Shown here: piece by piece, positions 1 through 64,000 of the stretch | How positions within the stretch are numbered: the stretch's first letter is position 1 | How the letters are laid out: each line of letters starts with the position of its first letter | Assembly: GCA_022729235.1 (NCBI GenBank) | Contig: JALDAJ010000001.1 | Span: 32,001 to 96,000 of the forward strand | DNA: 64,000 bases | Direction of reading: 5' to 3' | Origin: Candidatus Nanohalarchaeota archaeon | Lineage (GTDB): Archaea; Nanohalarchaeota; Nanosalinia; Nanosalinales; Nanosalinaceae | Program-made: the position numbers and the translations under genes | The notes under the pieces: model-generated | Database searches by the model: none | The model's input: the letters and a program-made list of their open reading frames with translations, nothing else | What the model was told of the DNA's origin: nothing

Positions 1-361
1 TTGCCTCATTGATTTGATGAGGTCACCTTCAGGGCTCCCACAATAAATCCGTACCAAGCCAACTTTATTAAACCTTTCACTAGAAAAACGCTACTAATCT
101 GTTAAATAGTCTAGATAGCCTCTGATGAATCAAAAATGCCCTGTGTTCCTCTGTAATGTGTATAATACGGACTTTTAGGCTGCTGTTTAAAGAAAATTGA
201 AACATATTATAATTAGAAATCGTGTTTTAAAGCTACTGGAAGCGGATTTAAAGCACTTTTAGTGTTTAAAAAATAGAGATTTTGTTTAAAGATTAGTCAA
301 TTAATAAACACAGCCGCCAGAATCGAAACTATTATATAGTATTACTGAGAAGTAACAATAT

Positions 362-1153
362 ATGTCCTCTGGTGTAGGTAAAGGCAGGAACACTACTCTC
401 AGCGAGTTCGGAGACGATGGAGACGGATACGATTTCAATGACACCGATTACAGGGACACAGATACGCGTTTTGTTTACGGTTCTCTGAATGGCGAACTTT
501 CTGAAGAACCTGGTTTCAAGAACATTCTTGAGTCTGATGTTAACGTGGTAATCGACCTCAAAGGAGAGGTCGGCTGGCACCGAGACCTTGAACCTGAAGA
601 ACTCGAAGAAGCAATAAGCCAGGCGAGTGAGTACATTGATCAAAAAGGACTGAATGCAGAAGGATTTAGCTTCAATAGCAGAGAGGCTACGGAATGGAGG
701 TACATAATAGACGCTGTGTGGAGAGGTCTGGACGATGATCATCGCGGCAGAGAGGGCACAGAAAACTCTCATCCTCAGCCTACATTTGAGAACGCAGAAT
801 ACAGCATAGATAAGTTCCAACAAGGTTTTCTCTCCAACAAAGACAGGTACATCGCAACCTTTGCGTCCTGGGGATGGATAGAGAATAGAGAGCCTATAGG
901 GATAACAAACGTCGATAAGAACGTACTATATCATTCTGATAAAGCTCCAGGAGATGAGTTCGTCCTCCAAAAACAGAGGGAGAACAACCCTCGCAACGCA
1001 TCCGTAGACCGGAAAGTAGAAGTACCGGGCGAAGAACTGGCAAGGGCGCTTAATGAAGATAAACACATAGAGCGATTGCTTGAACTCGATGAAGGCCCAG
1101 ATATTAACCCTGATAGCGCTAAAGCAGCTAAAAAAATGCGCAGAACCTACTGA
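362..1153 (+). CDS. hypothetical acidic protein (orphan)
   Basis: 263-aa ORF with acidic composition, downstream of an AT-rich spacer; no motif recognised. Confidence 0.75.
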   Translation: MSSGVGKGRNTTLSEFGDDGDGYDFNDTDYRDTDTRFVYGSLNGELSEEPGFKNILESDVNVVIDLKGEVGWHRDLEPEELEEAISQASEYIDQKGLNAEGFSFNSREATEWRYIIDAVWRGLDDDHRGREGTENSHPQPTFENAEYSIDKFQQGFLSNKDRYIATFASWGWIENREPIGITNVDKNVLYHSDKAPGDEFVLQKQRENNPRNASVDRKVEVPGEELARALNEDKHIERLLELDEGPDINPDSAKAAKKMRRTY

Positions 1154-2082
1154 AGGAGATACACATACCTAGTAAGGTTCTTGTGGACGTATATCTCGTG
1201 TTCCGGTTCCATGTCGCCGATGTTTTCCCTGTCGCTCATGAAGACTATCCTACCGTTGACTAGTTCTGGAGCGACTTCGAGAAAGTCCTCTACCGGTTCG
1301 CCTTCTACCTTTGACGCCTCTCCATAGGGCAGGTCAGTGACTATAGCATCGAATTTTTGGTCAAAAATCTTTCCTGCATCCCTGACTTCGCCCTCTCGCA
1401 CGTCGTGGACGATGACTCCGTACACCTCCAGGTTCTCTCTCGCTCCCTCAACCATCTCTTCCTGCACATCTAGACCGTGGACGCCTGCACCGCATAGTCC
1501 TGCCTCGATGAGTATGCCTCCGGTACCGCAGAACGGGTCGAGCACGCTTCCTCCAGGCTTGACGCCGGAAAGGTTCACTAGTACGCGCGCCAGTACCGGG
1601 TCGAGTGAAACCGGTGACTGGAAAGGTCTCTCCTCATTACCCCGCTTTTCAAACAGTCCGCGGTCGATATCCTCCATGAGGCGGGCGAGGACATACTCGT
1701 CTTCTAAAAGATATAGCCGGAGCTCTTCGTCCGGGCGTTCAAGGTCTACTTCATTGTCTCCTGTACCAAGTATCTCGCCGACCTTTTCCTGTAACGCAGC
1801 AGTGTCATGCTCTTCATCAGACACCTCTACCGCTCTTACAGCGAAGCTTGAATCCGGGCGGTATTTGAGATCCAGAGCCTCTATACTTCCTCTCTCGATT
1901 ACTTCCGAGACCTCGTGTGTTAATGCCAGCCTTTTCAACTGTCCCTCCATCGGTTCTCCCGCGATAGCTAGCCTTCCCTCGCGTTCCACCCTGGTCTCAA
2001 GTTCCTGTGATTCGAGGAAGCCTCTCAGCTCGTCCTCCGCCAGTTCCAGGTTTTCTCCCGCCAGGAGGTATGCGTAGCTCAT
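1147..2082 (-). CDS. trm11: THUMP-domain tRNA (guanine-N2) methyltransferase, Trm11/Trm-G10 family
   Basis: THUMP-like N-terminus; RPFQSPVSLDP, VLDPFCGTGG and TDLPYG motifs. Confidence 0.85.
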   Translation of the reverse strand: MSYAYLLAGENLELAEDELRGFLESQELETRVEREGRLAIAGEPMEGQLKRLALTHEVSEVIERGSIEALDLKYRPDSSFAVRAVEVSDEEHDTAALQEKVGEILGTGDNEVDLERPDEELRLYLLEDEYVLARLMEDIDRGLFEKRGNEERPFQSPVSLDPVLARVLVNLSGVKPGGSVLDPFCGTGGILIEAGLCGAGVHGLDVQEEMVEGARENLEVYGVIVHDVREGEVRDAGKIFDQKFDAIVTDLPYGEASKVEGEPVEDFLEVAPELVNGRIVFMSDRENIGDMEPEHEIYVHKNLTRYVYLLQ

Positions 2083-2119
2083 AGTGTTCCAGAAAGTTCT
2101 GAGGCTTATATATGCCCGG

Positions 2120-2407
2120 CTAGAAACCGTACCGGTTCACATTCCCGCACTCCCTGCAGTGGTAGTTAACCGTGGAGTTCTTCGAGTTGATGCGGACGGT
2201 GCAGTTGATGCCGGGCTTCAAGTAACTGCGGCATTCGTGGCAGAACTGTTTCCGTAAATCAGGATGTATTGAAACGTTGTACTTCATCCCTACATCCCTC
2301 GCCAGCTCCACGTACCTGTCAGCGAGTTCCTGACAGTCTTCGTTCATCCGCCTTTCAGCGAGTTCGAAGAGCCTTTCTATCCTTTCCTCTGCTATTTTCC
2401 GGGACAT
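2120..2407 (-). CDS. rnp4: ribonuclease P protein component 4 (Rpp21)
   Basis: IAEERIERLF, RYVELAR, FCHEC..LKPG and CRECG motifs. Confidence 0.92.
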   Translation of the reverse strand: MSRKIAEERIERLFELAERRMNEDCQELADRYVELARDVGMKYNVSIHPDLRKQFCHECRSYLKPGINCTVRINSKNSTVNYHCRECGNVNRYGF

Positions 2408-2459
2408 ACCCTGAAGAAAACTGTCAGCTTATAAGTAAGTTCCCGGGTAAAGAAGAGAT

Positions 2460-2777
2460 ATGGCGACTGAAGAAGACGTTCTCGGGCAGTTGGAGGAAGT
2501 CATCGACCCTGAGCTGAACGTGAACATCGTTGACCTGGGGCTTATCAGAGAGGTAGATGTGGAAGATGACCGCGCAGATATACTCATGACGCTTACTACA
2601 CCCGGATGCCCTCTACACGGTGTTTTCGATGAACTGGTAAGGCGTGAAGTCAAGAAGCTGGAAAGTATCGACGAGGTTGATGTCGAACTTACGTTCGAGC
2701 CGCGTTGGAGTCCTGACGAGATGAGTGATGAGGCACGGAACCAGCTTGGGAACATACCAGGCATGGATATCTTCTAG
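2460..2777 (+). CDS. metal-sulfur cluster assembly factor (DUF59/SufT-like)
   Basis: VIDPEL.VNIVDLGLI and LTTPGCP motifs. Confidence 0.92.
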   Translation: MATEEDVLGQLEEVIDPELNVNIVDLGLIREVDVEDDRADILMTLTTPGCPLHGVFDELVRREVKKLESIDEVDVELTFEPRWSPDEMSDEARNQLGNIPGMDIF

Positions 2778-3745
2778 CCAGTTATCTTCAAACAGTAACC
2801 TGATTGTACATCTTTCTTGTGTTCTTCTATACGCTCTCTAACTTTCTCGGATACCTCCGAAACTCTTCTCATATCTTCCTCCACCACCTGTGGGTCGACG
2901 AAACGCGCCTTGGTCTTGACCTTGAAATCGTAGTCCTCCTTGTTCCTCTCGATGCGGAAGTCTCCGCAGAGCAGTTCAAGTCTCTCCTCTATCTCCGGGT
3001 CTCCAGATCTTTCCAGCAGATCCATTATCTCCTTATCCGTCCCGAACAGGTCCTCTTCCTCTATCAAGCCTATTTCCATCGCCCTCTTCAAGACGCTGGC
3101 GAATACCTCATAGATTCCGGCTTCTTCGGGCGACGCCCACACCTTTTCGTCAGCCTCGACATACTTGAGTGCGTACAGTTCTGCTGTTTCTTTATCCTTC
3201 AAGACGAACCGGTTATCTTTCACAGTAAGCGAGTTCAGCAGTTTCTCAACTTCACTCTCTCCGAGCTTCCCTGCCTTGAGAGCGTCCCTTAGGAAGTAGT
3301 CAATCCTGTCCGCACATAGATCCGGTGCATCTCTTTCAAGCAGTCTAAAATTGGATTCGTCGAGGATGTAGTCAACGTCAAGCCCATGTTCCTCAAGTAT
3401 CTCCGGTATCTTGGAATCCATGACAACTTCTTCGAAGAAGTTGTCGTGGTACTCGTGCTCGCTATTCTTGAAGACGAAGTCTGCGACGTGTGAAAACGCT
3501 GTGTGAGGCACATCATGCAGCAGTCCTGCTATCTGTTCCTCTATAGACGCGTTAAACTCCCTGAGAAGGAACATCACTCCCAGTGAGTGCTCGAACCTTT
3601 TGGTTTCTGCGCGGTCGGCGAAGAAAGGTGATGGACCTCCCTGGTGTACGTGTTTTAAACGCTGGACAGGACCGGAGTTTATAAGATCCTGGAGAACTTC
3701 TTCCTCCACTTTTTGAGACCCATAGACCGGATCGTCAAATTCCAT
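2774..3745 (-). CDS. HD-domain phosphohydrolase (dNTPase-like)
   Basis: RFEHSLGV, LLHDVPHTAFSH and ADRIDY motifs. Confidence 0.9.
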   Translation of the reverse strand: MEFDDPVYGSQKVEEEVLQDLINSGPVQRLKHVHQGGPSPFFADRAETKRFEHSLGVMFLLREFNASIEEQIAGLLHDVPHTAFSHVADFVFKNSEHEYHDNFFEEVVMDSKIPEILEEHGLDVDYILDESNFRLLERDAPDLCADRIDYFLRDALKAGKLGESEVEKLLNSLTVKDNRFVLKDKETAELYALKYVEADEKVWASPEEAGIYEVFASVLKRAMEIGLIEEEDLFGTDKEIMDLLERSGDPEIEERLELLCGDFRIERNKEDYDFKVKTKARFVDPQVVEEDMRRVSEVSEKVRERIEEHKKDVQSGYCLKITG

Positions 3746-3777
3746 GGTTAACAGGTAGACAGATAATGCTTAAACCA

Positions 3778-4005
3778 TTAATCGATACCATTTTCCATAA
3801 GTTCTCTCGCCCTTTCGATTGCCCTATCCGGGGCATCCCTGTTCGCTATCAACCTGTCGTTTAGGAAAGTGTCCCATGTTTCATCCTCCTCGAACTCAGA
3901 CACCTCTATACGGTCACCAGTATCCCTGTGCTCCCATGCCCGGTGAAAATCGCTGTTTTTAGAGTCTAAAACGTTCCAAGATTCCTCATAATCCTTCATA
4001 TACAA
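3778..4005 (-). CDS. small hypothetical protein
   Basis: 75-aa acidic ORF filling the gap between neighbours. Confidence 0.65.
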   Translation of the reverse strand: MYMKDYEESWNVLDSKNSDFHRAWEHRDTGDRIEVSEFEEDETWDTFLNDRLIANRDAPDRAIERARELMENGID

Positions 4006-4164
4006 ATTAGACGATTTTAAGAACTATTATAAAGATTTCCAATCGTTTAAACTGCTTAAAACCGTAACAACTTCAAGAATTATTGTTTCTTCTTCCTGCT
4101 TTTAAATATTGCTTTACTCCAGTACACTATTCCTGATTTAAGATTGTCCTCTCCCAGGTACCCC

Positions 4165-4581
4165 ATGAACCTCCACAACCTCAAAAAAGGAGACAGAGTA
4201 CTCTTCAACCAGCGAGAAATACCTCTTGAAGTATCTGACGTCGATGAGAACCGGGTACATGTCAAAGGTCCTAGAGGCGGAGAGTACATCCTGTTCCCTG
4301 CTGAAAACGACCCGGAACTTCTGCTGGTGGCGAACAAAGGCTCCCGGGAATACGCGTCAAAGGTCGAGAACCTTAGAGAAGTAGGCGAGTGGAAGAAAAC
4401 GGGTGAAAACAAATGGAGACACTCGAAGTCGAGTTGCGAGATAAATCTCATTAAGAATGATGCAGGCTTCTGGACGATAGAAACAGCGCTCGAGATAGAC
4501 CTCCCTAAATACGGCTATTCAAGTAAAGAAATAGCCGTAGAAGAGATAGAACAGCTTATAGAGAAAAATCCTGAAGGATGA
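4165..4581 (+). CDS. hypothetical protein (SH3-like N-terminal part)
   Basis: ATG at 4165; LKKGDRVLFN...KGPRGGEY pattern. Confidence 0.75.
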   Translation: MNLHNLKKGDRVLFNQREIPLEVSDVDENRVHVKGPRGGEYILFPAENDPELLLVANKGSREYASKVENLREVGEWKKTGENKWRHSKSSCEINLIKNDAGFWTIETALEIDLPKYGYSSKEIAVEEIEQLIEKNPEG

Positions 4582-4606
4582 CAAAAAAGAAAAGCAGAAG
4601 GAAAGA

Positions 4607-4912
4607 TTATTCCTCGGGAACTTCTTCGAAATCCTCGTGTTCCGGTTCGTCTACAGGCTCAGATTCAGTTTCCGTTTCAATCTCTTCTCCTGAAGAACCT
4701 TCTAGAGTATCAACTCCCAGGGCAGAGCAGGCAGGACACTGACGAGTGTAACCTGTCGCCAGCAAGGCTACTGCAACAACCGCAGCAACACCTGCAGCCA
4801 TAGGACTCATACTCAAGTAGTATCCCAGATAACCTGCAACCGAAACCACGACCAGCACTGCTCCGAGCGCCAGTCGCACCATACTGTCTGTAGAACCTAC
4901 GTTGGTTTCCAT
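4607..4912 (-). CDS. DUF2892/YgaP-like membrane protein
   Basis: NVGSTD..VR, two hydrophobic helices, TG...CP...LG. Confidence 0.85.
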   Translation of the reverse strand: METNVGSTDSMVRLALGAVLVVVSVAGYLGYYLSMSPMAAGVAAVVAVALLATGYTRQCPACSALGVDTLEGSSGEEIETETESEPVDEPEHEDFEEVPEE

Positions 4913-5000
4913 AACACCGTTATAGAAGTCTTTGTTTAAAAAACTCCGCGCCAGAACCCGGAAAAACCTTCTAATATCCGCTATCCGTTCCTAATAGAAA

Positions 5001-5972
5001 TTACTCGATATGCTCAGTCAGGTTTTCAGGCACATCTTCGAGTCCTAGCTCCTGCACGAACTCACGGCTCCTCTGCCTTAAAGTAACAGTTGTGACATCC
5101 AAGACATCTGATATCTCTTTCATCGTACGGTCTTCTCCCTCCGCATAAGCTGACAGGTAGAGAGCGCTTGCGGCAAGTCCCTTGGGAGATTTACCGGATA
5201 TAAACTCCTTCTCATGAGCCTGCTCCAGTAACTCCTCTGCCTGTTCACTGGTCTCTTGACTGAGATCTAGCTTTTCCACAAACCAGTCCAGGTACTCTCC
5301 GGGGTGTGGCGGTATTATACGCGCATCTGTATTCCTACCTATGAACCGGTAAGCCTTCCCAAGCTCTCGCTGGGGCGCACCTGTGATCTCAGATATCTCC
5401 TCCAGCGTCCTCGGCTCGTCCTCTTCCCTTGCCACGATATATACCGTTGCGGCAACAACATTCCGCAGTTCTCGCCCTCTCATCAAGTCCCTATCATGCA
5501 GTTCTTCAAGAAGATTTTCCGCCCCTTCCTGGACCTCCTGCGAAAGCTCCAGTTCCGCAACCAGAGTCTGTAGAGCCTGTAACTCATACGTATGCCTGTC
5601 CTTAACCTCCGGAAGCCAGCGCTCTACTCCTTCATACTGTGGACGAGCAAAAACCGTAAGTAACAATCCTGCAACAAGCAGAGGCAGTGAAAGACCGATA
5701 GCAGCGAGCCCTGCGACGGACGCCTCAGCCGGGACAGAAACCTCTCTTATATCTCTCTGCCTGGCTGTCCTAATACTGAAGAAAAGCAGGGAGAAAATAG
5801 CTGAGAAGGCAATGAATTCTGTAGCAAATACCGCACCCGTACTGCTGAAAAATACAGATCCAAAGCTGAAGAACCTGCTGAAAACCATCCCTGCAGCTAG
5901 AGCGATTACACCGTATTGCACGCAGAGACTGCCCATACTCCGCCAAGCCTCAAGCTTGTTGTCATAGCCCAT
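5001..5972 (-). CDS. TFIIB/TFB-family protein with N-terminal transmembrane region
   Basis: two cyclin repeats (RGR..VVAATVYI..R...PRTLEEI; GKSPKGLAASALYL; VTTVTLRQR) after about 3 hydrophobic segments; no Zn ribbon. Confidence 0.9.
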   Translation of the reverse strand: MGYDNKLEAWRSMGSLCVQYGVIALAAGMVFSRFFSFGSVFFSSTGAVFATEFIAFSAIFSLLFFSIRTARQRDIREVSVPAEASVAGLAAIGLSLPLLVAGLLLTVFARPQYEGVERWLPEVKDRHTYELQALQTLVAELELSQEVQEGAENLLEELHDRDLMRGRELRNVVAATVYIVAREEDEPRTLEEISEITGAPQRELGKAYRFIGRNTDARIIPPHPGEYLDWFVEKLDLSQETSEQAEELLEQAHEKEFISGKSPKGLAASALYLSAYAEGEDRTMKEISDVLDVTTVTLRQRSREFVQELGLEDVPENLTEHIE

Positions 5973-6148
5973 AAAGACGCTCTCGGGAAATTAAGCCCCG
6001 TCCAGGCTTTTAACCGAGATTACAGTCAATCGCAACAGTCACAGAGGCTGGAAGAGGTCAAAAACAGGTTTTCAGCTACTAAGTGATATTACTCACCGCA
6101 GAACCATTATCCAGTTTTTTATACTAGTAGGAGCAAATAGATACCATC

Positions 6149-6421
6149 ATGACACTGTACGAGTTCTACGGCGATGGCTGTACTCACTGTAAAACCATGG
6201 CTCCAAAAGTGGAAAAACTCGAGGAAGAAGAAGGCATAGAAGTCGAGAAACTTGAAGTCTGGAACGACGAGGAAAACCAGGAAAAACTCAAGGAACTCGA
6301 CGACGGCAGATGCGGCGGAGTACCGTTCTTCATCAACACGGAAAGCGATGAATGGATTTGCGGAGAAGCAGACTACGAAACACTAAAAGCCTGGGCGAAC
6401 GGCGAAGAAGTCGAGAACTAG
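6149..6421 (+). CDS. thioredoxin/glutaredoxin-like protein
   Basis: EFYGDGCTHC and GVPFF motifs. Confidence 0.9.
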   Translation: MTLYEFYGDGCTHCKTMAPKVEKLEEEEGIEVEKLEVWNDEENQEKLKELDDGRCGGVPFFINTESDEWICGEADYETLKAWANGEEVEN

Positions 6422-6434
6422 GAGGTGAACTTTG

Positions 6435-6533
6435 ATGAGCGATAAAGACGAGGAAGACGACAAGGTCTGCAGAACATGCGGACCCGGTCTCGGAGACGAC
6501 GACCTCGAAGAGGATGAAGAAGAGGAAGAGTAA
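6435..6533 (+). CDS. 32-aa acidic CxxC microprotein
   Basis: manually translated MSDKDEEDDKVCRTCGPGLGDDDLEEDEEEEE; GGAGGTGA Shine-Dalgarno at 6421-6428. Confidence 0.65.
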   Translation: MSDKDEEDDKVCRTCGPGLGDDDLEEDEEEEE

Positions 6534-6577
6534 GTATAAGAAACTAGCCAAGGATTTCTCCACAACGGAGATCACCG

Positions 6578-7939
6578 ATGGAAGAATTTGACCTAATAGT
6601 TATAGGAGCAGGTTCAGGACTGGAAGTCGCAAACGCCTACGCACAGCGCGGTAATGAGGTCGCGGTTGTTGAACCCGGTCCTCTCGGAGGTACATGCCTG
6701 AACAGGGGATGTATACCCTCCAAGATACTTATCCACCGCGCCGACATCATAGAAGAGATTAATGGTTCAGAAGAGTTCCACATCGACGCGGAAGTAAACG
6801 ATATAGAGTTCTCCGAGATAATTGAAGAAGTCAACAAAGAAGTAGCGGAGGACGCTGAAGGTATCGAACGCGGAATCGAGAACTCAGATAACCATGCCTT
6901 ATACCGGACAAAGGCTAAGTTCGTGGACGAGAAAGTCCTGGAAGTCGATGGAGAGGAGATAACCGCGGACAAGATAGTAATCGCCGCAGGTTCAAGACCG
7001 CTCATCCCGCCTATCGACGGGGCTGAAGCTGTTGACTACCTAACCAGCAAGGAGGCGCTGGAACTGGAGGAACAACCCGATGATATGGTGATAGTCGGCG
7101 GAGGATACATCGCTCTGGAACTCGCGCATTTCTACGATGCTGTAGGAACCGAAGTAACGATAATAGAGATGGCTGAACAGCTCCTGTCAAGATCGGATCG
7201 CGACGTCTCGGAAAAGATAACGGAAATCGCCTCGGAAAGATTCGATGTGCACCTGGGGTATGCTGCCTCTGAACTCGGTGAAAGAGACGATGGCCGCATA
7301 GAGGTTACAGCCGAAAATGAGGAAGGTAACGAGAAGTCATTCGAGGCAGACGAGGTATTAATCGCGGCAGGAAGAGTCCCGAATACTGACGAGTTACAGG
7401 TCGAAGAGACCGGTATCGAGACCACGGAACGTGGTTTCGTAAAGACCAACGAGTACCTGGAAACGAATATAGATGGGCTATACGCACTGGGCGATATCGC
7501 GGACAACTGGATGTTCAAGCACTCCGCCAACCTGGAGGCAGAATACGTCTACAAGAACCTCGTGACCGGTAACAACTACAAACTGGAACAAGAAGTCATG
7601 CCGAGCGCCGTTTTCTCCAGTCCGCAAATCGCGGCTGTAGGAAAGACAGAGCAGGAGCTGGAGGAGTCTGATACGGATTACGTCTCCGCAACATACCCTT
7701 ACTCGGATACAGGTATGGGCATGGCGCTAAAAGAAGAAGACGGATTTGTCAAGGTGCTGGCCTCGGAGGACGGCGAAATACTGGGTTGCCACATACTCGG
7801 TCCTGACGCCTCCACGCTCATCCATCAGGTTATCGTGGCGATGACCTCAGGTTCGGGAACTGTCGACGATATCAAGGACACGGTTCACATACATCCTGCA
7901 TTGAACGAAGTAGTAGAGAGAGCGTTCCAGAAGCTGTAA
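6578..7939 (+). CDS. class I pyridine nucleotide-disulfide oxidoreductase (dihydrolipoamide dehydrogenase/mycothione reductase-like)
   Basis: GAGSG, GGTCLNRGCIPSK, GGGYI and HIHPALNE motifs. Confidence 0.92.
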   Translation: MEEFDLIVIGAGSGLEVANAYAQRGNEVAVVEPGPLGGTCLNRGCIPSKILIHRADIIEEINGSEEFHIDAEVNDIEFSEIIEEVNKEVAEDAEGIERGIENSDNHALYRTKAKFVDEKVLEVDGEEITADKIVIAAGSRPLIPPIDGAEAVDYLTSKEALELEEQPDDMVIVGGGYIALELAHFYDAVGTEVTIIEMAEQLLSRSDRDVSEKITEIASERFDVHLGYAASELGERDDGRIEVTAENEEGNEKSFEADEVLIAAGRVPNTDELQVEETGIETTERGFVKTNEYLETNIDGLYALGDIADNWMFKHSANLEAEYVYKNLVTGNNYKLEQEVMPSAVFSSPQIAAVGKTEQELEESDTDYVSATYPYSDTGMGMALKEEDGFVKVLASEDGEILGCHILGPDASTLIHQVIVAMTSGSGTVDDIKDTVHIHPALNEVVERAFQKL

Positions 7940-8383
7940 TCACACCGGCGAGTAACGCCCCTTTAGCTCTACATCATCTACCACGTGACCTGCTATCGCG
8001 TCCTCGATCTCTTCTCTAGAAGCTCCTTCCGGTAACTCCAGCCTGGTGTCGAGAGCGTAGAGCCTGAAAACGTAGGTGTGCTCGCCGTCAGGAGGGTTCG
8101 GACCCCCGTACCCGACCTCCCCATAGTCAGTCTCTCCCTCAGTTCCAGGTGATTCGGCCTCCGAAATCATCTTTGTAGCCGGATCGATATCGAAAACAAT
8201 CCAGTGATCCCAGATCTTTCCCGCAGGCTCCATCGCATCCGGGTCGTCCATGATCAAAACCAGCGACTCCGTGCCCTCCGGAACCTCGGAGATCTCAAGA
8301 GGAGGATTAACGTTTTCCTTCGGGTAACCATATTTTTCCGGTATCTCACCGCCGTCCTCGAACTCCGGGCTGGATAGTCTCAT
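7940..8383 (-). CDS. YbhB/YbcL (PEBP) family protein
   Basis: DDPDA, WDHW and YGGPNPP..HTY motifs. Confidence 0.92.
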   Translation of the reverse strand: MRLSSPEFEDGGEIPEKYGYPKENVNPPLEISEVPEGTESLVLIMDDPDAMEPAGKIWDHWIVFDIDPATKMISEAESPGTEGETDYGEVGYGGPNPPDGEHTYVFRLYALDTRLELPEGASREEIEDAIAGHVVDDVELKGRYSPV

Positions 8384-8468
8384 ACATCCATCTTATCGTT
8401 TGCGAGATAAAAATCTGATTCAGTTCGATACTTAACCGTATTAAAGAGAGTCAACTTATCCTACAACA

Positions 8469-9323
8469 GTGAAAGAACCTGAATTCATCCAGGCAAGATC
8501 AGGTCTTGGAGGCAACAAAGCAGGTACCGAAAAAGGTCCCAGAGAAATCATCTCCAGGCTCGAAATCGATTCTTCGAGAATAGTGGAAAACAGACTTGAA
8601 AGCACTGACAAACCGGGAGATGCGAAGAATGAAGAGCAGATAGCGGAGTTCTGCCGGGAGCTATCAGACACCGTTTCCAAGACGATAGATGAAGACAAGC
8701 TACCCGTAATCCTCGGCGGAGACCACTCTATCTCAATCGGATCTATAAACGGCGCTGCCGAAAACTACCCTTCACTAGGCGTTATCTGGATAGATGCACA
8801 CGCAGACTTCAACACTCCAGAAACATCTCCGTCCAGCAACATCCACGGCATGCCTGTCGCAACTGCTCTCGGAAAAGGACGCCTTGACTGGGGAGATGCA
8901 GATTTAGAGGAAGAGAACATTGTGATGATAGGGATAAGAGATACGGACGAAGAAGAACAGGAGAACCTCGAGGAAAGTGATATAACCGTCTTCAGGATGG
9001 AAGACGTCCGGGAAAAAGGCATAGAAAAAGTCCTGGAGGAGACTATAGACATCCTTTCGGATGTCAAGAGTATCCACGTCAGCTTCGATCTCGACTTCCT
9101 CGACGCTAAGAAAGCCCCAGGAGTCGGAACACCGGTAGAAAACGGCGGAACAATCGATGAGGTAGTGAAGATAATCCGGAGAGTATCTAAGGAAAGTCAG
9201 CTACGGTCTCTTGACATAGTCGAACTCAACCCTACTCTGGACGAGAACGGGAGAACTGCGGAGAAAGCAGTCGAATTAATAAGAAGGTCTTTTCTGGAGA
9301 TAAAGCCTAAAAAAGAGGTCTAG
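8469..9323 (+). CDS. arginase
   Basis: GGDHS, DAHADFNT, SNIHGMP and SFDLD motifs. Confidence 0.9.
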   Translation: MKEPEFIQARSGLGGNKAGTEKGPREIISRLEIDSSRIVENRLESTDKPGDAKNEEQIAEFCRELSDTVSKTIDEDKLPVILGGDHSISIGSINGAAENYPSLGVIWIDAHADFNTPETSPSSNIHGMPVATALGKGRLDWGDADLEEENIVMIGIRDTDEEEQENLEESDITVFRMEDVREKGIEKVLEETIDILSDVKSIHVSFDLDFLDAKKAPGVGTPVENGGTIDEVVKIIRRVSKESQLRSLDIVELNPTLDENGRTAEKAVELIRRSFLEIKPKKEV

Positions 9324-9413
9324 TGCGGCGTCGGGGATTCGAAACTCTAGCGAGTTTCTGCACCTCAGAACTCTGTCGAGTTCTTCAGTTGAAGACAAAT
9401 CCCGGTCCTAGCA
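9324..9413. repeat. hairpin cassette bounded by two inverted tRNA 3'-end fragments
   Basis: 9324-9343 matches the tRNA-Gly 3' end at 9423-9442 (19/20); 9396-9413 CAAATCCCGGTCCTAGCA resembles a T-arm/acceptor on the + strand. Confidence 0.65.
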
Positions 9414-9422
9414 CATGAAAAA

Positions 9423-9553
9423 TGCGGCGTCGGGGATTTGAACCCCGGTTACGACCATGGCAAGGTCGTGTCTTAGCCACTCCAAAACGTCGGAGACGTT
9501 TTGTGCGAAGCTTGAACTCCGCACAGGAGCTTTAGCCACTGGACCAACGCCGC
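9423..9553 (-). tRNA. tRNA-Gly(GCC) with non-canonical D-loop intron (about 9474-9530)
   Basis: acceptor GCGGCGT/ACGCCGC, anticodon arm CGACC-TTGCCAT-GGTCG, T-loop TTCAAAT; 57-59 nt structured insert in the D-loop. Confidence 0.88.
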
Positions 9554-9603
9554 ATCTCATAGAGATGCTGGGAGCTGAAAACTCGTAAGAGTTTTCAACA
9601 CCG

Positions 9604-9663
9604 CGCAACTGCTGTCAGTTGCATCAACAGAAGCCACATTCGCTGGCGCGAAGTAGCTTTCAG
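9604..9663 (-). ncRNA. tRNA-associated two-hairpin module upstream of tRNA-Gly
   Basis: CTGA-stem-CTGTTGAT-GCAACTG ACAG CAGTTGC-G; homologous to 59898-59952. Confidence 0.6.
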
Positions 9664-9751
9664 GATAACATGTTGTTTTGAGATTGTTAGTTTCTTAAAT
9701 AGCTCGGGAGGGTGTGCAAGAAATTAAAGGTTGGGCAGGCATCCTGTTAGT

Positions 9752-10192
9752 ATGATGGATGAAGAAGAGTTCGAGGATTATCTTGTGGACAAGGCAAAGG
9801 AGATCCTTAACGAGGATATAACGGAATCTGAAGAGGTTGAACCAGAAACACCTCAGAAAGAAGATGTAGTCGATGAAGACGTCAAGGACAAGTCAGCAGG
9901 AAACATACCGTTTTCCTGGGACCCAAGAGAAGTAGAGCATCTCACCCGTAACAGGAAGAAGATGTCTAATGAAGACCTGAAGAAGTTCTTCGAGCGGGAT
10001 AGCGAGTTCCAGGAAAAATTGCAGGAAGTCGACAACTGGAAGGGTTTCACGCGCTGGGAAGAAAGATTGATGGTACAGCAACACTCCGTCAAGACCCCTG
10101 AGGAAATTGCCATGGATCTCGACCGGGATAAAAAAGAGGTGGAACTAAAAATGCATATGATGGGTTTGATCCCGAAAGATGAGCTACGATAA
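9752..10192 (+). CDS. hypothetical protein with two Myb/SANT-like HTH repeats
   Basis: WDPREVEHL and FTRWEERLM...EEIAMDLDR repeats; overlaps the nop5 start. Confidence 0.7.
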   Translation: MMDEEEFEDYLVDKAKEILNEDITESEEVEPETPQKEDVVDEDVKDKSAGNIPFSWDPREVEHLTRNRKKMSNEDLKKFFERDSEFQEKLQEVDNWKGFTRWEERLMVQQHSVKTPEEIAMDLDRDKKEVELKMHMMGLIPKDELR

Positions 10193-10922
10193 AAGGGATG
10201 AGGCGCTTGAAAGAGCGCGCGAAGAGTTATCCACGATCGACCGAGATAGACTTGTTGCGAAGGCAGTCATGCAACTTGAACAGGCAGAAAAGAATTTACG
10301 GGAGGAGATGGAGCGTTTCCGTGACTGGTATAGCCTGCACTTTCCTGAACTGGTTGACGAGGTAGAAGACAATGAGAAACTCGTGGAAATCCTGTCAGAA
10401 AACGCGGACCGGGACGAGCTTGACGCGTTCAGTTCGCTGGCGGAAAAAAGTAAAGGTGCAGACCTAAAAGAGGAAGACCTTGAGATAATAGAAGAAGTAG
10501 CCGAGAAACTTGAGAAAGACTTCGACTACCGGGAAAGCCTCGAAGAATACGTATTGGACGTGTGCGAGGAAGAGATGCCTAACCTTTCACAACTGCTTGA
10601 GCCTCTACTCGCCGCGAAACTTGTCGCGCTGGCAGGAAGCCTTGAAGACCTCGCGAAGAGCCCGGCGTCAACCATCCAGATGCTTGGTGCGGAGAAAGCC
10701 CTGTTCCGCTACCTCGGCGGGGAAGGAACTCCTCCGAAGCACGGCGTGCTGTTCGAGCACAGGTTCGTCCGCTCGCTCCCTGAAGGCGAGCGCGGGAAGA
10801 TGGCACGTTTCCTCGCAAATAAAGCTGCGATGGCGGCGAGACTCGACCAGTACGGGGACAAGCAGAAAGGCGGCGAACTCAGAAACGAGGCGCAGGAAAC
10901 GTATCAGGAGCTTAAAGGATAA
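10179..10922 (+). CDS. nop5: box C/D RNP protein Nop5 (short form)
   Basis: WYSLHFPEL, PASTIQMLGAEKALF and PKHG motifs. Confidence 0.95.
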   Translation: MSYDKRDEALERAREELSTIDRDRLVAKAVMQLEQAEKNLREEMERFRDWYSLHFPELVDEVEDNEKLVEILSENADRDELDAFSSLAEKSKGADLKEEDLEIIEEVAEKLEKDFDYRESLEEYVLDVCEEEMPNLSQLLEPLLAAKLVALAGSLEDLAKSPASTIQMLGAEKALFRYLGGEGTPPKHGVLFEHRFVRSLPEGERGKMARFLANKAAMAARLDQYGDKQKGGELRNEAQETYQELKG

Positions 10923-10955
10923 GCAATGAAATAGTTTGTCGACTGTAACTTGGGT

Positions 10956-11606
10956 ATGCAGCAGATCCAGACAGGTATCTTCAGGGAAAACAACAGACTC
11001 TATACAAGAAACGCTGTCCCTGGAGAAGACGTTTATGGGGAGAAACTTGTAGAAAGAAACGGCGAGGAGTACAGAGAATGGATGCCCGGCCGCTCAAAGG
11101 CAGGCGCTGCAGTTTTGAAAGGAGTTAACCTGGAGCTGGAGCCAGGGCATGAGGTGCTGTACCTCGGTGCTGCCTCAGGGACTACTGTTTCCCACTTCTC
11201 GGATATACTCACAGACGGGTTCCTGGTAGCGGTGGAGTACTCGCAGGATGTAGCTAAGAAACTCGTGAAACTGGCGGAGGACAGAGATAATATAGCTCCT
11301 ATAATCGGTGATGCGAGAAAGCCTAGAGAGTACAGCGACTTCGTAGAGCAAGCAGATATAGTGTACCAAGATATATCCCAGAAAGATCAGGCAGAGATAT
11401 TCAAGAAGAACTGCGATCGGTACCTGAAAGAAGACGGAACAGGGTTAATCGCGGTTAAGGCACAGTCAGTCTCATCAACGAGAGACCCAGTAGAAGTCTT
11501 CGAGGAGGTAAAGAATAAGCTTAGACAGAGGTTCGAGGTAGTTGAAGAAACAACACTGGAACCTCACGAGAAAGACCACCTCTTCCTGAAGCTGGAAAAG
11601 AAATAA
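10956..11606 (+). CDS. flpA: fibrillarin-like rRNA/tRNA 2'-O-methyltransferase
   Basis: VYGE, VLYLGAASGTTVSH and QDISQ motifs. Confidence 0.96.
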   Translation: MQQIQTGIFRENNRLYTRNAVPGEDVYGEKLVERNGEEYREWMPGRSKAGAAVLKGVNLELEPGHEVLYLGAASGTTVSHFSDILTDGFLVAVEYSQDVAKKLVKLAEDRDNIAPIIGDARKPREYSDFVEQADIVYQDISQKDQAEIFKKNCDRYLKEDGTGLIAVKAQSVSSTRDPVEVFEEVKNKLRQRFEVVEETTLEPHEKDHLFLKLEKK

Positions 11607-11612
11607 AGAAGT

Positions 11613-11822
11613 TCAGGCTCTGAGGCCTGGTATGAAGTCCCTGAACGACTGCCCTGCGATGTTCCTGTGGTAACCTCTCATGTCCTCGTAATCCGGGTCC
11701 GCACAGCAGCTGGCGTTCTGGTTGACTATCGGGAGAGTCCCAAGGATAGTGTGTTTTCCAGGCAGCAGGTTTTTCTCCACCCTATTTTCACAATTCAGAC
11801 ATCGAAACTCTATGTTTTCCAT
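11613..11822 (-). CDS. small Cys-rich hypothetical protein
   Basis: CLNC...CC; 69 aa. Confidence 0.6.
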   Translation of the reverse strand: MENIEFRCLNCENRVEKNLLPGKHTILGTLPIVNQNASCCADPDYEDMRGYHRNIAGQSFRDFIPGLRA

Positions 11823-11950
11823 TATTTCCCCTCACCTCGCATCCACGTATTCGCGAGACTTGGTTTATAAAGAAGCGGAGACTGTTCCGGAATTCCGGTA
11901 GACAGATTAGTTTTATATCAAACCGTGCAGAGACTCTTAACGTGGTATAG

Positions 11951-12094
11951 ATGACGAAATGGGAATGCCAGGACTGTGGGAACTCCGTCGAAGCCCCGAC
12001 CGAGCCGGAGCAGTGTCCCTGCGGTTCCGAGAATATCGAAGAGGTTGAAGAGCCGAGTCTTGTCGAGAGATTAAAAACTAAGATAGGGCTCTGA
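11951..12094 (+). CDS. rubredoxin-like/Zn-ribbon microprotein (47 aa)
   Basis: manually translated MTKWECQDCG...PEQCPCGS... Confidence 0.75.
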   Translation: MTKWECQDCGNSVEAPTEPEQCPCGSENIEEVEEPSLVERLKTKIGL

Positions 12095-12183
12095 TAACCA
12101 ATTAACCTCTCTAAATAAGTATTAGCAGTACTCTCTAGATCAGACTATACTAGCCATTTAAATATTTGAGATAAATTTGCCAT

Positions 12184-12723
12184 ATGAACGTAACAACTTC
12201 AGACATAGATTTTGTGGAATCTTATCCACCTGATGAGAAGGGATCTTTCTGTGAAATATATCTCAGACCCAACTCAGTTTTAAAGAGAACCTCTAAAGTA
12301 ACTGAAAACCAGTTAGAACACAGTATCTCTGAATTACCTCATTTTACTCCCGATACCGGCTATACACGTCCAGACTCTGATTTTCTAATAATCAAACAGG
12401 AAAGAGTCGATCAAGTTTACAGACCTGAAAACAGAGAGGAACTTGATACTTTTCTAGAGGATACTCTTGAAATAGTCAGAGAGTCATTCACAAGAGACCT
12501 AAAATTAGACTATAAACCACCCAACTTTGGTCAATTTAATGGAGAAGCACTCTATATAGATAACCACGATATCGGATCATTTCTGAACACAGAAAACCCT
12601 TTCAGCGAAATGGCTCATCAATTGAAAAGACACCTAGAAAACCAAGATTACTACTCCGCGACGATACCTTCACCAGAGGAAATAAACTCTTACTGGTGCT
12701 CTACATCTCCGCTTGCTCCTTAG
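12184..12723 (+). CDS. minimal protein-kinase-like fold protein
   Basis: KGSFCEIY, VLK, DYKPPNFG and YID motifs. Confidence 0.6.
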   Translation: MNVTTSDIDFVESYPPDEKGSFCEIYLRPNSVLKRTSKVTENQLEHSISELPHFTPDTGYTRPDSDFLIIKQERVDQVYRPENREELDTFLEDTLEIVRESFTRDLKLDYKPPNFGQFNGEALYIDNHDIGSFLNTENPFSEMAHQLKRHLENQDYYSATIPSPEEINSYWCSTSPLAP

Positions 12724-13444
12724 CCCAGTCGTAGCCCTCGTCTTCCAGGCGGTGAGCGAGTTCAGGTCCACCAGACTCGACTATCTTCCCGTCAACCATG
12801 ACGTGGACGTGGTCCGGTTTCACGTAGTCGAGGATGCGCTGGTAGTGGGTTATCATCAGCAGTCCGATTTCCTGCTCCTCGGCGACTGTGTTTATACCCT
12901 CAGAAACAACTTTCAACGCGTCGATATCTAGCCCTGAATCGATTTCATCGAGAACCGTGTATTTCGGCTCCAGAACGGACATCTGGAGTATCTCGTTCCG
13001 CTTCTTTTCTCCACCAGAGAAGCCTTCGTTCAGGTAGCGCCGGGCGTATTCATCGTCCATGTCAAGAAGGTCAAGCTTTTCTCTTAGGTGCTCTCTGAAC
13101 TCGGAGCTTCCCATAGGTTCATCCCGTCTTTCATCAAGAGCCTCTTTCAGGAACTCTGCAACTGTAATTCCTGATATCTCGCTAGGGTACTGGAACGCGA
13201 GGAAAAGTCCTTCTTCAGCTCTTTCATCGGCTTCTTCATCCGTGACCTCTTCACCGTCAATAATGATCTTTCCAGCATCTATCGAGTACTGAGGATTACC
13301 CATAAGCGAGTGCGCAAGTGTCGATTTACCGGAGCCGTTCGGACCCATCAACGCGTGGATCTCACCCGGCTTGACTTCCAGGTTTACGCCTTTGACAATT
13401 TTCTCGCCCTCGATAGAAACCTCCAGATCTTTTATCTCTAACAT
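12701..13444 (-). CDS. sufC: Fe-S cluster assembly ATPase SufC
   Basis: GPNGSGKST, FLAFQYP and FSGGEKKRNEILQ motifs. Confidence 0.97.
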   Translation of the reverse strand: MLEIKDLEVSIEGEKIVKGVNLEVKPGEIHALMGPNGSGKSTLAHSLMGNPQYSIDAGKIIIDGEEVTDEEADERAEEGLFLAFQYPSEISGITVAEFLKEALDERRDEPMGSSEFREHLREKLDLLDMDDEYARRYLNEGFSGGEKKRNEILQMSVLEPKYTVLDEIDSGLDIDALKVVSEGINTVAEEQEIGLLMITHYQRILDYVKPDHVHVMVDGKIVESGGPELAHRLEDEGYDWAKEQAEM

Positions 13445-13492
13445 AGTGTTTTAGGTAGGCCTAAACTTTCTTAACGTGCCGGGTCCTGAAGT

Positions 13493-14128
13493 TCACTTCT
13501 CTCCCCGCATCTCTTCCTTGAAACGTTCCACGTATCTCTTGACGTACTTGTGGCGGTCCTCCGCAATCTCTCTTCCGGCGTCCGTATACATCCTGTCCTT
13601 GAGACCCAGTATCTTCTTCTGCAGGTGGTTTAGAGAAGTCTCCCCGGAATCGGATTCGTCATGTTCGACAGGCAAGCCAGGGTCTGCGATGACTCCACGG
13701 TTCTCCCCGCCGTACGTGAAAGTCCTTGCGATTCCGGTGGCACCGAGCGCGTCCAGGTTGTCGGCGTCAGATAGGACTTTAGCCTCAAGAGTCCCGGGCT
13801 CAGGTCCTCCCGAATACCGGTGCGAGCGGACGCAGTGCTTTACCTTCTTAATTGTACTTTCACCGTAACCGAGGTCACTCAACACTGTTTCTGCCTCATC
13901 GGCACCCCACTCCGCGTGGTCATTGATTTCTCCATCGTCTTCGAGCCCCCTGCCTATATCATGGAGCAGCGCCGACAGCCTCACTGTCTCGAGGTCTGCC
14001 CCCTCATCTCTCGCGAGCTTCTCCGACAGATTGTAGACTCTCATGACGTGAAACCAGTCGTGGGCAGGATTAACATCGCCAAAATATTCTTTTGCCCTCT
14101 TTTTGACATCTTCAAATCCTGAGTCCAT
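13493..14128 (-). CDS. HD-domain protein (YedJ-like)
   Basis: AHDWFHVMRV, LLHDIG and DADNLDALGA motifs. Confidence 0.9.
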   Translation of the reverse strand: MDSGFEDVKKRAKEYFGDVNPAHDWFHVMRVYNLSEKLARDEGADLETVRLSALLHDIGRGLEDDGEINDHAEWGADEAETVLSDLGYGESTIKKVKHCVRSHRYSGGPEPGTLEAKVLSDADNLDALGATGIARTFTYGGENRGVIADPGLPVEHDESDSGETSLNHLQKKILGLKDRMYTDAGREIAEDRHKYVKRYVERFKEEMRGEK

Positions 14129-14154
14129 GAACCAGCTTCAAACTACAACCATTT

Positions 14155-14508
14155 TCAGTCTTTCTCCAGCGCCTCTTGAACAGTCTTTAAACCCAGTACT
14201 GCGCATTTGACTCGCATCGGCGAGATCTCGATACCTAGCTTGTCTATCATCCAGTCTCTGTTAAGTTCCTTGACCCTATCTACATCTACGCCTTCTATCT
14301 CTTCACTCAGTACAGAAGCTCCAGCAGTCGATATAGCGCATCCGTCGGTCTCGTGCCTCATCTCCTTTAGTTCTCCGTCTTCAACGTGGACGTAGACGTG
14401 ACAGTGGTCGCCGCAGCTCGAGTTCTCTCCTTCCGCTTCCAGCGCGTTCTCAAGAGTCCCGAGGTTCCGCGGGTTTTTGTAGTGGTCGAGTATCTCGTCC
14501 CTGTACAC
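14155..14508 (-). CDS. sufU: Fe-S scaffold/sulfurtransferase SufU
   Basis: ILDHYKNPRN, CGD, GCAIS and RVKC motifs. Confidence 0.95.
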   Translation of the reverse strand: MYRDEILDHYKNPRNLGTLENALEAEGENSSCGDHCHVYVHVEDGELKEMRHETDGCAISTAGASVLSEEIEGVDVDRVKELNRDWMIDKLGIEISPMRVKCAVLGLKTVQEALEKD

Positions 14509-15686
14509 TACCGGAACACCTCACGGACTTTTCTTATCGCTTCAAGGAATTTTTCCACGTCCTCCTCAGTGTTGTATAGGTACGGCGAGGCGCGGGCGGT
14601 CGCGGAAACGCCGAGTTTCTCCATAAGCGGCTGGGCGCAGTGGTGACCAGCACGAATCGCCACATCCTCCTGGTTGAGTATCTCGGAGATGTCGTGAGGG
14701 TGCGCCTCCTTCATCGTGAACGAGACAAGACAAGCACTCTCAGGAGAAAGAACTTTGACTCCGTCGATTTTCGCCAGCCCTTGAATCATCTGTTCCGCAA
14801 GTTCTTTCTCGTGTTCCTGGATATTCTCAAGTCCAACGTTTTCAAGGTATTCGATAGCCTCTGCAAGCCCTACTGTTCCGGCGATGTTTGGCGTCCCGGC
14901 TTCGAACTTCTGCGGCGACTCCTCCCACTGTGTCTCATCGCGCTTGACCGTTCTTATCATACCTCCACCTGTCTGGTACGGCTCCATCTCTTCGAGCAGC
15001 TCTTTCCTCGCGTAAAGAACTCCAATTCCTGTCGGTCCGAGCATCTTGTGACCGGAGAACACGAGGAAGTCCACATCGAGTTCTTTCACATCAGTAGGTA
15101 TCCTCGGTACTGACTGCGCGCCGTCGACCATTATGTAAGCATCGTTTTTGTGCGCCAGTTCTGCCAGCTCTTCTACCGGGTTATCGTTGCCGTACACGTT
15201 GGATACGTGAGAAACTGATACCAGTGCCGTATCCTCATCGAACATCTTTTCTGCGGCTTCGAGGTCGATACCGTTTTCGTCCGCAGGTATGAACTCGAAC
15301 TCCAGCCCTTCTTCCTCCGCTTTTCTTCTCCAAGGCAGCTGCTCTGAGTGATGTGCAGTCTCCGGCACCAGTATCTTTCCATCGAGTTCAAGCGAAGAAG
15401 CAACGAGGTTGATAGACTCGGTAGCGTTCCGGGTGAAGACTATCTCGTCCTTTCTCCCGCCGATGAAATCCGCGACTTTTTTCCGCGAGTTCTCGTACGC
15501 CTCCGTCGCGCGGTATCCAAGTTCGTGTAGCGAGCGGCCAATATTCGCGTTCTCCTCCCTGTAAAACCTGTTGACTCTCTCGATTACCCGCTCCGGGGTC
15601 TGCGTGGTCGCAGCGTTGTCAAGATAGGTAAGTTCCGGCTTCTCCTGGAATACAGAGAAGTCTTTCTTCAGTTTTTCCGAATTCAT
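14508..15686 (-). CDS. sufS: cysteine desulfurase SufS
   Basis: YLDNAAT, SGHKMLGPTG and RAGHHCAQP motifs. Confidence 0.96.
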   Translation of the reverse strand: MNSEKLKKDFSVFQEKPELTYLDNAATTQTPERVIERVNRFYREENANIGRSLHELGYRATEAYENSRKKVADFIGGRKDEIVFTRNATESINLVASSLELDGKILVPETAHHSEQLPWRRKAEEEGLEFEFIPADENGIDLEAAEKMFDEDTALVSVSHVSNVYGNDNPVEELAELAHKNDAYIMVDGAQSVPRIPTDVKELDVDFLVFSGHKMLGPTGIGVLYARKELLEEMEPYQTGGGMIRTVKRDETQWEESPQKFEAGTPNIAGTVGLAEAIEYLENVGLENIQEHEKELAEQMIQGLAKIDGVKVLSPESACLVSFTMKEAHPHDISEILNQEDVAIRAGHHCAQPLMEKLGVSATARASPYLYNTEEDVEKFLEAIRKVREVFR

Positions 15687-15724
15687 AGGACAGGCTTTAC
15701 AGTCAAATCTTTTTAGCTGTTTAA

Positions 15725-16105
15725 CTAGAGCCGGTCCCAGTCAATAACTTCAACGCCTTCAATTCTTTTGAAGTGTTCAGCGTTTGCGGTCAGGATTTTT
15801 TCATTGTATTTCAACGCGGTCGCTGCTATGTATATGTCGTTTATTTCTATTCTTTGACCGGATTCTATAAGATCCGCCATTATTTCTCCTGCTTTATCTG
15901 CTACTTCTTCACCTATAGGTATCACTTCTAGATTCTGGCCTATCCTGTCAAATTTTGAGTCAGGAGCGTTGTTCAGGTATTTTCCCGTCGATAGCTCCAT
16001 GTATGCTGCTGAACTGATAGAGTGTTTTCCCTCCGGCAGTTTCTGAAGCTTCTCAACACCTTTCCCCCGATCAAGATCAACGAGTACAGAAGAATCAATT
16101 ATCAT
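15725..16105 (-). CDS. VapC-family PIN-domain toxin
   Basis: IIDSSVLVD and DIYIAATA...LTAN..HF motifs. Confidence 0.92.
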   Translation of the reverse strand: MIIDSSVLVDLDRGKGVEKLQKLPEGKHSISSAAYMELSTGKYLNNAPDSKFDRIGQNLEVIPIGEEVADKAGEIMADLIESGQRIEINDIYIAATALKYNEKILTANAEHFKRIEGVEVIDWDRL

Positions 16106-16320
16106 GCATGTTCATCCTCTAAACTGTCGAAATTCTCATCTGATGCCTCTTTAACACCTTCTTTAACTTTCTCCCATTCGTACGAGACACCCGTATCCTT
16201 CAGCTCTTCGAAGTCGGTCTCATCCCTCATATCCCGTATCAACTCAGAGAAGCTTCTATCCCCCTTCTTCTTTTTCATCCACTCATACACATCATCAGCG
16301 ACAGAAATCGTCCTCGCCAT
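16102..16320 (-). CDS. VapB-like antitoxin (DUF217 type)
   Basis: RTISVADDVY...SFSELI; overlaps the PIN gene. Confidence 0.88.
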   Translation of the reverse strand: MARTISVADDVYEWMKKKKGDRSFSELIRDMRDETDFEELKDTGVSYEWEKVKEGVKEASDENFDSLEDEHA

Positions 16321-16416
16321 ATATACATATGTGCAAACAGATTTTTAAATAAATTTCTCTGGAGCAGTAGACGCCTAAATCGTCCGAACTGGCTCGAAAA
16401 ATATTTCTGATCAAGA

Positions 16417-17538
16417 CTAATTCTGGAGCTTTTTCTCGACTTCCTCTCTGACTGTTTCTTTGAGCTGTGGTAGTTCGATTTCTTCCATGACGGGCTCGAA
16501 GTAGCCTTTCACAACGAGTCTTCTCGCTTTTTCCTCGCTTATTCCCCGGGACTTCATGTAGTGGAGCTCTTCTTCAGGGACTGTTCCTGACGAGGCGGCG
16601 TGTGACGCCTCGACATCCGGGTCTTCTATCATGAGCTTCGGCGAGGCATCAGATTCTGCCCGGTCAGAGAGCATCAGTGTTTTCTGATCCTGGAAGCTTT
16701 TCGTGTCGTCCGCCGAGTCCTGGACCTGTTGAAGTCCCTCGTAGACACTTCTTGAGGTATCGTCGACAACTGCACGTGAATCCATGTCACAGCTCGTGTT
16801 CTCGCCGATGTGGTATGCCTGGAGCGAGATGTCGATGTGCTGTTCACCGACAGGGTACCATACGCCAGTCTTGTCGACGGAAGAGTTGTCGCCTTTCAAT
16901 ACTGTTTCTATCCTCGTCCTGTTGAGGTCGCCGCCGAACATCGAGTTTAACCAGTCGATCGATGCATCTCTACCGAGGACAGCTTTCCTTATGCTGTAGC
17001 TGAACCCGCTTTCAACAGATTCTACTGCTCCGTAGCTCATCGTAGTGTTATCGCCGAGGTAGAACTCGTTTATCGATGTCTGGATCTCAGGATTTCCGCG
17101 GAACTCCTCCGTCAAGGCGAGCTCGGAGCTCTGCGCGGTGTCAACTACCAGGTGTGCAAAAACAGGAGAGTTTTCCTCGTAAGTTATGTTTACTTCCGCC
17201 TCACCTTCAACCTCAAGGTAAATCAGAGAGTTCATCATCACGGTGTGTAGCGCAGTAATCCTGTTCTCATCTCTTTTCACAGCATCCAGCAGATTTTCTC
17301 CTGCTTTCTCAAACGCCTCCGCGTTCCTGTAGACCTTTACGTCGCCTTCAGACTCAATCTCAGGCTCTACATCCTGTACGGCATCCAGCTCTTCCTCCAG
17401 GTTCTTCGGATAGCGTGTCCACGTCCTTCCTGGCGTCCTGATGCTTTCAGGGAGATTGAGTCTCTCAAAGTCTTCACGCGCCTTCTGCCGTAGTTCAGCA
17501 TCACCGCTGCCGAAACTGTATTTCAGTAGCTGGCTCAT
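16417..17538 (-). CDS. sufD: Fe-S cluster assembly protein SufD
   Basis: beta-helix repeats, VEASHAAS and YMKSRGI motifs. Confidence 0.92.
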   Translation of the reverse strand: MSQLLKYSFGSGDAELRQKAREDFERLNLPESIRTPGRTWTRYPKNLEEELDAVQDVEPEIESEGDVKVYRNAEAFEKAGENLLDAVKRDENRITALHTVMMNSLIYLEVEGEAEVNITYEENSPVFAHLVVDTAQSSELALTEEFRGNPEIQTSINEFYLGDNTTMSYGAVESVESGFSYSIRKAVLGRDASIDWLNSMFGGDLNRTRIETVLKGDNSSVDKTGVWYPVGEQHIDISLQAYHIGENTSCDMDSRAVVDDTSRSVYEGLQQVQDSADDTKSFQDQKTLMLSDRAESDASPKLMIEDPDVEASHAASSGTVPEEELHYMKSRGISEEKARRLVVKGYFEPVMEEIELPQLKETVREEVEKKLQN

Positions 17539-18935
17539 CCGAGAGAGCCCTCCATTTCAAGCTCGATGAGGCGGTTTAGTTCGACCGCGTATTCGAGAGG
17601 CAGTTCTTTTGCGATCGGCTCGATGAATCCGCGGACGATCATCTCCTTCGCTTCTTCTTCCTCTATCCCACGGCTCATAAGGTAGTATATCTCTTCGTCG
17701 CCGATACGCCCGACCGTTGCTTCGTGGGCGATCTCGACGTCGTCCTCCTTGACCTCGATGTAGGGTTCGGTGTCGCTCGTTGCCTCGTCGTCAAACATCA
17801 GGGCATCGCACTCGATAGAGAGTTTACTGCCATGACTTCCTTTAGGGACTCGTACAAGCCCGCGGTAGTTCGTTCTTCCGTCGCCCTGTGATATCGATTT
17901 GGATTCGATGGTTGAGTTGGTGTTCGGCGCGTTGTGGACTACTTTCGCGCCCGTGTCGATGTCCTGTCCGTCTCCTGCGTAGGCGATAGTTATGTGGTTC
18001 GCCTTCGCACCTTCTCCGTTGAGGTGGCTGGAGGGGTAGAGCATCGTTACCTTGGATCCCATGGAGCCTGATACCCATTCCATCGTCCCGTTCTCCTGTA
18101 CCTTGGCACGTTTAGTATTCAGGTTGTATGTGTTCTTCGACCAGTTCTGGACGGTTGAGTACTGGACGTGTGCGCCCTCGCCGACGAAGACTTCGACGCA
18201 ACCCGCGTGAAGATTCGAGCGGGTGTACTGCGGAGCGCTGCACCCCTCGATGTAGTGAACTTTCGAGTTCTCTTCTGCGATTATCAGGGTGTGTTCGAAC
18301 TGCCCCATTCCTTTCTGGTTCATGCGGAAGTACGCCTGTACCGGGATCTCGACTTCCACGCCCTCTGGAACATAGACGAACGAGCCCCCGCTCCAGACCG
18401 CGCCGTGCAGAGCCGCGAACTTGTTGTCCTGCGGAGGGACGCACTTGGTCATGAAGTATTCTTTCACTAGTTCCGGGTGTTCTTGTACTGCTTTATCCAT
18501 GTCGCAGAAGATGACGCCTTTCTCCTCCCATTCCTCTTTCATGTTCTGGTATACTACCTGGGACTCGAACTGCGCTCCCACCCCCGATAATGCCTCGCGT
18601 TCCGCCTCCGGAATCCCGAGCTTGTCGAACGTTTCCTTGATTTCCTCCGGTACTTCTTCCCAGTCGTCGCTCTGTTCGGCGTCCGGTCTCACGTAGTGAG
18701 ATATCTCTTCAAAATCAAGTTCTGAAAGATCTGGTCCCCAGTCCGGCATCTCGCGTTTTTCAAAATGACGGAACGCCTTCAACCGGCGTTTTTTCATCCA
18801 TTCCGGCTCGTCCTTGTCCTCGGAGATAGCTTTTATCGTGTCCTCCGTCAGCCCTTTTCCTGCGTCAAATGCTTTCTCGGTTTCAACGCGGTGCTCGAAA
18901 CGTTCCTGGTTCTTCTCGATATTTTCTTCCGGCAT
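17535..18935 (-). CDS. sufB: Fe-S cluster assembly protein SufB
   Basis: GQFEHTLI, YIEGCSAP and HEATVG motifs. Confidence 0.97.
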   Translation of the reverse strand: MPEENIEKNQERFEHRVETEKAFDAGKGLTEDTIKAISEDKDEPEWMKKRRLKAFRHFEKREMPDWGPDLSELDFEEISHYVRPDAEQSDDWEEVPEEIKETFDKLGIPEAEREALSGVGAQFESQVVYQNMKEEWEEKGVIFCDMDKAVQEHPELVKEYFMTKCVPPQDNKFAALHGAVWSGGSFVYVPEGVEVEIPVQAYFRMNQKGMGQFEHTLIIAEENSKVHYIEGCSAPQYTRSNLHAGCVEVFVGEGAHVQYSTVQNWSKNTYNLNTKRAKVQENGTMEWVSGSMGSKVTMLYPSSHLNGEGAKANHITIAYAGDGQDIDTGAKVVHNAPNTNSTIESKSISQGDGRTNYRGLVRVPKGSHGSKLSIECDALMFDDEATSDTEPYIEVKEDDVEIAHEATVGRIGDEEIYYLMSRGIEEEEAKEMIVRGFIEPIAKELPLEYAVELNRLIELEMEGSLG

Positions 18936-18984
18936 GTTAGTTTTAGGTACGCCTAAACCTTTAAATCTGCTGAACGTTTCCGGT

Positions 18985-19377
18985 TCAGGACTTGATATCT
19001 GAGGACGAGTAGTCTCCCTTCCCCTCTATCCTGGCTACGTCTACCTCATGACCCGTCGCCTTCTCCGCCATCTCTTTGACTTCTTTCTCATCGTGTCCCT
19101 GGTCGTATCCTAGTGTTATAACGTCCGGGTCCACGCGTTCCACGGTATCATAGATGTTTCCTTCCGTTCCTAGTACTGCCCTGTCAACTGTTTCCAGTGC
19201 CCTGATCATCTCTCTGCGCTCTTCTTCCTCAAATACCAGGTTCTTTTTCTCCGTGATACGCGAGTCGCGGGCTATCACAACTACCAGTCTGTCTCCGAGT
19301 TCTCCTGATTTCTTCAGGTAGTGGAGGTGTCCGGGATGAAGTACATCGAATGTTCCCTGAGCCATAACCGTTTTCAT
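18985..19377 (-). CDS. ribL: archaeal FAD synthase
   Basis: GTFDVLHPGH, VVIARD and LGYDQ motifs. Confidence 0.88.
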   Translation of the reverse strand: MKTVMAQGTFDVLHPGHLHYLKKSGELGDRLVVVIARDSRITEKKNLVFEEEERREMIRALETVDRAVLGTEGNIYDTVERVDPDVITLGYDQGHDEKEVKEMAEKATGHEVDVARIEGKGDYSSSDIKS

Positions 19378-19401
19378 ACCTAATTATTCTTCTTCAAACT
19401 A

Positions 19402-19953
19402 TTAAGCTAGAGCACTCAGTAGTTCCAGTGCCTCGGGACCTATCGCTGTGAAGAGTAGGGCATTGAAGACGATGTTAAAAACTGAGAACTGGAGATAACG
19501 GGGTACTTTGTCTCTCATTATAAGAGAAGTGCATAAAAGGAACACAGACTGCAACCCGATAGTCATAGCCGACCCCAGGAGAATTATGCCTGTACCGGCG
19601 AACATACCTGCGAGATAGCCTGCAGCAGCATATCCTGGCACCACCCATATTATGTAGACTCCTGGCGGATTCCCTGTAAACAGCTCGGTCAGTATGAACA
19701 GCAGTCCCAGTAAAGCCCCGGTCTCAGGACCGGAAACTACACCCATCAAAACCGTTGAAAACGTTGTGAGTTCTATCCCGAGACTGTTAAGTTCTAGTCT
19801 CGTGGTCATGATAGAAACTGCGGAAATCATGGCAAGTAGGATGATCGGGATCATATAGTCCAGAAGGTAGAAACCTATGGATATCAGCGCCAGTAAGAGA
19901 ATCAGCTTTCCTGCATGTTGGTATAAATGCTCCACGGCGTCTTCGTACAGCAT
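19402..19953 (-). CDS. ECF S-component-like membrane protein
   Basis: about 6 TM segments with GIELTT..TVL.G...GP..G motif; paralog of 40241-40795; start uncertain (ORF extends to 20001). Confidence 0.6.
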   Translation of the reverse strand: MLYEDAVEHLYQHAGKLILLLALISIGFYLLDYMIPIILLAMISAVSIMTTRLELNSLGIELTTFSTVLMGVVSGPETGALLGLLFILTELFTGNPPGVYIIWVVPGYAAAGYLAGMFAGTGIILLGSAMTIGLQSVFLLCTSLIMRDKVPRYLQFSVFNIVFNALLFTAIGPEALELLSALA

Positions 19954-20068
19954 CTCTACCCTAGCCTTGAATGATTCAAGCTCGATATCAATCACGTGCA
20001 AAACGATAGATTTTGAAAAGAGATAAAGGTTCGTCAGTTATATAGAGGGGGGTCGAGAAACTTCACCT

Positions 20069-20257
20069 ATGTCGGACCTGATGTCGGAACTCCTGGCTGC
20101 CCTGTTCACAATGGCACTGTCATTTTCAATACTTTTAGCCGCGGTGAGCGCTGATTTTCTCGGTATCTCGGAAGTATTACCAGACACCGCTGTTTTGGTA
20201 ATTTCGCTCGTGTCTGGGATAGCGGTTTTCCTGATTATGCACCTTGATATCCGGTAA
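20069..20257 (+). CDS. small 2-TM membrane protein
   Basis: 62-aa hydrophobic ORF. Confidence 0.6.
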   Translation: MSDLMSELLAALFTMALSFSILLAAVSADFLGISEVLPDTAVLVISLVSGIAVFLIMHLDIR

Positions 20258-20275
20258 GAACCTATTAAACATGCT

Positions 20276-22141
20276 CTAGTCGAAGAACTCTTCTATATCC
20301 TGCCATGGAGCCCTGGTTTTCTTGAGGTCGAATCCTGGTGGAAAGACTTTCCTGTAGTTCGACCAGTCGTAACGCTCGTCCATGTAAACCATGACCCCGC
20401 GGTCCTCCTTTGAACGTATGACACGTCCGGCAGCCTGTATCGCCCGGTTGACCGCAGGATAGCTGTAGCCATAGTCCCATCCCTTGTTGAACTTGTAGTC
20501 ATAGAAATTGATGAGAGCCTTCGTCTCCAGGTCCGGTTTCTGGAGCGGTAACCCGATGATGAACGCCGCCCTCATGATGTCGCCCGGGTAGTCCACCCCT
20601 TCTCCCAGTGAACCGGCAGCAACCCCGAGAAGCGCTGCGTCACCCTCATCCTTTCGTGAGGCGAACTCTTCAAACAGTCTCTGCTTGCCCTCCTTATTCA
20701 TCGACTGCTTCTCAACGAAGAGATTTCTGTCCGTTTTCTGCTCCATCTCCTCCTTGACACGGTGCATGAAGCTGTAGCTGGGGAAGAACACACCTACATT
20801 CCCGGGAACCGCCTCGAAGCTTTTCGCGAGGTACCACGCGTATTTCTGGTACATCGAGTCGTCACGCTCTGAGTACTTGGTCGTGACTGTCGGGACCATC
20901 AGGTCGAGCTGGTTTTCCTCCGGGAAAGGTGATTTGAACGCTTCCGTTTTCGCGCTAGTTTCCAGGCCAAGAAGATCCTTGTACATCTTCTGCGGTGTTA
21001 GAGTTCCGGACATCAGGATGCTTGCGTGCGCATCATTGAGCGGCTCCTTCGTTGACACCTGTGGGTCGAGGCAGGTGTACTTTATCTCTATGTACCGGTT
21101 GCCGGCGGATGAACGCGACCTCTTGATGCAGCGGAAGAAACCGTTATCATCGCCGTTCCACGCATCCAGAAACTCTGCGACTCCGCCACAGTAAGATTTC
21201 TCCCGTTCATCTCTTACCTCCTCTGCTATCGCTTCCAGGTCTACGATGAACTCTCCGTAGTCCTGGATGTTCTCGACCGCGTCTTTCAGGTCGTCCTTCT
21301 CTATCTTCTCCTCGTGACTTCCACTTGAGAACTCATCCGCGGCGATGGATTTCACCGCACCCATAAGTCTTTCGAGTTTCTCCTCCATCTCGTAGAACCC
21401 GAATTTTTCCGCCTCTGTAATCGCGCGGTCTATCTGAGGTATCGACATCGACTCGGAAAACAAAGAGCGGGTGCGCGATGGAAGGTTATGGGCTTCGTCA
21501 ACTACCAGTATCGTGTCTTCAAGCACGCAGCCCGCTCTCTCGAAAATCGATTCGCGGACACCAGGGTGGAATATGTGGAAGTAGTCTGCGATTATCAGGT
21601 CGCTTCTGCGGGCGAGTTCCATCATCATGTAGTAAGGGCAGAACTGAGGTGTTGAGCGTTTGAAATCCTCCGCGTGTTTCGGGTTACCCTCCAGTGTATC
21701 AAGTTTTTTCTTCGCCTTGTCTTTTAGCTGATGCTCGTCCATGTCGTACATTGCAGTGTAGAAGTCGCATCTCTCCTCATCGCGTAGAGTCTGGCAGTAG
21801 TCCTTGAAGTCGCGGGAGGTCATCTCCTCTACGCCGTTGACGTTGCACAGCCATTTCTTCCCGAGCAGGTCGATAACTGTCAGTTCTTCATCGTGACGTT
21901 CCTGCATCTTCTTCACAGTCTCCACGGCTATACTGTGTTGGGAGTGTCTCGGTGTCAGGAAGAACACCTTCTTGTTGTTCTGCTTCGCGTACTCAAGTGC
22001 CGGCGTCAAAGTTGCTGCGGTCTTGCCCAGTCCCGTGGGTGCGTGGGCGACAAGGCTATTTCCTTCTTCTATCGCCTCCTCGACCGATTTCATGAGATCA
22101 TCCTGTTTTTCCCTGACCTTGGAGAACGGGAATAGCTCCAT
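20276..22141 (-). CDS. xpd: XPD/Rad3-family Fe-S DNA helicase
   Basis: APTGLGKT, four Cys ligands, DEAHNL, SGTL and QAAGRVIR motifs. Confidence 0.93.
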   Translation of the reverse strand: MELFPFSKVREKQDDLMKSVEEAIEEGNSLVAHAPTGLGKTAATLTPALEYAKQNNKKVFFLTPRHSQHSIAVETVKKMQERHDEELTVIDLLGKKWLCNVNGVEEMTSRDFKDYCQTLRDEERCDFYTAMYDMDEHQLKDKAKKKLDTLEGNPKHAEDFKRSTPQFCPYYMMMELARRSDLIIADYFHIFHPGVRESIFERAGCVLEDTILVVDEAHNLPSRTRSLFSESMSIPQIDRAITEAEKFGFYEMEEKLERLMGAVKSIAADEFSSGSHEEKIEKDDLKDAVENIQDYGEFIVDLEAIAEEVRDEREKSYCGGVAEFLDAWNGDDNGFFRCIKRSRSSAGNRYIEIKYTCLDPQVSTKEPLNDAHASILMSGTLTPQKMYKDLLGLETSAKTEAFKSPFPEENQLDLMVPTVTTKYSERDDSMYQKYAWYLAKSFEAVPGNVGVFFPSYSFMHRVKEEMEQKTDRNLFVEKQSMNKEGKQRLFEEFASRKDEGDAALLGVAAGSLGEGVDYPGDIMRAAFIIGLPLQKPDLETKALINFYDYKFNKGWDYGYSYPAVNRAIQAAGRVIRSKEDRGVMVYMDERYDWSNYRKVFPPGFDLKKTRAPWQDIEEFFD

Positions 22142-22265
22142 GTGTTAGGGTGAGGATGAAACAATAAAACTCCTCGGACAAAAGCAGACCACACCTTCAA
22201 GAGAATTTACTACTTTACAATAACAAGATAATATAAGGCTGGAGTTACAATACTCTTTGTAGAAA

Positions 22266-22793
22266 ATGAAAACGGACTGCTCAAAGTTTCAGGGTATCGA
22301 AGCAGGTGTAGTAATCGAAGACCCGACTACAGTAGGATATGACCTAGAGATAGATCCAGAAGCTGTTGAATACATAAGAGAACAGGTAAATATCAGTAAT
22401 GCAGAAAATCCTACAGAGTATGGTATCGATTTAGTTCACGATCTATTGGATGTCAGGACAGAACATTCAGAAAACATGCAATTACTCAGACGAAACAGAA
22501 GAGAAAATGGCGGTGGAAGTGTTCCATTATCACTCGTTCACGATATCGGTTCCGGCGTATGCAAAGATTTCGCCGCAACCGGATGTATAGTGTACGACGA
22601 ACTAGGCCTGGACGCTCAATACGTCCAAGGAACGTTTGACGAAAATGAAGGCGATGACTTTTACGACCGACATGCATGGATAAGAGTAGAATATCAATTA
22701 GTTGATCCTATCTGGAAAAGAAGCGGACCCTATGATGAAATGGCAGATCAGTTCGGATATACTGCTGGAGAAAACCCTGTTAGAAATGCATAG
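22266..22793 (+). CDS. transglutaminase-like (Cys-His-Asp) protein
   Basis: GVCKDFA, HAW and VDP motifs. Confidence 0.75.
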   Translation: MKTDCSKFQGIEAGVVIEDPTTVGYDLEIDPEAVEYIREQVNISNAENPTEYGIDLVHDLLDVRTEHSENMQLLRRNRRENGGGSVPLSLVHDIGSGVCKDFAATGCIVYDELGLDAQYVQGTFDENEGDDFYDRHAWIRVEYQLVDPIWKRSGPYDEMADQFGYTAGENPVRNA

Positions 22794-22841
22794 ACCTTGG
22801 ATTCAGAAAGCGTTTAAAATGCTGTCCAAGAAAACTTCTCC

Positions 22842-23831
22842 ATGTCTTGGTACGCTGTAGAGGAACTTGAGAACGCATGGGAGGAGACTAAAGAGGTTCT
22901 CCTACCCTTTGACAGCGGTACCTGGGCGCGTCTTGTAGTCATAGTGATACTGACAGGTCATGGATTTAACTCCTCCGGCATTCCCTCGCCCGGCGGGGAC
23001 GCCGACCTCCTTGAAGACGATTTCGGGGAAAGCAGCAGTTACGATGAAATCTATGGCACCGCACTACAGCCCGATTTAGACGCCGCGCTCGAGAATGTTC
23101 CCGAGAATCTGATGACCGGGGATTACCTGAAATTTGCCCCGACAGATACACCCGCTGACGGTGTTTTGTTTGCGGTATTATCGACCGCGGTAATCCTTGT
23201 GACAGCGTTATTCCTTATCAGCAGCGTCTTCGAGCTCATATACTACCAGTCCCTGCTCGACAAGGATGTCAGGATAAGAAAGAACTTCAAGAAACACCTT
23301 GAAGGCGGGGCGAGGTACTTCGGCTTCCGGATAGGAGTATTCGTCCTGACCGCGCTAGTCCTAGCGGCCGTCGTGGGAGGGTTCATGGTCCACACCGCCG
23401 TAGGGATAATCGGCCTGCTTCTCGTACTTTTTGCGGCGCTTCCGGTCTGGATCTTCCTCGTCTTGACACACAACTTCGTACTGCTAAAGATGATAGAAAC
23501 CGGTCTCGGAGTACTTCCATCATGGAAAGAGCTCTGGCCCGACATCAAGGCAGAATGGAAAGAAGTACTGGTTTATCTACTCGTGAGAATCGGCCTTAAC
23601 ATCGTTTTCGGAATCACGGCGCTGATATGGGCGCTAATCACTTTCATGATCCTTGCTATCCCCGTAGCCATACTGGGTGTTCTACTTTATTTAGCGACAC
23701 CTGCGCTGGCAGCGATACCTCTTGCCCTGGGAGTTATAGCCTGGGTAATCCTCCTACTCGGCGCCCAGGTCGTCTTCCAGACCTACCTCTACAACTACGC
23801 AATCCTGGTCTACCACGACCTTACCACGTGA
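22842..23831 (+). CDS. multi-pass membrane protein
   Basis: about 6 hydrophobic segments; MSWYAVE N-terminus. Confidence 0.85.
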   Translation: MSWYAVEELENAWEETKEVLLPFDSGTWARLVVIVILTGHGFNSSGIPSPGGDADLLEDDFGESSSYDEIYGTALQPDLDAALENVPENLMTGDYLKFAPTDTPADGVLFAVLSTAVILVTALFLISSVFELIYYQSLLDKDVRIRKNFKKHLEGGARYFGFRIGVFVLTALVLAAVVGGFMVHTAVGIIGLLLVLFAALPVWIFLVLTHNFVLLKMIETGLGVLPSWKELWPDIKAEWKEVLVYLLVRIGLNIVFGITALIWALITFMILAIPVAILGVLLYLATPALAAIPLALGVIAWVILLLGAQVVFQTYLYNYAILVYHDLTT

Positions 23832-23838
23832 TAACATC

Positions 23839-24165
23839 ATGATGTCGATTAAATTCGAAGACAGTCTTATCGACCTGATACTTGAAGGAATGAAGGATAC
23901 CACGTGGAGACTCTGGGACGAGAAAGACGTGTCACCGGACCAGGAAGTTTCGCTTCAGGACACGGACGGCAACGAATTTGCAAGAGCACGCGTTCTATGG
24001 GTAAAAGACACGACTTTCGACAGGCTGACAGAGGAAGATAAAGAAGGCCACGAATCCTACGAGTCCAGAGAGGAGATGTACAGCACCTACGAGAGTTACT
24101 ACGACAGGGATGTCGAATCCGACACAGAGGTCAAGATCATCAAGTTCGAGCTTGTCAAGGAATAA
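23839..24165 (+). CDS. ASCH-domain protein
   Basis: ILEGMKDTTWR (GxKxxTxR-like) and EG motifs. Confidence 0.85.
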   Translation: MMSIKFEDSLIDLILEGMKDTTWRLWDEKDVSPDQEVSLQDTDGNEFARARVLWVKDTTFDRLTEEDKEGHESYESREEMYSTYESYYDRDVESDTEVKIIKFELVKE

Positions 24166-24261
24166 GAAAAAGGAAATGAGGGGAGGGGGAAGGATCAAGT
24201 GAAGCGGGTGAATCCGAAGGAGTCTGCCCTCGCAGAAAACCTCCGGTTTTCGAGTGAGTGA

Positions 24262-24408
24262 TTATAGCTCGTAATCGTCGTATTGCAAGAGTAGCAGGCG
24301 CACGGCTTCGTGGAACGCATCGGTCTTGTCCTTGAACAGTCCCTCTTCCACCATCCGGTCAAGTTCATCGTTCAGTTCGTCGGATAGTCTTACAGAAACC
24401 GTCGCCAT
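24262..24408 (-). CDS. ribbon-helix-helix (CopG-like) microprotein
   Basis: manually translated MATVSVRLSDELNDELDRMVEEGLFKDKTDAFHEAVRLLL... Confidence 0.8.
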   Translation of the reverse strand: MATVSVRLSDELNDELDRMVEEGLFKDKTDAFHEAVRLLLLQYDDYEL

Positions 24409-24505
24409 CTCTTTTCTGTACTACAATTCATCGCCAGCTTTTATAAAAGAAACGGTGTTTCGTATTATGTTTCTGGAGAAATCAGGAGTATGTAATACTA
24501 ATGTA

Positions 24506-24979
24506 TTAATCCCACGTTCCAGTACGGTAGTAGTTCTTCAGGTAGTCCGTCCATTTCTCCAGCTCCTCCTCTATCTCCTCACCCGACATGCGTTCGCCGG
24601 AGGCGAGCTTGCCCTGTACTATTCTGGTCGCGCCGTGACCAGCCGACTGCCGGGTTATCCTTATGTCGGTCTCATCCAGGTACTCCGTCTCCGGCGATGC
24701 GATTTCCTCTCTTTCAGGCTCCTCATCAACTTTCTCCTGGAATCCATGGAAGTTGGTGAAACCTTCCGCCGTTTTCGACCAGAGGATTCTCCATGACTCG
24801 TTCAGGTATTTTTCCCTGTCACGCGGCACTTCCTCTACGAGGTCATCTTCCAGAGTGGTGTAACGGTTGCCGGCGGAGTCCTCTACCACGAGAACATCGT
24901 ATCCCGAGCGATCCTCCACTTTTATGCTGACAGGTTCTATGATACGCTCTCTTAGCTGCGATTTTTCTTGATCCGGCAT
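24506..24979 (-). CDS. hypothetical protein, possible OB-fold ssDNA-binding
   Basis: beta-rich N-terminal half, acidic linker, IRITRQSA helix. Confidence 0.6.
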   Translation of the reverse strand: MPDQEKSQLRERIIEPVSIKVEDRSGYDVLVVEDSAGNRYTTLEDDLVEEVPRDREKYLNESWRILWSKTAEGFTNFHGFQEKVDEEPEREEIASPETEYLDETDIRITRQSAGHGATRIVQGKLASGERMSGEEIEEELEKWTDYLKNYYRTGTWD

Positions 24980-25026
24980 TTTTATCCTCCAAGATGAACT
25001 TGTACCTCAAGGCTTTTGTCTCTTGT

Positions 25027-26223
25027 TCAGAAGTCGGAGAGCGTGAACTGTCTTCCGCCCAGCAAACGGCTCTTATTCTTGATGCGAGAGTAAAGAAGGC
25101 GGAATTCTCTTCCGAGCTTCCAGTGCACGTCCCTGAACTCGTCCAGCTCCGTGGAGTTTCCGGGTTCCGGGTTGTCAAAGGCGTTCCTGACTGTTTCACG
25201 TATCACCCATACGCCGAGCGGAGCCCAGTACTCCGGCGTCACGTCCCGGACTATCAGCACCTTCGCCTGTCTTCCCCGGGACGCGAGGTGTTCGAGCGCG
25301 CCTAACCTTGCGGCGTAGTATGCGCCCGCGGTCTCTTCCGCGTAACCTGTTCTTCCCGAGTACGGCTCGTAGTTTGCAGGGATATAGGTGTCGCTGGCAG
25401 CGTTCCAGGTTGACCCCGGTCTCTTGAGTTCTACGAGTTCGTATTCCCACTTACCCGGAATTAGGAAGATGTGAAAGTAGTTTCCCACATAGCTGTTTTT
25501 GTAGTATTCTATCTGTCCCAGTTCCTGGCAGTCCTTCACCCGTTCCCGGAGCCTCTGGGATATCATGTCATCGCTCGCGGTTATCGACCACCTCGTAGGC
25601 ACTAGCTTCCTGTTCTCGACCTCGCCGAGCATTCCCGCGGATAAAGCCTGCTGGAGCTTGTAATTGTCAACCCCCTTTGTATAGAGTTCTCTCACCGCGC
25701 TCTCTGCTTTCCAGTCCGTATCGTAAAAGGCATCCTCCAGTTTTCTCTCGACCGACGGGTTCTCTCCGAGTATGAACTTTTCGATATCCCCAGAGGCTGA
25801 AACCGGTTTCACACGACCACCGGATATCGAGCTCTGGGGCTGTTTATCAAGCGATACCTCGACTTCAACAGGTTTTCGCGCCATCGCGATTTCCCGCGTG
25901 TTGTCGAGGAACCGATCGCTGTCCTCCACCTTTAGCTTTCTCTTCGAGTTGACAAGCGAGGTCCTTAACTGGGCTATCTTCCTGATATCGTAGCCCTCCC
26001 TGTACCATTCATCCGGCGAGTCAAGGAGTTCGGAACTGCCCGGGTGCTGCGGCGACAGGACGCCGGTATTGACCTTGGGATAGTTGCTGGAGCCTATGAA
26101 AACCGAGGGGGGCGACGTTCCGTGAAAGTCCTTCTTCCGCCGTTGTGAAGGCATCATGACCTCTTCCAGCCGTTTCCTAGCCTCCGCTGCACTCATACCC
26201 TTCGCGAGTTTGCCGTAGGCCAT
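25027..26223 (-). CDS. nreA: archaeal DNA repair protein Nre
   Basis: SPPSVFIG..YPKV, LVPTRWSITA, GVWVIRE and C-terminal PIP box QFTLSDF. Confidence 0.92.
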   Translation of the reverse strand: MAYGKLAKGMSAAEARKRLEEVMMPSQRRKKDFHGTSPPSVFIGSSNYPKVNTGVLSPQHPGSSELLDSPDEWYREGYDIRKIAQLRTSLVNSKRKLKVEDSDRFLDNTREIAMARKPVEVEVSLDKQPQSSISGGRVKPVSASGDIEKFILGENPSVERKLEDAFYDTDWKAESAVRELYTKGVDNYKLQQALSAGMLGEVENRKLVPTRWSITASDDMISQRLRERVKDCQELGQIEYYKNSYVGNYFHIFLIPGKWEYELVELKRPGSTWNAASDTYIPANYEPYSGRTGYAEETAGAYYAARLGALEHLASRGRQAKVLIVRDVTPEYWAPLGVWVIRETVRNAFDNPEPGNSTELDEFRDVHWKLGREFRLLYSRIKNKSRLLGGRQFTLSDF

Positions 26224-26298
26224 GGTGTAGAATTAGTGGCGAAAAGACTTGTAACTTTGGAACAGTCTTTTGCATATTCTTTCCTGATAGCTACATAG

Positions 26299-26811
26299 AT
26301 GACAAGCAAGGACGATGTGAGAGCTCTTTACAAGAACTTTCACGATATCTTTGACCTAGAATACGCGGAAGAGGAAAGATGGTGGTCGGATTTAACTAGT
26401 ACGGAAGGTTATGTCGAGACCGCAGAAAACCGATACTATCCTCTACCTGAGGATGCAGACAACATCAGGCACGCAGAGGCGACTTTTGAGATAGGTCGTG
26501 AGATAGCCGATACTATAGACCAAGATAAAAGAGAAATAGAACGATTACGTGAAGAGTTCGAAGAGTTGAGAGGTGAAATGCACGATATGCGTAACCGGAA
26601 TAGATCTGTGTATAAGAAAAATCAACTAGTACAGTACGGCGTTCTATTGGGCATCGTTGCAGAGGATATAGACCCTGAACCCGAGAACTGCTTGCCGGGT
26701 AACCCCTTCACCACCGGCAGAGAAACATATGAGGAAGAGATTCTCGAATTTTCCCAGAACATAGTTGACGCTCTCTCAGATGAAGATGAGAGAAAATTGA
26801 GAGCAGACTAA
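26299..26811 (+). CDS. hypothetical protein (orphan, coiled-coil segment)
   Basis: 170-aa acidic ORF. Confidence 0.7.
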   Translation: MTSKDDVRALYKNFHDIFDLEYAEEERWWSDLTSTEGYVETAENRYYPLPEDADNIRHAEATFEIGREIADTIDQDKREIERLREEFEELRGEMHDMRNRNRSVYKKNQLVQYGVLLGIVAEDIDPEPENCLPGNPFTTGRETYEEEILEFSQNIVDALSDEDERKLRAD

Positions 26812-28565
26812 CCTATCTTCCAGTGCGGATTTACTGAGTCCTTGATATTGACTATCTCGTCCAGGACGTTTTTCTCACCCTGCCCTATTATATCATCCAG
26901 CTCCTGTAGCCGGCGGTAGTCATCGCTTGTTATATCAGTGTAGAGTGTCTCGCCTTCCTCGAAGTCTCTACCTACCGTTGCACTCGATACTGAGACCGCG
27001 ACCTCGCTTCCTCTCTCCGCCTTATCCAGACTCTCGTTCTCCTCCTGGACCGACTTGACACGACCTACTTTCTCACCTTCAGTATTGAGGAGATATCCTC
27101 CTGGCTTGAGAACTCCTTCCACAACCTTTACCCCGCAAACCGCCGGATTTGACTGTCGGAAGACGTGTCCCTCAAGAACTCTTATCCGGGCAGGTCTCTG
27201 GATTGCTTCAAGAGCCATTTCACGCTGTTGTTGCTCCATCTCCTGCCTCCAGTCGTGATAGTCCTCTATTATCTCGTATATCACCGGGCTCTGGAATACC
27301 TCGACATTCTTGTCACGTGAAGCCTGTGTTCCCTGTTGGTTGATAGAGGTGTTAAAGGCAAGTATCGCGCGGTACTCCGGATCCTCACTGTCGATTTCTA
27401 CTACGTCGTTTTTGGTGACCTGACCGACTTCGGCTTTCTGGACCTGGATCTCCTCTTTCTCCAGCTCACGCATCAATGCCTCGAGGGAGCCGAGAGAGTC
27501 CGCCTTCGCGATGACCCCGTGTTTATGAGTTTCAAACTCTGCTGCCTCCAGCTCATCTTCTACTTCTTTCTTTGCATCTTCAAGCTCATCCACGGATGCA
27601 ACGCGTACAGGGGCGCCGGATATCACGCCTTCCATGTCTTTCCCGACTATCTTCACACCAGAGGCAGGATGTACCTCCTCCACATGGTCGAATTTCCTGT
27701 CGACACGTATCTCCTTCAACGGTTTTGGCTCCAGTAACGCACGTATATCAGTTACCTTGACGCCCTCCGACGTTCCGTACACTAGTTTCTCTTCCTTGGA
27801 TATCGTGCCATCGTAGTGTATCACGTCGATAGTGGTTCCGAGCCCCTCCTCCTGCGAGACCTCTAGGACGGTCCCGCGCCCTATACCTTCCTCTACTTTC
27901 AGACTGTCGGCGAGGTAGCGCTGGGAAAGCCCGGCGACAACCATCAGCAGCTCGGGGATACCTTCGCCTGTCTTCGCGCTCATCGGCACCATAGCTACTT
28001 TTTTACGGAAGTCATCCACTCTGTCAAACCTGTCCGCGACTATGTCGTACTCATTCAGTTCTCCCATCAACTCATAGATACGTTCGTCCAGCTGTTGCTT
28101 GACCTGGTCGGACTGTTTCTGGAGGCACTGCAGGAACGAACCATCAGAAGAGTTCCAGCCGTGCATCTTGTCAACTTTGTTCAGCGCGACGATGAAAGGC
28201 GTCTCCGACTCTTTCAGTATCTCTATAGCCTCCTCTGTCTGCGGCTGCACACCCTCTTCTATATCAATAACAAGAATCGCGATATCGCTTATCGATCCAC
28301 CTCGCTTCCTCAAGGACGAGAAAGCTGCGTGACCCGGCGTGTCTATGAAAAGTACCCCGGGGATAGTCACCTCTATATCTAAACGCTCAAGCAGGTCGCC
28401 GCAAACCTCCTCTACTGTTCCAAGAGGGACTTCTGTCGCGCCAATCATCTGTGTGATGCCTCCTGCCTCTCCCTCAACTATACGGGACTCTCTAATACGG
28501 TCGAGAAGTGTCGTTTTCCCCGAGTCGACGTGACCCAGTACTGAGAGTATCGGCTGGCGCGGCAT
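26808..28565 (-). CDS. infB: translation initiation factor aIF5B (IF2)
   Basis: GHVDSGKTT, GITQ.IGA, DTPGH and NKVD motifs. Confidence 0.97.
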   Translation of the reverse strand: MPRQPILSVLGHVDSGKTTLLDRIRESRIVEGEAGGITQMIGATEVPLGTVEEVCGDLLERLDIEVTIPGVLFIDTPGHAAFSSLRKRGGSISDIAILVIDIEEGVQPQTEEAIEILKESETPFIVALNKVDKMHGWNSSDGSFLQCLQKQSDQVKQQLDERIYELMGELNEYDIVADRFDRVDDFRKKVAMVPMSAKTGEGIPELLMVVAGLSQRYLADSLKVEEGIGRGTVLEVSQEEGLGTTIDVIHYDGTISKEEKLVYGTSEGVKVTDIRALLEPKPLKEIRVDRKFDHVEEVHPASGVKIVGKDMEGVISGAPVRVASVDELEDAKKEVEDELEAAEFETHKHGVIAKADSLGSLEALMRELEKEEIQVQKAEVGQVTKNDVVEIDSEDPEYRAILAFNTSINQQGTQASRDKNVEVFQSPVIYEIIEDYHDWRQEMEQQQREMALEAIQRPARIRVLEGHVFRQSNPAVCGVKVVEGVLKPGGYLLNTEGEKVGRVKSVQEENESLDKAERGSEVAVSVSSATVGRDFEEGETLYTDITSDDYRRLQELDDIIGQGEKNVLDEIVNIKDSVNPHWKIG

Positions 28566-28612
28566 AGAACATCACTATAACCTCTATCAGCTGGAAATTT
28601 TATAAAATCGAC

Positions 28613-29176
28613 CTAGCTTCGGGCGTCCTCCTCAAATTCAGCCGTCTCTCTATCATACCTTACAGCTTCTTCAATCTCTCCGAAGAAATGATCTAGAATA
28701 TCATCCCCCTCATCTAGACTTTGACGGGTTATTGTAGCAGCTCCGATATCAACTCTGCCTTCACTACTCTGTGTAGGATCAATATCTACGTACTTATCAC
28801 GCTGTTCCATCATCTCCCTGAAAGCGTCAGCAGCTGTACCTGCTTGAATTACTTCCGGCCACACAGCTGCATTTAGGGCAACGAAAACATCTTCATCCTC
28901 AGGAATCCCTTCTCCAGAACCTGAATAATGACCATCGACATATATGAAGATGCTGGCAGTCGTATCTTCGTCTTCATAGACAAACTCAGGATCGGAAACT
29001 TCAACTAAATGTTCCGCTCTGATCGGTTCATGAGTCCATTCATCATCCTCATACCTTCGTTTTCTCCAGCCATAGTCGTTAACTATATCTACAAGCTCCT
29101 CATAACGCTCTTCTGATACACCGTGAAACTCTGCAAACTCCTCTATACGGTTTTGACTCATGTGTGATAAAAACAT
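28613..29176 (-). CDS. hypothetical protein (orphan)
   Basis: 187-aa acidic ORF. Confidence 0.7.
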   Translation of the reverse strand: MFLSHMSQNRIEEFAEFHGVSEERYEELVDIVNDYGWRKRRYEDDEWTHEPIRAEHLVEVSDPEFVYEDEDTTASIFIYVDGHYSGSGEGIPEDEDVFVALNAAVWPEVIQAGTAADAFREMMEQRDKYVDIDPTQSSEGRVDIGAATITRQSLDEGDDILDHFFGEIEEAVRYDRETAEFEEDARS

Positions 29177-29235
29177 AGCAACTTTTAAAAATCAGCCGAT
29201 ACTCCTCAAGCCACTCAAAGATAATAGAATTTCTT

Positions 29236-29388
29236 CTATTCTTCTTTATCAGGGTAGCTGAGTGAACGTTCATTCAGGTAGTTCTTCTCGCACTTGCTGG
29301 AGCAGAAGTAAAGCTTCTCTCCTGACTGCAGGACAAGCATCTTGCCCTTTGTCTTTTCTACTTCAGTTCCACAGTAGTCGCATTCCAT
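29236..29388 (-). CDS. rpl24e: 50S ribosomal protein L24e
   Basis: manually translated MECDYCG...YFCSSKCEKN. Confidence 0.92.
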   Translation of the reverse strand: MECDYCGTEVEKTKGKMLVLQSGEKLYFCSSKCEKNYLNERSLSYPDKEE

Positions 29389-29439
29389 TTTACGAAAACA
29401 CCTCCGTGTTTTCTTGAGTTCCTGAATTCATGAATTCAG

Positions 29440-29616
29440 TCATCCCTCCATCTCCGTCTCCTTGATATGTACTACGTCGTCTTCTCTTACCGGTCCCCGG
29501 ACATTTCTCACAAGGATCTTTCCTTCCTCATCACCTTCTACTATCCTGCAACGCACCTTGCGGACACTGCGGTGTCCCTGTTCTCCGATTACTTCAACTA
29601 TTTTTGCGAGGACCAT
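29440..29616 (-). CDS. rps28e: 30S ribosomal protein S28e
   Basis: manually translated ...VRCRIVEG...RNVRGPVREDD...ETE. Confidence 0.93.
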   Translation of the reverse strand: MVLAKIVEVIGEQGHRSVRKVRCRIVEGDEEGKILVRNVRGPVREDDVVHIKETEMEG

Positions 29617-29626
29617 GATACATCAG

Positions 29627-29998
29627 TTATTCTTCTTTTTCCAGGAGTTCAGCTGATTTTTGGGCGATATCTTCGACATCGTTTTCTGCAGATCCGCTCG
29701 CAGTTATCGCGATCGCGGCTGATTGAACTCCGATACCTGCAGCAAGACCTAGTTCCTCTCTTTCAGGTACAAATGTGTACGGGATGTCTCGTTCCTCACA
29801 GAGCGCAGGGATGTGCATCACGATTTCTTCGGGAGAAACATCGCTGGCGATAACAACCAGTTCTGCCTCGTTCCTCTCAATCGCCTTGGTAACTTCGTTG
29901 GTTCCGATAACTACTTTTCCGGAACCTTCTGCTTCTTCAACTGTGTCGTAGGTTTTTTCTGCTAGTGATTCTCCTGGTTCAAATTTTTGGTAAGCCAT
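29627..29998 (-). CDS. rpl7ae: ribosomal protein L7Ae
   Basis: GTNEVTKAIER and IASDVSPEEIV motifs; ATG at 29998. Confidence 0.96.
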   Translation of the reverse strand: MAYQKFEPGESLAEKTYDTVEEAEGSGKVVIGTNEVTKAIERNEAELVVIASDVSPEEIVMHIPALCEERDIPYTFVPEREELGLAAGIGVQSAAIAITASGSAENDVEDIAQKSAELLEKEE

Positions 29999-30006
29999 TA
30001 TTTTTT

Positions 30007-30031
30007 GCACCTCGATTGCGTCATCGGTTGC
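30007..30031 (-). promoter_or_regulatory. K-turn/K-loop in the rpl7ae 5' UTR
   Basis: minus strand GCAACC-GAU-GA-CGCAAUC-GA-GGUGC. Confidence 0.6.
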
Positions 30032-30175
30032 AAGCCTTAGCAGGCCTGTGTCACTGAAAGAGGATGAAACTTTTTTATATACCACGCGGACTCGGTGAGA
30101 GCTACAGCTATTGAGAAACACAACCATAGTCATGCCGTTTTACTTATCCCGATAGCTCTAGCTTCATTTCTCTCC

Positions 30176-30781
30176 ATGGACGACTACAGGCTTGTTAACG
30201 CAGCTGTCGACAACGTGAAGAACTATCTCAGGGCGATAGACGCCGACCCCGCCGAAGTGGAGGTATCACTCCAACCTTATTTCGACGAGGAAGGAGATAC
30301 GGTACGGATAGACTACCGCGCCTCGATCTCACAGGGAGAGATAGAGCTAGACCATAGGATTGAGAGAAGCCATGAGTTCCACAACAGCCAGGACTATGAG
30401 CTGGATTATATCCTCTGGGTGGAAGAGTTCCTGCAAGAGTTCCGGGGTGCACGTATCAACTATATGTCCGCCCCTCTGACAGGAGAGATGATAGATACAT
30501 CTGTGGAAAACGTGAAAAATTTTCTCCAAGTGATACGGGAGGAGCCGGAGAACATATCTATACTTGTTGAGCCCGACTATGATGATGAACTGGAGTCATG
30601 GATTATAGAATATTACGTGCGGCCGACAGAACTGGATGTTACTTCCTCAATGAGTATGCAAGAACCGCTGGGAGAAACAGAAGAAGAGTTCAAAGCTGTT
30701 TACACTCTATGGATAGCCCGGTTTAAAGAAGAGTTCCCTGAATCAGAGATGTTCTATCCTGAAATAGAAGACATCCTATAA
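30176..30781 (+). CDS. hypothetical protein with tandem duplicated domain
   Basis: two ~100-aa repeats (V.NVKN.L...Y.LW...F..EF). Confidence 0.75.
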   Translation: MDDYRLVNAAVDNVKNYLRAIDADPAEVEVSLQPYFDEEGDTVRIDYRASISQGEIELDHRIERSHEFHNSQDYELDYILWVEEFLQEFRGARINYMSAPLTGEMIDTSVENVKNFLQVIREEPENISILVEPDYDDELESWIIEYYVRPTELDVTSSMSMQEPLGETEEEFKAVYTLWIARFKEEFPESEMFYPEIEDIL

Positions 30782-31009
30782 CTATTGCTGTTCCGGGTCG
30801 AATTCCGCCAGTTTGTCGCTTTCGATGTAGTCCAGCTCCTCTTCCAGTTCACGGATGAGAAGGTTGAGATCGTGTCTCTGGCGCTCGGTTGCGGCTTCGT
30901 AACTTTCCAGTTCGTTAACCAGTTTGCTGCTCAGAAGCTCTACAAGTGCGTGTTCAGAGTTTGCATCACGGAATTCGTCGAGAACCTCCAGTACTTCTTC
31001 TCTTTCCAT
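30782..31009 (-). CDS. small helical hypothetical protein
   Basis: 75-aa acidic ORF. Confidence 0.65.
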   Translation of the reverse strand: MEREEVLEVLDEFRDANSEHALVELLSSKLVNELESYEAATERQRHDLNLLIRELEEELDYIESDKLAEFDPEQQ

Positions 31010-31035
31010 AACAAGTGATTGTAGGAGCCAGTTTT

Positions 31036-31779
31036 TTATTCTTCTCGCGGGGATATTATATCCTCGACCGCTGTCCTGTTATCCTCGAACTCCATAAGGA
31101 TCTCTCTTACATCACGCTCGATACCTTGATCCTCCTGTAAACCTGCTTCAAGATCGTTAACTGTTCTTTCCATATCATCTGCGAGGTAGAGCATATCCTC
31201 TATCATCTGTTTCGCGCGGAGAAACTTCTGCTGTCTGAGAAATAGCGGTCCCCGGTCGATTTCAGGAACATCGATTTCACGTGTCTCGGGCGGTGAAGGA
31301 ACCTCGCTACTCAGTTGGTCGACGTTTCGAGAATCCGTGAGACCTGCCTGTGTAGTCTTAGACCGTTGCTGGTTTGATGGCGGAGTATCCGATGCGGTCT
31401 CGTCAAGCTGCTGTTGCTGGGGCTCCTGTGGAGCCGGCTGTTGACTCTGCTGTCCTTCCTGCCAGGTATCTTGCTGTTCTTCACCGAACTTTTCCTCGAA
31501 CTCGTCAAGTTCCTCCTCCATTTCCCCTCCAGATCCGTTCTGGGAAACTGGGTCGAAAGAGTCTGTACCAGAATTTTCAAAACTCTGGGACTGCTGTGAT
31601 GCGCCAGTACTCTGCTCTGCTCCTTCATCAAAACCTGTTTCAAAATCCTCTCCAAGACCTGCTTCGTCCCCTACTTCTTCTCCCACGGCTTTTCCATCTT
31701 CAACCATCTCTTTTATCTGCTCCATATTCTCCCGGAGCTTCTCCTTGTCATCGTTCCCGAAATCGAACATCCTGTCCAA
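31036..31779 (-). CDS. acidic low-complexity protein with C-terminal coiled coil
   Basis: E/Q-rich linker, then GPLF followed by heptads. Confidence 0.75.
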   Translation of the reverse strand: MDRMFDFGNDDKEKLRENMEQIKEMVEDGKAVGEEVGDEAGLGEDFETGFDEGAEQSTGASQQSQSFENSGTDSFDPVSQNGSGGEMEEELDEFEEKFGEEQQDTWQEGQQSQQPAPQEPQQQQLDETASDTPPSNQQRSKTTQAGLTDSRNVDQLSSEVPSPPETREIDVPEIDRGPLFLRQQKFLRAKQMIEDMLYLADDMERTVNDLEAGLQEDQGIERDVREILMEFEDNRTAVEDIISPREE

Positions 31780-31842
31780 GAATAGCCCGAGCTCGGGTTT
31801 AAATATTCCGGTAGTCTCAAGGCATTCCCGGCAACCAGGAAA

Positions 31843-32382
31843 TCACTGGGATTTTCCTGCATGTTCAACAGCTTCTTCCACGAAATCCTCGAAGCGCTCC
31901 TCGTAGCTCTCATCTATAAGTTCTCCCTCTTCATCGAATACATCCCGAACGTTAGATATCGGAAGATGCGGTCCCGGTTCAGCGTTCAGCGCGAGCGTGA
32001 TGTCTTGAAGATGGTCGAGAGCTCTTACACCGCCGAAGCCGCCGGCTGATACTGTCACGTACGAGAATGGCTTGTCTTCATATTCAGGATAGAGGTAGTC
32101 GAGCAGGTTCTTCAACGCGCCGGGGATCGAGTGGTTGTATTCCGGGGTAACCAGTACGACTCCATCCGATTCTTCTACTTTCTGTCCGAACTCTTCTACG
32201 TCTTCCGGCGGATCCCCAGAATCTGTATATCTACGTGTACCGAGGAACGGTATCTCTTTCTCCGCAGGATCGAAAAGTTCAGCCCCGTATCCTTTTTCAC
32301 TCAAAACCTCAACTGCTTTCCTGGCAGCATGGATACTTCTCCTCTGCTCTCTTACAGTACCTACGACAACCAAGAAATTCAT
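31843..32382 (-). CDS. NADPH-dependent FMN reductase
   Basis: GTVR, TPEYNHSIPGALKN and GGFGG motifs. Confidence 0.93.
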   Translation of the reverse strand: MNFLVVVGTVREQRRSIHAARKAVEVLSEKGYGAELFDPAEKEIPFLGTRRYTDSGDPPEDVEEFGQKVEESDGVVLVTPEYNHSIPGALKNLLDYLYPEYEDKPFSYVTVSAGGFGGVRALDHLQDITLALNAEPGPHLPISNVRDVFDEEGELIDESYEERFEDFVEEAVEHAGKSQ

Positions 32383-32420
32383 GCTACCCCCCCTATATAA
32401 CAACCTGTTATTCAAGCCCT

Positions 32421-32663
32421 TTATTCTTCCTGTTCTTCTATGAAGTCTTTCACTCGCGTCTTTACTTCAGCCCGTGAAAAACTGTTCTCATCGATGTCGA
32501 ACACAATCTCGCTCTCTATAGAGATTCTTAAGACCCCGTCTTCGGACGGAACCAGTTCTACCTTGTCAAATTCCTCCGGGTAGTTCTCAAGGATCTCTTC
32601 AGCCGCCTCAACAGCTTTACCTAGGTGACCACAGTCCGTGCAGTAGTCTATAGTCAGTTTCAT
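32421..32663 (-). CDS. Rdx (SelT/SelW/SelH) family protein
   Basis: TIDYCTDC and VELVPS..G motifs. Confidence 0.8.
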   Translation of the reverse strand: MKLTIDYCTDCGHLGKAVEAAEEILENYPEEFDKVELVPSEDGVLRISIESEIVFDIDENSFSRAEVKTRVKDFIEEQEE

Positions 32664-32670
32664 CGATTGT

Positions 32671-33279
32671 TTACTCTTCTTCCTCTTCGGGTTTAAAGTC
32701 TTCGAGATCGTACTCAAGTTCTTCTCCCTTGGCGTCCGCCATCTGCCGGGCTATCAAGAAGTAAACTGTCGCGACCGCGCTACCGCTCTTGTTGTTGGCA
32801 GGGATAGCAAGGTCAACATTTTCCAGCGTGTCCGCAGAGTCAGCTATAGCTATAACAGGTATCTTGGCATCTACCGCCTCGTTAATCGCCTGCGAATCCT
32901 TCTCCGGGTCAGAAACCATCACCAGCCCAGGTTCAACGAAATCGTCTGACTGCGGGTTGGTGAGCGTTCCCGGGGTAAAGCGACCTGCGATTCTCTCAGC
33001 GCCGACAGATTCTGCAAACCTTGTGACCGGTAAAAGAGCTTCCTCGCTCCTCGCAACCACCAGGATATCCTCCGGCTCATAGTTCCTGAGGAACTGTGCC
33101 GCATCTCTTATACGCTCGTCAGTCTGTTTAAGATCAAGTACTGCGAGCTGGTTCTTCTTCACGTGAAATATGTATTTTTCCATGTCAGTGTGCTGGGACT
33201 TAGTACCGATGTGGACACCGTTTGACAGGTACTCCTCACGGTCGATTAGAAGGTCTTCCTCTGCTTGTTGTTCGGTCAT
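32671..33279 (-). CDS. rps2: 30S ribosomal protein S2
   Basis: GVHIGTK, GRFTPGTLTNP and IPANNK motifs. Confidence 0.97.
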   Translation of the reverse strand: MTEQQAEEDLLIDREEYLSNGVHIGTKSQHTDMEKYIFHVKKNQLAVLDLKQTDERIRDAAQFLRNYEPEDILVVARSEEALLPVTRFAESVGAERIAGRFTPGTLTNPQSDDFVEPGLVMVSDPEKDSQAINEAVDAKIPVIAIADSADTLENVDLAIPANNKSGSAVATVYFLIARQMADAKGEELEYDLEDFKPEEEEE

Positions 33280-33336
33280 ACGAGGGCTTTGAGGAACAAA
33301 TATTAAATAAGGTCTAGATTAGATGCTATCCTGTTA

Positions 33337-33954
33337 TCAATATCTTACCCACATCCTTCCTTTGTACCCCTCCTCTCCTGCATCCTTGTGATGTTCAAGA
33401 AGTGTATGTGGTCTTGTCTCATAAAGACCGTCAAAAAGGGTGTCAGCGACAGGTTTACCTCCTATGCTCTCACCCTCATTGTAGTGGAAAAACTCTCTGT
33501 CAGCATTGGGCTGCCACCGGGACTCTGACTTAAGGTTTAAGTAAAAATCATAGGCTACAGAACCTATTTCTTCTCCAGCTACATCGCCTCCTTCCGCGGG
33601 AAAGAACACCTCCGCGATTATCCTTGCATCCTCATCTGACTGTGACTCTTCCGGCAGGTTATAGGCTCCTCTGACCTGTGCTTCAAAATGAAAGGTTTCA
33701 AGAGATACTTCCCTCTCTTCCAGCCCCATAGAGAACAAGTTATGGAACTCTTCCTCAATTCTGTTCTCTACCGCCATTCCAGGGTGTTTATCATCTACCC
33801 ATGTCTGCGGAAGCTTAATGTTACCCCTAAAATTGCCTTTATCAGCTAGCTTGCGCTTTAGAGCGGTGTCGTACCCATTTCGCCGTATAAGTTCCTGGGA
33901 AGGACCGGAAACAACTTCAAAATTCTTCCCGCCAAAGCCATCCGGATATACCAT
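33337..33954 (-). CDS. hypothetical protein (orphan)
   Basis: 205-aa ORF. Confidence 0.7.
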   Translation of the reverse strand: MVYPDGFGGKNFEVVSGPSQELIRRNGYDTALKRKLADKGNFRGNIKLPQTWVDDKHPGMAVENRIEEEFHNLFSMGLEEREVSLETFHFEAQVRGAYNLPEESQSDEDARIIAEVFFPAEGGDVAGEEIGSVAYDFYLNLKSESRWQPNADREFFHYNEGESIGGKPVADTLFDGLYETRPHTLLEHHKDAGEEGYKGRMWVRY

Positions 33955-34006
33955 GGGTGCAGGTTTCTTTACCTGCTTTTAACCGATAGTTACAGGTTAA
34001 TAGATG

Positions 34007-35128
34007 CTATAGACTGTACATCTCCACTCCATCAATTTCATCCCATAGCCGGATGAGCCTGTTGAGTTTCGCGATGCGGATGTCGGCGATACCTGCCTTT
34101 ATGAACGGGCATCCCCACTCCAGCGCCAGGTGGCTGATGGTCGAGTCACAGGTCTCCCCGCTCCTGTGAGATATGACGGGCGTGTAATCGTTCTCTTTCG
34201 CAAGTTCCACAGTTTCTTTTGCATCTGATACCGTCCCTATCTGGTTGGGCTTGACTATGAGTGAGTTGCATGCGCCGTTATCGATTCCTTCCTGCAACCT
34301 CTCTTTATTGGTGGTGAACAGGTCGTCTCCGCATACCAGCACGTCCGGGTTCTTTTTCGTGAGTTTGGCGTGCATCCGGAAGTCTTCCTGGTCGAACGGA
34401 TCTTCTACATAGAGTAAATCAAACTCATCGATAAGTTTCTGGACAAATTTAAGCATCTCTTTGGGCTCCAGGTCCTGTCTCATAGAGTCGATACGATACT
34501 TGCCATCCCTGTAGAGTTCGCCCGCGGCAATATCCAGACCGAGGCGAGCATCGTACTTGTCCGCGACCTTCTTCACTGCCTTAAGCGTCTGCTCATCATC
34601 CATGGATGTGATAAGAGCACCTTCATCGTTCATGCCCTTAACTTTCTGTGAGTAGCGCTCTTTCAGTTCCAGGTATATTTTCGTGTTGGTCTTCACGGCT
34701 TCTGGAAAACTCTCCGCATTGACCGGGACGACAAGGAACTCCTGTATCGCAGTATTACCGCCGTGCTCTCCTCCTCCAACGACATTGCTGAGCGGGTAAG
34801 GGAACTGGTTACCGTGGTCGAATCCTGCGGCGTTCTTGAAGGCGAAGCTAGAAGCAATCGATACAGCTCCTATCCTTGAAAAGTCATCAGTATCGTCCAG
34901 CTCTTTCAGTTTCCCGTCGAAATCTTCCTGTGACATGTCACGGTCCTCCAGTTTCTTCAGCAGTTCTTCTGTCGCGTCGAGGTGTTCCGGTACCGAGCAG
35001 TTGACCTCGTGCCTCCCGGTCGAGGCGCCTGACGGAGCTTTTCCCGTACACCTATTTATCTCCGCCTCTACCGTCGGTTTTGTCCTTGAATCGATGATCT
35101 CCCGTAGCTGGATTGAATCAATCTTCAT
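34007..35128 (-). CDS. eno: enolase
   Basis: PSGASTG, QEF, GDDLFTTN, KPNQIG and SHRSGET motifs. Confidence 0.96.
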   Translation of the reverse strand: MKIDSIQLREIIDSRTKPTVEAEINRCTGKAPSGASTGRHEVNCSVPEHLDATEELLKKLEDRDMSQEDFDGKLKELDDTDDFSRIGAVSIASSFAFKNAAGFDHGNQFPYPLSNVVGGGEHGGNTAIQEFLVVPVNAESFPEAVKTNTKIYLELKERYSQKVKGMNDEGALITSMDDEQTLKAVKKVADKYDARLGLDIAAGELYRDGKYRIDSMRQDLEPKEMLKFVQKLIDEFDLLYVEDPFDQEDFRMHAKLTKKNPDVLVCGDDLFTTNKERLQEGIDNGACNSLIVKPNQIGTVSDAKETVELAKENDYTPVISHRSGETCDSTISHLALEWGCPFIKAGIADIRIAKLNRLIRLWDEIDGVEMYSL

Positions 35129-35234
35129 ACCGAAAAATTGTCGGGATGGTTTAAACCATCTTGGCTCTCTTTTAGACACGTCTAAACAGGATTCACAGAA
35201 AAACCTATAAAGCCTGCTTAGAACCTATTCTCGT

Positions 35235-35903
35235 ATGGTTGAAAGAGTCGGCACTGGAGTTCCAGGTCTTGATGAAAATCTGGATGGAGGTTTTCCTGAA
35301 GGCTCTGTGACTCTGATAACTGGAGGACCAGGTTCTGGTAAAACCACTTTCTGCACACAGTTCCTCGCTGAAGGGCTGCGTAACGAGGAGAGCTGTCTTT
35401 ACCTGACGACAGGACAGAGCCCGGACGAGATAAGGAGAGATGCGAAGGAGTTCGGTATCGACTTTGATAACTACTTCGAGAACCTGTCGATGGCACACAT
35501 CAATCCTTCACGGGAGCTGGAAAGCGAGATAATCGAGTACATCCAGGGAGAAGAGTTCGACAGGATAGTACTTGACTCACTCAGCGTATTCGAGATGTAC
35601 TGGGGTGAGAAAGATGGTCTCCGGAAATATCTTAACAGGATAATCGAACGCCTCAAGGATATGGATGCAACAGCAGTGGTTACTTCCGAACTTCCCGAAA
35701 ACAGGTCAGGCAAGCTTTCAAGATTCGGTATAGCCGAGTTTGTGGTTGACGGGGTTATTCGGCTTGAGGGCTTTGCTCTTGGAGATACCACCTACCGTTC
35801 TGCACAGATAGTGAAGATGAGGAGAACTAATATAGAGGGTGATTTGATGGAGGTCATAATAGATGAGAACGGTATCCGAATTGAGGAAGAAGAGAAAATA
35901 TAG
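35235..35903 (+). CDS. KaiC-like RecA-superfamily ATPase (single domain)
   Basis: TGVPGLD, GGPGSGKT, VLDS and KMR motifs. Confidence 0.9.
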   Translation: MVERVGTGVPGLDENLDGGFPEGSVTLITGGPGSGKTTFCTQFLAEGLRNEESCLYLTTGQSPDEIRRDAKEFGIDFDNYFENLSMAHINPSRELESEIIEYIQGEEFDRIVLDSLSVFEMYWGEKDGLRKYLNRIIERLKDMDATAVVTSELPENRSGKLSRFGIAEFVVDGVIRLEGFALGDTTYRSAQIVKMRRTNIEGDLMEVIIDENGIRIEEEEKI

Positions 35904-35946
35904 CTAAGATCAATCTTTTTACCTCATCTTCACTACAACTTCTATA

Positions 35947-36786
35947 ATGCAGGATTTCAAAAAGTTGGAGACAGAGTTCTTTCTTGATTCAGATCCTGGA
36001 GATAAACATCTGGAAGCACTTATTGAAATGGTCCAGTCCTCTTTTACCGCAGACGGTTTACCTACGAAGGAGGACATAAGAGACCATTTACTCGGGAAAG
36101 ACCTGACTCTCGTAATGACTCTAGACAACAGAGAGCCTGTAAGTTTCGGTAGCGTCCTGCGCGAGAATGACCTAATTATCCAGCATGGGGCGGCAGTAGA
36201 TAAGAATTACAGGGGCGAGAAACTCGCCAACATTCCGGTGGATCTAGCCACGCTACTGGAAGCTGAAGAAGATGAGTTCATGGTCGGAGGACGACACCAG
36301 TCAACTTATTACCCAGAATATCTTGAAAAAAGGGCTGAGTACTACCCTCAACCTGGAGAGCCTTTTCCAGACAAATTTGAAGAATACTTGAAAACGCTCT
36401 GGAAGTTCTATTCTCCGGATGCAGAGCTCGAAGACCAGGTTATGAAGGAATCACACACTCCTCTTTATGCGGATAAACACCTTAGACGATACGAAAAATC
36501 GCTTTCAAAGTACGTGGATGTTGAACTAGATCTTTTCCAGGGTGACGCAATTCTTACAGTAGGAGAGACAAGCATCTGGAGGCTTCTAAAGGCGCTCGGT
36601 GAAGATCTGGATGACTCCTCATACTTCCCTGAAATCTCTTTAGTTGACAGAGAATTACGGCATACCAAGACAGGTCCTGATGAAATACTCGCTCTTTTTG
36701 GCGGAGAAGAACCAGAATACTCGAGAAAATCTGGAGATTATGAAGAAGATATGGAACGCCTAATATCGATGTTGGATTCAAGGTGA
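35947..36786 (+). CDS. GNAT-like acetyltransferase (orphan)
   Basis: AAVDKNYRGEKLA resembles GNAT motif A. Confidence 0.6.
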   Translation: MQDFKKLETEFFLDSDPGDKHLEALIEMVQSSFTADGLPTKEDIRDHLLGKDLTLVMTLDNREPVSFGSVLRENDLIIQHGAAVDKNYRGEKLANIPVDLATLLEAEEDEFMVGGRHQSTYYPEYLEKRAEYYPQPGEPFPDKFEEYLKTLWKFYSPDAELEDQVMKESHTPLYADKHLRRYEKSLSKYVDVELDLFQGDAILTVGETSIWRLLKALGEDLDDSSYFPEISLVDRELRHTKTGPDEILALFGGEEPEYSRKSGDYEEDMERLISMLDSR

Positions 36787-36938
36787 CCGAAAAACCAGAC
36801 CATACCAGAAATCCTAATTATACCTATTATACATCTTGTAAGACCTTATAAAATACTCTAGAAGAAAATTATAGACACATGAGAATTCATCAACTACATA
36901 AATGTTAGAAGATTAAGAACAGGTAAAAAGGTAGGAAA

Positions 36939-37475
36939 ATGGCTCTGGGAGAATTAATAAAAGATTTAATCCGTTCCAACACCCTCACATATGAAGAAGG
37001 TCACATAGAAATACTGGACATACCAGGAGTCATGCTGCCCGCATCCACCTATTTTGACTTACTGGAGGAAGTAGCGCGGAGGACAGATGAAGATGTTCTT
37101 GATATACTATTTGAAGTCGGTCTAAGACACGGCGAAGTAGCAGTCGAAGATGTAGGTCGGAAAAACAACACGAGCAAAAGACAGTTTATAGAAACCATAA
37201 AAACAGGGAACGTCATGGGAATGGGAAAAATTACGGTAGAATACCACAACCTAGAAGAAGAAGTCCTGGTAACCAGTATAAAAGGATCTCCCCTGAACTC
37301 GCTGTTCAGAGAATCGGATGTCCTCAACCCCAACGGTCCTGTACATCATTTCTTCCGCGGAGTAATGCACACTATTAGCGAGGAGATGTTCAATGCAGAA
37401 GTAGAGTCGGAAGAGGAGCAATGCGAGTACCTTGGAGACGATAAATGCGTAATAAGATGTGAAACTATTCGGTAG
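36939..37475 (+). CDS. V4R-domain protein
   Basis: GMG, PV.HFFRG and EEQCEYLGDDKC motifs. Confidence 0.8.
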   Translation: MALGELIKDLIRSNTLTYEEGHIEILDIPGVMLPASTYFDLLEEVARRTDEDVLDILFEVGLRHGEVAVEDVGRKNNTSKRQFIETIKTGNVMGMGKITVEYHNLEEEVLVTSIKGSPLNSLFRESDVLNPNGPVHHFFRGVMHTISEEMFNAEVESEEEQCEYLGDDKCVIRCETIR

Positions 37476-37483
37476 ACTCTGCA

Positions 37484-38305
37484 TTAGCCTAGTGCTTGCT
37501 TCTGGGCTCTGATGAACTCCATTTTAGGATCGTCTACTGTCTCTCTAGTGATCTCTTCATCTGAAGCCTCCAGAATAGCCTCTATCTGGCCTACTCCTTC
37601 ACCATACACCTCTAGTCGGTCTTCGTGTCGAACGGAGTATGAAGCGTTCTCTAGCATAGCCGCAACGCACTCTTTGGACCAGTAGTACTGTCTAAGAGGT
37701 TCTATCTCCTTACCCTCCAGGAAACCATTGTAACCGTCCAGACCGGCATCCATCCATACCTCGTGGTCTATAGGGACTTCGATATAATCTACTTTCCTGT
37801 CCTCATCATAACCTGTGCTTAACGGAGCGTTTTCCCCGGGCCACGTTATCCACAGTTCGCCGTCCTGTCTCAGAGCATCTCTTACTGGATTCTGAATAAC
37901 ACTCTCAAAATCTTCCAGTTCCTGGAAAGAGTTTATCGCCATCACTACATCCACACTCCCTTCTTTTCCATTCAATACGTCACGGCCATCCCCCTGTTCA
38001 ACATTGAAGTTATCTATCCCTGATGCATTCCCTTCAGCTTTTTCAGCCATAAAAGAAGATAACTCTATCCCCAGGAACATGTAGTCTCCGCCGAGACGGT
38101 CAGCCAGCTCATAGGACGTATAACCATCTCCGCATCCCCAATCAATAACTGTCAATCCCTCTTCTTCCCCGTAAAGTTTATCACGTAAATCCTCAAGCTG
38201 ACTGGTAAACATGTCTAGGTTATCATCTACTCTGCCCGGGGAGCTAGGGTATATACCTGCATTGTAGAGCGCATCCCACCCCGTTTCTATATCTGGATCG
38301 GTCAT
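37484..38305 (-). CDS. class I SAM-dependent methyltransferase
   Basis: VIDWGCGDG, GIELS and LRQDG motifs. Confidence 0.85.
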   Translation of the reverse strand: MTDPDIETGWDALYNAGIYPSSPGRVDDNLDMFTSQLEDLRDKLYGEEEGLTVIDWGCGDGYTSYELADRLGGDYMFLGIELSSFMAEKAEGNASGIDNFNVEQGDGRDVLNGKEGSVDVVMAINSFQELEDFESVIQNPVRDALRQDGELWITWPGENAPLSTGYDEDRKVDYIEVPIDHEVWMDAGLDGYNGFLEGKEIEPLRQYYWSKECVAAMLENASYSVRHEDRLEVYGEGVGQIEAILEASDEEITRETVDDPKMEFIRAQKQALG

Positions 38306-38347
38306 AATACACTTATAGAATACAAAAAATAAGTAGGATGAGAAATG

Positions 38348-38536
38348 TTATTTTTTCACTGTGATAGGCAGCTTTCCTTCCTCGAGTTCCTTCTTCGCGA
38401 TGTCTCTCGGCTCCTGTGCGTCTGTATCAACGAAAACCGGTGCCCCCATCGCAATCTGCAGTGAGCGGGCGCCTATCATCCGTGCCCTTTCGTAACGTGT
38501 GTGTTCCGTCATAGTATCAAGCATCGTTGTCATCAT
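38348..38536 (-). CDS. rpoK: RNA polymerase subunit K (Rpo6)
   Basis: TRYERARMIGARSLQIAMGAP. Confidence 0.96.
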   Translation of the reverse strand: MMTTMLDTMTEHTRYERARMIGARSLQIAMGAPVFVDTDAQEPRDIAKKELEEGKLPITVKK

Positions 38537-39297
38537 CCTATGTATCCGAGGTCCTGTTGACCCTGGTCCTGGTCCTGACCCTGTTGTTGCTGAAGATTCT
38601 GAAGTTTTTTAAGTACTTCCTGTGCTTCTTCGACCTTGTTGTCAAGCTCTGTGTAGTCCAGGTCGAGGTCCAGAATATCTTCTACCACTTCAAGGACAGC
38701 CTCTGTCGCCTTTGGGTCGCTCAGCAGGAAGCCTGGAGTCTCGCCGAGCAGGCAGATACCGTCGTACCCTCTCTCTTCTCCTAGACCTAGTAGAAGACCT
38801 GAGGCGCCGACTATCTGACCTACCTCGTGGTCAAAGTTTATGCCGTTATCAGAGTATTTTTCCCTAACCTCAGTCGAGCTTACCGCTCCGAAGACCTGTG
38901 GATCCTCTACGACGTCACCGGTACCGTAGCCGCCGATAGTTATTATCTCCGAAACGTTGTTTTCATCGACAAAGTCCAGGATTCTCTCTGCCACCTGGAA
39001 ATGCCCCTCTGGCGTGGATGCCTGCGCATTACCTTCTATTATCAATAGGTCTCGTCCGTCGTCGCGCTTTAACTGGTAGATATCGTTTTTGAGAAGGTTG
39101 ACGGTCTTATCGTCGTGGATTATTGTATAAGGCGGGAAATGGTGAGAGTAGAGTTCACCTATCTTCTCTGCGTCCAGGTGGTCCGCGAGGTACGAGACGC
39201 AGGTCTTTCCTATGTGACCGATACCTGCAAGTCCTTCGATAAAAACAGGGTTTTCTACGTCTGGTTCTTTGTCAAGTTCGATTCTAGTTGCTTCCAT
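38533..39297 (-). CDS. proteasome assembly chaperone (PAC2) family protein
   Basis: EGLAGIGHIGK, IVGASGLLLG, GETPG...DP; ATG at 39297. Confidence 0.92.
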   Translation of the reverse strand: MEATRIELDKEPDVENPVFIEGLAGIGHIGKTCVSYLADHLDAEKIGELYSHHFPPYTIIHDDKTVNLLKNDIYQLKRDDGRDLLIIEGNAQASTPEGHFQVAERILDFVDENNVSEIITIGGYGTGDVVEDPQVFGAVSSTEVREKYSDNGINFDHEVGQIVGASGLLLGLGEERGYDGICLLGETPGFLLSDPKATEAVLEVVEDILDLDLDYTELDNKVEEAQEVLKKLQNLQQQQGQDQDQGQQDLGYIG

Positions 39298-39442
39298 CTT
39301 CTTCCACCTCTTTTTTGGTCCTGCGCCGGTATTTCCCGTATCTATCCGGGAATGAGAATTTCGGCGGTCTCGCCGGTACTGTTTCAACGCAGTGCTCGTC
39401 TTTCAACGTGTAAGAGTTACATTCTGGACACTTTTTAATCAT
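39284..39442 (-). CDS. nop10: H/ACA RNP protein Nop10
   Basis: manually translated MIKKCPECNSYTLK...PPKFSFPDRYGKYRR. Confidence 0.92.
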   Translation of the reverse strand: MIKKCPECNSYTLKDEHCVETVPARPPKFSFPDRYGKYRRRTKKEVEEDGSN

Positions 39443-39444
39443 TG

Positions 39445-40206
39445 TCACGCACGCGAGAACTCGAACTCTCCCTCGAGCCCTTCTACCTGTTCCCGGATGT
39501 TTTCAACCGCGTCATCCATCCTCTTCTTCGCAAGTCTTGAGTTCCTGCCCCACGCGGTTATCGAGTAAGTTGGGGCTGAAACGTATTCCACATCTATCCC
39601 CTCTCCGAGATTGCCGAAGGAGTCTCTTATCTTTTCCACGCCGTTACCCTGACTGAAACTAATCTCGAGTTCGCCTTCGAGCTTTTCCTGCCTGAGGTTG
39701 ATGTTCTCCTTCGCGACTTCCTGTATCGCCTCGACAGTTTCCCCGTCGAAAAGCTCTGTCAGTTTCTCTTCCTCGCCGACCGCGATTTCGAATCCGGTGA
39801 ATGATGACCCGAACTCTCTCTGCATCGGGAAAACCACGTCCTCGTAGAGGTCTTCCTTATCTTCACCTAGCTCTTCAGCCAGGTCTTCGACAAACTCTTC
39901 GGCCTTCTGCTCCTTGTTCCACCGCGACATGGTATCCTTTTTCTGTTTCTCGTTGACACGCTTGAGCGACAGGTCTACTGTGTCGTCTCCCGCGTCAACT
40001 ACCTGTGCCACAGTTTTCTCGCCTTCATCGATTTCCTTGGATACATCCTGCACCCAGGAACGCGAAACCTCGGATATGTGTATAAGCCCTGTAACATCCT
40101 CGTACTCGTCCAGATCGGCGTATGCCGAGTTCTTGTCCGCGTCAGTTATCGTCACGACGACAAAGTCGCCTTCCTCAGGTCTGTCTTTATACCAGCGCAT
40201 AGTCAC
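39445..40206 (-). CDS. eif2a: translation initiation factor aIF2 alpha
   Basis: S1 domain with GLIHISEVS..W, VDLSLKRV, SAPTY. Confidence 0.94.
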   Translation of the reverse strand: MTMRWYKDRPEEGDFVVVTITDADKNSAYADLDEYEDVTGLIHISEVSRSWVQDVSKEIDEGEKTVAQVVDAGDDTVDLSLKRVNEKQKKDTMSRWNKEQKAEEFVEDLAEELGEDKEDLYEDVVFPMQREFGSSFTGFEIAVGEEEKLTELFDGETVEAIQEVAKENINLRQEKLEGELEISFSQGNGVEKIRDSFGNLGEGIDVEYVSAPTYSITAWGRNSRLAKKRMDDAVENIREQVEGLEGEFEFSRA

Positions 40207-40240
40207 TGCTTGAAAAGTGACTTTTAAAAGCAGAACGATG

Positions 40241-40795
40241 CTACACCATCAGTTCAAGCATCAATGGTGCAAAGTAGTAGAACAGTACGAGGTTGAACCC
40301 GGTATTGGTGACCGCGTACGGTAGGTACCTGTCAAGACTGCCGAGGCTCGTGACCGAGGAGAGCAGGGCGAAAACCACCTGCATCCCGACTGTTAACGCG
40401 GCTCCTAGCACGAATATATCTCTCCCGGAGAAAAATCCTGCGGCAAACCCTGCCACGGCATAGGACGGGATAACCCATATTATGTATCCGCCAGTGTACT
40501 GCCCCGCAATCACCTGTAACAGTATCAAACCAAACCCGGCAACCGCACCTATAAACGGACCGTAGACAGCTCCTATCAAAACCGTTGATAGCGTGGTGAG
40601 TTCAATTCCGACAGTTTTGATACCCAGCTGGTTCACCGTCCACGCCGTCAACGCCACACCCGCCACCAGTAAAGCGGCTGCAACGTATTCCGTGAAAAAG
40701 AAAACTCCTGCCGCCACCATACCGATTATCCCGGCAGTCCAGTAAATCCTTGGGTTCTTAGAATACTCTGTTAGGTGCTCAAATCCTTCAAGCAT
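40241..40795 (-). CDS. ECF S-component-like membrane protein
   Basis: about 6 TM; GIELTTLSTVLIGAVYGP; paralog of 19402-19953. Confidence 0.6.
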   Translation of the reverse strand: MLEGFEHLTEYSKNPRIYWTAGIIGMVAAGVFFFTEYVAAALLVAGVALTAWTVNQLGIKTVGIELTTLSTVLIGAVYGPFIGAVAGFGLILLQVIAGQYTGGYIIWVIPSYAVAGFAAGFFSGRDIFVLGAALTVGMQVVFALLSSVTSLGSLDRYLPYAVTNTGFNLVLFYYFAPLMLELMV

Positions 40796-40825
40796 GCATA
40801 AAATCTGGTTTAAACACCTAAAAAC

Positions 40826-40999
40826 TTATTCCGGGCTAAGTACTTCAGCAATATCTGCCTCGACCTCTGCCTTACCACCTGAAGGACTTACAAGCACTTC
40901 TCCACAAACCAGGCATTCAACCTCTGTAGAGGCGTGCGAGAAGACGTTCTGCTCGTTTCCACATTCCGGACACTCTACCCTGTAAAATTCTTGAGTCAT
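40826..40999 (-). CDS. rps27e: 30S ribosomal protein S27e
   Basis: manually translated ...VECPECGNEQNVFSHASTEVECLVCG...PSGGKA. Confidence 0.95.
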   Translation of the reverse strand: MTQEFYRVECPECGNEQNVFSHASTEVECLVCGEVLVSPSGGKAEVEADIAEVLSPE

Positions 41000-41005
41000 G
41001 ATTAT

Positions 41006-41308
41006 CTACCTCTCTATCTCCAGTTTAGCAGTTCTTAAAGGTTCACTGGGTTTCCAGGACTTTCCGCATTCCTTACACGTGAACTGCATGTCCTTCTTCT
41101 CCGAAGTCGGATTCTTCCTACCACGAGCACGGATAGCCGGGTTCTCGAACGGGAAAGACCCGTAACCTTTGTCGACCTTTCTCTGCCTCTTCCTGTGCTT
41201 CTTCTTGAAAGGTGAAGCCGAGCGGTTGGTAACTTCCTTTACAGTTTGCTCTGTGTGCTCGTCACAGTTCGGGCAGTAACGGTTCTGCTCTTTTGGGATC
41301 TTGACCAT
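41006..41308 (-). CDS. rpl44e: 50S ribosomal protein L44e
   Basis: YCPNCDEHT, GYG and CKECGK motifs. Confidence 0.93.
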   Translation of the reverse strand: MVKIPKEQNRYCPNCDEHTEQTVKEVTNRSASPFKKKHRKRQRKVDKGYGSFPFENPAIRARGRKNPTSEKKDMQFTCKECGKSWKPSEPLRTAKLEIER

Positions 41309-41340
41309 ATCAACCCGTCCGAAGTTAAACTTTAAAAGTA

Positions 41341-41970
41341 CTACTCGACATCCGTCCCTTCAGCGTTTTCAGGATCAGCCAGGTTCTCCAGGGTTCCCTC
41401 GAAGATTCTTGTCGGAATGTTTGAACGCCTGATTATCTTGACCGCTGTCTCATCGATCAGTTCGTAGCTTCCCGGCTCGTAGTCATCACCTACTATTTCC
41501 AGAAGTTCGTCCGGCGTCACCTCATCAAGTTTCTCCGCACCGTCTTCATCCGGGTGTTTATCGTGCACCCCGTTAACCGTAGTTGCGATGTAGAGCTCCG
41601 CATCCAGCATCTCGGCAGCGATAGCTGCGGTAGCATCAGTTGAGTATCCAGGCGTAAGCCCCCCCATCACGACATCCTTTCCGGAAGCGGCTGCTACCTT
41701 GATCTCTTCAGGTCTTTCAGGTATCGAAGGATAAGCATCCATCACGGTCAGCAGAGTCTGCGCGTTCAGCCGCGTTGCCTTGATACCGACAAGGTCCTGC
41801 TCGCCGTTATTTGCAATGCCTTTGACAGCTTTCTGGTGCTTATTGAGGTCGCCTGCACCGGTAACAACCAGCACTTGCTCATCTCTTTCCAGCGCGTCCG
41901 CCAGCTCTTCTATCCTGTCAAGGTTTTCCCGTACAATCGAACCTCCTATCGAAAATACATAATCTACCAT
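41341..41970 (-). CDS. pyrH: UMP kinase
   Basis: SIGGS, GIKATRLNA and PGYSTDA motifs. Confidence 0.9.
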   Translation of the reverse strand: MVDYVFSIGGSIVRENLDRIEELADALERDEQVLVVTGAGDLNKHQKAVKGIANNGEQDLVGIKATRLNAQTLLTVMDAYPSIPERPEEIKVAAASGKDVVMGGLTPGYSTDATAAIAAEMLDAELYIATTVNGVHDKHPDEDGAEKLDEVTPDELLEIVGDDYEPGSYELIDETAVKIIRRSNIPTRIFEGTLENLADPENAEGTDVE

Positions 41971-42551
41971 TATTCCATCCTCTCCGCACTCCCGCGGTTA
42001 ACCAGTATCTCTGCGTTTTCCTCCGGGACCTCGACCTCATCTCCCTCGTCAAGAGGTCCGTAGCTTTCCAGGTCGGTTCCCATAAACTCAGGTACGTGAG
42101 ACGTCACTTTTATGACCTCGTATCCCTCTTCAGCACTGTCTTCGTCTTCCGCCTCTAAATCATCTTCGAATTCTTCATCCTCCTCTACCTCTCCGAGGTC
42201 GACATCCAGGTCGCCGTTCACCTCGCCGTCGATACGGTCGCGGTGCTCCTCGAAAATGCTCTTTAATTCCCGGAAAAGCTTCTTCTCTCTCGGCAGGAGA
42301 TTCAAACTTGAAGCGTTCACATCAGATTTCACCGCGAGCCGCGCGTTCTTCACTATCTTGTCCTCTCTCAGAGAAATTATCTTGTCAAACACACGTTTCG
42401 AGTTCCGGTGCTCGCGCTCATCAACATCTTTCTTTCCATCCAGGAAACTACCAACACGCAGGAGGAACTTCTCACCGAGATCAGTCAGATCATCTTGGCG
42501 AGCCTCGCTCTTCTGCATCTTCCGCAACTCCTGAAACGTTAACTCCTCCAT
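41970..42551 (-). CDS. GINS complex subunit (Gins15/51)
   Basis: REDKIV..A, NLLPRE and PEFMGTDLESYGP motifs; conserved context. Confidence 0.88.
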   Translation of the reverse strand: MEELTFQELRKMQKSEARQDDLTDLGEKFLLRVGSFLDGKKDVDEREHRNSKRVFDKIISLREDKIVKNARLAVKSDVNASSLNLLPREKKLFRELKSIFEEHRDRIDGEVNGDLDVDLGEVEEDEEFEDDLEAEDEDSAEEGYEVIKVTSHVPEFMGTDLESYGPLDEGDEVEVPEENAEILVNRGSAERME

Positions 42552-42641
42552 GAGCCGTGGTTTAGTTGAAAGATTTTTATCTGGGTCGCTTTAGGATAGC
42601 CAAAAGTTAAAAAGTATAAGCAATAATATAGTATTGGAAGT

Positions 42642-42863
42642 ATGACAACAACTGTCGATCTACCGAGCGAAATCGAGAAGGCTATAGAAGAGAAGATCGA
42701 GGGAGGAGAGTACACCAGCAAGTCAGATTTCGTGAAGGAGGCGGTGAGGACGCACCTAGACAAGATACTTCTAATCCCTGAAGATGTATCCAGGAGAGCT
42801 GAAGAAGTTAGGAAAGGTGAAGCTGAAACAGTTGAATGGGAAGAAGTCAGGGAAGACATGTAG
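42642..42863 (+). CDS. RHH antitoxin
   Basis: TVDLP...G.Y.SKSDFVKEAVR. Confidence 0.85.
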   Translation: MTTTVDLPSEIEKAIEEKIEGGEYTSKSDFVKEAVRTHLDKILLIPEDVSRRAEEVRKGEAETVEWEEVREDM

Positions 42864-42865
42864 AC

Positions 42866-43171
42866 ATGGAGTTCGAAGTTCACTCTAAAGCGGTTGAAGA
42901 ATTTCTGGAGCTCCCTGGAGAAGACCGCGAGAAAGTGAAGGAGAACATCGACTCCCGGCAGAGAAGAGAGAACAGCATCCTCAATCAGCGAGGCACAGGC
43001 ATCAGCTACGACAACCACGGAGAACCTGTCCACTACTTCAAGGCGGAAGGAGAAAACCAGAACTACAGGGTTTTCTTCGACATCCAAGACGACACAGTAA
43101 TCCTGCTAGGCGTCAGACCACGAGACGACGATACCTACCTCAACCTCCGAGAATACACCAAGAGAACCTGA
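42866..43171 (+). CDS. RelE/ParE-family toxin
   Basis: YRVFFDI...LGVRPR...Y; follows the RHH gene. Confidence 0.8.
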   Translation: MEFEVHSKAVEEFLELPGEDREKVKENIDSRQRRENSILNQRGTGISYDNHGEPVHYFKAEGENQNYRVFFDIQDDTVILLGVRPRDDDTYLNLREYTKRT

Positions 43172-43220
43172 AAACACCTTTTACCCAGGTCAATTCCTTT
43201 CTCCGGTGCAGGAGAGACTT

Positions 43221-43279
43221 GAACCCTTATCACGGTTAATTTACTAAACCAGCCACGAATTGCCGGTTTAATAAACGGC
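43221..43279 (+). repeat. ~59-bp imperfect direct repeat, copy 1
   Basis: CTTATCACGGTTAATTTACTAAAC...GTTTAATAAACGG also occurs at 44649-44707. Confidence 0.85.
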
Positions 43280-43372
43280 TGATGGTTGTGAAATACGGTT
43301 TTTCAGCCTTTAATTCTTGATTTTTAGGTTATAACCATTAAACTTTTAAGTTGTGAGGAGTAAGTAACAAAT

Positions 43373-44023
43373 ATGACTGAATTGTCTAAGACAACAGTTT
43401 ATATTCCTGAAAAAATCCATAGTTATCTGAAGTTTGAAACTCAGCAGGATGCTGAGAATCAAGGAGTTTTAGTTTACAGAGAACATCCAGGAGCAGATAA
43501 TGAAGACGATATTTTCATCGAATACAAGCTACCTACAGGCAGAGGTACTCCGGGAAGAGTGGAACCACAGCAGGAGAAGTTAGATGTTTTACATCAATTC
43601 ATGGAAGATAATCCTGAATACAGAGGAATTGTATACCATACTCACTCGGAAGGAACTCTTGAGGAGTTCGGAGAAATTTACGGTCATAACTTTTCGCCAG
43701 GAGATATGCCTCAGATTAGTAGTGAGAAGCCTTCAGGTTATGAAGATTGGGAACTTTTGGTTACTCCGGATTGGATTTTATCTTCGGAGGAATGGCAAGA
43801 ACTAAGTGGTTCCTATAATGGAAGACACAATTTCATCAGTGAGGAAGAACTCGAAAGGGCGCACGAGGAAGGAAGAGGAAAGCCAGAAGTTGTTATATCT
43901 GATTGGAGCATGGATGACGGAACACCATTCATGCCTGAAAATCCTGGAACAGATGAATCAGTCTGGGGAGATGTCAGGTCAAAACTAGGTCAAGCAAGAA
44001 AAAAAGCTACAGAAGGAGTATAG
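43373..44023 (+). CDS. JAB/JAMM (MPN+) metallo-isopeptidase-like protein
   Basis: ENQGVL...YHTHS...FSPGD. Confidence 0.7.
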   Translation: MTELSKTTVYIPEKIHSYLKFETQQDAENQGVLVYREHPGADNEDDIFIEYKLPTGRGTPGRVEPQQEKLDVLHQFMEDNPEYRGIVYHTHSEGTLEEFGEIYGHNFSPGDMPQISSEKPSGYEDWELLVTPDWILSSEEWQELSGSYNGRHNFISEEELERAHEEGRGKPEVVISDWSMDDGTPFMPENPGTDESVWGDVRSKLGQARKKATEGV

Positions 44024-44033
44024 AGGGATTATT

Positions 44034-44618
44034 ATGTCGGGAGATTTTGGAGACTCACTCAAAGAATTCTCTTTTATTGAACATGATATTGAGCCGGGTA
44101 AAACGCTTTCCGGCGGGTTAGGAGCTGAAATAAGGTATGATGAGAGAAGTCCTGATGTAGTCGAAGAACATTTCGATACTGATACAGAACCCGGGGATGA
44201 AATATTTAATCACTTCACAAACGATAGAGGAAATTACCATAGTATTGAGGAACAGGGAATCTCAACTGACAAAGACGGGAACCCGCTCTTTTCGGAATTA
44301 GTTGAAGAAGAGGTTGGCGAGTGCCTTGAGATGGCCTTAGTAGGATTAAACTATGTACAAGATGACTTTGATGAAGTATATCTGGTAAACGGTTCCTTAC
44401 CTGATACTGACCAACTTAATTACAAAGTTCCAGAACACGCATACCTGATTTTAGAGGATGAAAAAGGTTATGAAGTATTCGACCCGGCAAGACTGATTGG
44501 TAATGAGCCAGTTCGGGGCAGAATAGTAGGAATAGGCGACTCCAATACTCTAGAACTTGAAAGCGATGTACAGGAAGATTTTGAATCTGCATTTGGACAA
44601 AAATATTCGCTTCAATAA
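44034..44618 (+). CDS. transglutaminase-like (Cys-His-Asp) protein
   Basis: GECLEMA, HAYL and VFDP motifs. Confidence 0.7.
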   Translation: MSGDFGDSLKEFSFIEHDIEPGKTLSGGLGAEIRYDERSPDVVEEHFDTDTEPGDEIFNHFTNDRGNYHSIEEQGISTDKDGNPLFSELVEEEVGECLEMALVGLNYVQDDFDEVYLVNGSLPDTDQLNYKVPEHAYLILEDEKGYEVFDPARLIGNEPVRGRIVGIGDSNTLELESDVQEDFESAFGQKYSLQ

Positions 44619-44648
44619 ATTAATTGGTTCTATGGGCTTCGGTGTGCG

Positions 44649-44707
44649 GAACGCTTATCACGGTTAATTTACTAAACTAGTCGTGATTTGACAGTTTAAT
44701 AAACGGT
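44649..44707 (+). repeat. ~59-bp imperfect direct repeat, copy 2
   Basis: matches 43221-43279. Confidence 0.85.
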
Positions 44708-44708
44708 T

Positions 44709-45344
44709 CTATGATGATTTTTGTGGCTGTTCAGCGCCTAAAAGTTGATTCCACAGATTAGACAGGCGGGTTGTGATAGTCTTCCAAATATCATGTCTTC
44801 GTTTGTATAATTCTGCCAGTTGTTCTACTACATTGATTTCGAATTTTATCTTGATGGCTGTAAATGAAATAGGAATCAGAACTAAAATTGAGATGACTAT
44901 TGATATAGACAGGTAAACTATGTTTACAGACCTTTGAATTACTGGAACCACAATATCATATTCGCGAATATTTCTGACTGACAATGTTCTTTCAACTTCA
45001 TCTTCTAACTCCTCGATTTCTTGCTCCTGATTTTCTATCAGTTCCGACTGGTTCTCACTTTTTTCTTCATAATAATCCGCTTGTTCTCGTAAGTCACTTC
45101 TGTTATCGCTGTAGTTACTGGCGACTGCTTGGTAATGTTCTTTTTCAGACTGCAGTTGCGATATTGTACTTTCAAGTTCATTTATTTCAGCTTCTAAACT
45201 TGATATGTCCTCCTCGTACACCTCTTCATCTACTGTATCGGCGTTTATTTGTTGAAACATGGAAGGTACTACGGAGAGTATCCCTACAACAAGTATAGCT
45301 ACTGCTATACCTGTACACGCAGTTACTATATCGTCTTCTGTCAC
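44709..45344 (-). CDS. coiled-coil protein anchored by two TM segments
   Basis: N-terminal TM, long heptad region, second TM near the C-terminus. Confidence 0.75.
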   Translation of the reverse strand: MTEDDIVTACTGIAVAILVVGILSVVPSMFQQINADTVDEEVYEEDISSLEAEINELESTISQLQSEKEHYQAVASNYSDNRSDLREQADYYEEKSENQSELIENQEQEIEELEDEVERTLSVRNIREYDIVVPVIQRSVNIVYLSISIVISILVLIPISFTAIKIKFEINVVEQLAELYKRRHDIWKTITTRLSNLWNQLLGAEQPQKSS

Positions 45345-45375
45345 ATAGAATTTCTGGGTCGCAAATATTATCTGT

Positions 45376-45657
45376 TTAATCTAATTCGGATTGGAAATAC
45401 TCTTCGTAACCCAGATTCGCTATTAATCCTTCTAAATTCAGGTCTAAATCTTCAATATTGTTTTCGGGATTAATTTTGTCTTCTTCAATTTCTTCTTCCG
45501 TTAAAAATGCGGTATTGTCTATTTCGGCTATATTGGTTGCTAGTTCTTGTCTATCTACTTCTTTTTCGGGTATTTCTTCAATGATATTCTGATATAGTTC
45601 GGTCTTTCTGGTTGCTATTAGCCCAATCATGTTGAGCGCCTGTTCTTCTTTCTCCAT
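45376..45657 (-). CDS. hypothetical acidic protein
   Basis: 93-aa ORF coupled to the upstream gene. Confidence 0.65.
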   Translation of the reverse strand: MEKEEQALNMIGLIATRKTELYQNIIEEIPEKEVDRQELATNIAEIDNTAFLTEEEIEEDKINPENNIEDLDLNLEGLIANLGYEEYFQSELD

Positions 45658-46217
45658 TATGCCACCTCAAGCGCCGTTTTACTTACTTCGGCAGAACCAG
45701 TCGTTAAGGCTTCTTTAGTACTCCCTTCAAGCATTTCTCCAAATACTTCTTCATCTACTGTATCGTTGGTAGTGTCTGCTAGATATTCAAGTCCGCCAGA
45801 ATCTTCTACGCTATTCCTCAAGTCTTCTGCAATTTCGCCCGCCTCTTTTTCTGTGATTTTACTCGCTTGAAATGCGACACCTTGTTGTTTTGTTTCTTCT
45901 ACTAAATTGCTGAATCTATCAGAGGAATCTGAGTCACTCCATGCGTCATACATTCTTTTTCCGGCTTTTCCAGTAGTGTAAGCAGTGTATGCTGTAGCAA
46001 GATGAGGATTAGTAGAAGCCACTCCGCCTAAAACCATTGCTTTACCGACTGTTTTAGCTGAATCCTTTACATCTTCCTCCGAAATACTATCTTCGGAACC
46101 AGAAAACCCTGCATCTTCCGGATGTAGTGCGCCGTTACAGCTACATTGACACTGACTGGCTGGCATTTTTACAGCATTCTCACAACGAGGACTGTGCGAC
46201 ATAGAACCCCCTCCCAA
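45657..46217 (-). CDS. hypothetical protein with N-terminal Cys/His cluster
   Basis: HSPRCENA...CQCSCNGALH. Confidence 0.7.
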   Translation of the reverse strand: MGGGSMSHSPRCENAVKMPASQCQCSCNGALHPEDAGFSGSEDSISEEDVKDSAKTVGKAMVLGGVASTNPHLATAYTAYTTGKAGKRMYDAWSDSDSSDRFSNLVEETKQQGVAFQASKITEKEAGEIAEDLRNSVEDSGGLEYLADTTNDTVDEEVFGEMLEGSTKEALTTGSAEVSKTALEVA

Positions 46218-46295
46218 TAAATTGAATATTAGAAGGAATATCTAATGTATTTTTTCCTATTCAAAATTTCTCAAGAGTTCCGACAAAATTACTAT

Positions 46296-46379
46296 TTATC
46301 TCAACGCTTCCTTGATATGCTCCTGTTTAACCGTCTTGTACCCGTTTTCTTGTGCGATTGCCCGGGCTTCCTCCACGAT
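46296..46379 (-). pseudogene. archaeal histone C-terminal fragment
   Basis: IVEEARAIAQENGYKTVKQEHIKEALR*, in frame directly after the primase TGA. Confidence 0.65.
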
Positions 46380-47795
46380 TCAACCAAAACATTTCTGGAC
46401 GTGTTTCTTGTAGTAGTGTTCCATCTGGTATTCTTTGCCGCAGTACGGGCATTCAAAGACCTCGTCTTCCTCGTCGTCTCCAGATTCTCCGTCTGAGGAG
46501 TTGCCGATGTCGAGGCTGTCGTCGCCTTTGGCTTTGCGGAAGGCGTAGGAGACGGGGTTGGGGACGCGTTCTTCCAGGCTGTCGCCTTCGTAGACCTGCA
46601 TGTCTTTGTAGTAGCCTTTCGCGTCGTAGTTCGGTGGCGGGACGTCCTCTTCCCTGTCGCGGTGCCAGTTGAGCTGTCCCCTGACATATGATTCGCGGAG
46701 CGCCTGGTCGTTCTCCTCGTTCCACTCCCAGATACGTGATTCGATTTCCTCCCAGCTGTAGCCTACTGTTCTCAGGAAGTTGATGAGTATGAACAGTCCG
46801 CGCTTTCTGCCGTCTTCCAGCCCGTCGAGTATGTTGTGGATGGTAGGAGGCCAGTGCTCCTCCGGTATCGCGTCGTCGGGTCTGTCAAAGTCTTTCTCAG
46901 CCCGCTCCTTTCTCCTCGCCTGTTTCTTCCTCTCCTCCTCCGCAACGTTTTCCGCCGCCTGCAGTAGAAGGTTGGTGGCTTCTCCCTCCTCGTATTCTTC
47001 CAGGAACGTCGTCTCGAAGTCTATGCTGTCCATCTGCGCGTCGCTTTTCTCGAAGTCCTGGATCTGCGAGGGTTGGATGGGCAGGGATACTAGCCAGCTC
47101 CCGTCGTGCAGTGAGTAGGGCATGCGGAAGAGGTGGCGCTGTCCCCAGTCGTTTTCTATGTCGGCGACCTGGTACGGGTCCCAGCCGGTGTCGACTTTCA
47201 TATCCTCCTCGAAGCCGTATTCGCGGACGAGGTCTTTCATCTCGTTTTCGAGGTTGTCCCGTATGTATTCGATTATTCCTCTCGGGAGTTTTGGATACAG
47301 CGAGGCAACGTTTTCCCCGCGGAATATCTCCGGGACATCCTCGCCTTCGAGCGTGTCGGGAAACGCCTCCCACCGCACTCCTATGTGGAAGCCTCTGTTG
47401 CCGGAGAACTTGACACTGACGTTTTCTATACCGTGCTCACGCAGTTCTCTCACGACGAGTTCCGCGGTGTCTTTCGCGAGTTCAAACGAGTGGTCACAGT
47501 CGATGTCGATGACGAAGTCCCAGCCCTCGCGCAGGTCGTCAAGGTTGTTGACGTTGTCGATGAGTAGCGGGTTCTTCCAGCGCTCGACCGACGAGTGTAA
47601 CGCGACCGCGCCGTCCTCGACTAACTGTGAGAAGTCCCCCGGAAAGTTGATAGCGTCCGGCCGTTTCCCATAACCGTTCGGATATGTCGGCGCTATCTCC
47701 CTATACTCCGCGACAGAAGTGATGTGTTCGGAGACCTCTTCCTGCTGGTAGTACTGTCTTATCTTCCAGTCCTGCGGCTTTTCCCCTTCTCCCAT
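46380..47795 (-). CDS. fused PriS-PriL DNA primase (DPANN type) with C-terminal Zn finger
   Basis: WDFVIDID, KFSGNRGFH, RMPYSLH, then PriL-CTD-like DGRKR/NFL; CPYC...H...C tail. Confidence 0.9.
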   Translation of the reverse strand: MGEGEKPQDWKIRQYYQQEEVSEHITSVAEYREIAPTYPNGYGKRPDAINFPGDFSQLVEDGAVALHSSVERWKNPLLIDNVNNLDDLREGWDFVIDIDCDHSFELAKDTAELVVRELREHGIENVSVKFSGNRGFHIGVRWEAFPDTLEGEDVPEIFRGENVASLYPKLPRGIIEYIRDNLENEMKDLVREYGFEEDMKVDTGWDPYQVADIENDWGQRHLFRMPYSLHDGSWLVSLPIQPSQIQDFEKSDAQMDSIDFETTFLEEYEEGEATNLLLQAAENVAEEERKKQARRKERAEKDFDRPDDAIPEEHWPPTIHNILDGLEDGRKRGLFILINFLRTVGYSWEEIESRIWEWNEENDQALRESYVRGQLNWHRDREEDVPPPNYDAKGYYKDMQVYEGDSLEERVPNPVSYAFRKAKGDDSLDIGNSSDGESGDDEEDEVFECPYCGKEYQMEHYYKKHVQKCFG

Positions 47796-47834
47796 ATAGA
47801 GAAGTTAATGAGAAAAGAGGTAAAAGATATGAGG

Positions 47835-48185
47835 TCAGTAACTTGTATCTGAAGCTGATTTATATCCTCCACTAACTGTAGAACCATCCGCTTGCCTCTC
47901 TACAGATTCTCTAACTTCCCTAATTATCTCTCCGCAAGAGCGATTATCCGAGAGCGCCCAGTATACAGTTCCGTCCTCGAAATCAAATTCATCTTCAACA
48001 TACCCCAGACTGGATAGCCCTCTAGCTGCTTTAGTCACACAGTGGTCAGGATAATGACTTACGCTCGACATCAGTTCTGTTGAAGAGGTTCTTCCATTTT
48101 CATCCAAGTGCCTTACTACACCCTCAAGACGCTCATCCTTCAAGGCATCCAAGATTTTCTCGTCAAGTTCTTCTACAGACATCAC
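47835..48185 (-). CDS. winged-HTH-like protein (orphan)
   Basis: helix-turn-helix then L...GYV...YW pattern. Confidence 0.6.
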   Translation of the reverse strand: MMSVEELDEKILDALKDERLEGVVRHLDENGRTSSTELMSSVSHYPDHCVTKAARGLSSLGYVEDEFDFEDGTVYWALSDNRSCGEIIREVRESVERQADGSTVSGGYKSASDTSY

Positions 48186-48934
48186 TCTTCCTCAATCCGT
48201 GGCGCGAGTACGAAGCTGAGGTTCGCTTTGTCAGGCACTGTGAACTCCATTTTCATCGGGAAGTCTTCGCCGAGCCTGAGTGTTAAAGTATCGGCGAGTT
48301 TCTTGGCGCCGATCATGTTGTCGAGGTAGTCGAGGGAGAACATCGAGTTCGCCTCATCTCCTTCAAGTTCGAGGACTCCGTCTGCACCGCTGTCGATATG
48401 GAAGTTAGCGTTGCTCTGGTCTCCTTCTGCTTCTATGTTGATGCCGTCTTCGTCCGCGGAAATCCTTACTGAGTCGCCAACGACCATGGCGTCGCCGATA
48501 GCGTCTTCGATGACACCGGTTTCAAGTTCCGCTTCCACAGTAAAGTCGAGGTTTCTCGTGTCTGGTATGTCGTCCTCTGAAAGGTTGAGGATCGGTAGGG
48601 AGAAGTTTCTCGTTGATCTGCCTTCCATCCTTATGTAGAACTTGGAGTCGTCTTCTTTGACCTCGAAGACGATAGTATCGCTTGAGTTTGCACGTCTGAG
48701 AATCGAGTAAAGGTTCTCAAGATTGAGACCTACCTTTGTCTCTTCTTCAAGCTCATAGTCTTCAAAAACGTCTTCTTCCAGCTGGAAATCGACAAGCGCG
48801 ACCATCGCAGGGTCTGCCGCGATAAGCTCTACCCCGTCTTCGTTTAACTGGAAAATCCCTTCTGATATGAGATCTGAAATGGTTTTCATTGAATCCTGGA
48901 TAAGGCTAACGTCTTCTAGTTCTGCTTTAAACAC
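48182..48934 (-). CDS. pcn: DNA polymerase sliding clamp PCNA
   Basis: AADPAMVALV, FSLDYL and LAPRIEE motifs. Confidence 0.96.
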   Translation of the reverse strand: MFKAELEDVSLIQDSMKTISDLISEGIFQLNEDGVELIAADPAMVALVDFQLEEDVFEDYELEEETKVGLNLENLYSILRRANSSDTIVFEVKEDDSKFYIRMEGRSTRNFSLPILNLSEDDIPDTRNLDFTVEAELETGVIEDAIGDAMVVGDSVRISADEDGINIEAEGDQSNANFHIDSGADGVLELEGDEANSMFSLDYLDNMIGAKKLADTLTLRLGEDFPMKMEFTVPDKANLSFVLAPRIEEE

Positions 48935-48952
48935 TCCTCTCCCACCTTTGTG

Positions 48953-49282
48953 TTATTCAGAAGTGTTGACAACTTTTTTAACCCTGTCGTAGACATCTGG
49001 ATCGACGTCCTCGAAGTCCTGGGCTATCTCGCCCTGTATTTCGAACGAGTCAGGAGTTGGAAGTACTCTTCCAAGGACGCGGATACGCTGTCCTTCTTCC
49101 ACATCTTCTATATCGTCTTCTTCAAGAAACACTTCCACTGTACCCGTCCCATCGTCAAGCGCTACTGAACTGTCATCCTTCGATATCAATGTACCTACTA
49201 CGCGGACGCGTATGTCGTCCCTGGGTTCGATTTCTTCGATATTCTTTGGTACTGCGGGTGCTCTTCTCTGGTTCTCCGGCAT
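48953..49282 (-). CDS. OB-fold protein (RPA small-subunit-like)
   Basis: RRAPA, VRVVGT, LDDGTG and RVLG motifs. Confidence 0.8.
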   Translation of the reverse strand: MPENQRRAPAVPKNIEEIEPRDDIRVRVVGTLISKDDSSVALDDGTGTVEVFLEEDDIEDVEEGQRIRVLGRVLPTPDSFEIQGEIAQDFEDVDPDVYDRVKKVVNTSE

Positions 49283-49362
49283 ATCTTATGCGAGGGGTTA
49301 AACTGTTTTAACTATATTGATTCCCGGGAGGTTTCAAATACAGCCGCGTAAAAACACTGTTT

Positions 49363-49953
49363 ATGGACCCTCTGGGGAAGAAAGGTGAGCAGGCGCTTGA
49401 AGGCGTCCAAAACGTATCGCAGAGACTGGAGCAGCTTGAATCGCACCTACAGGCGGTTGACAGCGCGCTTCAGGACTTTATGCAGGATTCACGTGACATC
49501 CTCCAGGAGGAGCACGACATCGAACAGCGGGAGCTGGAGCAGATAGGGAAGCTGGCGGATAAAACTCCTGATGAGAAAACTGTTGAAGAGCTGGAAGAGA
49601 AAGTTGAAGACCTTGAGCACCGGCAAAAGAAGACGGAGCGGAAGATAAAAGAGGTACTTGACAGCGAGTTGATGGGCGCGGTCTCAAGAGTTACAGATAC
49701 TATAAAAAAAGTTAACCGATCTTCGAGGGGCCTCCGAGAAGATTTACAGGGATTGGAAGACCGTGTCGGCGAGCTGGAGAACAACTTCATCCTCGAGGAG
49801 AACAAGCGGGACTACGACTTCCAGCAGAAACTGGACAAGTCCGAGTTCGAAGCCGAACGTGTGGAGATGCTGGACGAAATCAGGAAGCTGCGCGCCTCAG
49901 TCAATGTCCTCGCGGACGAACTGGACAAGAAAGACGAGATAGAGGTTGAGTAG
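49363..49953 (+). CDS. coiled-coil protein
   Basis: continuous heptad repeats. Confidence 0.75.
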   Translation: MDPLGKKGEQALEGVQNVSQRLEQLESHLQAVDSALQDFMQDSRDILQEEHDIEQRELEQIGKLADKTPDEKTVEELEEKVEDLEHRQKKTERKIKEVLDSELMGAVSRVTDTIKKVNRSSRGLREDLQGLEDRVGELENNFILEENKRDYDFQQKLDKSEFEAERVEMLDEIRKLRASVNVLADELDKKDEIEVE

Positions 49954-50112
49954 TCGTTTGTGAAGTTTTCGATGCGCCAGAAGACAGCAAGTCCTGTATC
50001 ACCGACTAAATATCGCTTAATTCGTATACCTTAGAAATCGAGATTTAAACCAGATGGTTCTTCGGGAACTTCTAGTTTATACTTAAGCTTTACTCTGAAA
50101 CCAGTTTTTAGG

Positions 50113-50421
50113 ATGAACGAGTCACAGGATCATGAAAATTCGGAGTCCTTAAACCTTGTGTACGACGGAAACATATTCAATGAGTCTGCTAATCTAGGAG
50201 GTCCTAAATTCGTGGATGCGAGAGAATACGAATCTGCTCTTTACTCTTTAAACCAGATTGAAGCCGATGGCACTGTTGTAGATATCTATCATCATGATAA
50301 AACATCCCGGTCTGAACCAGCCAGATTCCCTGCAGAGCTATGGGTAGAGACTACAGATCCTGAGCACCTCAGGGAGCTCCTTAAACAAGACCCCGCTATT
50401 AACTATCTGCCGGCTGAGTAA
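50113..50421 (+). CDS. hypothetical protein (orphan)
   Basis: 102-aa ORF. Confidence 0.6.
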   Translation: MNESQDHENSESLNLVYDGNIFNESANLGGPKFVDAREYESALYSLNQIEADGTVVDIYHHDKTSRSEPARFPAELWVETTDPEHLRELLKQDPAINYLPAE

Positions 50422-50757
50422 TCAGTCATACTCTTTGTGAACGTTTCCGCACTCCTTGCATTCGTAGAACCGTGTTGGTGGTTCGTCGCTAGCTCTTGTC
50501 TGTTCCATCCACCATTCGTGTTCTGTTTCTTCCCCACAGCTTGGGCATTCTTTCGTCGTGACTGGCCTGGTAGATGCCTCGTCGTCTTCCGAGGAGACGT
50601 TTAACCGATCCATAGGGTCTTCTTCCTTCTCCTCTGTCACTGTGTAGTCGCCGCCTTCTACGTCCTGTAAATGCCCGCAGTTACGGCATTTCATGACTGT
50701 TTCACCATTTTTCTTCTCGGATACTAGCATTCCTCCGCATTCGTCACAAAATTCCAT
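50422..50757 (-). CDS. tfs: transcription factor S (TFS)
   Basis: FCDECG and QTRASDEPPTRFYEC motifs. Confidence 0.95.
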   Translation of the reverse strand: MEFCDECGGMLVSEKKNGETVMKCRNCGHLQDVEGGDYTVTEEKEEDPMDRLNVSSEDDEASTRPVTTKECPSCGEETEHEWWMEQTRASDEPPTRFYECKECGNVHKEYD

Positions 50758-50827
50758 ACTTGAGCATTTTACCTAAGTTACCTTTAAATGGGTATCGTCA
50801 GGCAGAAGACGGGAAACATCTGCACAA

Positions 50828-51346
50828 CTATAACTCTCTACCGGCGCAGGAGTAGATGTTGTTGATGCTGAGCGGATTGTTAGAACCTTCTACATTCGAC
50901 TCTCCTATCCCGGTTATATCCATCGCCAGAAGCTTCAGGTTTCCTGCAAGAGGAATCCTGAAAAGTACCTGTCCGTGTATCTGTTCCGGACGTATATCTC
51001 GTTCCCACTCGTTTTGACCCCGCGTGTTATCTCCTCTTGTCTCCAGGTACCCGTCGTGCGTATCCACTACCCTGTGGACGACCGGTATCTCTACTTCCGG
51101 TGTTGAAAACACTATTATGTCACCCTCCTCTATTTCTTCGAACTCCATCCCGCTAACCAGGAGGATATCTCCTACGTCAAGCTCCGGGTACATCGAACAA
51201 GAGACAACAGAAACAACAGGTCTGTCCGTATCCATGACTGTTCCAGCAGTTTGCAGGGTTCCAAAGGCTAGTATAAGTGCAACTGCCAGGAAGTAGAACT
51301 CCCTGAAACTTCTTGAATCTCTTACGTTTTCCCATCTCTTGCTCAT
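50828..51346 (-). CDS. signal peptidase I (Sec11 type)
   Basis: SCSMYP, VVHRV and TRGDN motifs. Confidence 0.9.
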   Translation of the reverse strand: MSKRWENVRDSRSFREFYFLAVALILAFGTLQTAGTVMDTDRPVVSVVSCSMYPELDVGDILLVSGMEFEEIEEGDIIVFSTPEVEIPVVHRVVDTHDGYLETRGDNTRGQNEWERDIRPEQIHGQVLFRIPLAGNLKLLAMDITGIGESNVEGSNNPLSINNIYSCAGREL

Positions 51347-51376
51347 AGAGTATCTTGCCCCAGTCTTCTTTTTCAA

Positions 51377-51916
51377 TCAATCGAAAGCACGACCCATCAT
51401 GTGCGCAACGCGTATAGGTTCAGGTGTGAGCCCATGGATTATCGAGCTTTCAACGATGCTTTTCGCTCTTTCAAAGTCCGTTCCCGCATACTGTATGTAG
51501 GTTTTGCCATCCTTCAGCTCGATTTCTTCTGCATCCCCTAACCGGTCAAAGACTTCATCGTAGTTACCTGTCTTCTCCATAGTGTCCTTAAACCGGTCAC
51601 GGTCCGGCTTGTTGGAGGTTACCACTATAACAGGTCTTTCTATCTCCTCCGAGACCTTTTCGAAGTCGACAATATTGAAACCTGCAAAACTTATACCGTC
51701 CAGCATCACAGCCTTTATCTGGGTCGTGTTATTGCAACGGTTGAAAAGCTCCACCACTTTTTCAGTCGCGTCACCGCCATCTACCTCGATATCGGTGGTA
51801 ACGATATCTTCTATGAACTCTGTACCGCGGTAAACAACACCGGTCAGAAACGTTTCCTCATCCTCGAATTCAAAGGCAGCATCGTCTATACCAAGGACTC
51901 TGATACCTTGTTTCAT
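51377..51916 (-). CDS. DUF99 family (endonuclease V-like) protein
   Basis: RVLGIDD, DGISFAGFNIVD and PEPIRVAH motifs. Confidence 0.9.
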   Translation of the reverse strand: MKQGIRVLGIDDAAFEFEDEETFLTGVVYRGTEFIEDIVTTDIEVDGGDATEKVVELFNRCNNTTQIKAVMLDGISFAGFNIVDFEKVSEEIERPVIVVTSNKPDRDRFKDTMEKTGNYDEVFDRLGDAEEIELKDGKTYIQYAGTDFERAKSIVESSIIHGLTPEPIRVAHMMGRAFD

Positions 51917-51942
51917 AAAGAGAATATTACTGATGAAGAAAT

Positions 51943-52185
51943 TTACAGTTGATCCTCTATCTCATCCATCCACTCTCTCGCAGTCTCGATCGCGTCCTCA
52001 AGGATCTCTTTCTGATCGTCACCTTCGATTATTAGCTGTGACTCATCGCCTAGAGGGTGACCTTTGTCGTAGGCTGCCTGTCCGCTTTTCTCCCATACAG
52101 CCTTCCGGATAAGATTTGCGATACCGTGGTTCTGTTGCATGTCGATGATAAGTCTATCGTCTTTCTCAACTGTCTCAAGTTCCAT
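51943..52185 (-). CDS. rpoL: RNA polymerase subunit L (Rpo11)
   Basis: H.IANLIR and AAY...HPL motifs; context. Confidence 0.85.
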   Translation of the reverse strand: MELETVEKDDRLIIDMQQNHGIANLIRKAVWEKSGQAAYDKGHPLGDESQLIIEGDDQKEILEDAIETAREWMDEIEDQL

Positions 52186-52786
52186 TGTCGTCTATCCTCC
52201 TTGTTATGATAACATCAACGGGTGTTTCCCGTGACTCTTCGGTGTGGAAACCATAGCTCGGACCGAGCGCTATAGTATACTCCTCGACTCCGAGCACTTC
52301 ATGTCCGTATTCCTCCGATAACTCTTTTATACGTTCCCGCACACCTCTCGGAGCCACGCTGTAAACCGCATCAGCGATGGAGAAAGCTTTCCGGAAGAAC
52401 TTAAGCCCTGTATCAGAGTGTACAGAGAACGGCGGGTTCATGACACAGGTATCGAACTTGCTGTTAACTCCTGTCGCATCTCGTTCCACTAACTCAATCG
52501 CGTCAACAGCATCCAGCTTCTCGGCGTTCTCCCTCGCGATCTCCAGCGCCCCGGCATCCTTCTCTACCGCGGTAACTCTTGCTCCTGCTAAAGCCGAACC
52601 GATAGCGAGAATTCCTGTACCTGTGCCGAGATCGACAACCTCGCAGTTTTCGATGTCACCCTGCATGTACGCGGTATGGATAATATCGGCTGCCAGCTCC
52701 GGCGGGGTCATATACTGCTCCAGCTCGATATCCGGCTGGGAGAAGCTGTCGAGCTGAGAAAGTTTACGCACAAGCTCTGTCTTCAT
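52175..52786 (-). CDS. METTL5-family N6-adenine methyltransferase
   Basis: LEQYMTP, DLGTGTG and MNPPF motifs. Confidence 0.9.
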   Translation of the reverse strand: MKTELVRKLSQLDSFSQPDIELEQYMTPPELAADIIHTAYMQGDIENCEVVDLGTGTGILAIGSALAGARVTAVEKDAGALEIARENAEKLDAVDAIELVERDATGVNSKFDTCVMNPPFSVHSDTGLKFFRKAFSIADAVYSVAPRGVRERIKELSEEYGHEVLGVEEYTIALGPSYGFHTEESRETPVDVIITRRIDDNGT

Positions 52787-52838
52787 GTTCTCAGGTCAGA
52801 CGTGAAGGATTTAAGATTAACGCTCCATCACGTAGGGC

Positions 52839-54470
52839 ATGCCCGAGGCAACTGAAGAATTCGAAGACCTTTCACGTGAAGAGCTTGTAGAGAAAATCAA
52901 GAAGATGCAGGAGGATAAAGTGGTTTTCTTTGAACCACAGCGAGAGATAATAGTTTCGAATCCTTCTGAGGAAACGCTTAATGAGATATCAGAAATCGCG
53001 CACATGGCAACCTCCTCGGGCGAACACTACAAGTTCGAAGTACGGGAGATGGATATCTGGAACTCTGAGCTATCTCTTGAAGAAATGAGAGAGAAATACA
53101 CGAGGATACTGGGATCGTATCCCCGGTTCATAGAATGGCTGGAGAGAACCTATGAAAAGCAGGAGATGTTCTCGATAGAACATGAAGGTACCTATCACGC
53201 CCTGGTAGCGGAAGACGAGGAACGCATGGAGTGGGCGCGCAGTATCGAGGGGGTACGGGACAACCTCGCTGTTGACCTTACAGACAACAAGTCCCGTATC
53301 GCGATGGGAGCCAAATCCCGCGCAAAAATCAAGGAGGCTCTGCTGAAGAAAGGCTACCCGGTAGAGGACAACTCCAAGTTCCGGGAGGTCGACGAGAAAA
53401 TCGGTGCTGACCTGAAAATCGACCTGAGGGATTACCAGGAAGAGTACGTCGCGAGAGCTTACGATGAAAAGGCAGCAGTACTGGCGAACCCTGCCGGCTC
53501 AGGTAAAACAGTTACTTCTATCGGCCTCATGGCCAGGATAGATGCGCCAACACTGGTGCTCGTACCACAGCGCTCGCTGGTGAACCAGTGGAAGCGCGAG
53601 ATACTTGACAAGACAACTATCACCGAGGACCAGATAGGCGAGTTCCACGGCGGTGACAAGGAGATGAACGATGTGACCATCGCGACATACCACATGGCGG
53701 GAGAGAAGACCTCGCTGTTCCGGAAGGACTGGGGTCTGATAATCTTCGATGAAGTCCACCACATCCCCTCACAGCTTTTCAGGAGAACCGCATCGCTACA
53801 GTCAACGCGCAGGATAGGTTTAAGCGCGTCACCTGTCAGGGAGGATTCAAAAGAAAGGGAGATATTCGCGCTTATAGGTCCTGAAATCGGCGGTGACTGG
53901 GCTCGTTTCTTCCAGCAGGACTTCGTCCTCAAGCCAGACGTGAAGATACAGTTCGCGGAGTGGGAGAGCGATGCCTACCGCCACAAGTACAACCAGGCAT
54001 CCGGAATCAAGAAGGCTATAATCGCCTCTAAAAACCCGGCGAAAAAGCAGCAACTGGAGAACCTCCTCGATGAACACAGCGATGACAAGACCATCATCTT
54101 CTGTGACTGGATAGACCAGGGAGAAGAACTGGAAGAAGAATACGATATACCTTTCATCTCCGGCGAAACAGATTACGAGGAACGGGAAAAATACTTCCAG
54201 AAGTTCCGTGACAACGAACTTGACACCCTCATCGTGTCCCGTATCGGCGACGAAGGTCTCGACCTGCCCGACGCAGAGATAGGTATCATCATGTCCGGAC
54301 AGGGAGGCTCAAGGAGACAGGCAACCCAGAGAGCAGGAAGAGTCATGCGCCCGTTCGGCGACGCCAAGGTCTACATGATAGCGACCAAGGGCAGCAACGA
54401 GGAAGACTTCGCCAAACACCAGGTAGAACTCCTGAAAGAGAAAGGAGTTCCTGTAACGGTGGAAGGGTGA
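52839..54470 (+). CDS. XPB/Rad25-family helicase
   Basis: PAGSGKT, DEVHH, GLSASPVRED and QRAGRVMRP motifs. Confidence 0.9.
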   Translation: MPEATEEFEDLSREELVEKIKKMQEDKVVFFEPQREIIVSNPSEETLNEISEIAHMATSSGEHYKFEVREMDIWNSELSLEEMREKYTRILGSYPRFIEWLERTYEKQEMFSIEHEGTYHALVAEDEERMEWARSIEGVRDNLAVDLTDNKSRIAMGAKSRAKIKEALLKKGYPVEDNSKFREVDEKIGADLKIDLRDYQEEYVARAYDEKAAVLANPAGSGKTVTSIGLMARIDAPTLVLVPQRSLVNQWKREILDKTTITEDQIGEFHGGDKEMNDVTIATYHMAGEKTSLFRKDWGLIIFDEVHHIPSQLFRRTASLQSTRRIGLSASPVREDSKEREIFALIGPEIGGDWARFFQQDFVLKPDVKIQFAEWESDAYRHKYNQASGIKKAIIASKNPAKKQQLENLLDEHSDDKTIIFCDWIDQGEELEEEYDIPFISGETDYEEREKYFQKFRDNELDTLIVSRIGDEGLDLPDAEIGIIMSGQGGSRRQATQRAGRVMRPFGDAKVYMIATKGSNEEDFAKHQVELLKEKGVPVTVEG

Positions 54471-54474
54471 AGAG

Positions 54475-54822
54475 ATGACTGAAGTAATCTATTTAGCCGA
54501 CAGAAAAGACGGAGAAGAACTTCGTGCCGTAGAACTTCATGAAATAGAAAGAGAACTCGAGGAAGAAAGCGATGGATGGTCGATAGATAATAAACTAGAA
54601 GATATCCCACAAGAAATCAGAGAACACGCCGAGCAAATAAGAAATGAGAAAGAAAACTCTGACCGGTTCTACGAAAACGTAGTAAGATATGAAATAGAGG
54701 GAGAAGGAGAAGCATACTTATTCAGAACTGAAAAGGGATACGTAATCGCCTCCGAAGAAGGTCTACCCGACGCCCTCCCCAATGAGGATAGTCCTGACGA
54801 ATTATACTTCGACCCTCAGTGA
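54475..54822 (+). CDS. hypothetical acidic protein
   Basis: 115-aa ORF. Confidence 0.65.
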   Translation: MTEVIYLADRKDGEELRAVELHEIERELEEESDGWSIDNKLEDIPQEIREHAEQIRNEKENSDRFYENVVRYEIEGEGEAYLFRTEKGYVIASEEGLPDALPNEDSPDELYFDPQ

Positions 54823-54857
54823 GGAGAATTATTAACTTACTGTTCTTAATCAACCGT

Positions 54858-54929
54858 ATGCCTATAATCGAAGCAGAGAACCTGTCGAAGACGTTCAGGA
54901 ATAAATTTTCTGGACTCTTCACAGAATAG
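54858..54929 (+). pseudogene. orphan duplicate of the ABC ATPase 5' end
   Basis: MPIIEAENLSKTFR versus MPIIKAENLSKTFR at 55574. Confidence 0.75.
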
Positions 54930-55488
54930 TGGAAAAGAGTGCAAACTCAACGACAACAACAGTAATTGCAAGCAGCAGTATCGTATATATAGCGTCAAAC
55001 CAGAAGAAACGTAGTTTATCACCTACATAAATTAGCGCCGCTACAGGCATGCCCAGAGTCGCAAACAGCGATCTTCTCCATTCTCTTTTAGAATGATGCC
55101 AAATATTCTTGGCGTCCGTTGAGCTTGGTATAGCATGCATACCTGTACTAAAACCTATCCAGGCAATGAATAGAGCTATCAAATTTAAAACCAAATTATT
55201 CTCGTTGATAGCCTGAACCTCAGTTGCAACAACAGCCAAGAGGGCGAGAGGTATGAACAACATAATTGCCAAAAATGTATTTATCAGGAAAGGAGCTCCT
55301 GAAATCGCAAATGTATCTGCAAAATTGTTAGTTCGTTCATGCTTAACATACCCTGCAGGATTGCCTATACGGAAATAACACACTTCAAAAACACGTACAT
55401 CTCTTCTATTACACATTCTCTCATGAGCATATTCGTGAATAATCACGCCTGGAAAAGTCAATATAGATATAAGCCAGCCCGGTATCAC
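54919..55488 (-). CDS. membrane metalloprotease-like protein (HExxH; DUF3267/M50-like)
   Basis: PGVIIHEYAH, APF and PSSTD motifs; AT-rich. Confidence 0.8.
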   Translation of the reverse strand: MIPGWLISILTFPGVIIHEYAHERMCNRRDVRVFEVCYFRIGNPAGYVKHERTNNFADTFAISGAPFLINTFLAIMLFIPLALLAVVATEVQAINENNLVLNLIALFIAWIGFSTGMHAIPSSTDAKNIWHHSKREWRRSLFATLGMPVAALIYVGDKLRFFWFDAIYTILLLAITVVVVEFALFSTIL

Positions 55489-55573
55489 GATTATAACTAT
55501 TAATTAAGCCCTATATAGAAGTTTTCCCGTTTAAACCTCATAAATTAAAACTATACTCGCTCTTCAAAATAAT

Positions 55574-56551
55574 ATGCCCATAATCAAGGCTGAAAACCTT
55601 TCCAAGACATTCAGAATTTACCAGCGAGAGGAAGGTATAACCGGATATCTAAAGGGCTTTCTTACCCGCGACTATCGGGAGGTCGACGCCGTTGAAGACC
55701 TTGACCTTGAAATCGAGAGAGGTGAGATGATAGGGTACATCGGTGCGAACGGCGCCGGTAAATCCACGACTGTGAAGATGCTGACCGGTATCCTCGAACC
55801 CTCGGGCGGCAGAATCGAGGTTGACGGGAGGAATCCTCACAGGGAGAGGAAAAAGAACGCGATGAACATCGGGGTCGTGTTTGGACAAAAAACGCAGCTC
55901 TGGTGGGACCTGCCGGTGCGGGAGTCCTTCAAGCTCCTGAGACAGATCTACGAGGTCGATGAAGACGATTTCGAGGAGCGTATCGAAGAGTTCGACGAGG
56001 TCCTGCAGCTGAAAGAGTTCTGGGAACAGCCCGTCAGGAAGCTTTCACTCGGACAAAAGATGCGCTGTGAGCTAGCCGCTGCATTTTTACACCACCCGCC
56101 GATAGTCTACCTGGACGAACCAACTATCGGTCTAGATGTCGCCGTGAAAGAACGGATACGTGACTTCATCCGGAAGATGAACCGGGAGAACAATATTACG
56201 GTAATGCTGACCACGCACGATATCGGCGATATAGAGGATTTATGTGATAGGATAGTGGTGTTGGACGAGGGCCGGAAGATATACGACGGCGAACTCGACA
56301 CGCTCGTCAACAGGTTCACGTCCCGGCGACTGATACTTGACCTGAAGTCGGAGCCCAACTTCCACCTGGAAAAAGAAGGTGTTGATGAAATCGATATCGA
56401 CGGGAGGACGGAGATAGTTTTCAACCGCGAGAAGATCTCCGCGTCGGATCTTATGAAGCGCGTCCTGGAGCGATATGACGTTATCGACTTCGAGCTGCGG
56501 GAGCCGAACATCGAGCAGGTTGTCAAGAAGATATACAACGAGGGTCTGTGA
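55574..56551 (+). CDS. ABC transporter ATP-binding protein
   Basis: GANGAGKST, LSLGQ and LDEPTIGLD motifs. Confidence 0.95.
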   Translation: MPIIKAENLSKTFRIYQREEGITGYLKGFLTRDYREVDAVEDLDLEIERGEMIGYIGANGAGKSTTVKMLTGILEPSGGRIEVDGRNPHRERKKNAMNIGVVFGQKTQLWWDLPVRESFKLLRQIYEVDEDDFEERIEEFDEVLQLKEFWEQPVRKLSLGQKMRCELAAAFLHHPPIVYLDEPTIGLDVAVKERIRDFIRKMNRENNITVMLTTHDIGDIEDLCDRIVVLDEGRKIYDGELDTLVNRFTSRRLILDLKSEPNFHLEKEGVDEIDIDGRTEIVFNREKISASDLMKRVLERYDVIDFELREPNIEQVVKKIYNEGL

Positions 56552-57339
56552 ATGCACCTGAGAAAGTACCTTGAGTTCACGCGTATCGGTATCAGGGAGG
56601 GCTCAGCCTACAGGTTCAACGCAGTCATGGCGCTCGGAACCTCGATACTCTACCTACTGCTGTACTTCTTCATCTGGAGCGCTATCGACGAGGCAGGGTC
56701 TATACAGGGAGGGCTGGGACAAGTCATGGCCTACCTTGTCATCGGGCAGCTGGTGTCTAACACAGTATTTATGAACACGGAGGAGTTCTTCGGCGAGAGG
56801 ATACGTAGAGGTACTATCGTAAACGAGCTGAAGCGCCCGATGTCCCTGCGTTTGCAGACCTATTTCTACGAAATCGGTTGGGCGTGCTTCAGGTTTGTGA
56901 CAAGAGGGTTACCGGTGTTCATTTTCGGCATGCTGTTTTTCGATGTCAGCCTTCCCGGTCTCTCCACGCTCGCGTTGTTCGGAGTGAGCATGTTCCTCAG
57001 CCTTAACCTAGTCTTCTCCTTCGCATACATCACCTCGATGCTGGTGTTCTGGACCAAAATAGACTGGAGCGTCAGGATGGCAAGGAACGTCATCCAGAAC
57101 CTGTTCTCGGGAGTTATGTTTCCCCTCTACCTGCTTCCCGGGACGCTTGAGACCGTTTTCAACGCACTGCCGTTCCAATCCATGGCTGACGGTCCGATTT
57201 CGATATACCTGATGCAGCAAACCGGCGAGAGGCACTGATGGTTCTGGTCCAGCAGCTGGGCTGGATACTGTTCTTCCTCCTCGCGGGGGAACTGTTCTGG
57301 AGAAAAGCCCGGAAAAAACTGACGGTTCAGGGGGGATAG
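56552..57339 (+). pseudogene. ABC-2 permease with frameshift near 57228
   Basis: ORF stops at 57238; another frame continues EALMVLVQQLGW...LTVQGG* to 57339. Confidence 0.75.
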
Positions 57340-57340
57340 T

Positions 57341-58141
57341 ATGGACGCGAGGAAGCACCTGAAAATCTACTGGTACTACTTCAAGCAGTACTGGAAGTCC
57401 CGGCTTGTCTACAAGAAAGACTTCCTCCTCGGGTTCACCAGCCAGATGATCAACCTAGCGGTGTCGATAGCTTTCATCGGTCTCCTGTTCACGCAGGTCG
57501 ACGCCATCCAGGGCTGGACCTTCAACGAGATGCTCTTCCTCGCGGGACTGAGCGGTTTCATAATGAATCTGCACCACATCTTCATGTTCAACATATACCG
57601 GCTCGGAGACAACTACGTCGTCAGCGGTGACTTCGACCGTTTCCTGGTGCGACCGCTCAACCCACTGTTTCAGGTGTACGCGGACGACGTCGGAGACAAT
57701 AACCTGTCGAAGTTCCTCGCCAACATCTTCCTGATAGCGTATGCCTCCAGCCAGATAGGTCTCGAACTCCTGACTCTTAGCAACCTGACCTATGGAGTTT
57801 TCGCTGTACTGAGCGGGGTACTGGTGTTCGCATCGATGTACCTCTGGTTCGCGACCACCGCGTTCTGGACTGGTAGGAGCCGGGCCGCGATATGGCTGAT
57901 CTTCCGGCTCAGCGACTTCAGGAAGTACCCTTACAGCATCTACAGCTTCGGTATACAGATCATACTGATAACCATCGTCCCTATCGCGTTCGCCTCGTTC
58001 TTCCCCGCTACCTACTTCCTCGGGAAGGAGGGCTGGGCGTTCTGGCAGTACCTGACAATATTCGTAGGACCATTGTTCTTCCTCGTTGCCTACGGGTTCT
58101 GGAAGATAGGGCTGAAGAACTACTCAAGTACCGGGAGCTAG
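57341..58141 (+). CDS. ABC-2 family permease
   Basis: GDFDRFLVRP, KYP.SIY and C-terminal YSSTGS. Confidence 0.9.
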   Translation: MDARKHLKIYWYYFKQYWKSRLVYKKDFLLGFTSQMINLAVSIAFIGLLFTQVDAIQGWTFNEMLFLAGLSGFIMNLHHIFMFNIYRLGDNYVVSGDFDRFLVRPLNPLFQVYADDVGDNNLSKFLANIFLIAYASSQIGLELLTLSNLTYGVFAVLSGVLVFASMYLWFATTAFWTGRSRAAIWLIFRLSDFRKYPYSIYSFGIQIILITIVPIAFASFFPATYFLGKEGWAFWQYLTIFVGPLFFLVAYGFWKIGLKNYSSTGS

Positions 58142-58189
58142 AAAAAAGTAATAAGTTATACCATTTGGGAGGAAAAACACGATTAGATA

Positions 58190-58981
58190 ATGTTTACTAG
58201 AGAAAAAAGAAGTGCTGAAGAAATTTATAGGTTCTCAAATAAGTCGAGAGGTTATATCCAATCAGCCTTTGAAAACGGTTATGAGAAGGACGTGCTCAGT
58301 TTTTTATCAGAAATTTATATTCCTCTGGTTGAAAGATATCTTAGTCTCGATCCAGATTTAAGAACACATGATGATTTTCCGGAAGACATAGATTACTGGG
58401 AAACGAGACTTGAAGGATTTGAAGGCGATTTCGATTATACTCCTCTTGAGGTCCCTGATCTTTACAGAGGGTTCTATGAAGAAGTGTATAATCTATGGGA
58501 CGATACCGATTTTGATAAAGTAATAGGTATCGCCACCAGCGGACTTCCTTTTGCAGCCATAGTCGCAAACCTTACAAACACACCGTTTGAAATGGTGAAA
58601 TACTCTCACTGGGATGGGAACGATGAAAGAGTAGTAGATAGATGGATAGGAGACAGTCTACAGGGGAAAAAAGTTGTACTTGTAGATGATACTATATCTA
58701 CAGGAGAAACCGTAGAGAACGTAACTAATTACCTTAATAACCAGGGCGTCTCAAGTATTCACGGTGCATTTCTAAAAGCCAATTCCAGATGTGCAAGTAG
58801 AATCGAGGAGAACTATGAGGAGTTGCTGATTATTAGAAAAACAGGAATAGAGCCTCTAATTCGACAGAACCTAGAAGAAGATATCAAAAAACTTCAATAT
58901 TTAAATCCTGAAGTCTCTCACCAAGAAGAGAGGTTAAAAAGTAGAAAACCTAAAACAGACCTGCCTCTACCTCTAATGTGA
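58190..58981 (+). CDS. type I phosphoribosyltransferase-domain protein
   Basis: GIATSG and VVLVDDTISTGET motifs; AT-rich. Confidence 0.85.
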   Translation: MFTREKRSAEEIYRFSNKSRGYIQSAFENGYEKDVLSFLSEIYIPLVERYLSLDPDLRTHDDFPEDIDYWETRLEGFEGDFDYTPLEVPDLYRGFYEEVYNLWDDTDFDKVIGIATSGLPFAAIVANLTNTPFEMVKYSHWDGNDERVVDRWIGDSLQGKKVVLVDDTISTGETVENVTNYLNNQGVSSIHGAFLKANSRCASRIEENYEELLIIRKTGIEPLIRQNLEEDIKKLQYLNPEVSHQEERLKSRKPKTDLPLPLM

Positions 58982-59027
58982 ACACGGTATTTAAAGAAAC
59001 GTCGGGTATGAAGGTGCTAGGTGCGAC

Positions 59028-59567
59028 CTACTCAAACTCTTCCCTGTAGAGCTCCTGCGACCTTTCAATTGCTTCCTTCGCTTCTTCGACATCTCCCCAG
59101 CCCTCGATCTCGACTTCTTTCTTGGGCTCCAGGTTCTTGTAGGTCTTGAAGAACTCCGAGATCTCTTTTCTCGTGTGTTCTTCGATGTCGTCAAGGTCTT
59201 CGACATCGTTCCACCGCGGGTCTTCTGTCGGTACCGCGATGATGTTGTCGTCCTGTTCACCGCCATCGTCCATGTAGAGGATTCCGACTGGTCGGCACTC
59301 GATCACGCATCCTGGGAATGTTGCTTGCGTTGTCAGCACAAGGATGTCCATCGGGTCGCCGTCCTCGTAGTATGCCTGCGGGATGAAACCGTAGTCTCCC
59401 GGGTAGTGAACCGCGCTGTGAAGAACTCTATCTAGAACAACACTCTCCATGTCTTTGTCGTACTCGTACTTGTTCTTGGTTCCCTGAGGGTTTTCGATTA
59501 CTGCATAAATCGTGTCCGGCGCCTCGCCGTCCGGTCCTGTCGGATAGTCCTGCCACTTGTTAACCAT
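59028..59567 (-). CDS. ppa: inorganic pyrophosphatase
   Basis: KYEYDK, YGFIP, DGDPMD and FFKTYK motifs. Confidence 0.97.
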   Translation of the reverse strand: MVNKWQDYPTGPDGEAPDTIYAVIENPQGTKNKYEYDKDMESVVLDRVLHSAVHYPGDYGFIPQAYYEDGDPMDILVLTTQATFPGCVIECRPVGILYMDDGGEQDDNIIAVPTEDPRWNDVEDLDDIEEHTRKEISEFFKTYKNLEPKKEVEIEGWGDVEEAKEAIERSQELYREEFE

Positions 59568-59607
59568 TCTGTATCACGTAGAAAGGATAGAGGAGAGACT
59601 TTTATTC

Positions 59608-59763
59608 TTACTCCCGCTTCTGTGTCGTGGCGGAAAGCCTTACCATAGAAACATTCTTGATGGCTCCGCACCTGGAGCATACAACTTTGACCCAGTCAAC
59701 GTTGGGTTTCTCTACAGGATTCACGTGCAAATCTCGATCACATTCGTCGCAGGTAGCGGGCAT
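59608..59763 (-). CDS. Zn-ribbon microprotein (51 aa)
   Basis: manually translated MPATCDEC...VVCSRCG...; GGAGG upstream. Confidence 0.6.
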   Translation of the reverse strand: MPATCDECDRDLHVNPVEKPNVDWVKVVCSRCGAIKNVSMVRLSATTQKRE

Positions 59764-59897
59764 CTAACTTCCTCCTCTACGAACTACTTCTCCATCGAAC
59801 TATTTAAGCATAACTTTGAGACAGTCAAGGGAGTGATAGGGAATAAAAAAGATTACACAGAACAGGGAATATACAAAGCCAAACAAGACCAAAAAGC

Positions 59898-59952
59898 CTG
59901 AAGTGCGTTCGTCTTACGAACGTGCTATGTTGATGAAACTGACAGCAGTTTC
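59898..59952 (+). ncRNA. tRNA-associated two-hairpin module abutting the tRNA-Val 5' end
   Basis: homologous to 60232-60286 and to 9604-9663 (- strand). Confidence 0.6.
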
Positions 59953-60027
59953 GGGTTCGTAGTCTAGCTTGGTTATGACACCGCCTTGACATGGCGGAGA
60001 TCCCCAGTTCAAATCTGGGCGAACCCA
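59953..60027 (+). tRNA. tRNA-Val(GAC)
   Basis: acceptor GGGTTCG/CGAACCC, anticodon arm CCGCC-TTGACAT-GGCGG, T-loop TTCAAAT. Confidence 0.95.
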
Positions 60028-60051
60028 TACGGGCGATGATATGAGTCCAAC

Positions 60052-60328
60052 GGGAAGGTAGCTCAGGTGGTAAGAGCGCTGCGCTCATAACAACTTTATG
60101 AGCGATGAGGGTCACTGTCTCGCCATGCGTGACAGTTCGAGAAGATCACATCGTTCTTTAAAGAACGATGTTCAAACACCGTTTCCCGAAAACGGTGTGT
60201 CTCTGATCTTCGACCCGATGATTAAAACATCTTGAAGTGCGTTCGCTTTGCGAACGTGCTATGGTGATCGAACTTCCAGAAGTTCGTGAGATACGCAGAG
60301 GTCGCGGGTTCGAGTCCCGCCCTTCCCA
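60052..60328 (+). tRNA. tRNA(CAT), probably elongator Met, with 203-nt intron at 37/38 (60090-60292)
   Basis: acceptor GGGAAGG/CCTTCCC; BHB with CTCA/TGAG helix and TAA/ATA bulges; CTGCG/CGCAG anticodon stem. Confidence 0.9.
60090..60292 (+). ncRNA. intron-encoded box C/D-like guide RNA (predicted target C34)
   Basis: guide TTATGAGCG followed by ATGA, with stem GGGTC/GACCC and ATGATTA. Confidence 0.7.
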
Positions 60329-60591
60329 TTTCTGCTTCCGAAATATTCGGAAGGAGATAGAGAAAATCTTTGATTTTCGAATGTATAGTCAGCGTGGTCG
60401 AGAAGCATCCGGGTTCGGATGCGTTCGTTCCCAACCTATAAACCATTCAGTTTGTAATCCAGTCCGCCCTTTCACCTGTTTTTCAAGAGATAACCTCTTC
60501 AGACTTATACAATATCCGGAAAATTCTTGAGCGCGCCATTTCTCGCTAAGTACAAATAATGTTATTAAATATTGGTATCCAATAAACCATC

Positions 60592-60822
60592 ATGGGAACG
60601 ACTACTGTTGATATTCCTGAGGCACTGGAGAATGGTATCGAAAGAGAACTTGAGAGAGGTAAGTATGCTTCCAAGTCCGAGCTTATCAGGGCGGCTATAA
60701 GAGCGTTTCTAGAGCAGGAGGATATGATTGTTGAGAGAACTCTTTCAGAAAAAGCAAAGGCTAGAATTGAAGAGGCTAGAGAACAGGACGACAGTGTTTC
60801 ACACAGAGAAGTATTCAGTTGA
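60592..60822 (+). CDS. RHH antitoxin
   Basis: TVDIP...GKYASKSELIRAAIR; paralog of 42642-42863. Confidence 0.88.
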   Translation: MGTTTVDIPEALENGIERELERGKYASKSELIRAAIRAFLEQEDMIVERTLSEKAKARIEEAREQDDSVSHREVFS

Positions 60823-60829
60823 TTAGAGA

Positions 60830-61102
60830 ATGATACCTATAGAGTATAAACCTGTAGCACAGTCAAGCATCCAAGATTTGGATGAAGAAGTCAGAGAAAT
60901 TATAGAAGAGAAGATAAAGGAAGTAAGAGAGAACGGAATCTTCAAGCACAGGAATGTTGGCATAGTTCACGATGAAGAATGGGGAGAAATATGGAGGATT
61001 AAAGCGAAGAACGCCATCGCTAACCATAGAGTGTTCTTCGATATACAGGATAACAAGATGGTCGTACTTGATGTTCTGCACAGAGATATCGCATATGACT
61101 AA
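60830..61102 (+). CDS. RelE/ParE-family toxin
   Basis: WRIK, HRVFFDI and VLHRDIAY motifs. Confidence 0.85.
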   Translation: MIPIEYKPVAQSSIQDLDEEVREIIEEKIKEVRENGIFKHRNVGIVHDEEWGEIWRIKAKNAIANHRVFFDIQDNKMVVLDVLHRDIAYD

Positions 61103-61400
61103 ATGACAGAATTTCGTTACAACATTTACCATCTGAAGAAATCATGTCTTTTGTTTAGTAGCTCTCTTCCCAACCTATAAACCTTAGAGAATACAGCTTT
61201 GATGACAGTACCCTTCACGGGTCTTCAGGTAGTTCTCATCAGTATGGACTCTGGAGCCGCATACTGCACAGAATCCTAGTCTCTGAGTTGTATCAGACAC
61301 GTATTATCTTCCCTCCCCTCGAGACATAAACTATCTGGATGTCTACTTAAACAACTCTACAGTCTGTACAATGAGTAACTTTCAGTAGCCGGACTGTTAT

Positions 61401-63074
61401 TCAAGAATGAGTGTAGTAGAACCTGTTCTCGTCCTCATACCTGACAAATCCGAAGCGTTCGAACTGTACAACCTCGTCTTCCTCTATATTGTTCGGTTCA
61501 ATCACACCCTCTACTTCCGAGGCATCAGGCATTACTACAGTTGCTTCCTCTGAACTTGTAGGCGTCCAGTGGATGATAGGCGCGTCTTCCTCGACCGCAA
61601 CAGTGTGGTCTCCCTCTACGTACTCCGCTGATTCTCCTTCAAGCTCGATATTGCATAACCCCTTGAGCCTCATGAGTCCATCCTGCAGGTCTTCCCTGTT
61701 GATAAGAACTTTGACCTTGCCGTCTTCACGGGCGAGTCCAGGAGTTCTCTCTCCTCTTTCAGGATAGTCAGGATGTAAAGGGATTTCAGGCTCCAGACTC
61801 TCCGGAACACCGCTTATCTCTATCTCTACAGGGTCGGCGACGAAGAAGTATCTATTGGACTTTTCTTCGACTATGTCACGGTTGTGGGCTTCTAGGGTAT
61901 CAACAGATGCCTCGATATCTTTCTCGTTGACACCCATCTCTATGAAGAACTCCTGTATTGCTTCAGGTCTAAACCCTCTTTTCCTTAACCCTGCGATTGT
62001 GGGTGCGCGGGGATCGTCCCATCTCTCTAGCTCTCCGTCGTCTATCATCTCTTTCAGCGTTGAACCGCTTACTGGTGCGTTGAAACCAGATATCTTGACG
62101 TTGCCCCAGTACCTTACCTCTGGATACTCCCATCCAAGATAGTCGTAGATATATTTCTGTCTCTTAGTTGATGCCCGCAAATCCTTACCGCGGACGATGT
62201 GAGTGGTCTCGGTGTAGTGATCCTCTATCGCCCCAGCGAAATCTAGCAGAGGCCAGACTCTGTAATCGTTTCCTGTCACCGGGTGGTCCGCGTCTTCGAT
62301 TATCCTGAATGCGACGAAGTCTCTTACCGCCGGGTTCTTATGGTCCAGATCAGTCTTGATTTTGAGAGTTGCACCACCCTCTGCAATATCTCCGTTCCTC
62401 ATCTCTTTCCAGTCTTCCATGTTTTCCTCCACGCTCTGACGGCGGTGGGGGCATGCTTCCCCCCTGGAACGGTATTCCTGACCTTCCTCAGGCTCACATT
62501 TACAGACATACGCCTTTTCCATCTTGATAAGCTCCTCTGCATGCTCGATGTACTTGTCGAACTGTTTCGAGCTGTAAACTATCTCATCCGGCTCGTATCC
62601 TAGCCACTCGTAGTCTTTCGGGTACATCTCATATGCATCAGCTTCTTCGGTCTTAAGCGGTCGCTTATTCCTTGGATCAGTATCGTCAAAACGTAGAACC
62701 AGCCTTCCGTCATACTTATCCCTTAGCTCGCCGTTGATCACCATTCCCCTGGCATGTCCGATGTGCGGAGGTCCGTTAGGGTTAGGCGCGAAACGTACTA
62801 CGACCTCGTCTTCTTCCGCTCCCGGCAGGTCAGGTATCGGGTCGTGCTCGTGTTCTTCTTCCTCGAACTCGTACTCTTCCAGCGCCTCTTCCTGTTCTCC
62901 GGGTGAAAGCTGGTTGACCTCAGAACATACTCTACCCGCGACTTCCTGGACTTCTTCCGGTTCGGCATCTTCCTCACTCATAATCTTTCCGATAACCGCT
63001 CCAGGGTTGCATTCTCCGCCGTACTCTACCGCGTTCTTCAGCGCGTACTTCCGGGCGAGTTCTTCAAGTTCCAT
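61401..63074 (-). CDS. gltX: glutamyl-tRNA synthetase
   Basis: RFAPNPNGPPHIGH, RFDDTDP, THIVRGKD and QFERFGF motifs. Confidence 0.97.
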   Translation of the reverse strand: MELEELARKYALKNAVEYGGECNPGAVIGKIMSEEDAEPEEVQEVAGRVCSEVNQLSPGEQEEALEEYEFEEEEHEHDPIPDLPGAEEDEVVVRFAPNPNGPPHIGHARGMVINGELRDKYDGRLVLRFDDTDPRNKRPLKTEEADAYEMYPKDYEWLGYEPDEIVYSSKQFDKYIEHAEELIKMEKAYVCKCEPEEGQEYRSRGEACPHRRQSVEENMEDWKEMRNGDIAEGGATLKIKTDLDHKNPAVRDFVAFRIIEDADHPVTGNDYRVWPLLDFAGAIEDHYTETTHIVRGKDLRASTKRQKYIYDYLGWEYPEVRYWGNVKISGFNAPVSGSTLKEMIDDGELERWDDPRAPTIAGLRKRGFRPEAIQEFFIEMGVNEKDIEASVDTLEAHNRDIVEEKSNRYFFVADPVEIEISGVPESLEPEIPLHPDYPERGERTPGLAREDGKVKVLINREDLQDGLMRLKGLCNIELEGESAEYVEGDHTVAVEEDAPIIHWTPTSSEEATVVMPDASEVEGVIEPNNIEEDEVVQFERFGFVRYEDENRFYYTHS

Positions 63075-63255
63075 GTTCAAGAAGTCGTGCAGAAATTCTT
63101 TATAACGAACGGATTCCAAGAACCAGTCTTCATAACAGCAGCTATCTACTAGCTCCCAGATAACTTGCCGAGAACAAGCTCGAAAGCAGGCAAGTTATGG
63201 CGAAGTATATCAAATACTCATAATCGATATAAGTATTGGTACATGTACACAGATT

Positions 63256-63483
63256 ATGGCTTCGAAAACAATATCTCTCAAAGAAGAAGCATATGAAAGG
63301 CTCAAAGCCCTGAAAACCAGCGATAAGAGCTTTTCCGACGTGGTGCTGGAGCTGACAGAGGACAAGAAAAAAGGCCTGGAAAAGCTCAGAGATGTCAAAA
63401 CAGACTACACTGTAGAAGAACTTATCGAAGACCGTGAAGAGGAGGAGTTCTCAGATGAAAGAAGAGAAGATTTACTTCGCTGA
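63256..63483 (+). CDS. VapB-like antitoxin (DUF217 type)
   Basis: KTISLKEEAYERL...SFSDVV. Confidence 0.88.
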   Translation: MASKTISLKEEAYERLKALKTSDKSFSDVVLELTEDKKKGLEKLRDVKTDYTVEELIEDREEEEFSDERREDLLR

Positions 63484-63826
63484 CACCAGTTTCCTTATAG
63501 ATATGATCCATGAAAGAGAAGAAACCATAGAATTGATTGAGACTGCTGAAAAAGTAATCACAAGCGCTCTATGCGCCTACGAACTTAACAAAAAGATAAG
63601 ATTTGACTTCAGCTCGATAGATGAGGCATTCATCAGACCCTTCAGAGTTGAAGATGCAGAGGAAGCCTCCAGACTTTCCAGGAAAATGGAAAGAAAAGGA
63701 GAGAAGATAAACGAGATAGACTACCTGATAGCAGCACAGGCACGAAACACAGGCATACCTGTACTAACCGCTGACCAGGACTTCAAAAAGATAGATGGTC
63801 TGGAAACCATCTTCTACAGGGACTAG
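63455..63826 (+). CDS. VapC-family PIN-domain toxin
   Basis: ADTSFLID and DYLIAAQA...LTADQDF motifs. Confidence 0.9.
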   Translation: MKEEKIYFADTSFLIDMIHEREETIELIETAEKVITSALCAYELNKKIRFDFSSIDEAFIRPFRVEDAEEASRLSRKMERKGEKINEIDYLIAAQARNTGIPVLTADQDFKKIDGLETIFYRD

Positions 63827-64000
63827 CCTATCTCAATGGTGCGCCCGTTCTCGCCTATGAAGACGTTCTCTTCTAGGCTGTATCCTTCCTCTCTCGCGAG
63901 CTCAACGTAGTCGCCGAGCTTCTGGATGGTTCCGTGTGAAGGTACGATATTCTCCGGGTCAAGGTACCGGATGAAGTCTCGGTGATCCTCCTTGTGGGCG
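63823..64000 (-). CDS. rnj: ribonuclease J (3' end, truncated by the window)
   Basis: manually translated AHKEDHRDFIRYLDPENIVPSHG...ENG. Confidence 0.8.
   Translation of the reverse strand, partial: AHKEDHRDFIRYLDPENIVPSHGTIQKLGDYVELAREEGYSLEENVFIGENGRTIEIG

Follow-up and report, generated by a model that had tools for sequence, protein, structure and literature searches.

The gene at 5001..5972 on the minus strand of the window, i.e. the whole 64,000-nucleotide stretch of DNA that was analysed, encodes a descendant of the archaeal transcription factor TFB in which hydrophobic helices take the place of the N-terminal Zn ribbon, the B-reader and most of the B-linker. That the protein joins transmembrane (TM) segments to a TFB core is certain, and by this core it is a member of the TFIIB superfamily. 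Because the Zn ribbon and the B-reader/linker are both missing, classing it as a true TFB would be wrong, and it is called the membrane TFB here. It represents a real, conserved and lineage-restricted variant of a core transcription factor, which is apparently undescribed. The gene and its parts are laid out as follows, with coordinates in the window.

5001..5972, minus strand: whole gene of the membrane-anchored TFB paralogue, 323 codons plus stop, ATG start (Pfam, NCBIfam).
5934..5972, minus strand: N-tail, residues 1-13, with the basic motif K..AW(R/K)..G that is kept in most family members (alignments).
5865..5933, minus strand: hydrophobic helix 1, residues 14-36, with C17..Y20-G21, Y20 being invariant (Kyte-Doolittle, alignment, AlphaFold2).
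5772..5837, minus strand: hydrophobic helix 2, residues 46-67, the AlphaFold helix extending to 71 (Kyte-Doolittle, AlphaFold2).
5721..5771, minus strand: loop 2, residues 68-84, Arg-rich, with R68 first and the invariant E83 near its end (alignment).
5646..5720, minus strand: hydrophobic helix 3, residues 85-109, kinked at S95-x-P97, G93 and G102 being invariant (Kyte-Doolittle, alignment, AlphaFold2).
5598..5645, minus strand: juxtamembrane linker, residues 110-125, with conserved Y113-E-G-V-E-R-W119-L-P and pLDDT <50.
5331..5597, minus strand: cyclin repeat 1, residues 126-214, five helices, including the first helix-turn-helix motif (HTH1; P187-R188-T189 .. Y208-R209 .. R213).
5046..5303, minus strand: cyclin repeat 2, residues 224-309, including S259-G-K-S-P263 and the second helix-turn-helix motif (HTH2).
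5058..5096, minus strand: HTH2 recognition helix VTTVTLRQRSREF, residues 293-305, with T294, T297, R299 and R301 invariant in the family.
5004..5045, minus strand: C-terminal tail with the family-specific (V/Y/F)-P315-E-(H/N)-L, P315 being invariant; absent from ordinary TFBs.
5973..6148, no strand: intergenic region of 176 bp, common to the divergent thioredoxin-like gene (read from the sequence only).

An A-T-rich TTAAAA, which by its sequence alone is a candidate promoter element, lies 36-41 nt upstream of the ATG.

The Pfam profile PF00382 (TFIIB repeat) matches the membrane TFB twice (E 2e-38), and the NCBIfam profile for TFB, NF001658, aligns only residues 129-312 with its positions 126-309 of 312, scoring 166.8 bits against a family cut-off of 384. 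Since this match starts only at residue 129, the first ~128 residues replace the Zn ribbon, B-reader and B-linker, and this N-terminal part has about the same length as the three segments that it replaces. Correspondingly, the Zn-ribbon profile PF08271 gave no match at E <= 1 in Pfam and no CxxC occurs anywhere in the protein, and the B-reader and B-linker (NF001658 positions ~45-122) are unmatched, the last Y..W of the linker alone being retained.

Kyte-Doolittle means over 19-residue windows reach 1.5-2.4 at about residues 12-42, 44-71 and 78-112, and the peak means of the three segments are 2.05-2.36. An AlphaFold2 model built on the 17-sequence family alignment (mean pLDDT 83.5) contains N-terminal helices at residues 3-36, 46-71 and 80-91 plus 95-108 (34, 26 and 29 residues), and the break in the third helix of the model would fit a proline kink at P97. 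On the basis of hydropathy and AlphaFold2, the membrane TFB is predicted to be an integral membrane protein with three spanning helices; segments equivalent to these are found in P0018-P0025 and P0034 and in six other genomes. Residues 113-124, immediately before the core, have pLDDT <50, and with a linker of ~15 residues the modelled core stays about 15-20 residues from the membrane. The core itself forms ten helices with pLDDT mostly >85. In Foldseek it is matched best by the P. woesei TFB core as solved in TBP/TFB/DNA complexes, 1D3U_B (E 1.2e-10, 38% identity) and 1AIS_B, and its identity to these solved cores is 38-39%. Indeed, what the first-pass annotation had read from the letters was borne out by these analyses: the three hydrophobic segments at residues ~15-110 correspond to helices at about 14-36, 46-71 and 80-108, the two complete TFIIB cyclin repeats to the paired PF00382 matches and ten confident helices with the P. 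woesei core as top match, and the replaced Zn ribbon and B-reader to an NF001658 alignment from position 126 only with neither PF08271 nor CxxC. GKSP (residues 260-263) and VTTVTLRQR (residues 293-301) are present as claimed, and the frame runs continuously across the TM/core junction in an ORF of 323 aa.

For the membrane module, the N-terminal model (pLDDT 76.8) was compared by structure with 48,161 chains; the best match, EMC6 (Z 6.0, 81 residues aligned, rmsd 2.8), lies within the range of generic helical matches, so that no fold is assigned. A sequence search with residues 1-128 alone, by a method insensitive for hydrophobic sequence, returned the query only, and the same residues gave no usable match in the ESM Atlas. 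Pfam found nothing below E 0.01 in the N-terminal part or in the stand-alone relatives described below.

The source genome is a single contig of 1,027,595 bp that is 95% complete. Six-frame searches of a phylum sample of 70 genomes yielded full-length matches in seven, without internal stops in any of them, from family f1 (G000, 95% complete; G021, 96%; G023, 92%; G024, 78%) and family f5 (G014, 69%; G019, 75%; G020, 71%). A profile of the seven N-terminal parts matched those seven alone at E <= 5e-40, which holds by construction, and nothing comparable was found in the other 63 genomes. The same-genus genome G032 (96% complete) is without the gene, and absence from 63 of 70 genomes including this one indicates that the gene is dispensable. 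A word-index search of 5.8 billion proteins retrieved 15 homologues of the same type with 41-68% identity, most of them covering 94-99% of the query. An HMM search of 1.84 billion representative proteins retrieved nine full-length clusters plus fragments (about 10 clusters) at 297-478 bits, below which, after a gap in score, ordinary TFBs followed at no more than 224 bits; all of the full-length clusters have three hydrophobic segments and none has a CxxC. A search for related loci gave 12, four of them full-length and from Nanohaloarchaeota including Ca. Nanohalalkaliarchaeum halalkaliphilum, and the same kind of search with P0001 gave no relative. Two further TFB cores with one hydrophobic segment, P0055 and P0153, were not counted as family members; the first helices of repeat 1 are missing from both, and they look like chimeric or truncated gene calls.

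The first-pass annotation had named a one-genome assembly chimera and a translation start behind the TM region as threats to its reading. The former is excluded, since the homologue search that it proposed recovered the TM-plus-TFIIB architecture from about 10 protein clusters and from 7 of 70 genomes. As to the latter, no in-frame ATG, GTG or TTG lies between codons 104 and 162, so internal initiation of an intact soluble core is unlikely in the source genome, and selection on the N-terminal part argues likewise: pN is 0.34 and pS 0.69 for the G020/G019 pair (111 codons), and 0.23 and 0.67 for the G023/G024 pair (113 codons). Because dS is saturated, only the inequality pN < pS is used here; each half of the gene shows a pN far lower than pS, which indicates from codon comparison that the N-terminal membrane part is under purifying selection. 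Read support at ~5600-5700 was obtained on either side of the junction but not across it: two short contigs of run X2 match the gene at 5413-5601 and 5672-5882 with no differences, none of run X1 does, and no contig bridges the junction. The runs that contain the sequence are soda-lake metagenomes of one study, with no RNA run among them. A decaying or non-functional paralogue, or an artefact of gene calling or assembly, might be suspected from the patchy distribution (7/70 genomes) and the fast evolution of the family. This explanation is largely refuted and extremely improbable, however, given a frame intact in 7/7 genomes, the low pN relative to pS in both gene halves, the recurrence of the architecture on independent contigs, and the 30 invariant positions and mean column identity of 48% across 17 family sequences.

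These invariant positions cluster in the two HTH motifs. T294, T297, R299, R301, Y208, R209 and R213 are invariant in all 17 membrane TFBs, and at R299, R209 and R213 they agree with at least 97% of Zn-ribbon TFBs. The reference set comprised 48 core positions with a conservation of at least 90% among 38 distinct Zn-ribbon TFBs from the phylum. At 26 of the 48, at least 80% of the 17 membrane TFBs have the same residue; the retained positions include R167, R182, R188, R209, R213, R299, P187-R-T..E192, G260, P263, T294 and T297. Both HTH motifs, and the majority of the arginines that ordinary TFBs hold constant, are kept. PRT..E and HTH1, which lie beside the TBP stirrup in ordinary TFBs, are among the best-conserved positions. 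The remaining 22 of the 48 are not strictly kept, so specificity or function may have shifted, although most of the other changes are conservative. The family-specific core substitutions P144S, E214N, Q284M and A288S suggest an altered specificity, as does the sequence of HTH2, which in the TFB core is reported to act at the BRE (PMC4581349) and which reads TTVTIRERS in membrane TFBs versus TEVTIRNRY in TFB1 and TFB2.

TFB1, TFB2 and the membrane TFB are the three TFIIB-repeat genes of the source genome, which has one TBP gene. TFB1 covers NF001658 positions 5-309 at 404.6 bits and TFB2 scores 298.6 bits, with PF08271 scores of 60 and 44.8 bits, respectively. In a cyclin-core tree of 63 rows and 204 columns (IQ-TREE quick search, SH-aLRT support only), a single branch with SH-aLRT 99 separates all 17 membrane-type rows from the rest, and this clade joins, at SH-aLRT 100, four Zn-ribbon/short-linker TFBs from f5 genomes, which consist of a Zn ribbon, a ~30-residue low-complexity linker and the core, with no B-reader. 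In both groups, cyclin repeat 1 is immediately preceded by Y-x-G-(I/V)-E-(K/R)-W, a motif whose Y and W match the ..Y..LRKW.. end of the ordinary-TFB B-linker, and genome G014 encodes a protein of each type. The end branches of the membrane-type cores, 0.08-0.65, reveal fast evolution relative to the TFB1 cores, whose branches are 0-0.005 across family f1 with several identical.

The membrane module has stand-alone relatives, namely a 112-aa three-helix protein in G007 and a family of 164-196 aa in G019 and G020 with three metagenomic members. In a profile-profile comparison, module and relatives matched with a probability of 88% and E 2.9e-6 over 85 columns, and they have in common W..G....(E/Q)YG, an Arg that follows helix 2, a Glu that precedes helix 3 and (F/W)LPDIE downstream of this helix. 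Since the module is shared with these proteins, the gene appears to have arisen by fusion, in which a small membrane module was joined to the core of a TFB paralogue that already lacked the B-reader. Alternatively, the stand-alone proteins may have arisen by truncation.

Which side of the membrane the core faces bears directly on its role. If the three helices all span, the N-tail and loop 2 lie on the side opposite the C-terminal domain. Averaged per sequence over the 17 family members, K+R amounts to 2.5 in the N-tail, 0.24 in loop 1 and 2.9 in loop 2, where Arg nearly always comes first; the 20 residues after helix 3 have 2.5 K+R and 4.7 D+E and are thus net acidic. The sum for the N-tail and loop 2 is 5.4, against 2.7 for loop 1 and the 20 residues after helix 3, so the positive-inside counts favour an N-in/C-out arrangement with the TFB core outside the cell. 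There, HTHs exposed at the surface might bind extracellular DNA for uptake by a nucleotide-scavenging symbiont, loosely like bacterial ComEA, or serve another extracellular binding role; conserved DNA-contacting HTH residues, the acidic flank after helix 3 and a fast-evolving family would fit such a receptor. Nevertheless, we regard such an outward-facing role as decidedly unlikely. The conserved positions on the TBP-stirrup side (PRT..E, HTH1) would not be required for binding extracellular DNA, the juxtamembrane Y..W is common to cytoplasmic Zn-ribbon paralogues, the short neutral or acidic N-tails of the subgroup P0010-P0013, L012 and L015 fit N-out, and we know of no TFIIB-fold domain outside a cell. 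For these reasons, and because residues that are meaningful only beside TBP and DNA are conserved, the TFB core probably faces the cytoplasm. An extracellular core, which the first-pass annotation had named as a further threat to its reading, is indicated by the charge count and argued against by the conserved TBP- and DNA-facing residues. The charges would also be explained if helix 3 formed a re-entrant hairpin, but we do not prefer this arrangement: the DSSP break at 92-94 is of the kind expected from a kink at P97, and in every member the hydrophobic stretch measures just 24-27 residues.

For a core facing the cytoplasm, we tentatively favour a membrane-tethered module that would bind TBP and promoter DNA without recruiting RNA polymerase (RNAP), acting as a sink or competitor. 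The three-helix module would hold the complete TFB core near the membrane surface, where it would bind the single TBP of the cell and TATA/BRE DNA as an ordinary TFB core does. In TFB, the Zn ribbon is reported to recruit RNAP via the dock domain, and the B-linker to penetrate RNAP towards the active site and stabilise the template strand (PMC7289017). Without Zn ribbon and B-reader, the membrane TFB could neither recruit nor position RNAP, and so it would be a sink or competitor for TBP and promoters; located at the membrane, it may act as a negative or spatial regulator. An N-terminally truncated TFB competes with full-length TFB. In addition, through its conserved polar and glycine residues Y20, R68, E83, G93 and G102, the membrane module could receive a signal from the membrane or envelope or be open to intramembrane cleavage. 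It is conceivable, if rather doubtful, that the state of the envelope (host contact, membrane energisation or lipid state), as sensed by the conserved three-helix module, is coupled to global transcription by capture or release of the single TBP at the membrane. If so, archaea would possess an equivalent of membrane-anchored anti-sigma control in which the regulator is made from the initiation factor itself.

The membrane TFB might instead be a latent store, from which intramembrane or juxtamembrane proteolysis frees the soluble core as a dominant-negative repressor acting on TBP/promoter complexes, a logic resembling that of SREBP or anti-sigma factors. Helix-weakening residues can mark the substrates of intramembrane proteases, and helix 3 carries such residues in (nearly) invariant form (G93, S95-x-P97, G102); moreover, the linker at 113-124 appears flexible in the model, and among the genes of the source genome are two for M50 site-2-type intramembrane proteases and two for rhomboids. 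M50 and rhomboid matches, however, occur in 14/14 control genomes, so their near-universal presence is not specific, and release of a cytoplasmic core meets the same topology problem, posed by the positive-inside count, as the sink or competitor. Proteolytic release is therefore unlikely in our view.

Still less probable, and indeed very unlikely, is a spatial tether rather than a repressor, with promoters or chromosome regions pinned to the membrane for chromosome positioning or for coupling the transcription of membrane proteins to their insertion, and with RNAP recruited by other factors. A modelled core within about 20 residues of the membrane would suit this, and the consistent difference of HTH2 from TFB1 and TFB2 may hint at a different BRE preference, but the protein has no Zn ribbon to bring RNAP and the genome offers no orphan partner to do so. 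No gene for an orphan Zn-ribbon/B-reader partner was found above the Pfam cut-off in the source genome, the only sub-threshold matches being an acidic Zn-ribbon protein of 87 aa and ribosomal protein S27e. Nor did the gene neighbourhoods, which vary among the seven loci, reveal a conserved operon partner that would point to a pathway. Next to the gene, at window positions 4144-4581, lies a gene for a 145-aa protein that is present in 54/70 genomes and is thus not specific to the membrane-TFB family.

In the accepted view of archaeal transcription initiation, the factors TBP, TFB and TFE are soluble, and the TFB paralogues described so far change which promoters are used or, as with Sulfolobus TFB3, work in trans. 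A membrane-embedded TFB core that lacks the part recruiting RNAP would offer basal transcription a new mode of regulation or localisation, found here in minimal-genome symbionts with one TBP and few regulators. It would also provide a natural N-terminally deleted TFB for testing how the availability of TBP limits transcription. Should the core face outward, a TFIIB fold would for the first time be seen to serve outside a cell. We found no description of a TFB with transmembrane helices in the literature that can be accessed without subscription.

Compared with canonical archaeal TFB, the membrane TFB has the same two cyclin/HTH repeats, PRT..E, SGKSP, T.VT.R.R and the Y..W end of the B-linker. 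In contrast, the Zn ribbon, B-reader and most of the B-linker of the canonical factor are three membrane helices here, and the membrane TFB evolves far faster than TFB1. The Zn-ribbon/short-linker TFBs (L013, L014, L016, L039; P0028) are its nearest relatives on the core tree, possess Y-x-G-I-E-K-W and likewise match NF001658 only from position 123-124 onwards. Unlike the membrane TFB, they keep a CxxC..CxxC Zn ribbon, are soluble, were found in family f5 genomes only and have short branches of 0.03-0.06 on the core tree. Sulfolobus TFB3 is the opposite truncation, with the N-terminal part retained and most of the core missing. Moreover, TFB3 is soluble, whereas the membrane TFB keeps the core and loses the N-terminal part. 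TFB3 has been described as a paralogue that is unable to replace canonical TFB and works by a non-standard route (PMC7289017, PMC6101594).

Closest in spirit is plant pBrp/AtBRP1, which is eukaryotic and of unrelated origin. This TFIIB-related protein is reported to reside mainly on the cytoplasmic face of the plastid envelope and to reach the nucleus only if its proteolysis is blocked (PMC7865254), with no integral membrane helices indicated for it there. In function, the membrane TFB also resembles ArnR/ArnR1 and bacterial membrane-anchored anti-sigma factors, in which the fusion of a DNA- or initiation-factor-binding domain to membrane helices links the envelope to transcription. ArnR/ArnR1 of Sulfolobus acidocaldarius are described as membrane-bound one-component regulators (PMC6396743). 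ArnR/ArnR1 and the anti-sigma factors, however, are specific regulators with unrelated folds, whereas the domain tethered in the membrane TFB is a paralogue of a general transcription factor.

The N-terminal module of the membrane-type TFB was found to be related (hhalign probability 88%) to stand-alone three-helix membrane proteins of 112-196 aa. These proteins matched no Pfam family, and a search of 5.8 billion recovered only 5 of this type. Within the 164-aa stand-alone family, the C-tail GSFLPD...AWGH..(I/V)K..M is conserved, and the tail carries several His residues.

Stand-alone three-helix membrane proteins (L, loci; P, database proteins):
L072 1477-1812, + strand
L075 1055-1546, - strand
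L076 1014-1601, - strand
P0171-P0175

One N-terminal hydrophobic segment also precedes a TFB core in each of two unrelated metagenomic proteins, P0153 and P0055. In both, cyclin repeat 1 lacks its first helices; P0055 starts with a lipoprotein-like signal. Judged from its protein sequence, each is probably the product of a chimeric or truncated gene call.

The following genes lie around the membrane-type TFB in the window:
4144-4581, + strand, 145-aa protein
4607-4912, - strand, YgaP-like TM-domain protein (PF11127), flanking the TFB gene
6149-6421, + strand, small thioredoxin-like protein with CTHC, divergently transcribed, flanking
6578-7939, + strand, pyridine-nucleotide disulphide oxidoreductase, flanking

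The flanking genes give this locus a redox-flavoured neighbourhood, which is not conserved at the six other membrane-type TFB loci. The 145-aa protein has no Pfam family, and 54 of the phylum's 70 genomes conserve it. In the source genome (G000), G021 and G024 a distance of 0.4-2.3 kb separates its gene from the membrane-type TFB; the gene also adjoins other non-TFB1 TFB paralogues in genomes G014 (C22) and G042 (C8). Its position beside TFB paralogues may be left over from shared synteny. Elsewhere in the window, G+C falls to 0.387 at 44001-46000 vs about 0.48-0.50 in the remainder.

The C-terminal tail of the membrane-type family carries a motif specific to it, (V/Y/F)-P-E-(H/N)-L, with an invariant Pro; this motif is absent in TFB1, TFB2 and the Zn-ribbon/short-linker paralogues:
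window 5004-5045, - strand, C-terminal motif

TFB1 carries an acidic N-terminal extension of 60-100 residues ahead of the Zn ribbon, with the conserved motif (N/H)(I/V)PRR(E/Q)(F/I)D.Y.(V/I)P(E/D)EW. Between many genera of family f1 the TFB1 cyclin core differs little or not at all, with branch lengths of 0-0.005.

TFB1 loci:
L001 655-1797, + strand
L017-L036, further loci

Genomes of family f5 contain a second atypical TFB paralogue, of the Zn-ribbon/short-linker type, in which a Zn ribbon is followed by a Gly/Ser-rich linker (~30 residues), the motif YSGIEKW and then the cyclin core.

Zn-ribbon/short-linker TFBs:
L013 1271-2131, + strand
L014 1486-2310, - strand
L016 1270-2133, + strand
L039 984-1802, - strand
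P0028, protein

Neither B-reader nor B-linker is present in this paralogue: its match to the NCBIfam TFB model NF001658 begins only at profile position 123-124. The membrane-type TFB family has its closest relative in this slowly evolving paralogue.

What the first reader, a model, noticed from the sequence alone, without database searches (positions are those of the whole stretch)
9340..60286. A covarying ~50-60 nt 'D box-stem-C-like box-stem' module repeated four times, always at tRNA loci
Seen: (a) 59898-59952(+) CTGA AGTGCGTTCG TCTTA CGAACGTGCT ATGTTGA T GAAACTG ACAG CAGTTTC abuts the tRNA-Val 5' end. (b) 60232-60286(+) TTGA AGTGCGTTCG CTTTG CGAACGTGCT ATGGTGA T CGAACTT CCAG AAGTTCG abuts the 3' splice helix of tRNA(CAT). 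(c) 9663-9604(-) CTGA AAGCTACTTCGC GCCA GCGAATGTGGCTT CTGTTGA T GCAACTG ACAG CAGTTGC G lies in the tRNA-Gly leader. (d) 9388-9340(-) CTGA AGAACTC GACA GAGTTCT GAGGTGC A GAAACTC GCTA GAGTTTC G is fused to a duplicated tRNA-Gly 3' end. Stem changes are compensatory (GAAACTG/CAGTTTC versus GCAACTG/CAGTTGC), all copies are in tRNA sense orientation, and the loci are 50 kb apart. Inference: either a tRNA-targeting miniature mobile element that seeds or expands introns and leaders, or an L7Ae-bound processing/stability module for pre-tRNAs. I do not recognise it as a described family.
Basis: partly seen in the sequence, partly recalled or inferred. Interest (0 to 1): 0.85.

Follow-up and report, generated by a model that had tools for sequence, protein, structure and literature searches.

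The report
Mobile two-hairpin cassette at tRNA genes
A short, two-hairpin, box C/D-like sequence cassette has spread through the leaders, introns and trailers of tRNA genes in this tiny archaeal genome and its relatives, which bears on the unsolved question of how archaeal tRNA genes acquire their extra sequence.

Summary
The four copies are real and lie at the stated coordinates. The genome holds eight. A covariance model built only from relatives' copies ranks those eight first genome-wide, and all eight lie at tRNA loci in tRNA sense. The family occurs in 38 of 70 genomes of the phylum and has no Rfam match. Both helices are strongly supported by compensatory changes.

The relatives' consensus shows a box-D-like CUGA, stem 1, a canonical box-C-like AUGAUGA, then a conserved hairpin. 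That hairpin ends within about 2 nt of tRNA position +1. Copy (d) belongs to a sister subtype without the C-like box.

Copies a and b are missing from the orthologous Val-Met locus of relatives. Other copies sit at sites that are empty in this genome. In relatives the cassette also lies antisense in introns, on the opposite strand against tRNA 3' ends, and flush against start codons (dnaJ, a KH-domain gene).

Best reading (about 0.55): a non-autonomous mobile cassette of box C/D-like ancestry, tolerated where RNA processing removes it. L7Ae binding and any maturation role are untested. The copying mechanism is unknown.

The parts
59898..59952 (+). Cassette copy a (a-type): CUGA, 10-11 bp stem 1, degenerate C-like linker, 7-bp hairpin 2. 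It ends flush with tRNA-Val +1.
   Evidence: 57.8 bits; 57.5 bits with the relatives-only model; z -3.7. No such copy in the Val leader of G005, G012, G002 and G015; G006 carries only a diverged module-like sequence there, and the G009 contig starts at the tRNA so its leader cannot be judged.
59953..60027 (+). tRNA-Val(GAC)
   Evidence: ARAGORN; Rfam tRNA 64.3 bits.
60052..60328 (+). tRNA-Met(CAT) with a 203-nt intron at the canonical position (window 60090-60292). CUCA/UGAG central helix with 3-nt bulges.
   Evidence: ARAGORN with the intron option. The bulge-helix-bulge was read by eye. The intron core is conserved in six relatives.
60232..60286 (+). Cassette copy b (a-type) inside the tRNA-Met intron, ending 6 nt before the 3' splice site. 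Its stem 1 is identical to that of copy a.
   Evidence: 56.3 bits; 57.5 bits. Absent from the orthologous intron of G002, G005, G006, G009, G012 and G015.
9604..9663 (-). Cassette copy c (a-type) in the tRNA-Gly(GCC) leader. A TATA-like box lies about 30 nt upstream of its CUGA.
   Evidence: 47 bits; 43.2 bits; z -4.0. The TATA box was read by eye.
9596..9604 (-). 9-nt imperfect copy of the tRNA-Gly 5' end, directly after copy c. A further hairpin-rich insert separates it from the real 5' end.
   Evidence: Read.
9423..9553 (-). tRNA-Gly(GCC), true extent. It carries a 59-nt intervening sequence in the D-loop (9473-9531), flanked by a 9-nt direct repeat.
   Evidence: ARAGORN and Rfam see only 9424-9492 and score it poorly (27.1 bits). 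The full acceptor pairing and a BHB-like fold appear (z -5.6). Orthologues in G003 and G009 lack the insert.
9340..9388 (-). Cassette copy d (d-type): CUGA, stem, GAGG-type linker with no C-like box, hairpin 2.
   Evidence: 51.3 bits; 49.1 bits. In one search it folds with a tandem G.A internal loop closing stem 1.
9324..9340 (-). 17-nt duplicate of the tRNA-Gly(GCC) 3' end (T-loop to discriminator), following copy d.
   Evidence: 19-nt match with at most 1 mismatch.

Best explanation
The module is one member of a lineage-restricted family of 50-60-nt non-coding, non-autonomous mobile cassettes.

What it is:
- Each cassette has a box-D-like CUGA, a variable stem-loop, a box-C-like linker (AUGAUGA in the family consensus) and a conserved 7-bp hairpin.
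- This is the order of the internal D'/C' pair of a box C/D RNA.
- I therefore take it to descend from, or to mimic, intron-borne or mobile box C/D RNAs.

How it behaves:
- Copies are added to new sites at the DNA level.
- The survivors are those whose hairpin-2 end lies flush against a tRNA end, close to an exon boundary, or against a start codon.
- At tRNA sites the cassette is transcribed as leader, intron or trailer. RNase P, the splicing endonuclease or 3' processing then removes it, so it does no harm.
- In this genome all eight copies are in tRNA sense.

Shown: the family, its two helices, its distribution, presence/absence differences, and exact abutment.

Inferred: transcription and removal, box C/D ancestry, possible L7Ae binding, and DNA-level copying by an unknown route. 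Short-homology recombination or duplication is my guess for the route, because the flanking direct repeats vary from 9 to more than 50 nt.
For: Family and structure:
- The eight best genome-wide hits of a model built without this genome are all at tRNA loci.
- The family is found in 25 of 41 genomes at E<=0.01 and in 38 of 70 genomes of the phylum at E<=1e-4.
- Copy number per genome runs from 0 to 17.
- 93.8% of cells are paired, against 71.1% in shuffles. 125 cells change on both sides, against 38.5 in shuffles (0 of 500 shuffles reach this). Slid controls pair at most 46.8%.

Presence/absence:
- No copy a in the Val leader of four relatives (a fifth, G006, has only a diverged module-like sequence there). 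Copy b is absent from the Met intron in six.
- G001 carries a copy between two ribosomal-operon genes where this genome has an uninterrupted site. A degenerate copy of about 15 nt of the gene start lies on the other side of the insert.
- G001 carries a copy in the tRNA-Ala(GGC) leader and this genome does not.
- A 14-nt direct repeat brackets a copy in G004.

Context in relatives:
- Both orientations occur. Of 30 sites read: 10 sense leaders, 6 on the opposite strand against a tRNA 3' end or its duplicate, 2 sense and 2 antisense in introns, 2 trailers, 2 at dnaJ, 6 unknown.
- Of 61 hits in five genomes, 33 lie within 300 nt of a detected tRNA and 18 lie within 5 nt of a tRNA end.
- By my count from the table, about 15 of about 125 hits lie within 350 nt of a contig start, as expected of repeats that break assemblies.

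Weight of function:
- Only 4 of at least 35 tRNAs here have a leader copy. That argues against a general maturation role.
Against: - No terminal inverted repeats were found.
- No fixed-length target duplication was found. Where direct repeats exist, the upstream copy is 10-75 nt away from the cassette.
- No enzyme correlates with the family. Cas1 is in 3 of 41 genomes and not in this one. Y1 transposase is in 1 of 41 and not in this family of genomes. Reverse transcriptase is in 0 of 25. Tyrosine recombinase is not found in G004, G008 or G015, which hold 13, 6 and 10 copies.
- The nearest relative is only 75-78% identical in flanking genes. Presence/absence could therefore reflect losses, and no fresh insertion was caught.
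- The unpaired CUGA and UGAU motifs are conserved.
- The 3' end of the cassette sits within about 2 nt of tRNA +1 in 12 of 13 sense leaders.
- A copy at the dnaJ start codon occurs in two genera.
- Helix 1 has 19 G.T against 4 A.C pairs.
- The last four points all fit a selected RNA-level role at least as well as they fit selfish DNA.
Confidence: 0.55

Rival explanations
1. The module is a selected cis-acting element of pre-tRNAs. A kink-turn-like leader or intron domain binds L7Ae, itself an RNase P subunit in archaea. This positions or protects the precursor for RNase P or the splicing endonuclease.
For: - Exact abutment to +1 in 12 of 13 sense leaders.
- A TATA-like box 20-36 nt upstream of the CUGA in at least 8 leader copies, read by eye. 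This would place the cassette at the very 5' end of the transcript.
- C/D-like motifs are conserved.
- CUGG-A copies, such as the tRNA-Pro(GGG) leader copy, fit the canonical kink-turn register by inspection.
- L7Ae, Nop5 and fibrillarin genes are present.
- The RNase P RNA is present but divergent: 50.1 bits against a cut-off of 84.
- Helix 1 shows a G.U bias.
Against: - Only 4 leader copies for at least 35 tRNAs. Different tRNAs carry it in different genomes.
- Copies a, b, c and the Ser copy have U or G where the kink-turn needs A.
- At least 4 intron copies are antisense, where the motif is destroyed.
- Copies also occur at protein-gene starts.
- The d-type has no C-like box.
Confidence: 0.2
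2. The module is a small RNA gene in its own right, a half-size or permuted box C/D-like RNP. It borrows a neighbouring tRNA or tRNA-like antisense structure so that RNase P or RNase Z makes its ends. This resembles the dicistronic tRNA-sRNA precursors of Nanoarchaeum equitans and of plants.
For: - The cassette points at a tRNA end from either side (25 of the 33 tRNA-linked hits). An antisense tRNA still folds as a cloverleaf, so RNase P could make the cassette's 3' end in both layouts.
- The promoter-like box sits at the right distance (by eye).
- Randau 2012 (PMC3491384; section 10 and passages read) describes mobile C/D sRNAs, tRNA-sRNA dicistrons, an sRNA in the tRNA-Met intron, and sRNAs with box D before box C.
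Against: - No guide-like variable 10-12-nt segment exists. The stretch between the boxes is self-complementary, and the stretch after the C-like box is a conserved hairpin.
- No RNA data exist for this organism.
- Antisense intron copies and copies inside an operon do not fit a gene with its own ends.
Confidence: 0.12
3. The module is a DNA-level element whose hairpins matter as DNA. It could be a REP/PATE-like palindromic unit handled by a single-strand transposase, a protein-binding palindrome, or a portable promoter.
For: - Both orientations occur relative to the host gene in relatives.
- The end next to the target is always the hairpin-2 end.
- The complement of a hairpin is also a hairpin, so covariation alone does not prove an RNA role.
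Against: - Y1 transposase was found in none of the 24 same-family relatives nor in this genome.
- The conserved single-stranded motifs are strand-asymmetric.
- Helix 1 tolerates G.T far more than A.C.
- Separate TATA-like boxes lie upstream of the cassette rather than inside it (by eye).
Confidence: 0.06

Closest known systems
Mobile, tRNA-linked and permuted box C/D sRNAs of Nanoarchaeum equitans (Randau 2012, PMC3491384)
   Same: - Box C and box D motifs in about 55 nt.
- Location next to tRNA genes and inside the tRNA-Met intron.
- Some with box D before box C.
- Proposed mobility by an unknown mechanism.
- Ends made by tRNA-processing enzymes.
   Different: - No guide segments here, so no methylation target can be proposed.
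- The boxes flank a hairpin, as an internal D'/C' pair would, rather than closing the RNA.
- A second conserved hairpin abuts tRNA +1.
- Copies also occur antisense and at start codons.
Kink-turn / K-loop RNA motifs bound by L7Ae (box C/D, RNase P RNA, and the L7Ae mRNA leader; PMC5539422 and PMC6298567 seen only as abstracts in the listing)
   Same: CUGA followed directly by a helix, with a UGAUGA-type strand opposite. This gives potential G.A/A.G, U.U and G-C pairs. Copies at the dnaJ start recall 5'-leader kink-turns that regulate translation.
   Different: With stem 1 fully paired, the bulge is 2 nt rather than 3 in CUGA-type copies. The essential A is replaced in this genome's a, b, c and Ser copies. 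Binding is untested.
MITEs and other miniature non-autonomous elements
   Same: Short, non-coding, multi-copy and structured. Copy number varies between relatives, some orthologous sites are empty, and copies are enriched at contig ends.
   Different: No terminal inverted repeats and no fixed target-site duplication. No cognate transposase was found. The cassette is strikingly placed against tRNA ends and exon borders.
Transposing bulge-helix-bulge tRNA introns of Thermoproteales, and disrupted tRNA genes (Fujishima 2010, recalled and not read; Sugahara 2012 PMC3293823, abstract read)
   Same: Related intervening sequences are shared between different tRNA genes. tRNA fragments lie beside intact genes. 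An integration or recombination origin has been proposed.
   Different: Here a defined sub-intron cassette moves. It is found in leaders and trailers as well as in introns, and in both orientations. No 1.8-kb recombinase-bearing element is involved.

Membership tests
Archaeal box C/D guide sRNA | Box C (RUGAUGA) near the 5' end and box D (CUGA) near the 3' end | tested here: not met
   Both motifs exist, but in the order D then C, around a hairpin. UGAUGA is present in 13 of the 33 rows that binned as a-type (one of them, L037, is really d-type).
Archaeal box C/D guide sRNA | One or two 10-12-nt variable guide segments upstream of D or D', complementary to rRNA or tRNA | tested here: not met
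   The segment between the boxes is self-complementary (helix 1). The segment after the C-like box is the conserved hairpin 2.
Kink-turn (L7Ae-binding) | Helix, 3-nt bulge, tandem sheared G.A and A.G, then a non-canonical helix | tested here: inconclusive
   By inspection:
- CUGG-A copies fit, with a UAU bulge followed by GA. These include the tRNA-Pro(GGG) leader copy here and L019, L020 and L040.
- CUGA copies give a 2-nt bulge or an A.A pair.
- Copies a, b, c and Ser-CGA have U or G at the second position.
The rules themselves were recalled, not computed.
Kink-turn (L7Ae-binding) | Binding by L7Ae | not testable with these tools
   The L7Ae gene is present.
MITE | Short, non-coding, multi-copy, with presence/absence differences between genomes | tested here: met
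MITE | Terminal inverted repeats | tested here: not met
   The two ends of the cassette are unlike each other. Only 5-7-nt resemblances appear in two cases, read by eye.
MITE | Target-site duplication of fixed length directly flanking the element | tested here: inconclusive
   Direct repeats of 9, 14, about 15, 17-22 and more than 50 nt were seen. The upstream copy is 10-75 nt away from the cassette.
REP/PATE elements of IS200/IS605 type | Co-occurrence with a Y1 (HUH) transposase | tested here: not met
   PF01797 was found in 1 of 41 genomes, outside this family of genomes.
Casposon-derived element | Cas1-type integrase in the genome | tested here: not met
   PF01867 was found in 3 of 41 genomes and not in this one.
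Any Rfam family | Match at the gathering score | tested here: not met
   Only tRNA passes in the window. At relaxed thresholds the best overlap with copy b scores 23.1 bits against a cut-off of 35.
Bulge-helix-bulge tRNA intron (host of copy b) | 4-bp central helix flanked by two 3-nt bulges at the splice sites | tested here: met
   CUCA pairs with UGAG, and bulges of 3 nt lie on each strand. Read by eye. The cassette is a passenger in the intron, not the intron itself.

The most novel reading that the evidence does not exclude
The cassette and its sister hairpin units are the vehicles by which this lineage gains and enlarges tRNA introns, leaders and trailers. That would make them an archaeal counterpart of eukaryotic 'introner' elements.

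Insertion together with a short direct repeat can itself create the splicing motif. In the tRNA-Gly(GCC) D-loop, the two repeat copies pair with each other to form the central helix, and the insert's own closing helix forms the outer helix. Hairpin 2 would supply the helix that flanks the splice site.
Probability: 0.2. Interest if true: 0.9.

Novelty: new variant of a known kind. Interest (0 to 1): 0.68.

Why it matters
How archaeal tRNA genes acquire introns, split points and odd flanks is unresolved. A 2026 preprint on Asgard tRNA introns states that the route of arrival remains open (abstract read).

Here a defined, alignable, structured cassette can be followed across 38 genomes. It appears in leaders, introns and trailers, in both orientations, with empty orthologous sites and flanking repeats. 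That turns the question into something testable by strain-level comparison and small-RNA sequencing.

If the box C/D-like part binds L7Ae, it would also be a new kind of kink-turn RNA. It is attached to pre-tRNAs and, at dnaJ and a ribosomal-protein gene, to mRNAs.

Tried and rejected
- RNA evidence: the look-up of sequencing runs listed no RNA holder, so expression could not be examined.
- Read laying on four coded DNA runs: most of what was laid was conserved tRNA parts of other organisms. One 191-nt contig of run X2 (record 9, depth 3.4) is identical over 59953-60095 and departs from the window exactly at 59953. This is a weak hint of a close variant without copy a. It is too thin to use.
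- The joints across the Met intron in X4 come from short, low-likeness contigs and were ignored.
- A home-made descriptor scan gave 245 loose hits and was dropped in favour of covariance models.
- Full box C/D sRNA reading: rejected because there is no guide.
- Leader removal by the splicing endonuclease at copy a: rejected. There is no room for a central helix and bulge between hairpin 2 and +1.
- T-loop 'trailers' as bona fide introns: only a 3-of-4-bp central helix could be drawn for copy d, and none for the Lys-type. Left open.
- Retro-insertion through RNA ligation and reverse transcription: attractive for the exact abutment to RNA 5' ends. However, no reverse transcriptase was found in 25 genomes, and antisense copies do not fit.
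- Casposase, Y1 transposase and tyrosine recombinase show no correlation with copy number. DDE transposases and TnpB were not searched.
- Replication-strand bias: too few copies and no known origin, so not assessed.
- Supplementary files were not consulted.

Full report
**Observation**

- Copy a (59898-59952, +) ends at the base before tRNA-Val(GAC), 59953-60027.
- Copy b (60232-60286, +) lies in the 203-nt canonical intron of tRNA-Met(CAT). The gene spans 60052-60328 and the intron 60090-60292. The copy ends 6 nt before the 3' splice site. There CUCA of the anticodon loop pairs with UGAG of the intron between two 3-nt bulges (read).
- Copy c (9604-9663, -) lies in the tRNA-Gly(GCC) leader.
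- Copy d (9340-9388, -) is followed by a 17-nt copy of that tRNA's 3' end.

Each of the four folds into the two stated hairpins. The z-scores run from -3.1 to -4.0, and 0 of 200 shuffles fold as well.

**How many copies, and where**

I then saw three further copies by eye in tRNA flanks. That is a biased way of finding them.

To remove the bias I collected copies from other genomes with model R1. I built model R2 from 28 of those alone and searched this genome.

- The eight best hits are a, b, c and d plus the leaders of tRNA-Ser(CGA) and tRNA-Pro(GGG), the trailer of tRNA-Cys(GCA) and the intron of tRNA-Thr(UGU).
- Seven score 37.8-57.5 bits and the Thr copy scores 22.7. The next hit scores 19.3 bits (E 0.049).
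- All eight are at tRNA loci and in tRNA sense. tRNA genes with 150 nt on each side make up about 1.4% of the genome.

**Structure**

On 38 aligned copies, 93.8% of cells pair, against 71.1% in shuffles. Twelve of 14 pairs change on both sides. 125 cells change on both sides, against 38.5 in shuffles (0 of 500 shuffles reach this). Sliding the partner by one to three columns gives at most 46.8% pairing. The alignment was fitted to the model, which favours it, but the margin is large.

Helix 1 holds 19 G.T against 4 A.C pairs. Helix 2 holds 1 against 10, but the sister subtype is misaligned in helix 2. The strand-asymmetry argument for an RNA role is therefore suggestive only.

**Motifs**

The relatives make the motifs clearer than this genome does. 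The order is CUGA, stem 1, a linker whose commonest forms contain UGAUGA, then a 7-bp hairpin with an NCAG loop. UGAUGA occurs in 13 of the 33 rows that binned as a-type (one of them, L037, is really d-type), and the looser pattern UG-N-UG-R in 28 of those 33.

This is the order of the internal D'/C' pair of a box C/D RNA. By inspection, copies that begin CUGG-A fit the canonical kink-turn register: helix, 3-nt bulge, G.A, A.G. The tRNA-Pro(GGG) leader copy here is one of these. CUGA copies give a 2-nt bulge or an A.A pair. Copies a, b, c and the Ser copy have U or G where A is required.

Copy d, the Cys trailer copy and the Thr intron copy form a sister subtype. Its linker starts GAGG. It folds with a symmetric tandem G.A loop closing stem 1 and is followed by a T-loop-like sequence.

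No Rfam family matches.

**Distribution**

R1 hits occur in 25 of 41 genomes at E<=0.01, this genome included, with 0 to 17 copies each.

In the phylum as held here, 38 of 70 genomes have a hit at E<=1e-4:

| Genome family | Genomes with a hit |
|---|---|
| this genome's family (f1), this genome not counted | 33 of 49 |
| f3 | 2 of 10 |
| f4 | 1 of 8 |
| f5 | 1 of 1 |
| f2 | 0 of 1 |

**Context in relatives**

I read 30 sites. tRNA identities of intron-bearing genes were partly assigned by eye.

| Context | Sites |
|---|---|
| Sense leader ending at tRNA +1 | 10 |
| Opposite strand, hairpin-2 end against a tRNA 3' end or its duplicate | 6 |
| In an intron, sense | 2 |
| In an intron, antisense | 2 |
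| Sister-type trailer | 2 |
| Flush against the ATG of dnaJ, in two genera (J domain confirmed) | 2 |
| Unknown | 6 |

A coordinate-based count covered five genomes and 61 hits.

- 33 hits lie within 300 nt of a model-detected tRNA.
- 13 of these are sense leaders, 12 of them within 5 nt of the tRNA 5' end.
- 12 point at a tRNA 3' end from the opposite strand, 6 of them within 5 nt.
- 4 are sense trailers, 2 are antisense in introns and 2 are other.
- 28 have no detected tRNA nearby. tRNA detection was incomplete, with 14-33 genes found per genome. At least three of the 28 lie in or just beside tRNAs that ARAGORN calls.

The tRNA link is therefore robust, and the hairpin-2 end is usually (25 of 33 tRNA-linked hits) the end next to the tRNA. 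The 'always sense' rule does not hold outside this genome.

**Presence and absence**

- The Val-Met locus is syntenic in six relatives. The Val leaders of G005, G012, G002 and G015 have no cassette. G006 has a diverged one. In G009 the contig starts at the tRNA, so its leader cannot be judged.
- All six Met introns share a conserved core with two GAUGA motifs, and none has copy b.
- G015 instead has an antisense copy against the Val 3' end and a sense copy against Met +1.
- Copies a and b share an identical stem 1.
- In G001 a copy lies flush against the start codon of a KH-domain gene inside a ribosomal-protein operon. The orthologous site in this genome is uninterrupted. A degenerate copy of about 15 nt of the gene start lies upstream of the insert.
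- G001 has a copy in the tRNA-Ala(GGC) leader and this genome has none.
- A 14-nt direct repeat brackets a copy in G004, and a repeat of more than 50 nt brackets one in G035.
- The nearest genome is only 75-78% identical in flanking genes. Gains cannot be told from losses, and no fresh insertion was caught.

**Search for an engine**

| Enzyme family | Genomes with a match |
|---|---|
| Cas1 | 3 of 41, not this genome |
| Y1 transposase | 1 of 41, outside this genome family |
| Reverse transcriptase | 0 of 25 |
| Tyrosine recombinase | 25 of 41 |

Tyrosine recombinase was not found in G004, G008 or G015, which hold 13, 6 and 10 copies. DDE transposases and TnpB were not searched.

The direct repeats vary in length from 9 to more than 50 nt. 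To me this fits recombination or duplication at short homologies better than a transposase. That is inference.

**Wider picture in this genome**

- ARAGORN tRNAs, 20 of them with introns.
- Ten of 35 have a copy of at least 14 nt (at most 1 mismatch) of their own 3' end within 160 nt downstream. The control, using the ends of other tRNAs, gives 48 of 1190.
- Four of 35 have such a copy of their 5' end upstream. The control gives 6 of 1190.
- The trailers share homologous hairpin units between different tRNAs, while the tRNA-derived parts differ.
- tRNA-Gly(GCC) carries a 59-nt D-loop insert that is absent from two orthologues. In the predicted fold of the precursor, the two copies of its flanking repeat pair with each other as a central helix next to a 3-nt bulge. 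The insert's own closing helix lies beyond that bulge. This suggests that an insertion plus a repeat can by itself make a splice motif.

**Machinery**

Genes for L7Ae, Nop5 and fibrillarin are present. The last two lie about 600 bases from the tRNA-Gly locus. An RNase P RNA is present but scores 50.1 bits against a gathering score of 84.

**Literature**

Four searches found no description of this module.

- The closest is Randau 2012 (PMC3491384). I read passages and the section 'Mobile C/D box sRNAs'.
- For Sugahara 2012 (PMC3293823) and the 2026 Asgard preprint I read only the abstract and outline.
- Kink-turn rules, casposon duplications, introners and the Thermoproteales intron-transposition work are recalled, not read.

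**Verdict**

The best-supported reading is a non-autonomous mobile cassette of box C/D-like ancestry that survives where RNA processing removes it (0.55).

A selected pre-tRNA maturation module (0.2) and a tRNA-dependent small RNA gene (0.12) remain live. The reasons are the exact abutment to tRNA +1 and the conserved unpaired motifs.

No RNA data exist. The mechanism of copying is unknown.

Noticed in passing
window 9423-9553 (-): tRNA-Gly(GCC) is mis-called by ARAGORN and by the Rfam tRNA model. Its real 5' end is at 9553, and a 59-nt insert (9473-9531) sits in the D-loop, flanked by a 9-nt direct repeat. In the predicted fold the two repeat copies form the central helix of a relaxed bulge-helix-bulge. 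Orthologues in G003 and G009 lack the insert.
   Followed up: partly
whole genome G000 (e.g. tRNA-Cys 259729-259878, tRNA-Lys 728214-728350, tRNA-Trp 921928-922103, tRNA-Phe 281014-281132): - Ten of 35 tRNA genes are followed within 160 nt by a copy of at least 14 nt of their own 3' end. Four are preceded by a copy of their 5' end.
- Between gene and copy lie hairpin units that are homologous between different tRNAs, plus a short segment complementary to the T-arm of that particular tRNA.
- Downstream of tRNA-Gly(UCC), the copy is of the tRNA-Gly(GCC) 3' end instead.
   Followed up: partly
G000 tRNA genes Gln 233210, Leu 235815, Arg 268378, Arg 298036, Thr 411886, Lys 728214, Arg 820519: Seven canonical-position introns belong to one family, with a shared start and two shared hairpins. 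Only the 4 nt that pair with the anticodon loop differ. The pattern resembles the intron spread between tRNA genes described in Thermoproteales.
   Followed up: no
window 60090-60231, and loci L058-L063: The tRNA-Met intron has a core conserved across seven genomes. It has two GAUGA motifs around a hairpin, followed by UUAAA. The tRNA-Trp intron of this genome shares the second part. It may be an intron-borne box C/D guide RNA, but no clear D boxes or targets were worked out.
   Followed up: no
window 10278-10901 (+), 10983-11588 (+), 29684-29956 (-): Nop5 and fibrillarin genes lie about 600 bases from the tRNA-Gly locus that carries copies c and d. The L7Ae gene is also in the window.
   Followed up: no
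G000:C1:267694-268099 (+): The archaeal RNase P RNA match is full length but scores only 50.1 bits against a gathering score of 84. It lies about 280 bases upstream of tRNA-Arg(UCU), so the RNA is divergent.
   Followed up: no
window 60340-60440 (+): The tRNA-Met trailer holds a hairpin of the sister-type hairpin-2 kind, followed by a degenerate T-arm-plus-acceptor-like stretch. This is the same layout as the other trailers.
   Followed up: no
G001:C15:9694-9824, G004:C4:3585-3714, G024:C46:6431-6589, G015:C1:672361-672475: Four pairs of cassettes lie back to back, about 20-30 nt apart, with their hairpin-2 ends pointing outward like the two ends of a composite element. No larger element bounded in this way was looked for.
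   Followed up: no
G000:C1:862694-863212 (-): A tyrosine-recombinase gene lies about 700 bases from tRNA-Thr(GGU), 863906-864053. This is the usual signature of an integrated element at a tRNA gene.
   Followed up: no

Follow-up and report, generated by a model that had tools for sequence, protein, structure and literature searches.

The elongator tRNA-Met gene of a Nanohaloarchaeota genome (Candidatus Nanohalarchaeota archaeon, here G000) carries a 203-nt intron that we consider, on balance, likely to be a self-targeting box C/D-type guide RNA built on a single kink-turn (K-turn). The guide is probably for methylation of the wobble nucleotide C34 of its own tRNA, and the intron would be the ortholog of the tRNA-Met intron RNA of Nanoarchaeum equitans. 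The gene, read from the sequence, occupies 60052–60328 of the 64,000-nt stretch of contig JALDAJ010000001.1 that we analyzed (the window), and all RNA features described below are on its + strand.

With its intron search switched on, ARAGORN called a tRNA-Met(cat) and gave it an intron of 203 nt at gene position 39, i(39,203), which places the intron at 60090–60292. Without the intron search ARAGORN missed the gene, as did Rfam, and a search of the intron against Rfam returned nothing at the gathering cut-off or at E ≤ 10. The intron sits at the canonical 37/38 position, between a 5′ exon comprising nt 1–37 (60052–60089, with C34 at 60086) and a 3′ exon comprising nt 38–73 (60293–60328). G000 has only two CAT tRNAs, the second of which looks like the initiator; a tRNA-Ile(UAU) is present, and a TiaS domain was not found in G000 by a search that was positive in four of four archaeal control genomes. 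The gene at 60052–60328 is the sole elongator tRNA-Met of this genome.

Close to its 5′ end, the intron contains TTATGAGCG (60096–60104), the exact reverse complement of 60082–60090, which spans tRNA nt 30–37 and the first intron base. The two strands are paired in the minimum-free-energy fold. This 9-nt guide lies directly 5′ of a D′ box, AUGA (60105–60108), and its fifth nucleotide, G60100, which is also the fifth base upstream of the box, is opposite C34 in the 9-bp helix. The D′ box forms the non-bulged strand of a candidate K-turn and runs into the 5′ strand (GGGTC, 60109–60113) of a Watson–Crick C stem, P1. The 3′ strand of P1 (GACCC, 60212–60216) leads into the bulge and C′ box (60217–60224), a G followed by AUGAUUA (ATGATTA at 60218–60224). 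In this arrangement, the bulge is G60217 A60218 U60219, the sheared GA of the C′ box (60220–60221) faces the GA at 60107–60108, and U60222 faces U60106. L7Ae should bind this predicted K-turn. Taken by itself, the 12-nt motif is weak evidence: the window has one match where 0.26 would be expected, and at least one match turns up in 20 of 100 shuffles. The genome holds 16 RTGAGCNNTGA sites in all, and none of the others, among those inspected, is followed by a K-turn.

To judge conservation, we used 27 orthologous precursors, from G000 and 26 relatives in five families of its order, which were collected by similarity and not by pattern. Their introns span about 40 to 291 nt. All 27 keep the guide, the NTGA box directly after it (with A in 17 and C in 10), the following G, the stem and a [GAT]ATGAT[TC] C′ box, and all 27 hold the N+5 register on C34. 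The initial annotation had read the intron as a box C/D-like guide for its own C34 with a stem-closed K-turn; every sequence feature that it listed is present, and both parts of the reading agree with the conserved module and register and with the covarying C stem described below, which point to the same putative structure. Its proposal that the departures from the canonical boxes are compensatory, with a U–A pair replacing G–C, stands in part. Among the phylum precursors, an A at D′ position 1 faces U in 17 of 17 cases, but a C there faces C in 10 of 10. Across the 97 parsed loci, the next position past the sheared GA is U·U in 59, and the base pair beside the U·U pair is standard in only 54 and non-standard in 43. 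Because variants such as AATGATT and TATGAC are seen among the C′ boxes, we take the second GA of the box as the conserved one.

Alignment of orthologous introns, a check suggested by the initial annotation, revealed strong covariation of the stem and a guide that tracks its target. Over 48 sequences, 94.5% of cells are paired compared with 78.4% in shuffles, and the covariation score is 0.330 compared with 0.115, a value that none of 500 shuffles reached. All six modeled pairs of the C stem show double changes, with 99.5% of cells paired, and tRNA nt 31 covaries with guide nt 2 (G–C in 31 sequences, A–U in 15); these pair counts come from an alignment fitted to the model, in which related sequences are non-independent observations. 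Across the phylum, model R1 has a match in 48 of 70 genomes; among those of high quality the figure is 25 of 28.

We also scanned public genomes beyond the phylum with a pattern limited to the exon, the guide and NTGA. The matches listed include tRNA-Met loci of Micrarchaeota, Aenigmatarchaeota, Woesearchaeota, Hadesarchaea, Marsarchaeota and Nanoarchaeota, including N. equitans. Although the stem, bulge and GA were outside the search pattern, 71 of the 79 archaeal loci among the matches listed have a stem, a 3-nt bulge and GA after the D′ box, compared with 8.4 expected from shuffles; the other eight have long hairpins or K-loop forms. The predicted guide and K-turn design is thus common to many archaeal phyla.

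Folding of the precursor is far better than that of its shuffles (z = −7.0; 0 of 200 as good), and the guide helix is part of the minimum-free-energy fold in 23 of the 27 precursors. Splicing calls for a different structure. In the bulge–helix–bulge (BHB) fold, the 3′ strand of a hairpin at 60269–60286 supplies the intron-side outer helix (h′), and UGAG pairs with C32–A35 in the central helix and is followed by the 3-nt bulge AUA (60287–60293 together), inside which lies the 3′ splice site (60292/60293). Intron UGAG and the guide both claim the anticodon, and a precursor in the guide fold cannot be in the splicing fold at the same time, as the initial annotation had anticipated. When both conformers were folded, the guide fold was the lower in energy, with the BHB fold costing 3.9 kcal/mol more in G000 and 4–10 kcal/mol more in six relatives.

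These observations suggest a sequence of events. In the precursor, tRNA-Met nt 30–38 and the intron guide would form the 9-bp hairpin, while AUGA, the closed stem and AUGAUUA would fold into one K-turn able to bind L7Ae and then Nop5–fibrillarin. The 2′-OH of C34, five pairs from the D′ box, would thereby be placed in the methyltransferase site. Methylation most likely takes place on the precursor, given the greater stability of the guide fold, and the precursor would then have to refold into the BHB form for splicing. Some features weigh against this account. The intron has a single K-turn, and efficient archaeal methylation in vitro was reported to need paired C/D and C′/D′ RNPs spaced by about 12 nt; the guide–target duplex is short, and the pair beside the U·U is often non-standard.

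The same module, aimed at C34, is present in G000's tRNA-Trp intron and in the tRNA-Trp introns of eight of nine relatives. The G000 tRNA-Trp intron has one box pair and one guide, and its guide sequence differs from that of tRNA-Met. The guide hairpin looks like an anticodon arm: of 80 such loci, 35 received another anticodon label from ARAGORN, the known N. equitans gene among them. Of 21 sequencing runs that matched the genome, one was an RNA run (0.04 of words), and it covered tRNA-Val only. Apparent joints in one DNA run proved to be contigs of relatives with other introns and were left out of the analysis.

Much of the length of the G000 intron lies outside the conserved module. The loop of the C stem holds an inserted hairpin, P2 (60114–60136), and a GA–hairpin–GA module, P3 (60139–60213), with inner hairpins at 60150–60169 and 60177–60197. 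P2 recurs in loci L002 and L003 and in G000's tRNA-Trp intron and is missing from most orthologs; a copy of the P3 module, 84–85% identical, lies in another tRNA intron (G000:C1:285385-285462), and relatives have simpler forms. Downstream of the C′ box is the element that the initial annotation took for a second D/C pair (60232–60267), which consists of UUGA (TTGA, 60232–60235), a 10-bp hairpin, a 5-nt linker and GA, with ATGGTGA at 60261–60267. It is 89% identical over 36 nt to 59899–59934, upstream of tRNA-Val, where the leader repeat (59898–59951, +) comprises CUGA, a hairpin, UGAUGA and a second hairpin abutting the tRNA; further copies exist, and the repeat is found in the 5′ leaders of tRNA-Val, tRNA-Ser and tRNA-Gly. 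The hairpin at 60269–60286 is the second hairpin of the same repeat. By these comparisons, both the second D/C-like element and the predicted nested hairpins, roughly 100 nt long, are lineage-specific inserts made up of modules with further copies in G000. We looked for targets of two other putative guides and treated what we found as chance: the stretch upstream of CUGA 59898 has a single 12-nt match (about 0.2 expected by our own estimate), which falls in a hairpin belonging to this family of repeats, and the stretch upstream of UUGA 60232 has 10-mer matches only.

The second element is also what gives substance to a reading of the intron as a circularly permuted double box C/D RNA, functional only once the excised intron has circularized and brought a C box and a second K-turn upstream of the guide, as the initial annotation had proposed. 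There are precedents for such a route. Excised archaeal tRNA introns circularize, and the circular tRNA-Trp intron of Haloferax volcanii can guide methylation (PMC3326292); in N. equitans, one C/D sRNA is permuted and occurs in circular form (PMC3491384). The anatomy of the G000 intron nevertheless makes permutation very unlikely. The order D–stem–C is the ordinary order of an internal C′/D′ motif and, as the K-turn has a hairpin to close it, no circularization or joint is required to account for that order; K-turn and guide keep the same relation in linear or circular RNA. Only 6 nt (60090–60095) precede the guide, and they contain no terminal C box (RUGAUGA) to accompany a D box (CUGA), while the GUGA(G) at the 3′ end of the intron is a BHB strand and not a D box, being AAGAG or AAGGG in relatives. 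A terminal C/D pair is found neither in the 27 phylum precursors nor in the minimal 40–66-nt introns of other lineages, which are too small to hold a second element. The second element itself is a copy of the tRNA-leader repeat, with a bulge or linker of 5 nt in place of the 3 nt of the K-turn; by our reading of the precursors, a look-alike occurs in five of the 27 introns and none occurs in the other 22. The element begins 7 nt after the C′ box, and the G000 intron has no second K-turn at the canonical distance of about 12 nt. Finally, in its predicted ground state the precursor adopts the cis hairpin.

A related question is whether the guide serves the molecule that carries it. The excised intron, linear or circular, might instead act in trans, as the H. 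volcanii tRNA-Trp intron does, and methylate other pre-tRNA-Met molecules or mature tRNA-Met. The tRNA-Trp mechanism was first proposed to act in cis and turned out to act in trans (PMC7994747; PMC3326292), and the intron of N. equitans builds up as a stable RNA (PMC3491384). We consider trans action unlikely here. The guide–target duplex is short, 9 bp in G000 and 7–10 bp in 95 of 100 loci, and guide and target are separated by loops of 3–10 nt in 89 of 100 loci, which favors an intramolecular helix; mature tRNA-Met of G000 would, moreover, need C30 and G31 of its anticodon stem opened.

The protein partners bear on whether methylation occurs at all. Nop5 (10179–10922, +; 247 aa; Pfam Nop, E = 2.4e-53), fibrillarin (10950–11606, +) and L7Ae (29684–29956, −), which the initial annotation had placed in the window, were all found there above Pfam cut-offs, and G000 also encodes a canonical double-guide sRNA (G000:C1:564924). 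The Nop5 of G000 aligns to residues 118/122–376 of solved Nop5 chains; the N-terminal domain of about 120 residues that tethers fibrillarin is absent from it and from the Nop5 of its family. We judged this truncation by alignment to solved chains because the NOP5NT Pfam model, which has no match in G000 and none above cut-off in control genomes either, is uninformative. With this domain missing, canonical RNP assembly is not assured. The conserved ORF upstream of nop5 was considered as a detached Nop5 N-terminal domain. Its predicted structure is all-helical over residues 65–143 (mean pLDDT 72.8; 83–93 per 10-residue block over residues 61–140), but it has no Pfam family, its protein atlas leads are weak (0.84), and comparison with PDB folds gave nothing at E ≤ 0.001, with weak rows of HTH, GerE or Myb types; on this modeling, we ruled the candidate out.

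Such a truncated Nop5 would suit a device that does not methylate, in which the anticodon-masking hairpin and an L7Ae-bound K-turn act in folding or quality control and might bar the precursor from translation, time splicing or stabilize the intron. GA–hairpin–GA K-turn-like modules without a guide are common in the other introns and trailers of G000, and the competition between the guide and BHB folds fits the same idea. Still, a device of this kind seems rather improbable to us, given the spacing of the D′ box that puts exactly C34 at N+5 in 27 precursors found by similarity, the same register in tRNA-Trp with a different guide sequence, the standing of C34 in both tRNAs as a known box C/D target in other archaea (PMC7994747; PMC6601515), and a fibrillarin gene kept beside nop5 (72% mean column identity over 14 sequences).

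A self-targeting guide with one K-turn is also the reading that best relates the intron to known systems. Box C/D RNPs make Cm34 of elongator tRNA-Met in archaea and humans, as reported in PMC6601515, and the closest likeness is the tRNA-Met intron RNA of N. equitans, a stable RNA described with a box D and a box C, which the initial annotation had named as a precedent and which is indeed on record (Randau 2012, Genome Biol 13:R63; PMC3491384). It comes from the same tRNA and the same 37/38 position as the G000 intron. The N. equitans locus (L114) follows the order of G000, from exon through short loop, guide complementary to the anticodon loop, D box, short closed stem and GAUGAU-type C box to an extra hairpin and a UGAG preceding the 3′ splice site. 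In length and boxes the two differ: the intron of N. equitans has 66 nt, CUGA and GAUGAUC, and that of G000 has 203 nt, AUGA and GAUGAUU. In the published alignment the N. equitans C box begins earlier, by one GAU repeat, than in the register backed by cross-phylum variants, and passages of that report describing the intron RNA name no target and do not mention a single-K-turn layout (PMC3491384). Our search of the open literature found only the N. equitans report on this intron class; the breadth of the class may therefore not be in print.

Other relatives differ in instructive ways. The euryarchaeal tRNA-Trp intron C/D RNA of Haloferax and Pyrococcus is likewise encoded by the intron of the tRNA whose Cm34 it guides, with mutually exclusive methylation and splicing folds, and it circularizes; it has a complete C/D and C′/D′ set with guides for nt 34 and nt 39, whereas the G000 intron has the D′-guide half only (PMC7994747; PMC3326292). 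N. equitans sRNA24 shares with G000 a box D upstream of box C in the gene, but it contains two box pairs and its circular form has been demonstrated, in contrast to the single hairpin-closed pair of G000 (PMC3491384). H. volcanii sR-tMet and human SNORD97/SCARNA97 have the same C34 target in elongator tRNA-Met, but as stand-alone trans guides, whereas the G000 guide lies inside the intron of its target (PMC6601515; PMC6601510). The G000 intron would also be a natural, cis-linked form of a known design. Engineered 'half-mer' box C/D RNAs, with one K-turn and one guide, are laboratory constructs that pair into two-RNA particles. An unusual C′/D′ motif is also a feature of H. volcanii sR-tMet.

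We extend this comparison only tentatively, and regard the extension as possible but doubtful as a whole: the intron may form a natural 'half-mer' C/D particle that acts solely in cis, methylates before splicing and represents an older, minimal form, with the guide hairpin as the ground state and refolding into the splicing substrate possible only once C34 is methylated. The one-K-turn design occurs in tRNA-Met and tRNA-Trp and in at least six archaeal phyla and may therefore be the older, minimal form; as the Nop5 of this family lacks the fibrillarin-binding domain, the particle that carries out the design there would be non-canonical.

Box C/D guides are usually pictured as trans-acting RNAs with two K-turns. 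There is a class in which one K-turn and a short guide would reside in the intron of the target itself, and to it the window contributes a well-supported member. The class is conserved from Nanohaloarchaeota to Hadesarchaea and in Nanohaloarchaeota also appears to serve tRNA-Trp. For annotation, the mimicry of the anticodon arm by the guide hairpin is relevant to the mislabeling of such genes by ARAGORN. The class also opens two old questions to testing in simple systems: whether one K-turn may suffice in vivo, and whether tRNA introns may owe their persistence to the modification guide that they carry.

The tRNA-Met gene read from the sequence at 60052–60328 (+) was missed by both Rfam and the default mode of ARAGORN; with its intron search, ARAGORN calls a tRNA-Met(cat) and places a 203-nt intron at gene position 39 (60090–60292, +). 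The 5′ exon ends in the anticodon loop CUCAUA, with C34 at 60086. Within the intron, the guide TTATGAGCG (60096–60104, +) is the exact reverse complement of 60082–60090 and is directly followed by a D′ box, ATGA (60105–08, +), a K-turn stem with complementary strands GGGTC (60109–13, +) and GACCC (60212–16, +) and a C′ box read as ATGATTA (60218–24, +), which together make one predicted K-turn. The duplex has 9 bp and a 5-nt loop, and the fifth guide base back from ATGA, G60100, pairs with 60086, which makes C34 the N+5 target. The sequence bears out the boxes, guide, K-turn stem and coordinates of the initial annotation and its claim that the guide is aimed at its own C34; Nop5, fibrillarin and L7Ae are all found in the window, as it had stated. 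The minimum-free-energy fold of the precursor, at −116.5 kcal/mol, includes the guide:target helix; none of 200 shuffles folds as well (z = −7.0).

By sequence, this tRNA would be the elongator tRNA-Met rather than tRNA-Ile2, because the second of the two CAT tRNAs in its genome (G000, a single contig, C1, of 1.03 Mb) resembles an initiator (G000:C1:614996–615073), an intron-bearing tRNA-Ile(UAU) is present, and no TiaS domain was found in G000 by a search that detects TiaS in 4 of 4 archaeal control genomes. Given the last two observations, AUA is probably read by a UAU anticodon and not by an agmatidine-modified CAU. ARAGORN finds 35 tRNAs in this genome, 20 with introns. A common 5′ intron module (CCUCAAGUUCUC, a loop and GAGAACGAGGAC) occurs in at least seven (Gln, Leu-UAA, Arg-UCU, Arg-GCG, Thr-CGU, Lys and Arg-UCG), suggesting the spread of a single intron family. 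The ARAGORN start of tRNA-Gly(GCC) (window 9424–9560, −) falls inside an apparently longer gene, with a better acceptor and 5′ part of the D-arm ~60 nt upstream, suggestive of a D-arm intron.

Of 41 related genomes searched at the DNA level, 34 gave a match, including 20 of the 22 high-quality ones. Among 30 fetched loci, 27 contained both exons (G000 and 26 relatives, from five families of one order); L016, a repeat copy with no tRNA, and L020 and L027, each with a single exon found, were left out. All 27 precursors keep the guide and boxes in the same order: CUCAUA, a loop of 5–37 nt, U[AG]UGAG[CU], one base, [AC]UGA, G, a variable hairpin and [GAU]AUGAU[UC]. Conservation in orthologous introns, which the initial annotation had set as its own test, is thus complete in this set, across intron lengths (precursor minus the 75-nt mature tRNA) of roughly 40–291 nt. 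Five short members were used to build a covariance model, which is weak on members with long inserts; it matches 48 of 70 genomes of the phylum, Nanohaloarchaeota, and 25 of 28 high-quality ones. In six relatives (L004–L006, L013, L015 and L021), the K-turn hairpin loop UUCUGGA is by eye complementary to the spacer UCCAGAA after the C′ box, the two sequences trading places in L004; this may reflect long-range pairing or a pseudoknot.

Beyond the phylum, we scanned species-representative genomes with the pattern AGAGC, 6 free bases, CTCATA, a gap, TRTGAG, 3 free bases and TGA, which matched at least 120 stretches. The 80 matches listed comprise 79 archaeal loci and one bacterial chance match, with record titles naming Micrarchaeota, Aenigmatarchaeota, Woesearchaeota, Nanoarchaeota, Nanohaloarchaea, Hadesarchaea, Marsarchaeota and two 'Methanosarcinales' bins; the Nanoarchaeota listed include N. 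equitans Kin4-M (locus L114). With its intron search, ARAGORN places an intron-bearing tRNA over 67 of these 80, labelled tRNA(cat) in 32 and otherwise in 35, and makes no call in 13. Since the known N. equitans gene is among those 35, the gene finder is evidently misled by the guide hairpin. The pattern left the sequence after the D′ box free; 71 of the 79 archaeal matches listed continue, within 60 nt of that box, with a stem of 2 bp or more, then a 3-nt bulge and (U)GA, against 8.4 expected from shuffles, and the other eight have long hairpins or a loop replacing the stem, then GAUGAU.

Both the stem and the guide covary, as the initial annotation had proposed to check. In 48 sequences aligned to the model, an alignment that is fitted to the model and whose related sequences are not independent, standard pairs fill 94.5% of cells as against 78.4% in shuffles, and the covariation score is 0.330 as against 0.115 (reached by none of 500 shuffles). 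When the partners are shifted by 1–3 columns, pairing falls to 26–45%. In the K-turn stem of the same set, each of the six pairs has changed in both partners, and 99.5% of cells pair. Nucleotide 31 of the tRNA covaries with the second guide base (G-C 31, A-U 15, G-U 1 and U-A 1), an independent sign because the scan pattern left that base unfixed; the guide:target helix thus appears to be under selection. Across 100 distinct loci, the duplex spans 6–13 bp (7 bp in 32, 8 bp in 23, 9 bp in 24 and 10 bp in 16).

The C′ variants AAUGAUU, UAUGAUC and UAUGAC retain the second GA alone; the K-turn therefore consists of the stem, a 3-nt bulge (G/A/U, A, U) and GA, which puts ATGATTA in the right register. 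The pair beside U.U is U-A in G000, and A faces U in 17 of 17 phylum members with A, so the box change described as compensatory is so within this lineage. It is not a class rule: the pair is standard in 54 and non-standard in 43 of 97 parsed loci, C facing C in 10 of 10 phylum members with CUGA and likewise in N. equitans, and a canonical G-C in Hadesarchaea.

The initial annotation explained the D-before-C order by circular permutation. N. equitans does have a permuted, circular RNA, sRNA24 (Randau 2012, PMC3491384). The order in this intron is, however, exactly that of the internal motif of a box C/D RNA, in which D′ is followed by a loop or stem and then C′; in the 27 precursors, the guide is never preceded by a C box, nor does a D box lie close to the 3′ end, and introns of about 40–66 nt (the relative L029, Micrarchaeota and N. 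equitans) leave no room for a second motif. Permutation is neither needed nor supported. The UGAG conserved ahead of the 3′ splice site forms the BHB (bulge-helix-bulge) strand that pairs with C32–A35; in some relatives it reads AGAG or AGGG. The second D/C-like pair (TTGA 60232–35 and ATGGTGA 60261–67, +) is present in the sequence, yet it lies in a repeat copy, has a 5-nt linker where the K-turn has 3 nt, starts 7 nt after the C′ box and has a look-alike in only 5 of 27 introns read by eye. We rejected it as part of the conserved device; it is an insertion.

That two-hairpin repeat (a D-like box, a hairpin, NUGKU-GA-U(G/C) and a second hairpin) occupies 60232–60286 (+) in the intron and recurs just upstream of tRNA-Val (59898–59951, +; 89% identity over 36 nt), upstream of tRNA-Ser(CGA) (G000:C1:700688–700710, −), in the leader of tRNA-Gly (window about 9607–9665, −) and before non-tRNA sequence in a sister genome (L016:1501–1557, −). 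Its hairpins show compensatory changes between copies, and it may act as a signal for processing or for L7Ae binding. The nested hairpins singled out by the initial annotation are present but are inserts with copies in relatives and other introns: the two inner ones have an 84–85% identical copy in another tRNA intron, and P2 (60114–60136, within the K-turn stem loop) and a simple GA-hairpin-GA module also occur in some relatives and in the G000 tRNA-Trp intron. The module's consensus (GAGAARAYC, a loop and GRUYUUCGA) has 33 regex sites in G000; modules lie inside the tRNA-Met intron (60139–60213, +) and ~30 nt downstream of the gene (60356–60376, +), and six sites fall within introns of tRNAs called by ARAGORN, often directly ahead of the BHB 3′ strand. 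The module could be a K-turn with the hairpin as a non-canonical stem.

In 23 of the 27 precursors, the minimum-free-energy fold contains the guide helix. A fold forced to form the anticodon stem and BHB central helix is less stable by 3.9 kcal/mol in G000 and by 4–10 kcal/mol in six relatives. The forced G000 fold is predicted to have a 5-bp anticodon stem, a central helix of 60084–87 with 60287–90 plus one extra U.G pair, a 6-bp outer helix (60092–97 with 60279–84) and a 3-nt bulge on each strand, one at 60291–93. It opens the guide hairpin and hairpin 2; the conflict between modifying and splicing is therefore real for the predicted structure, and the order of the two steps is one that we infer.

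A tRNA-Trp outside the window (G000:C1:921928–922103, −) has a 102-nt intron with a guide for its own anticodon loop, C34 again at N+5, followed by AUGA, a hairpin and GAUGAUUAA. Eight of nine secondary model matches fetched from relatives are tRNA-Trp introns of this layout (L189, L190 and L192–L197), and these single-K-turn introns, in G000 and the eight relatives, contain no terminal C/D boxes or second guide. Because tRNA-Trp introns share the layout, the single-K-turn form is the phylum's general type of intron guide; in Euryarchaeota, by contrast, the tRNA-Trp intron has both box pairs. The sole convincing strict-regex match to a canonical double-guide box C/D sRNA in G000 (G000:C1:564924–564985, +) reads AUGAUGA, 10 nt, CUGA, a hairpin, AUGAUGA, 12 nt and CUGA.

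Nop5 (10179–10922, +; 247 aa) aligns to residues 118/122–376 of solved Nop5 chains and therefore lacks the N-terminal, fibrillarin-holding domain of about 120 residues. Nop5 open frames in its own family, f1, are nearly all about 248–284 aa (3 of 47 listed are longer stop-to-stop frames); those of two sister families are 299–362 aa plus one of 687 aa, and the three inspected start with the N-terminal domain. The predicted f1 architecture is Prp31-like, with the domain kept in sister families. An ORF directly adjoins nop5 upstream (9731–10192, +), and a conserved 140–200-aa ORF holds this position in 47 of 50 f1 genomes. It matched no Pfam family; its N-terminus is acidic and its C-terminal half helical. 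We rejected it as the missing Nop5 domain, to which it bears no resemblance.

Our literature search found no publication on the wide spread of this guide form. In both Haloferax and humans, box C/D RNPs make the Cm34 of elongator tRNA-Met (PMC6601515; PMC6601510). The Nanoarchaeum precedent named in the initial annotation is published: the tRNA-Met intron of N. equitans is described as a stable, abundant 66-nt RNA with box D and box C (Randau 2012, PMC3491384), and it has the same guide pattern as the 203-nt intron of G000. Judged by its sequence, the tRNA-Met intron element appears to be a real, conserved, self-targeting K-turn guide that would join the class first seen in N. equitans.
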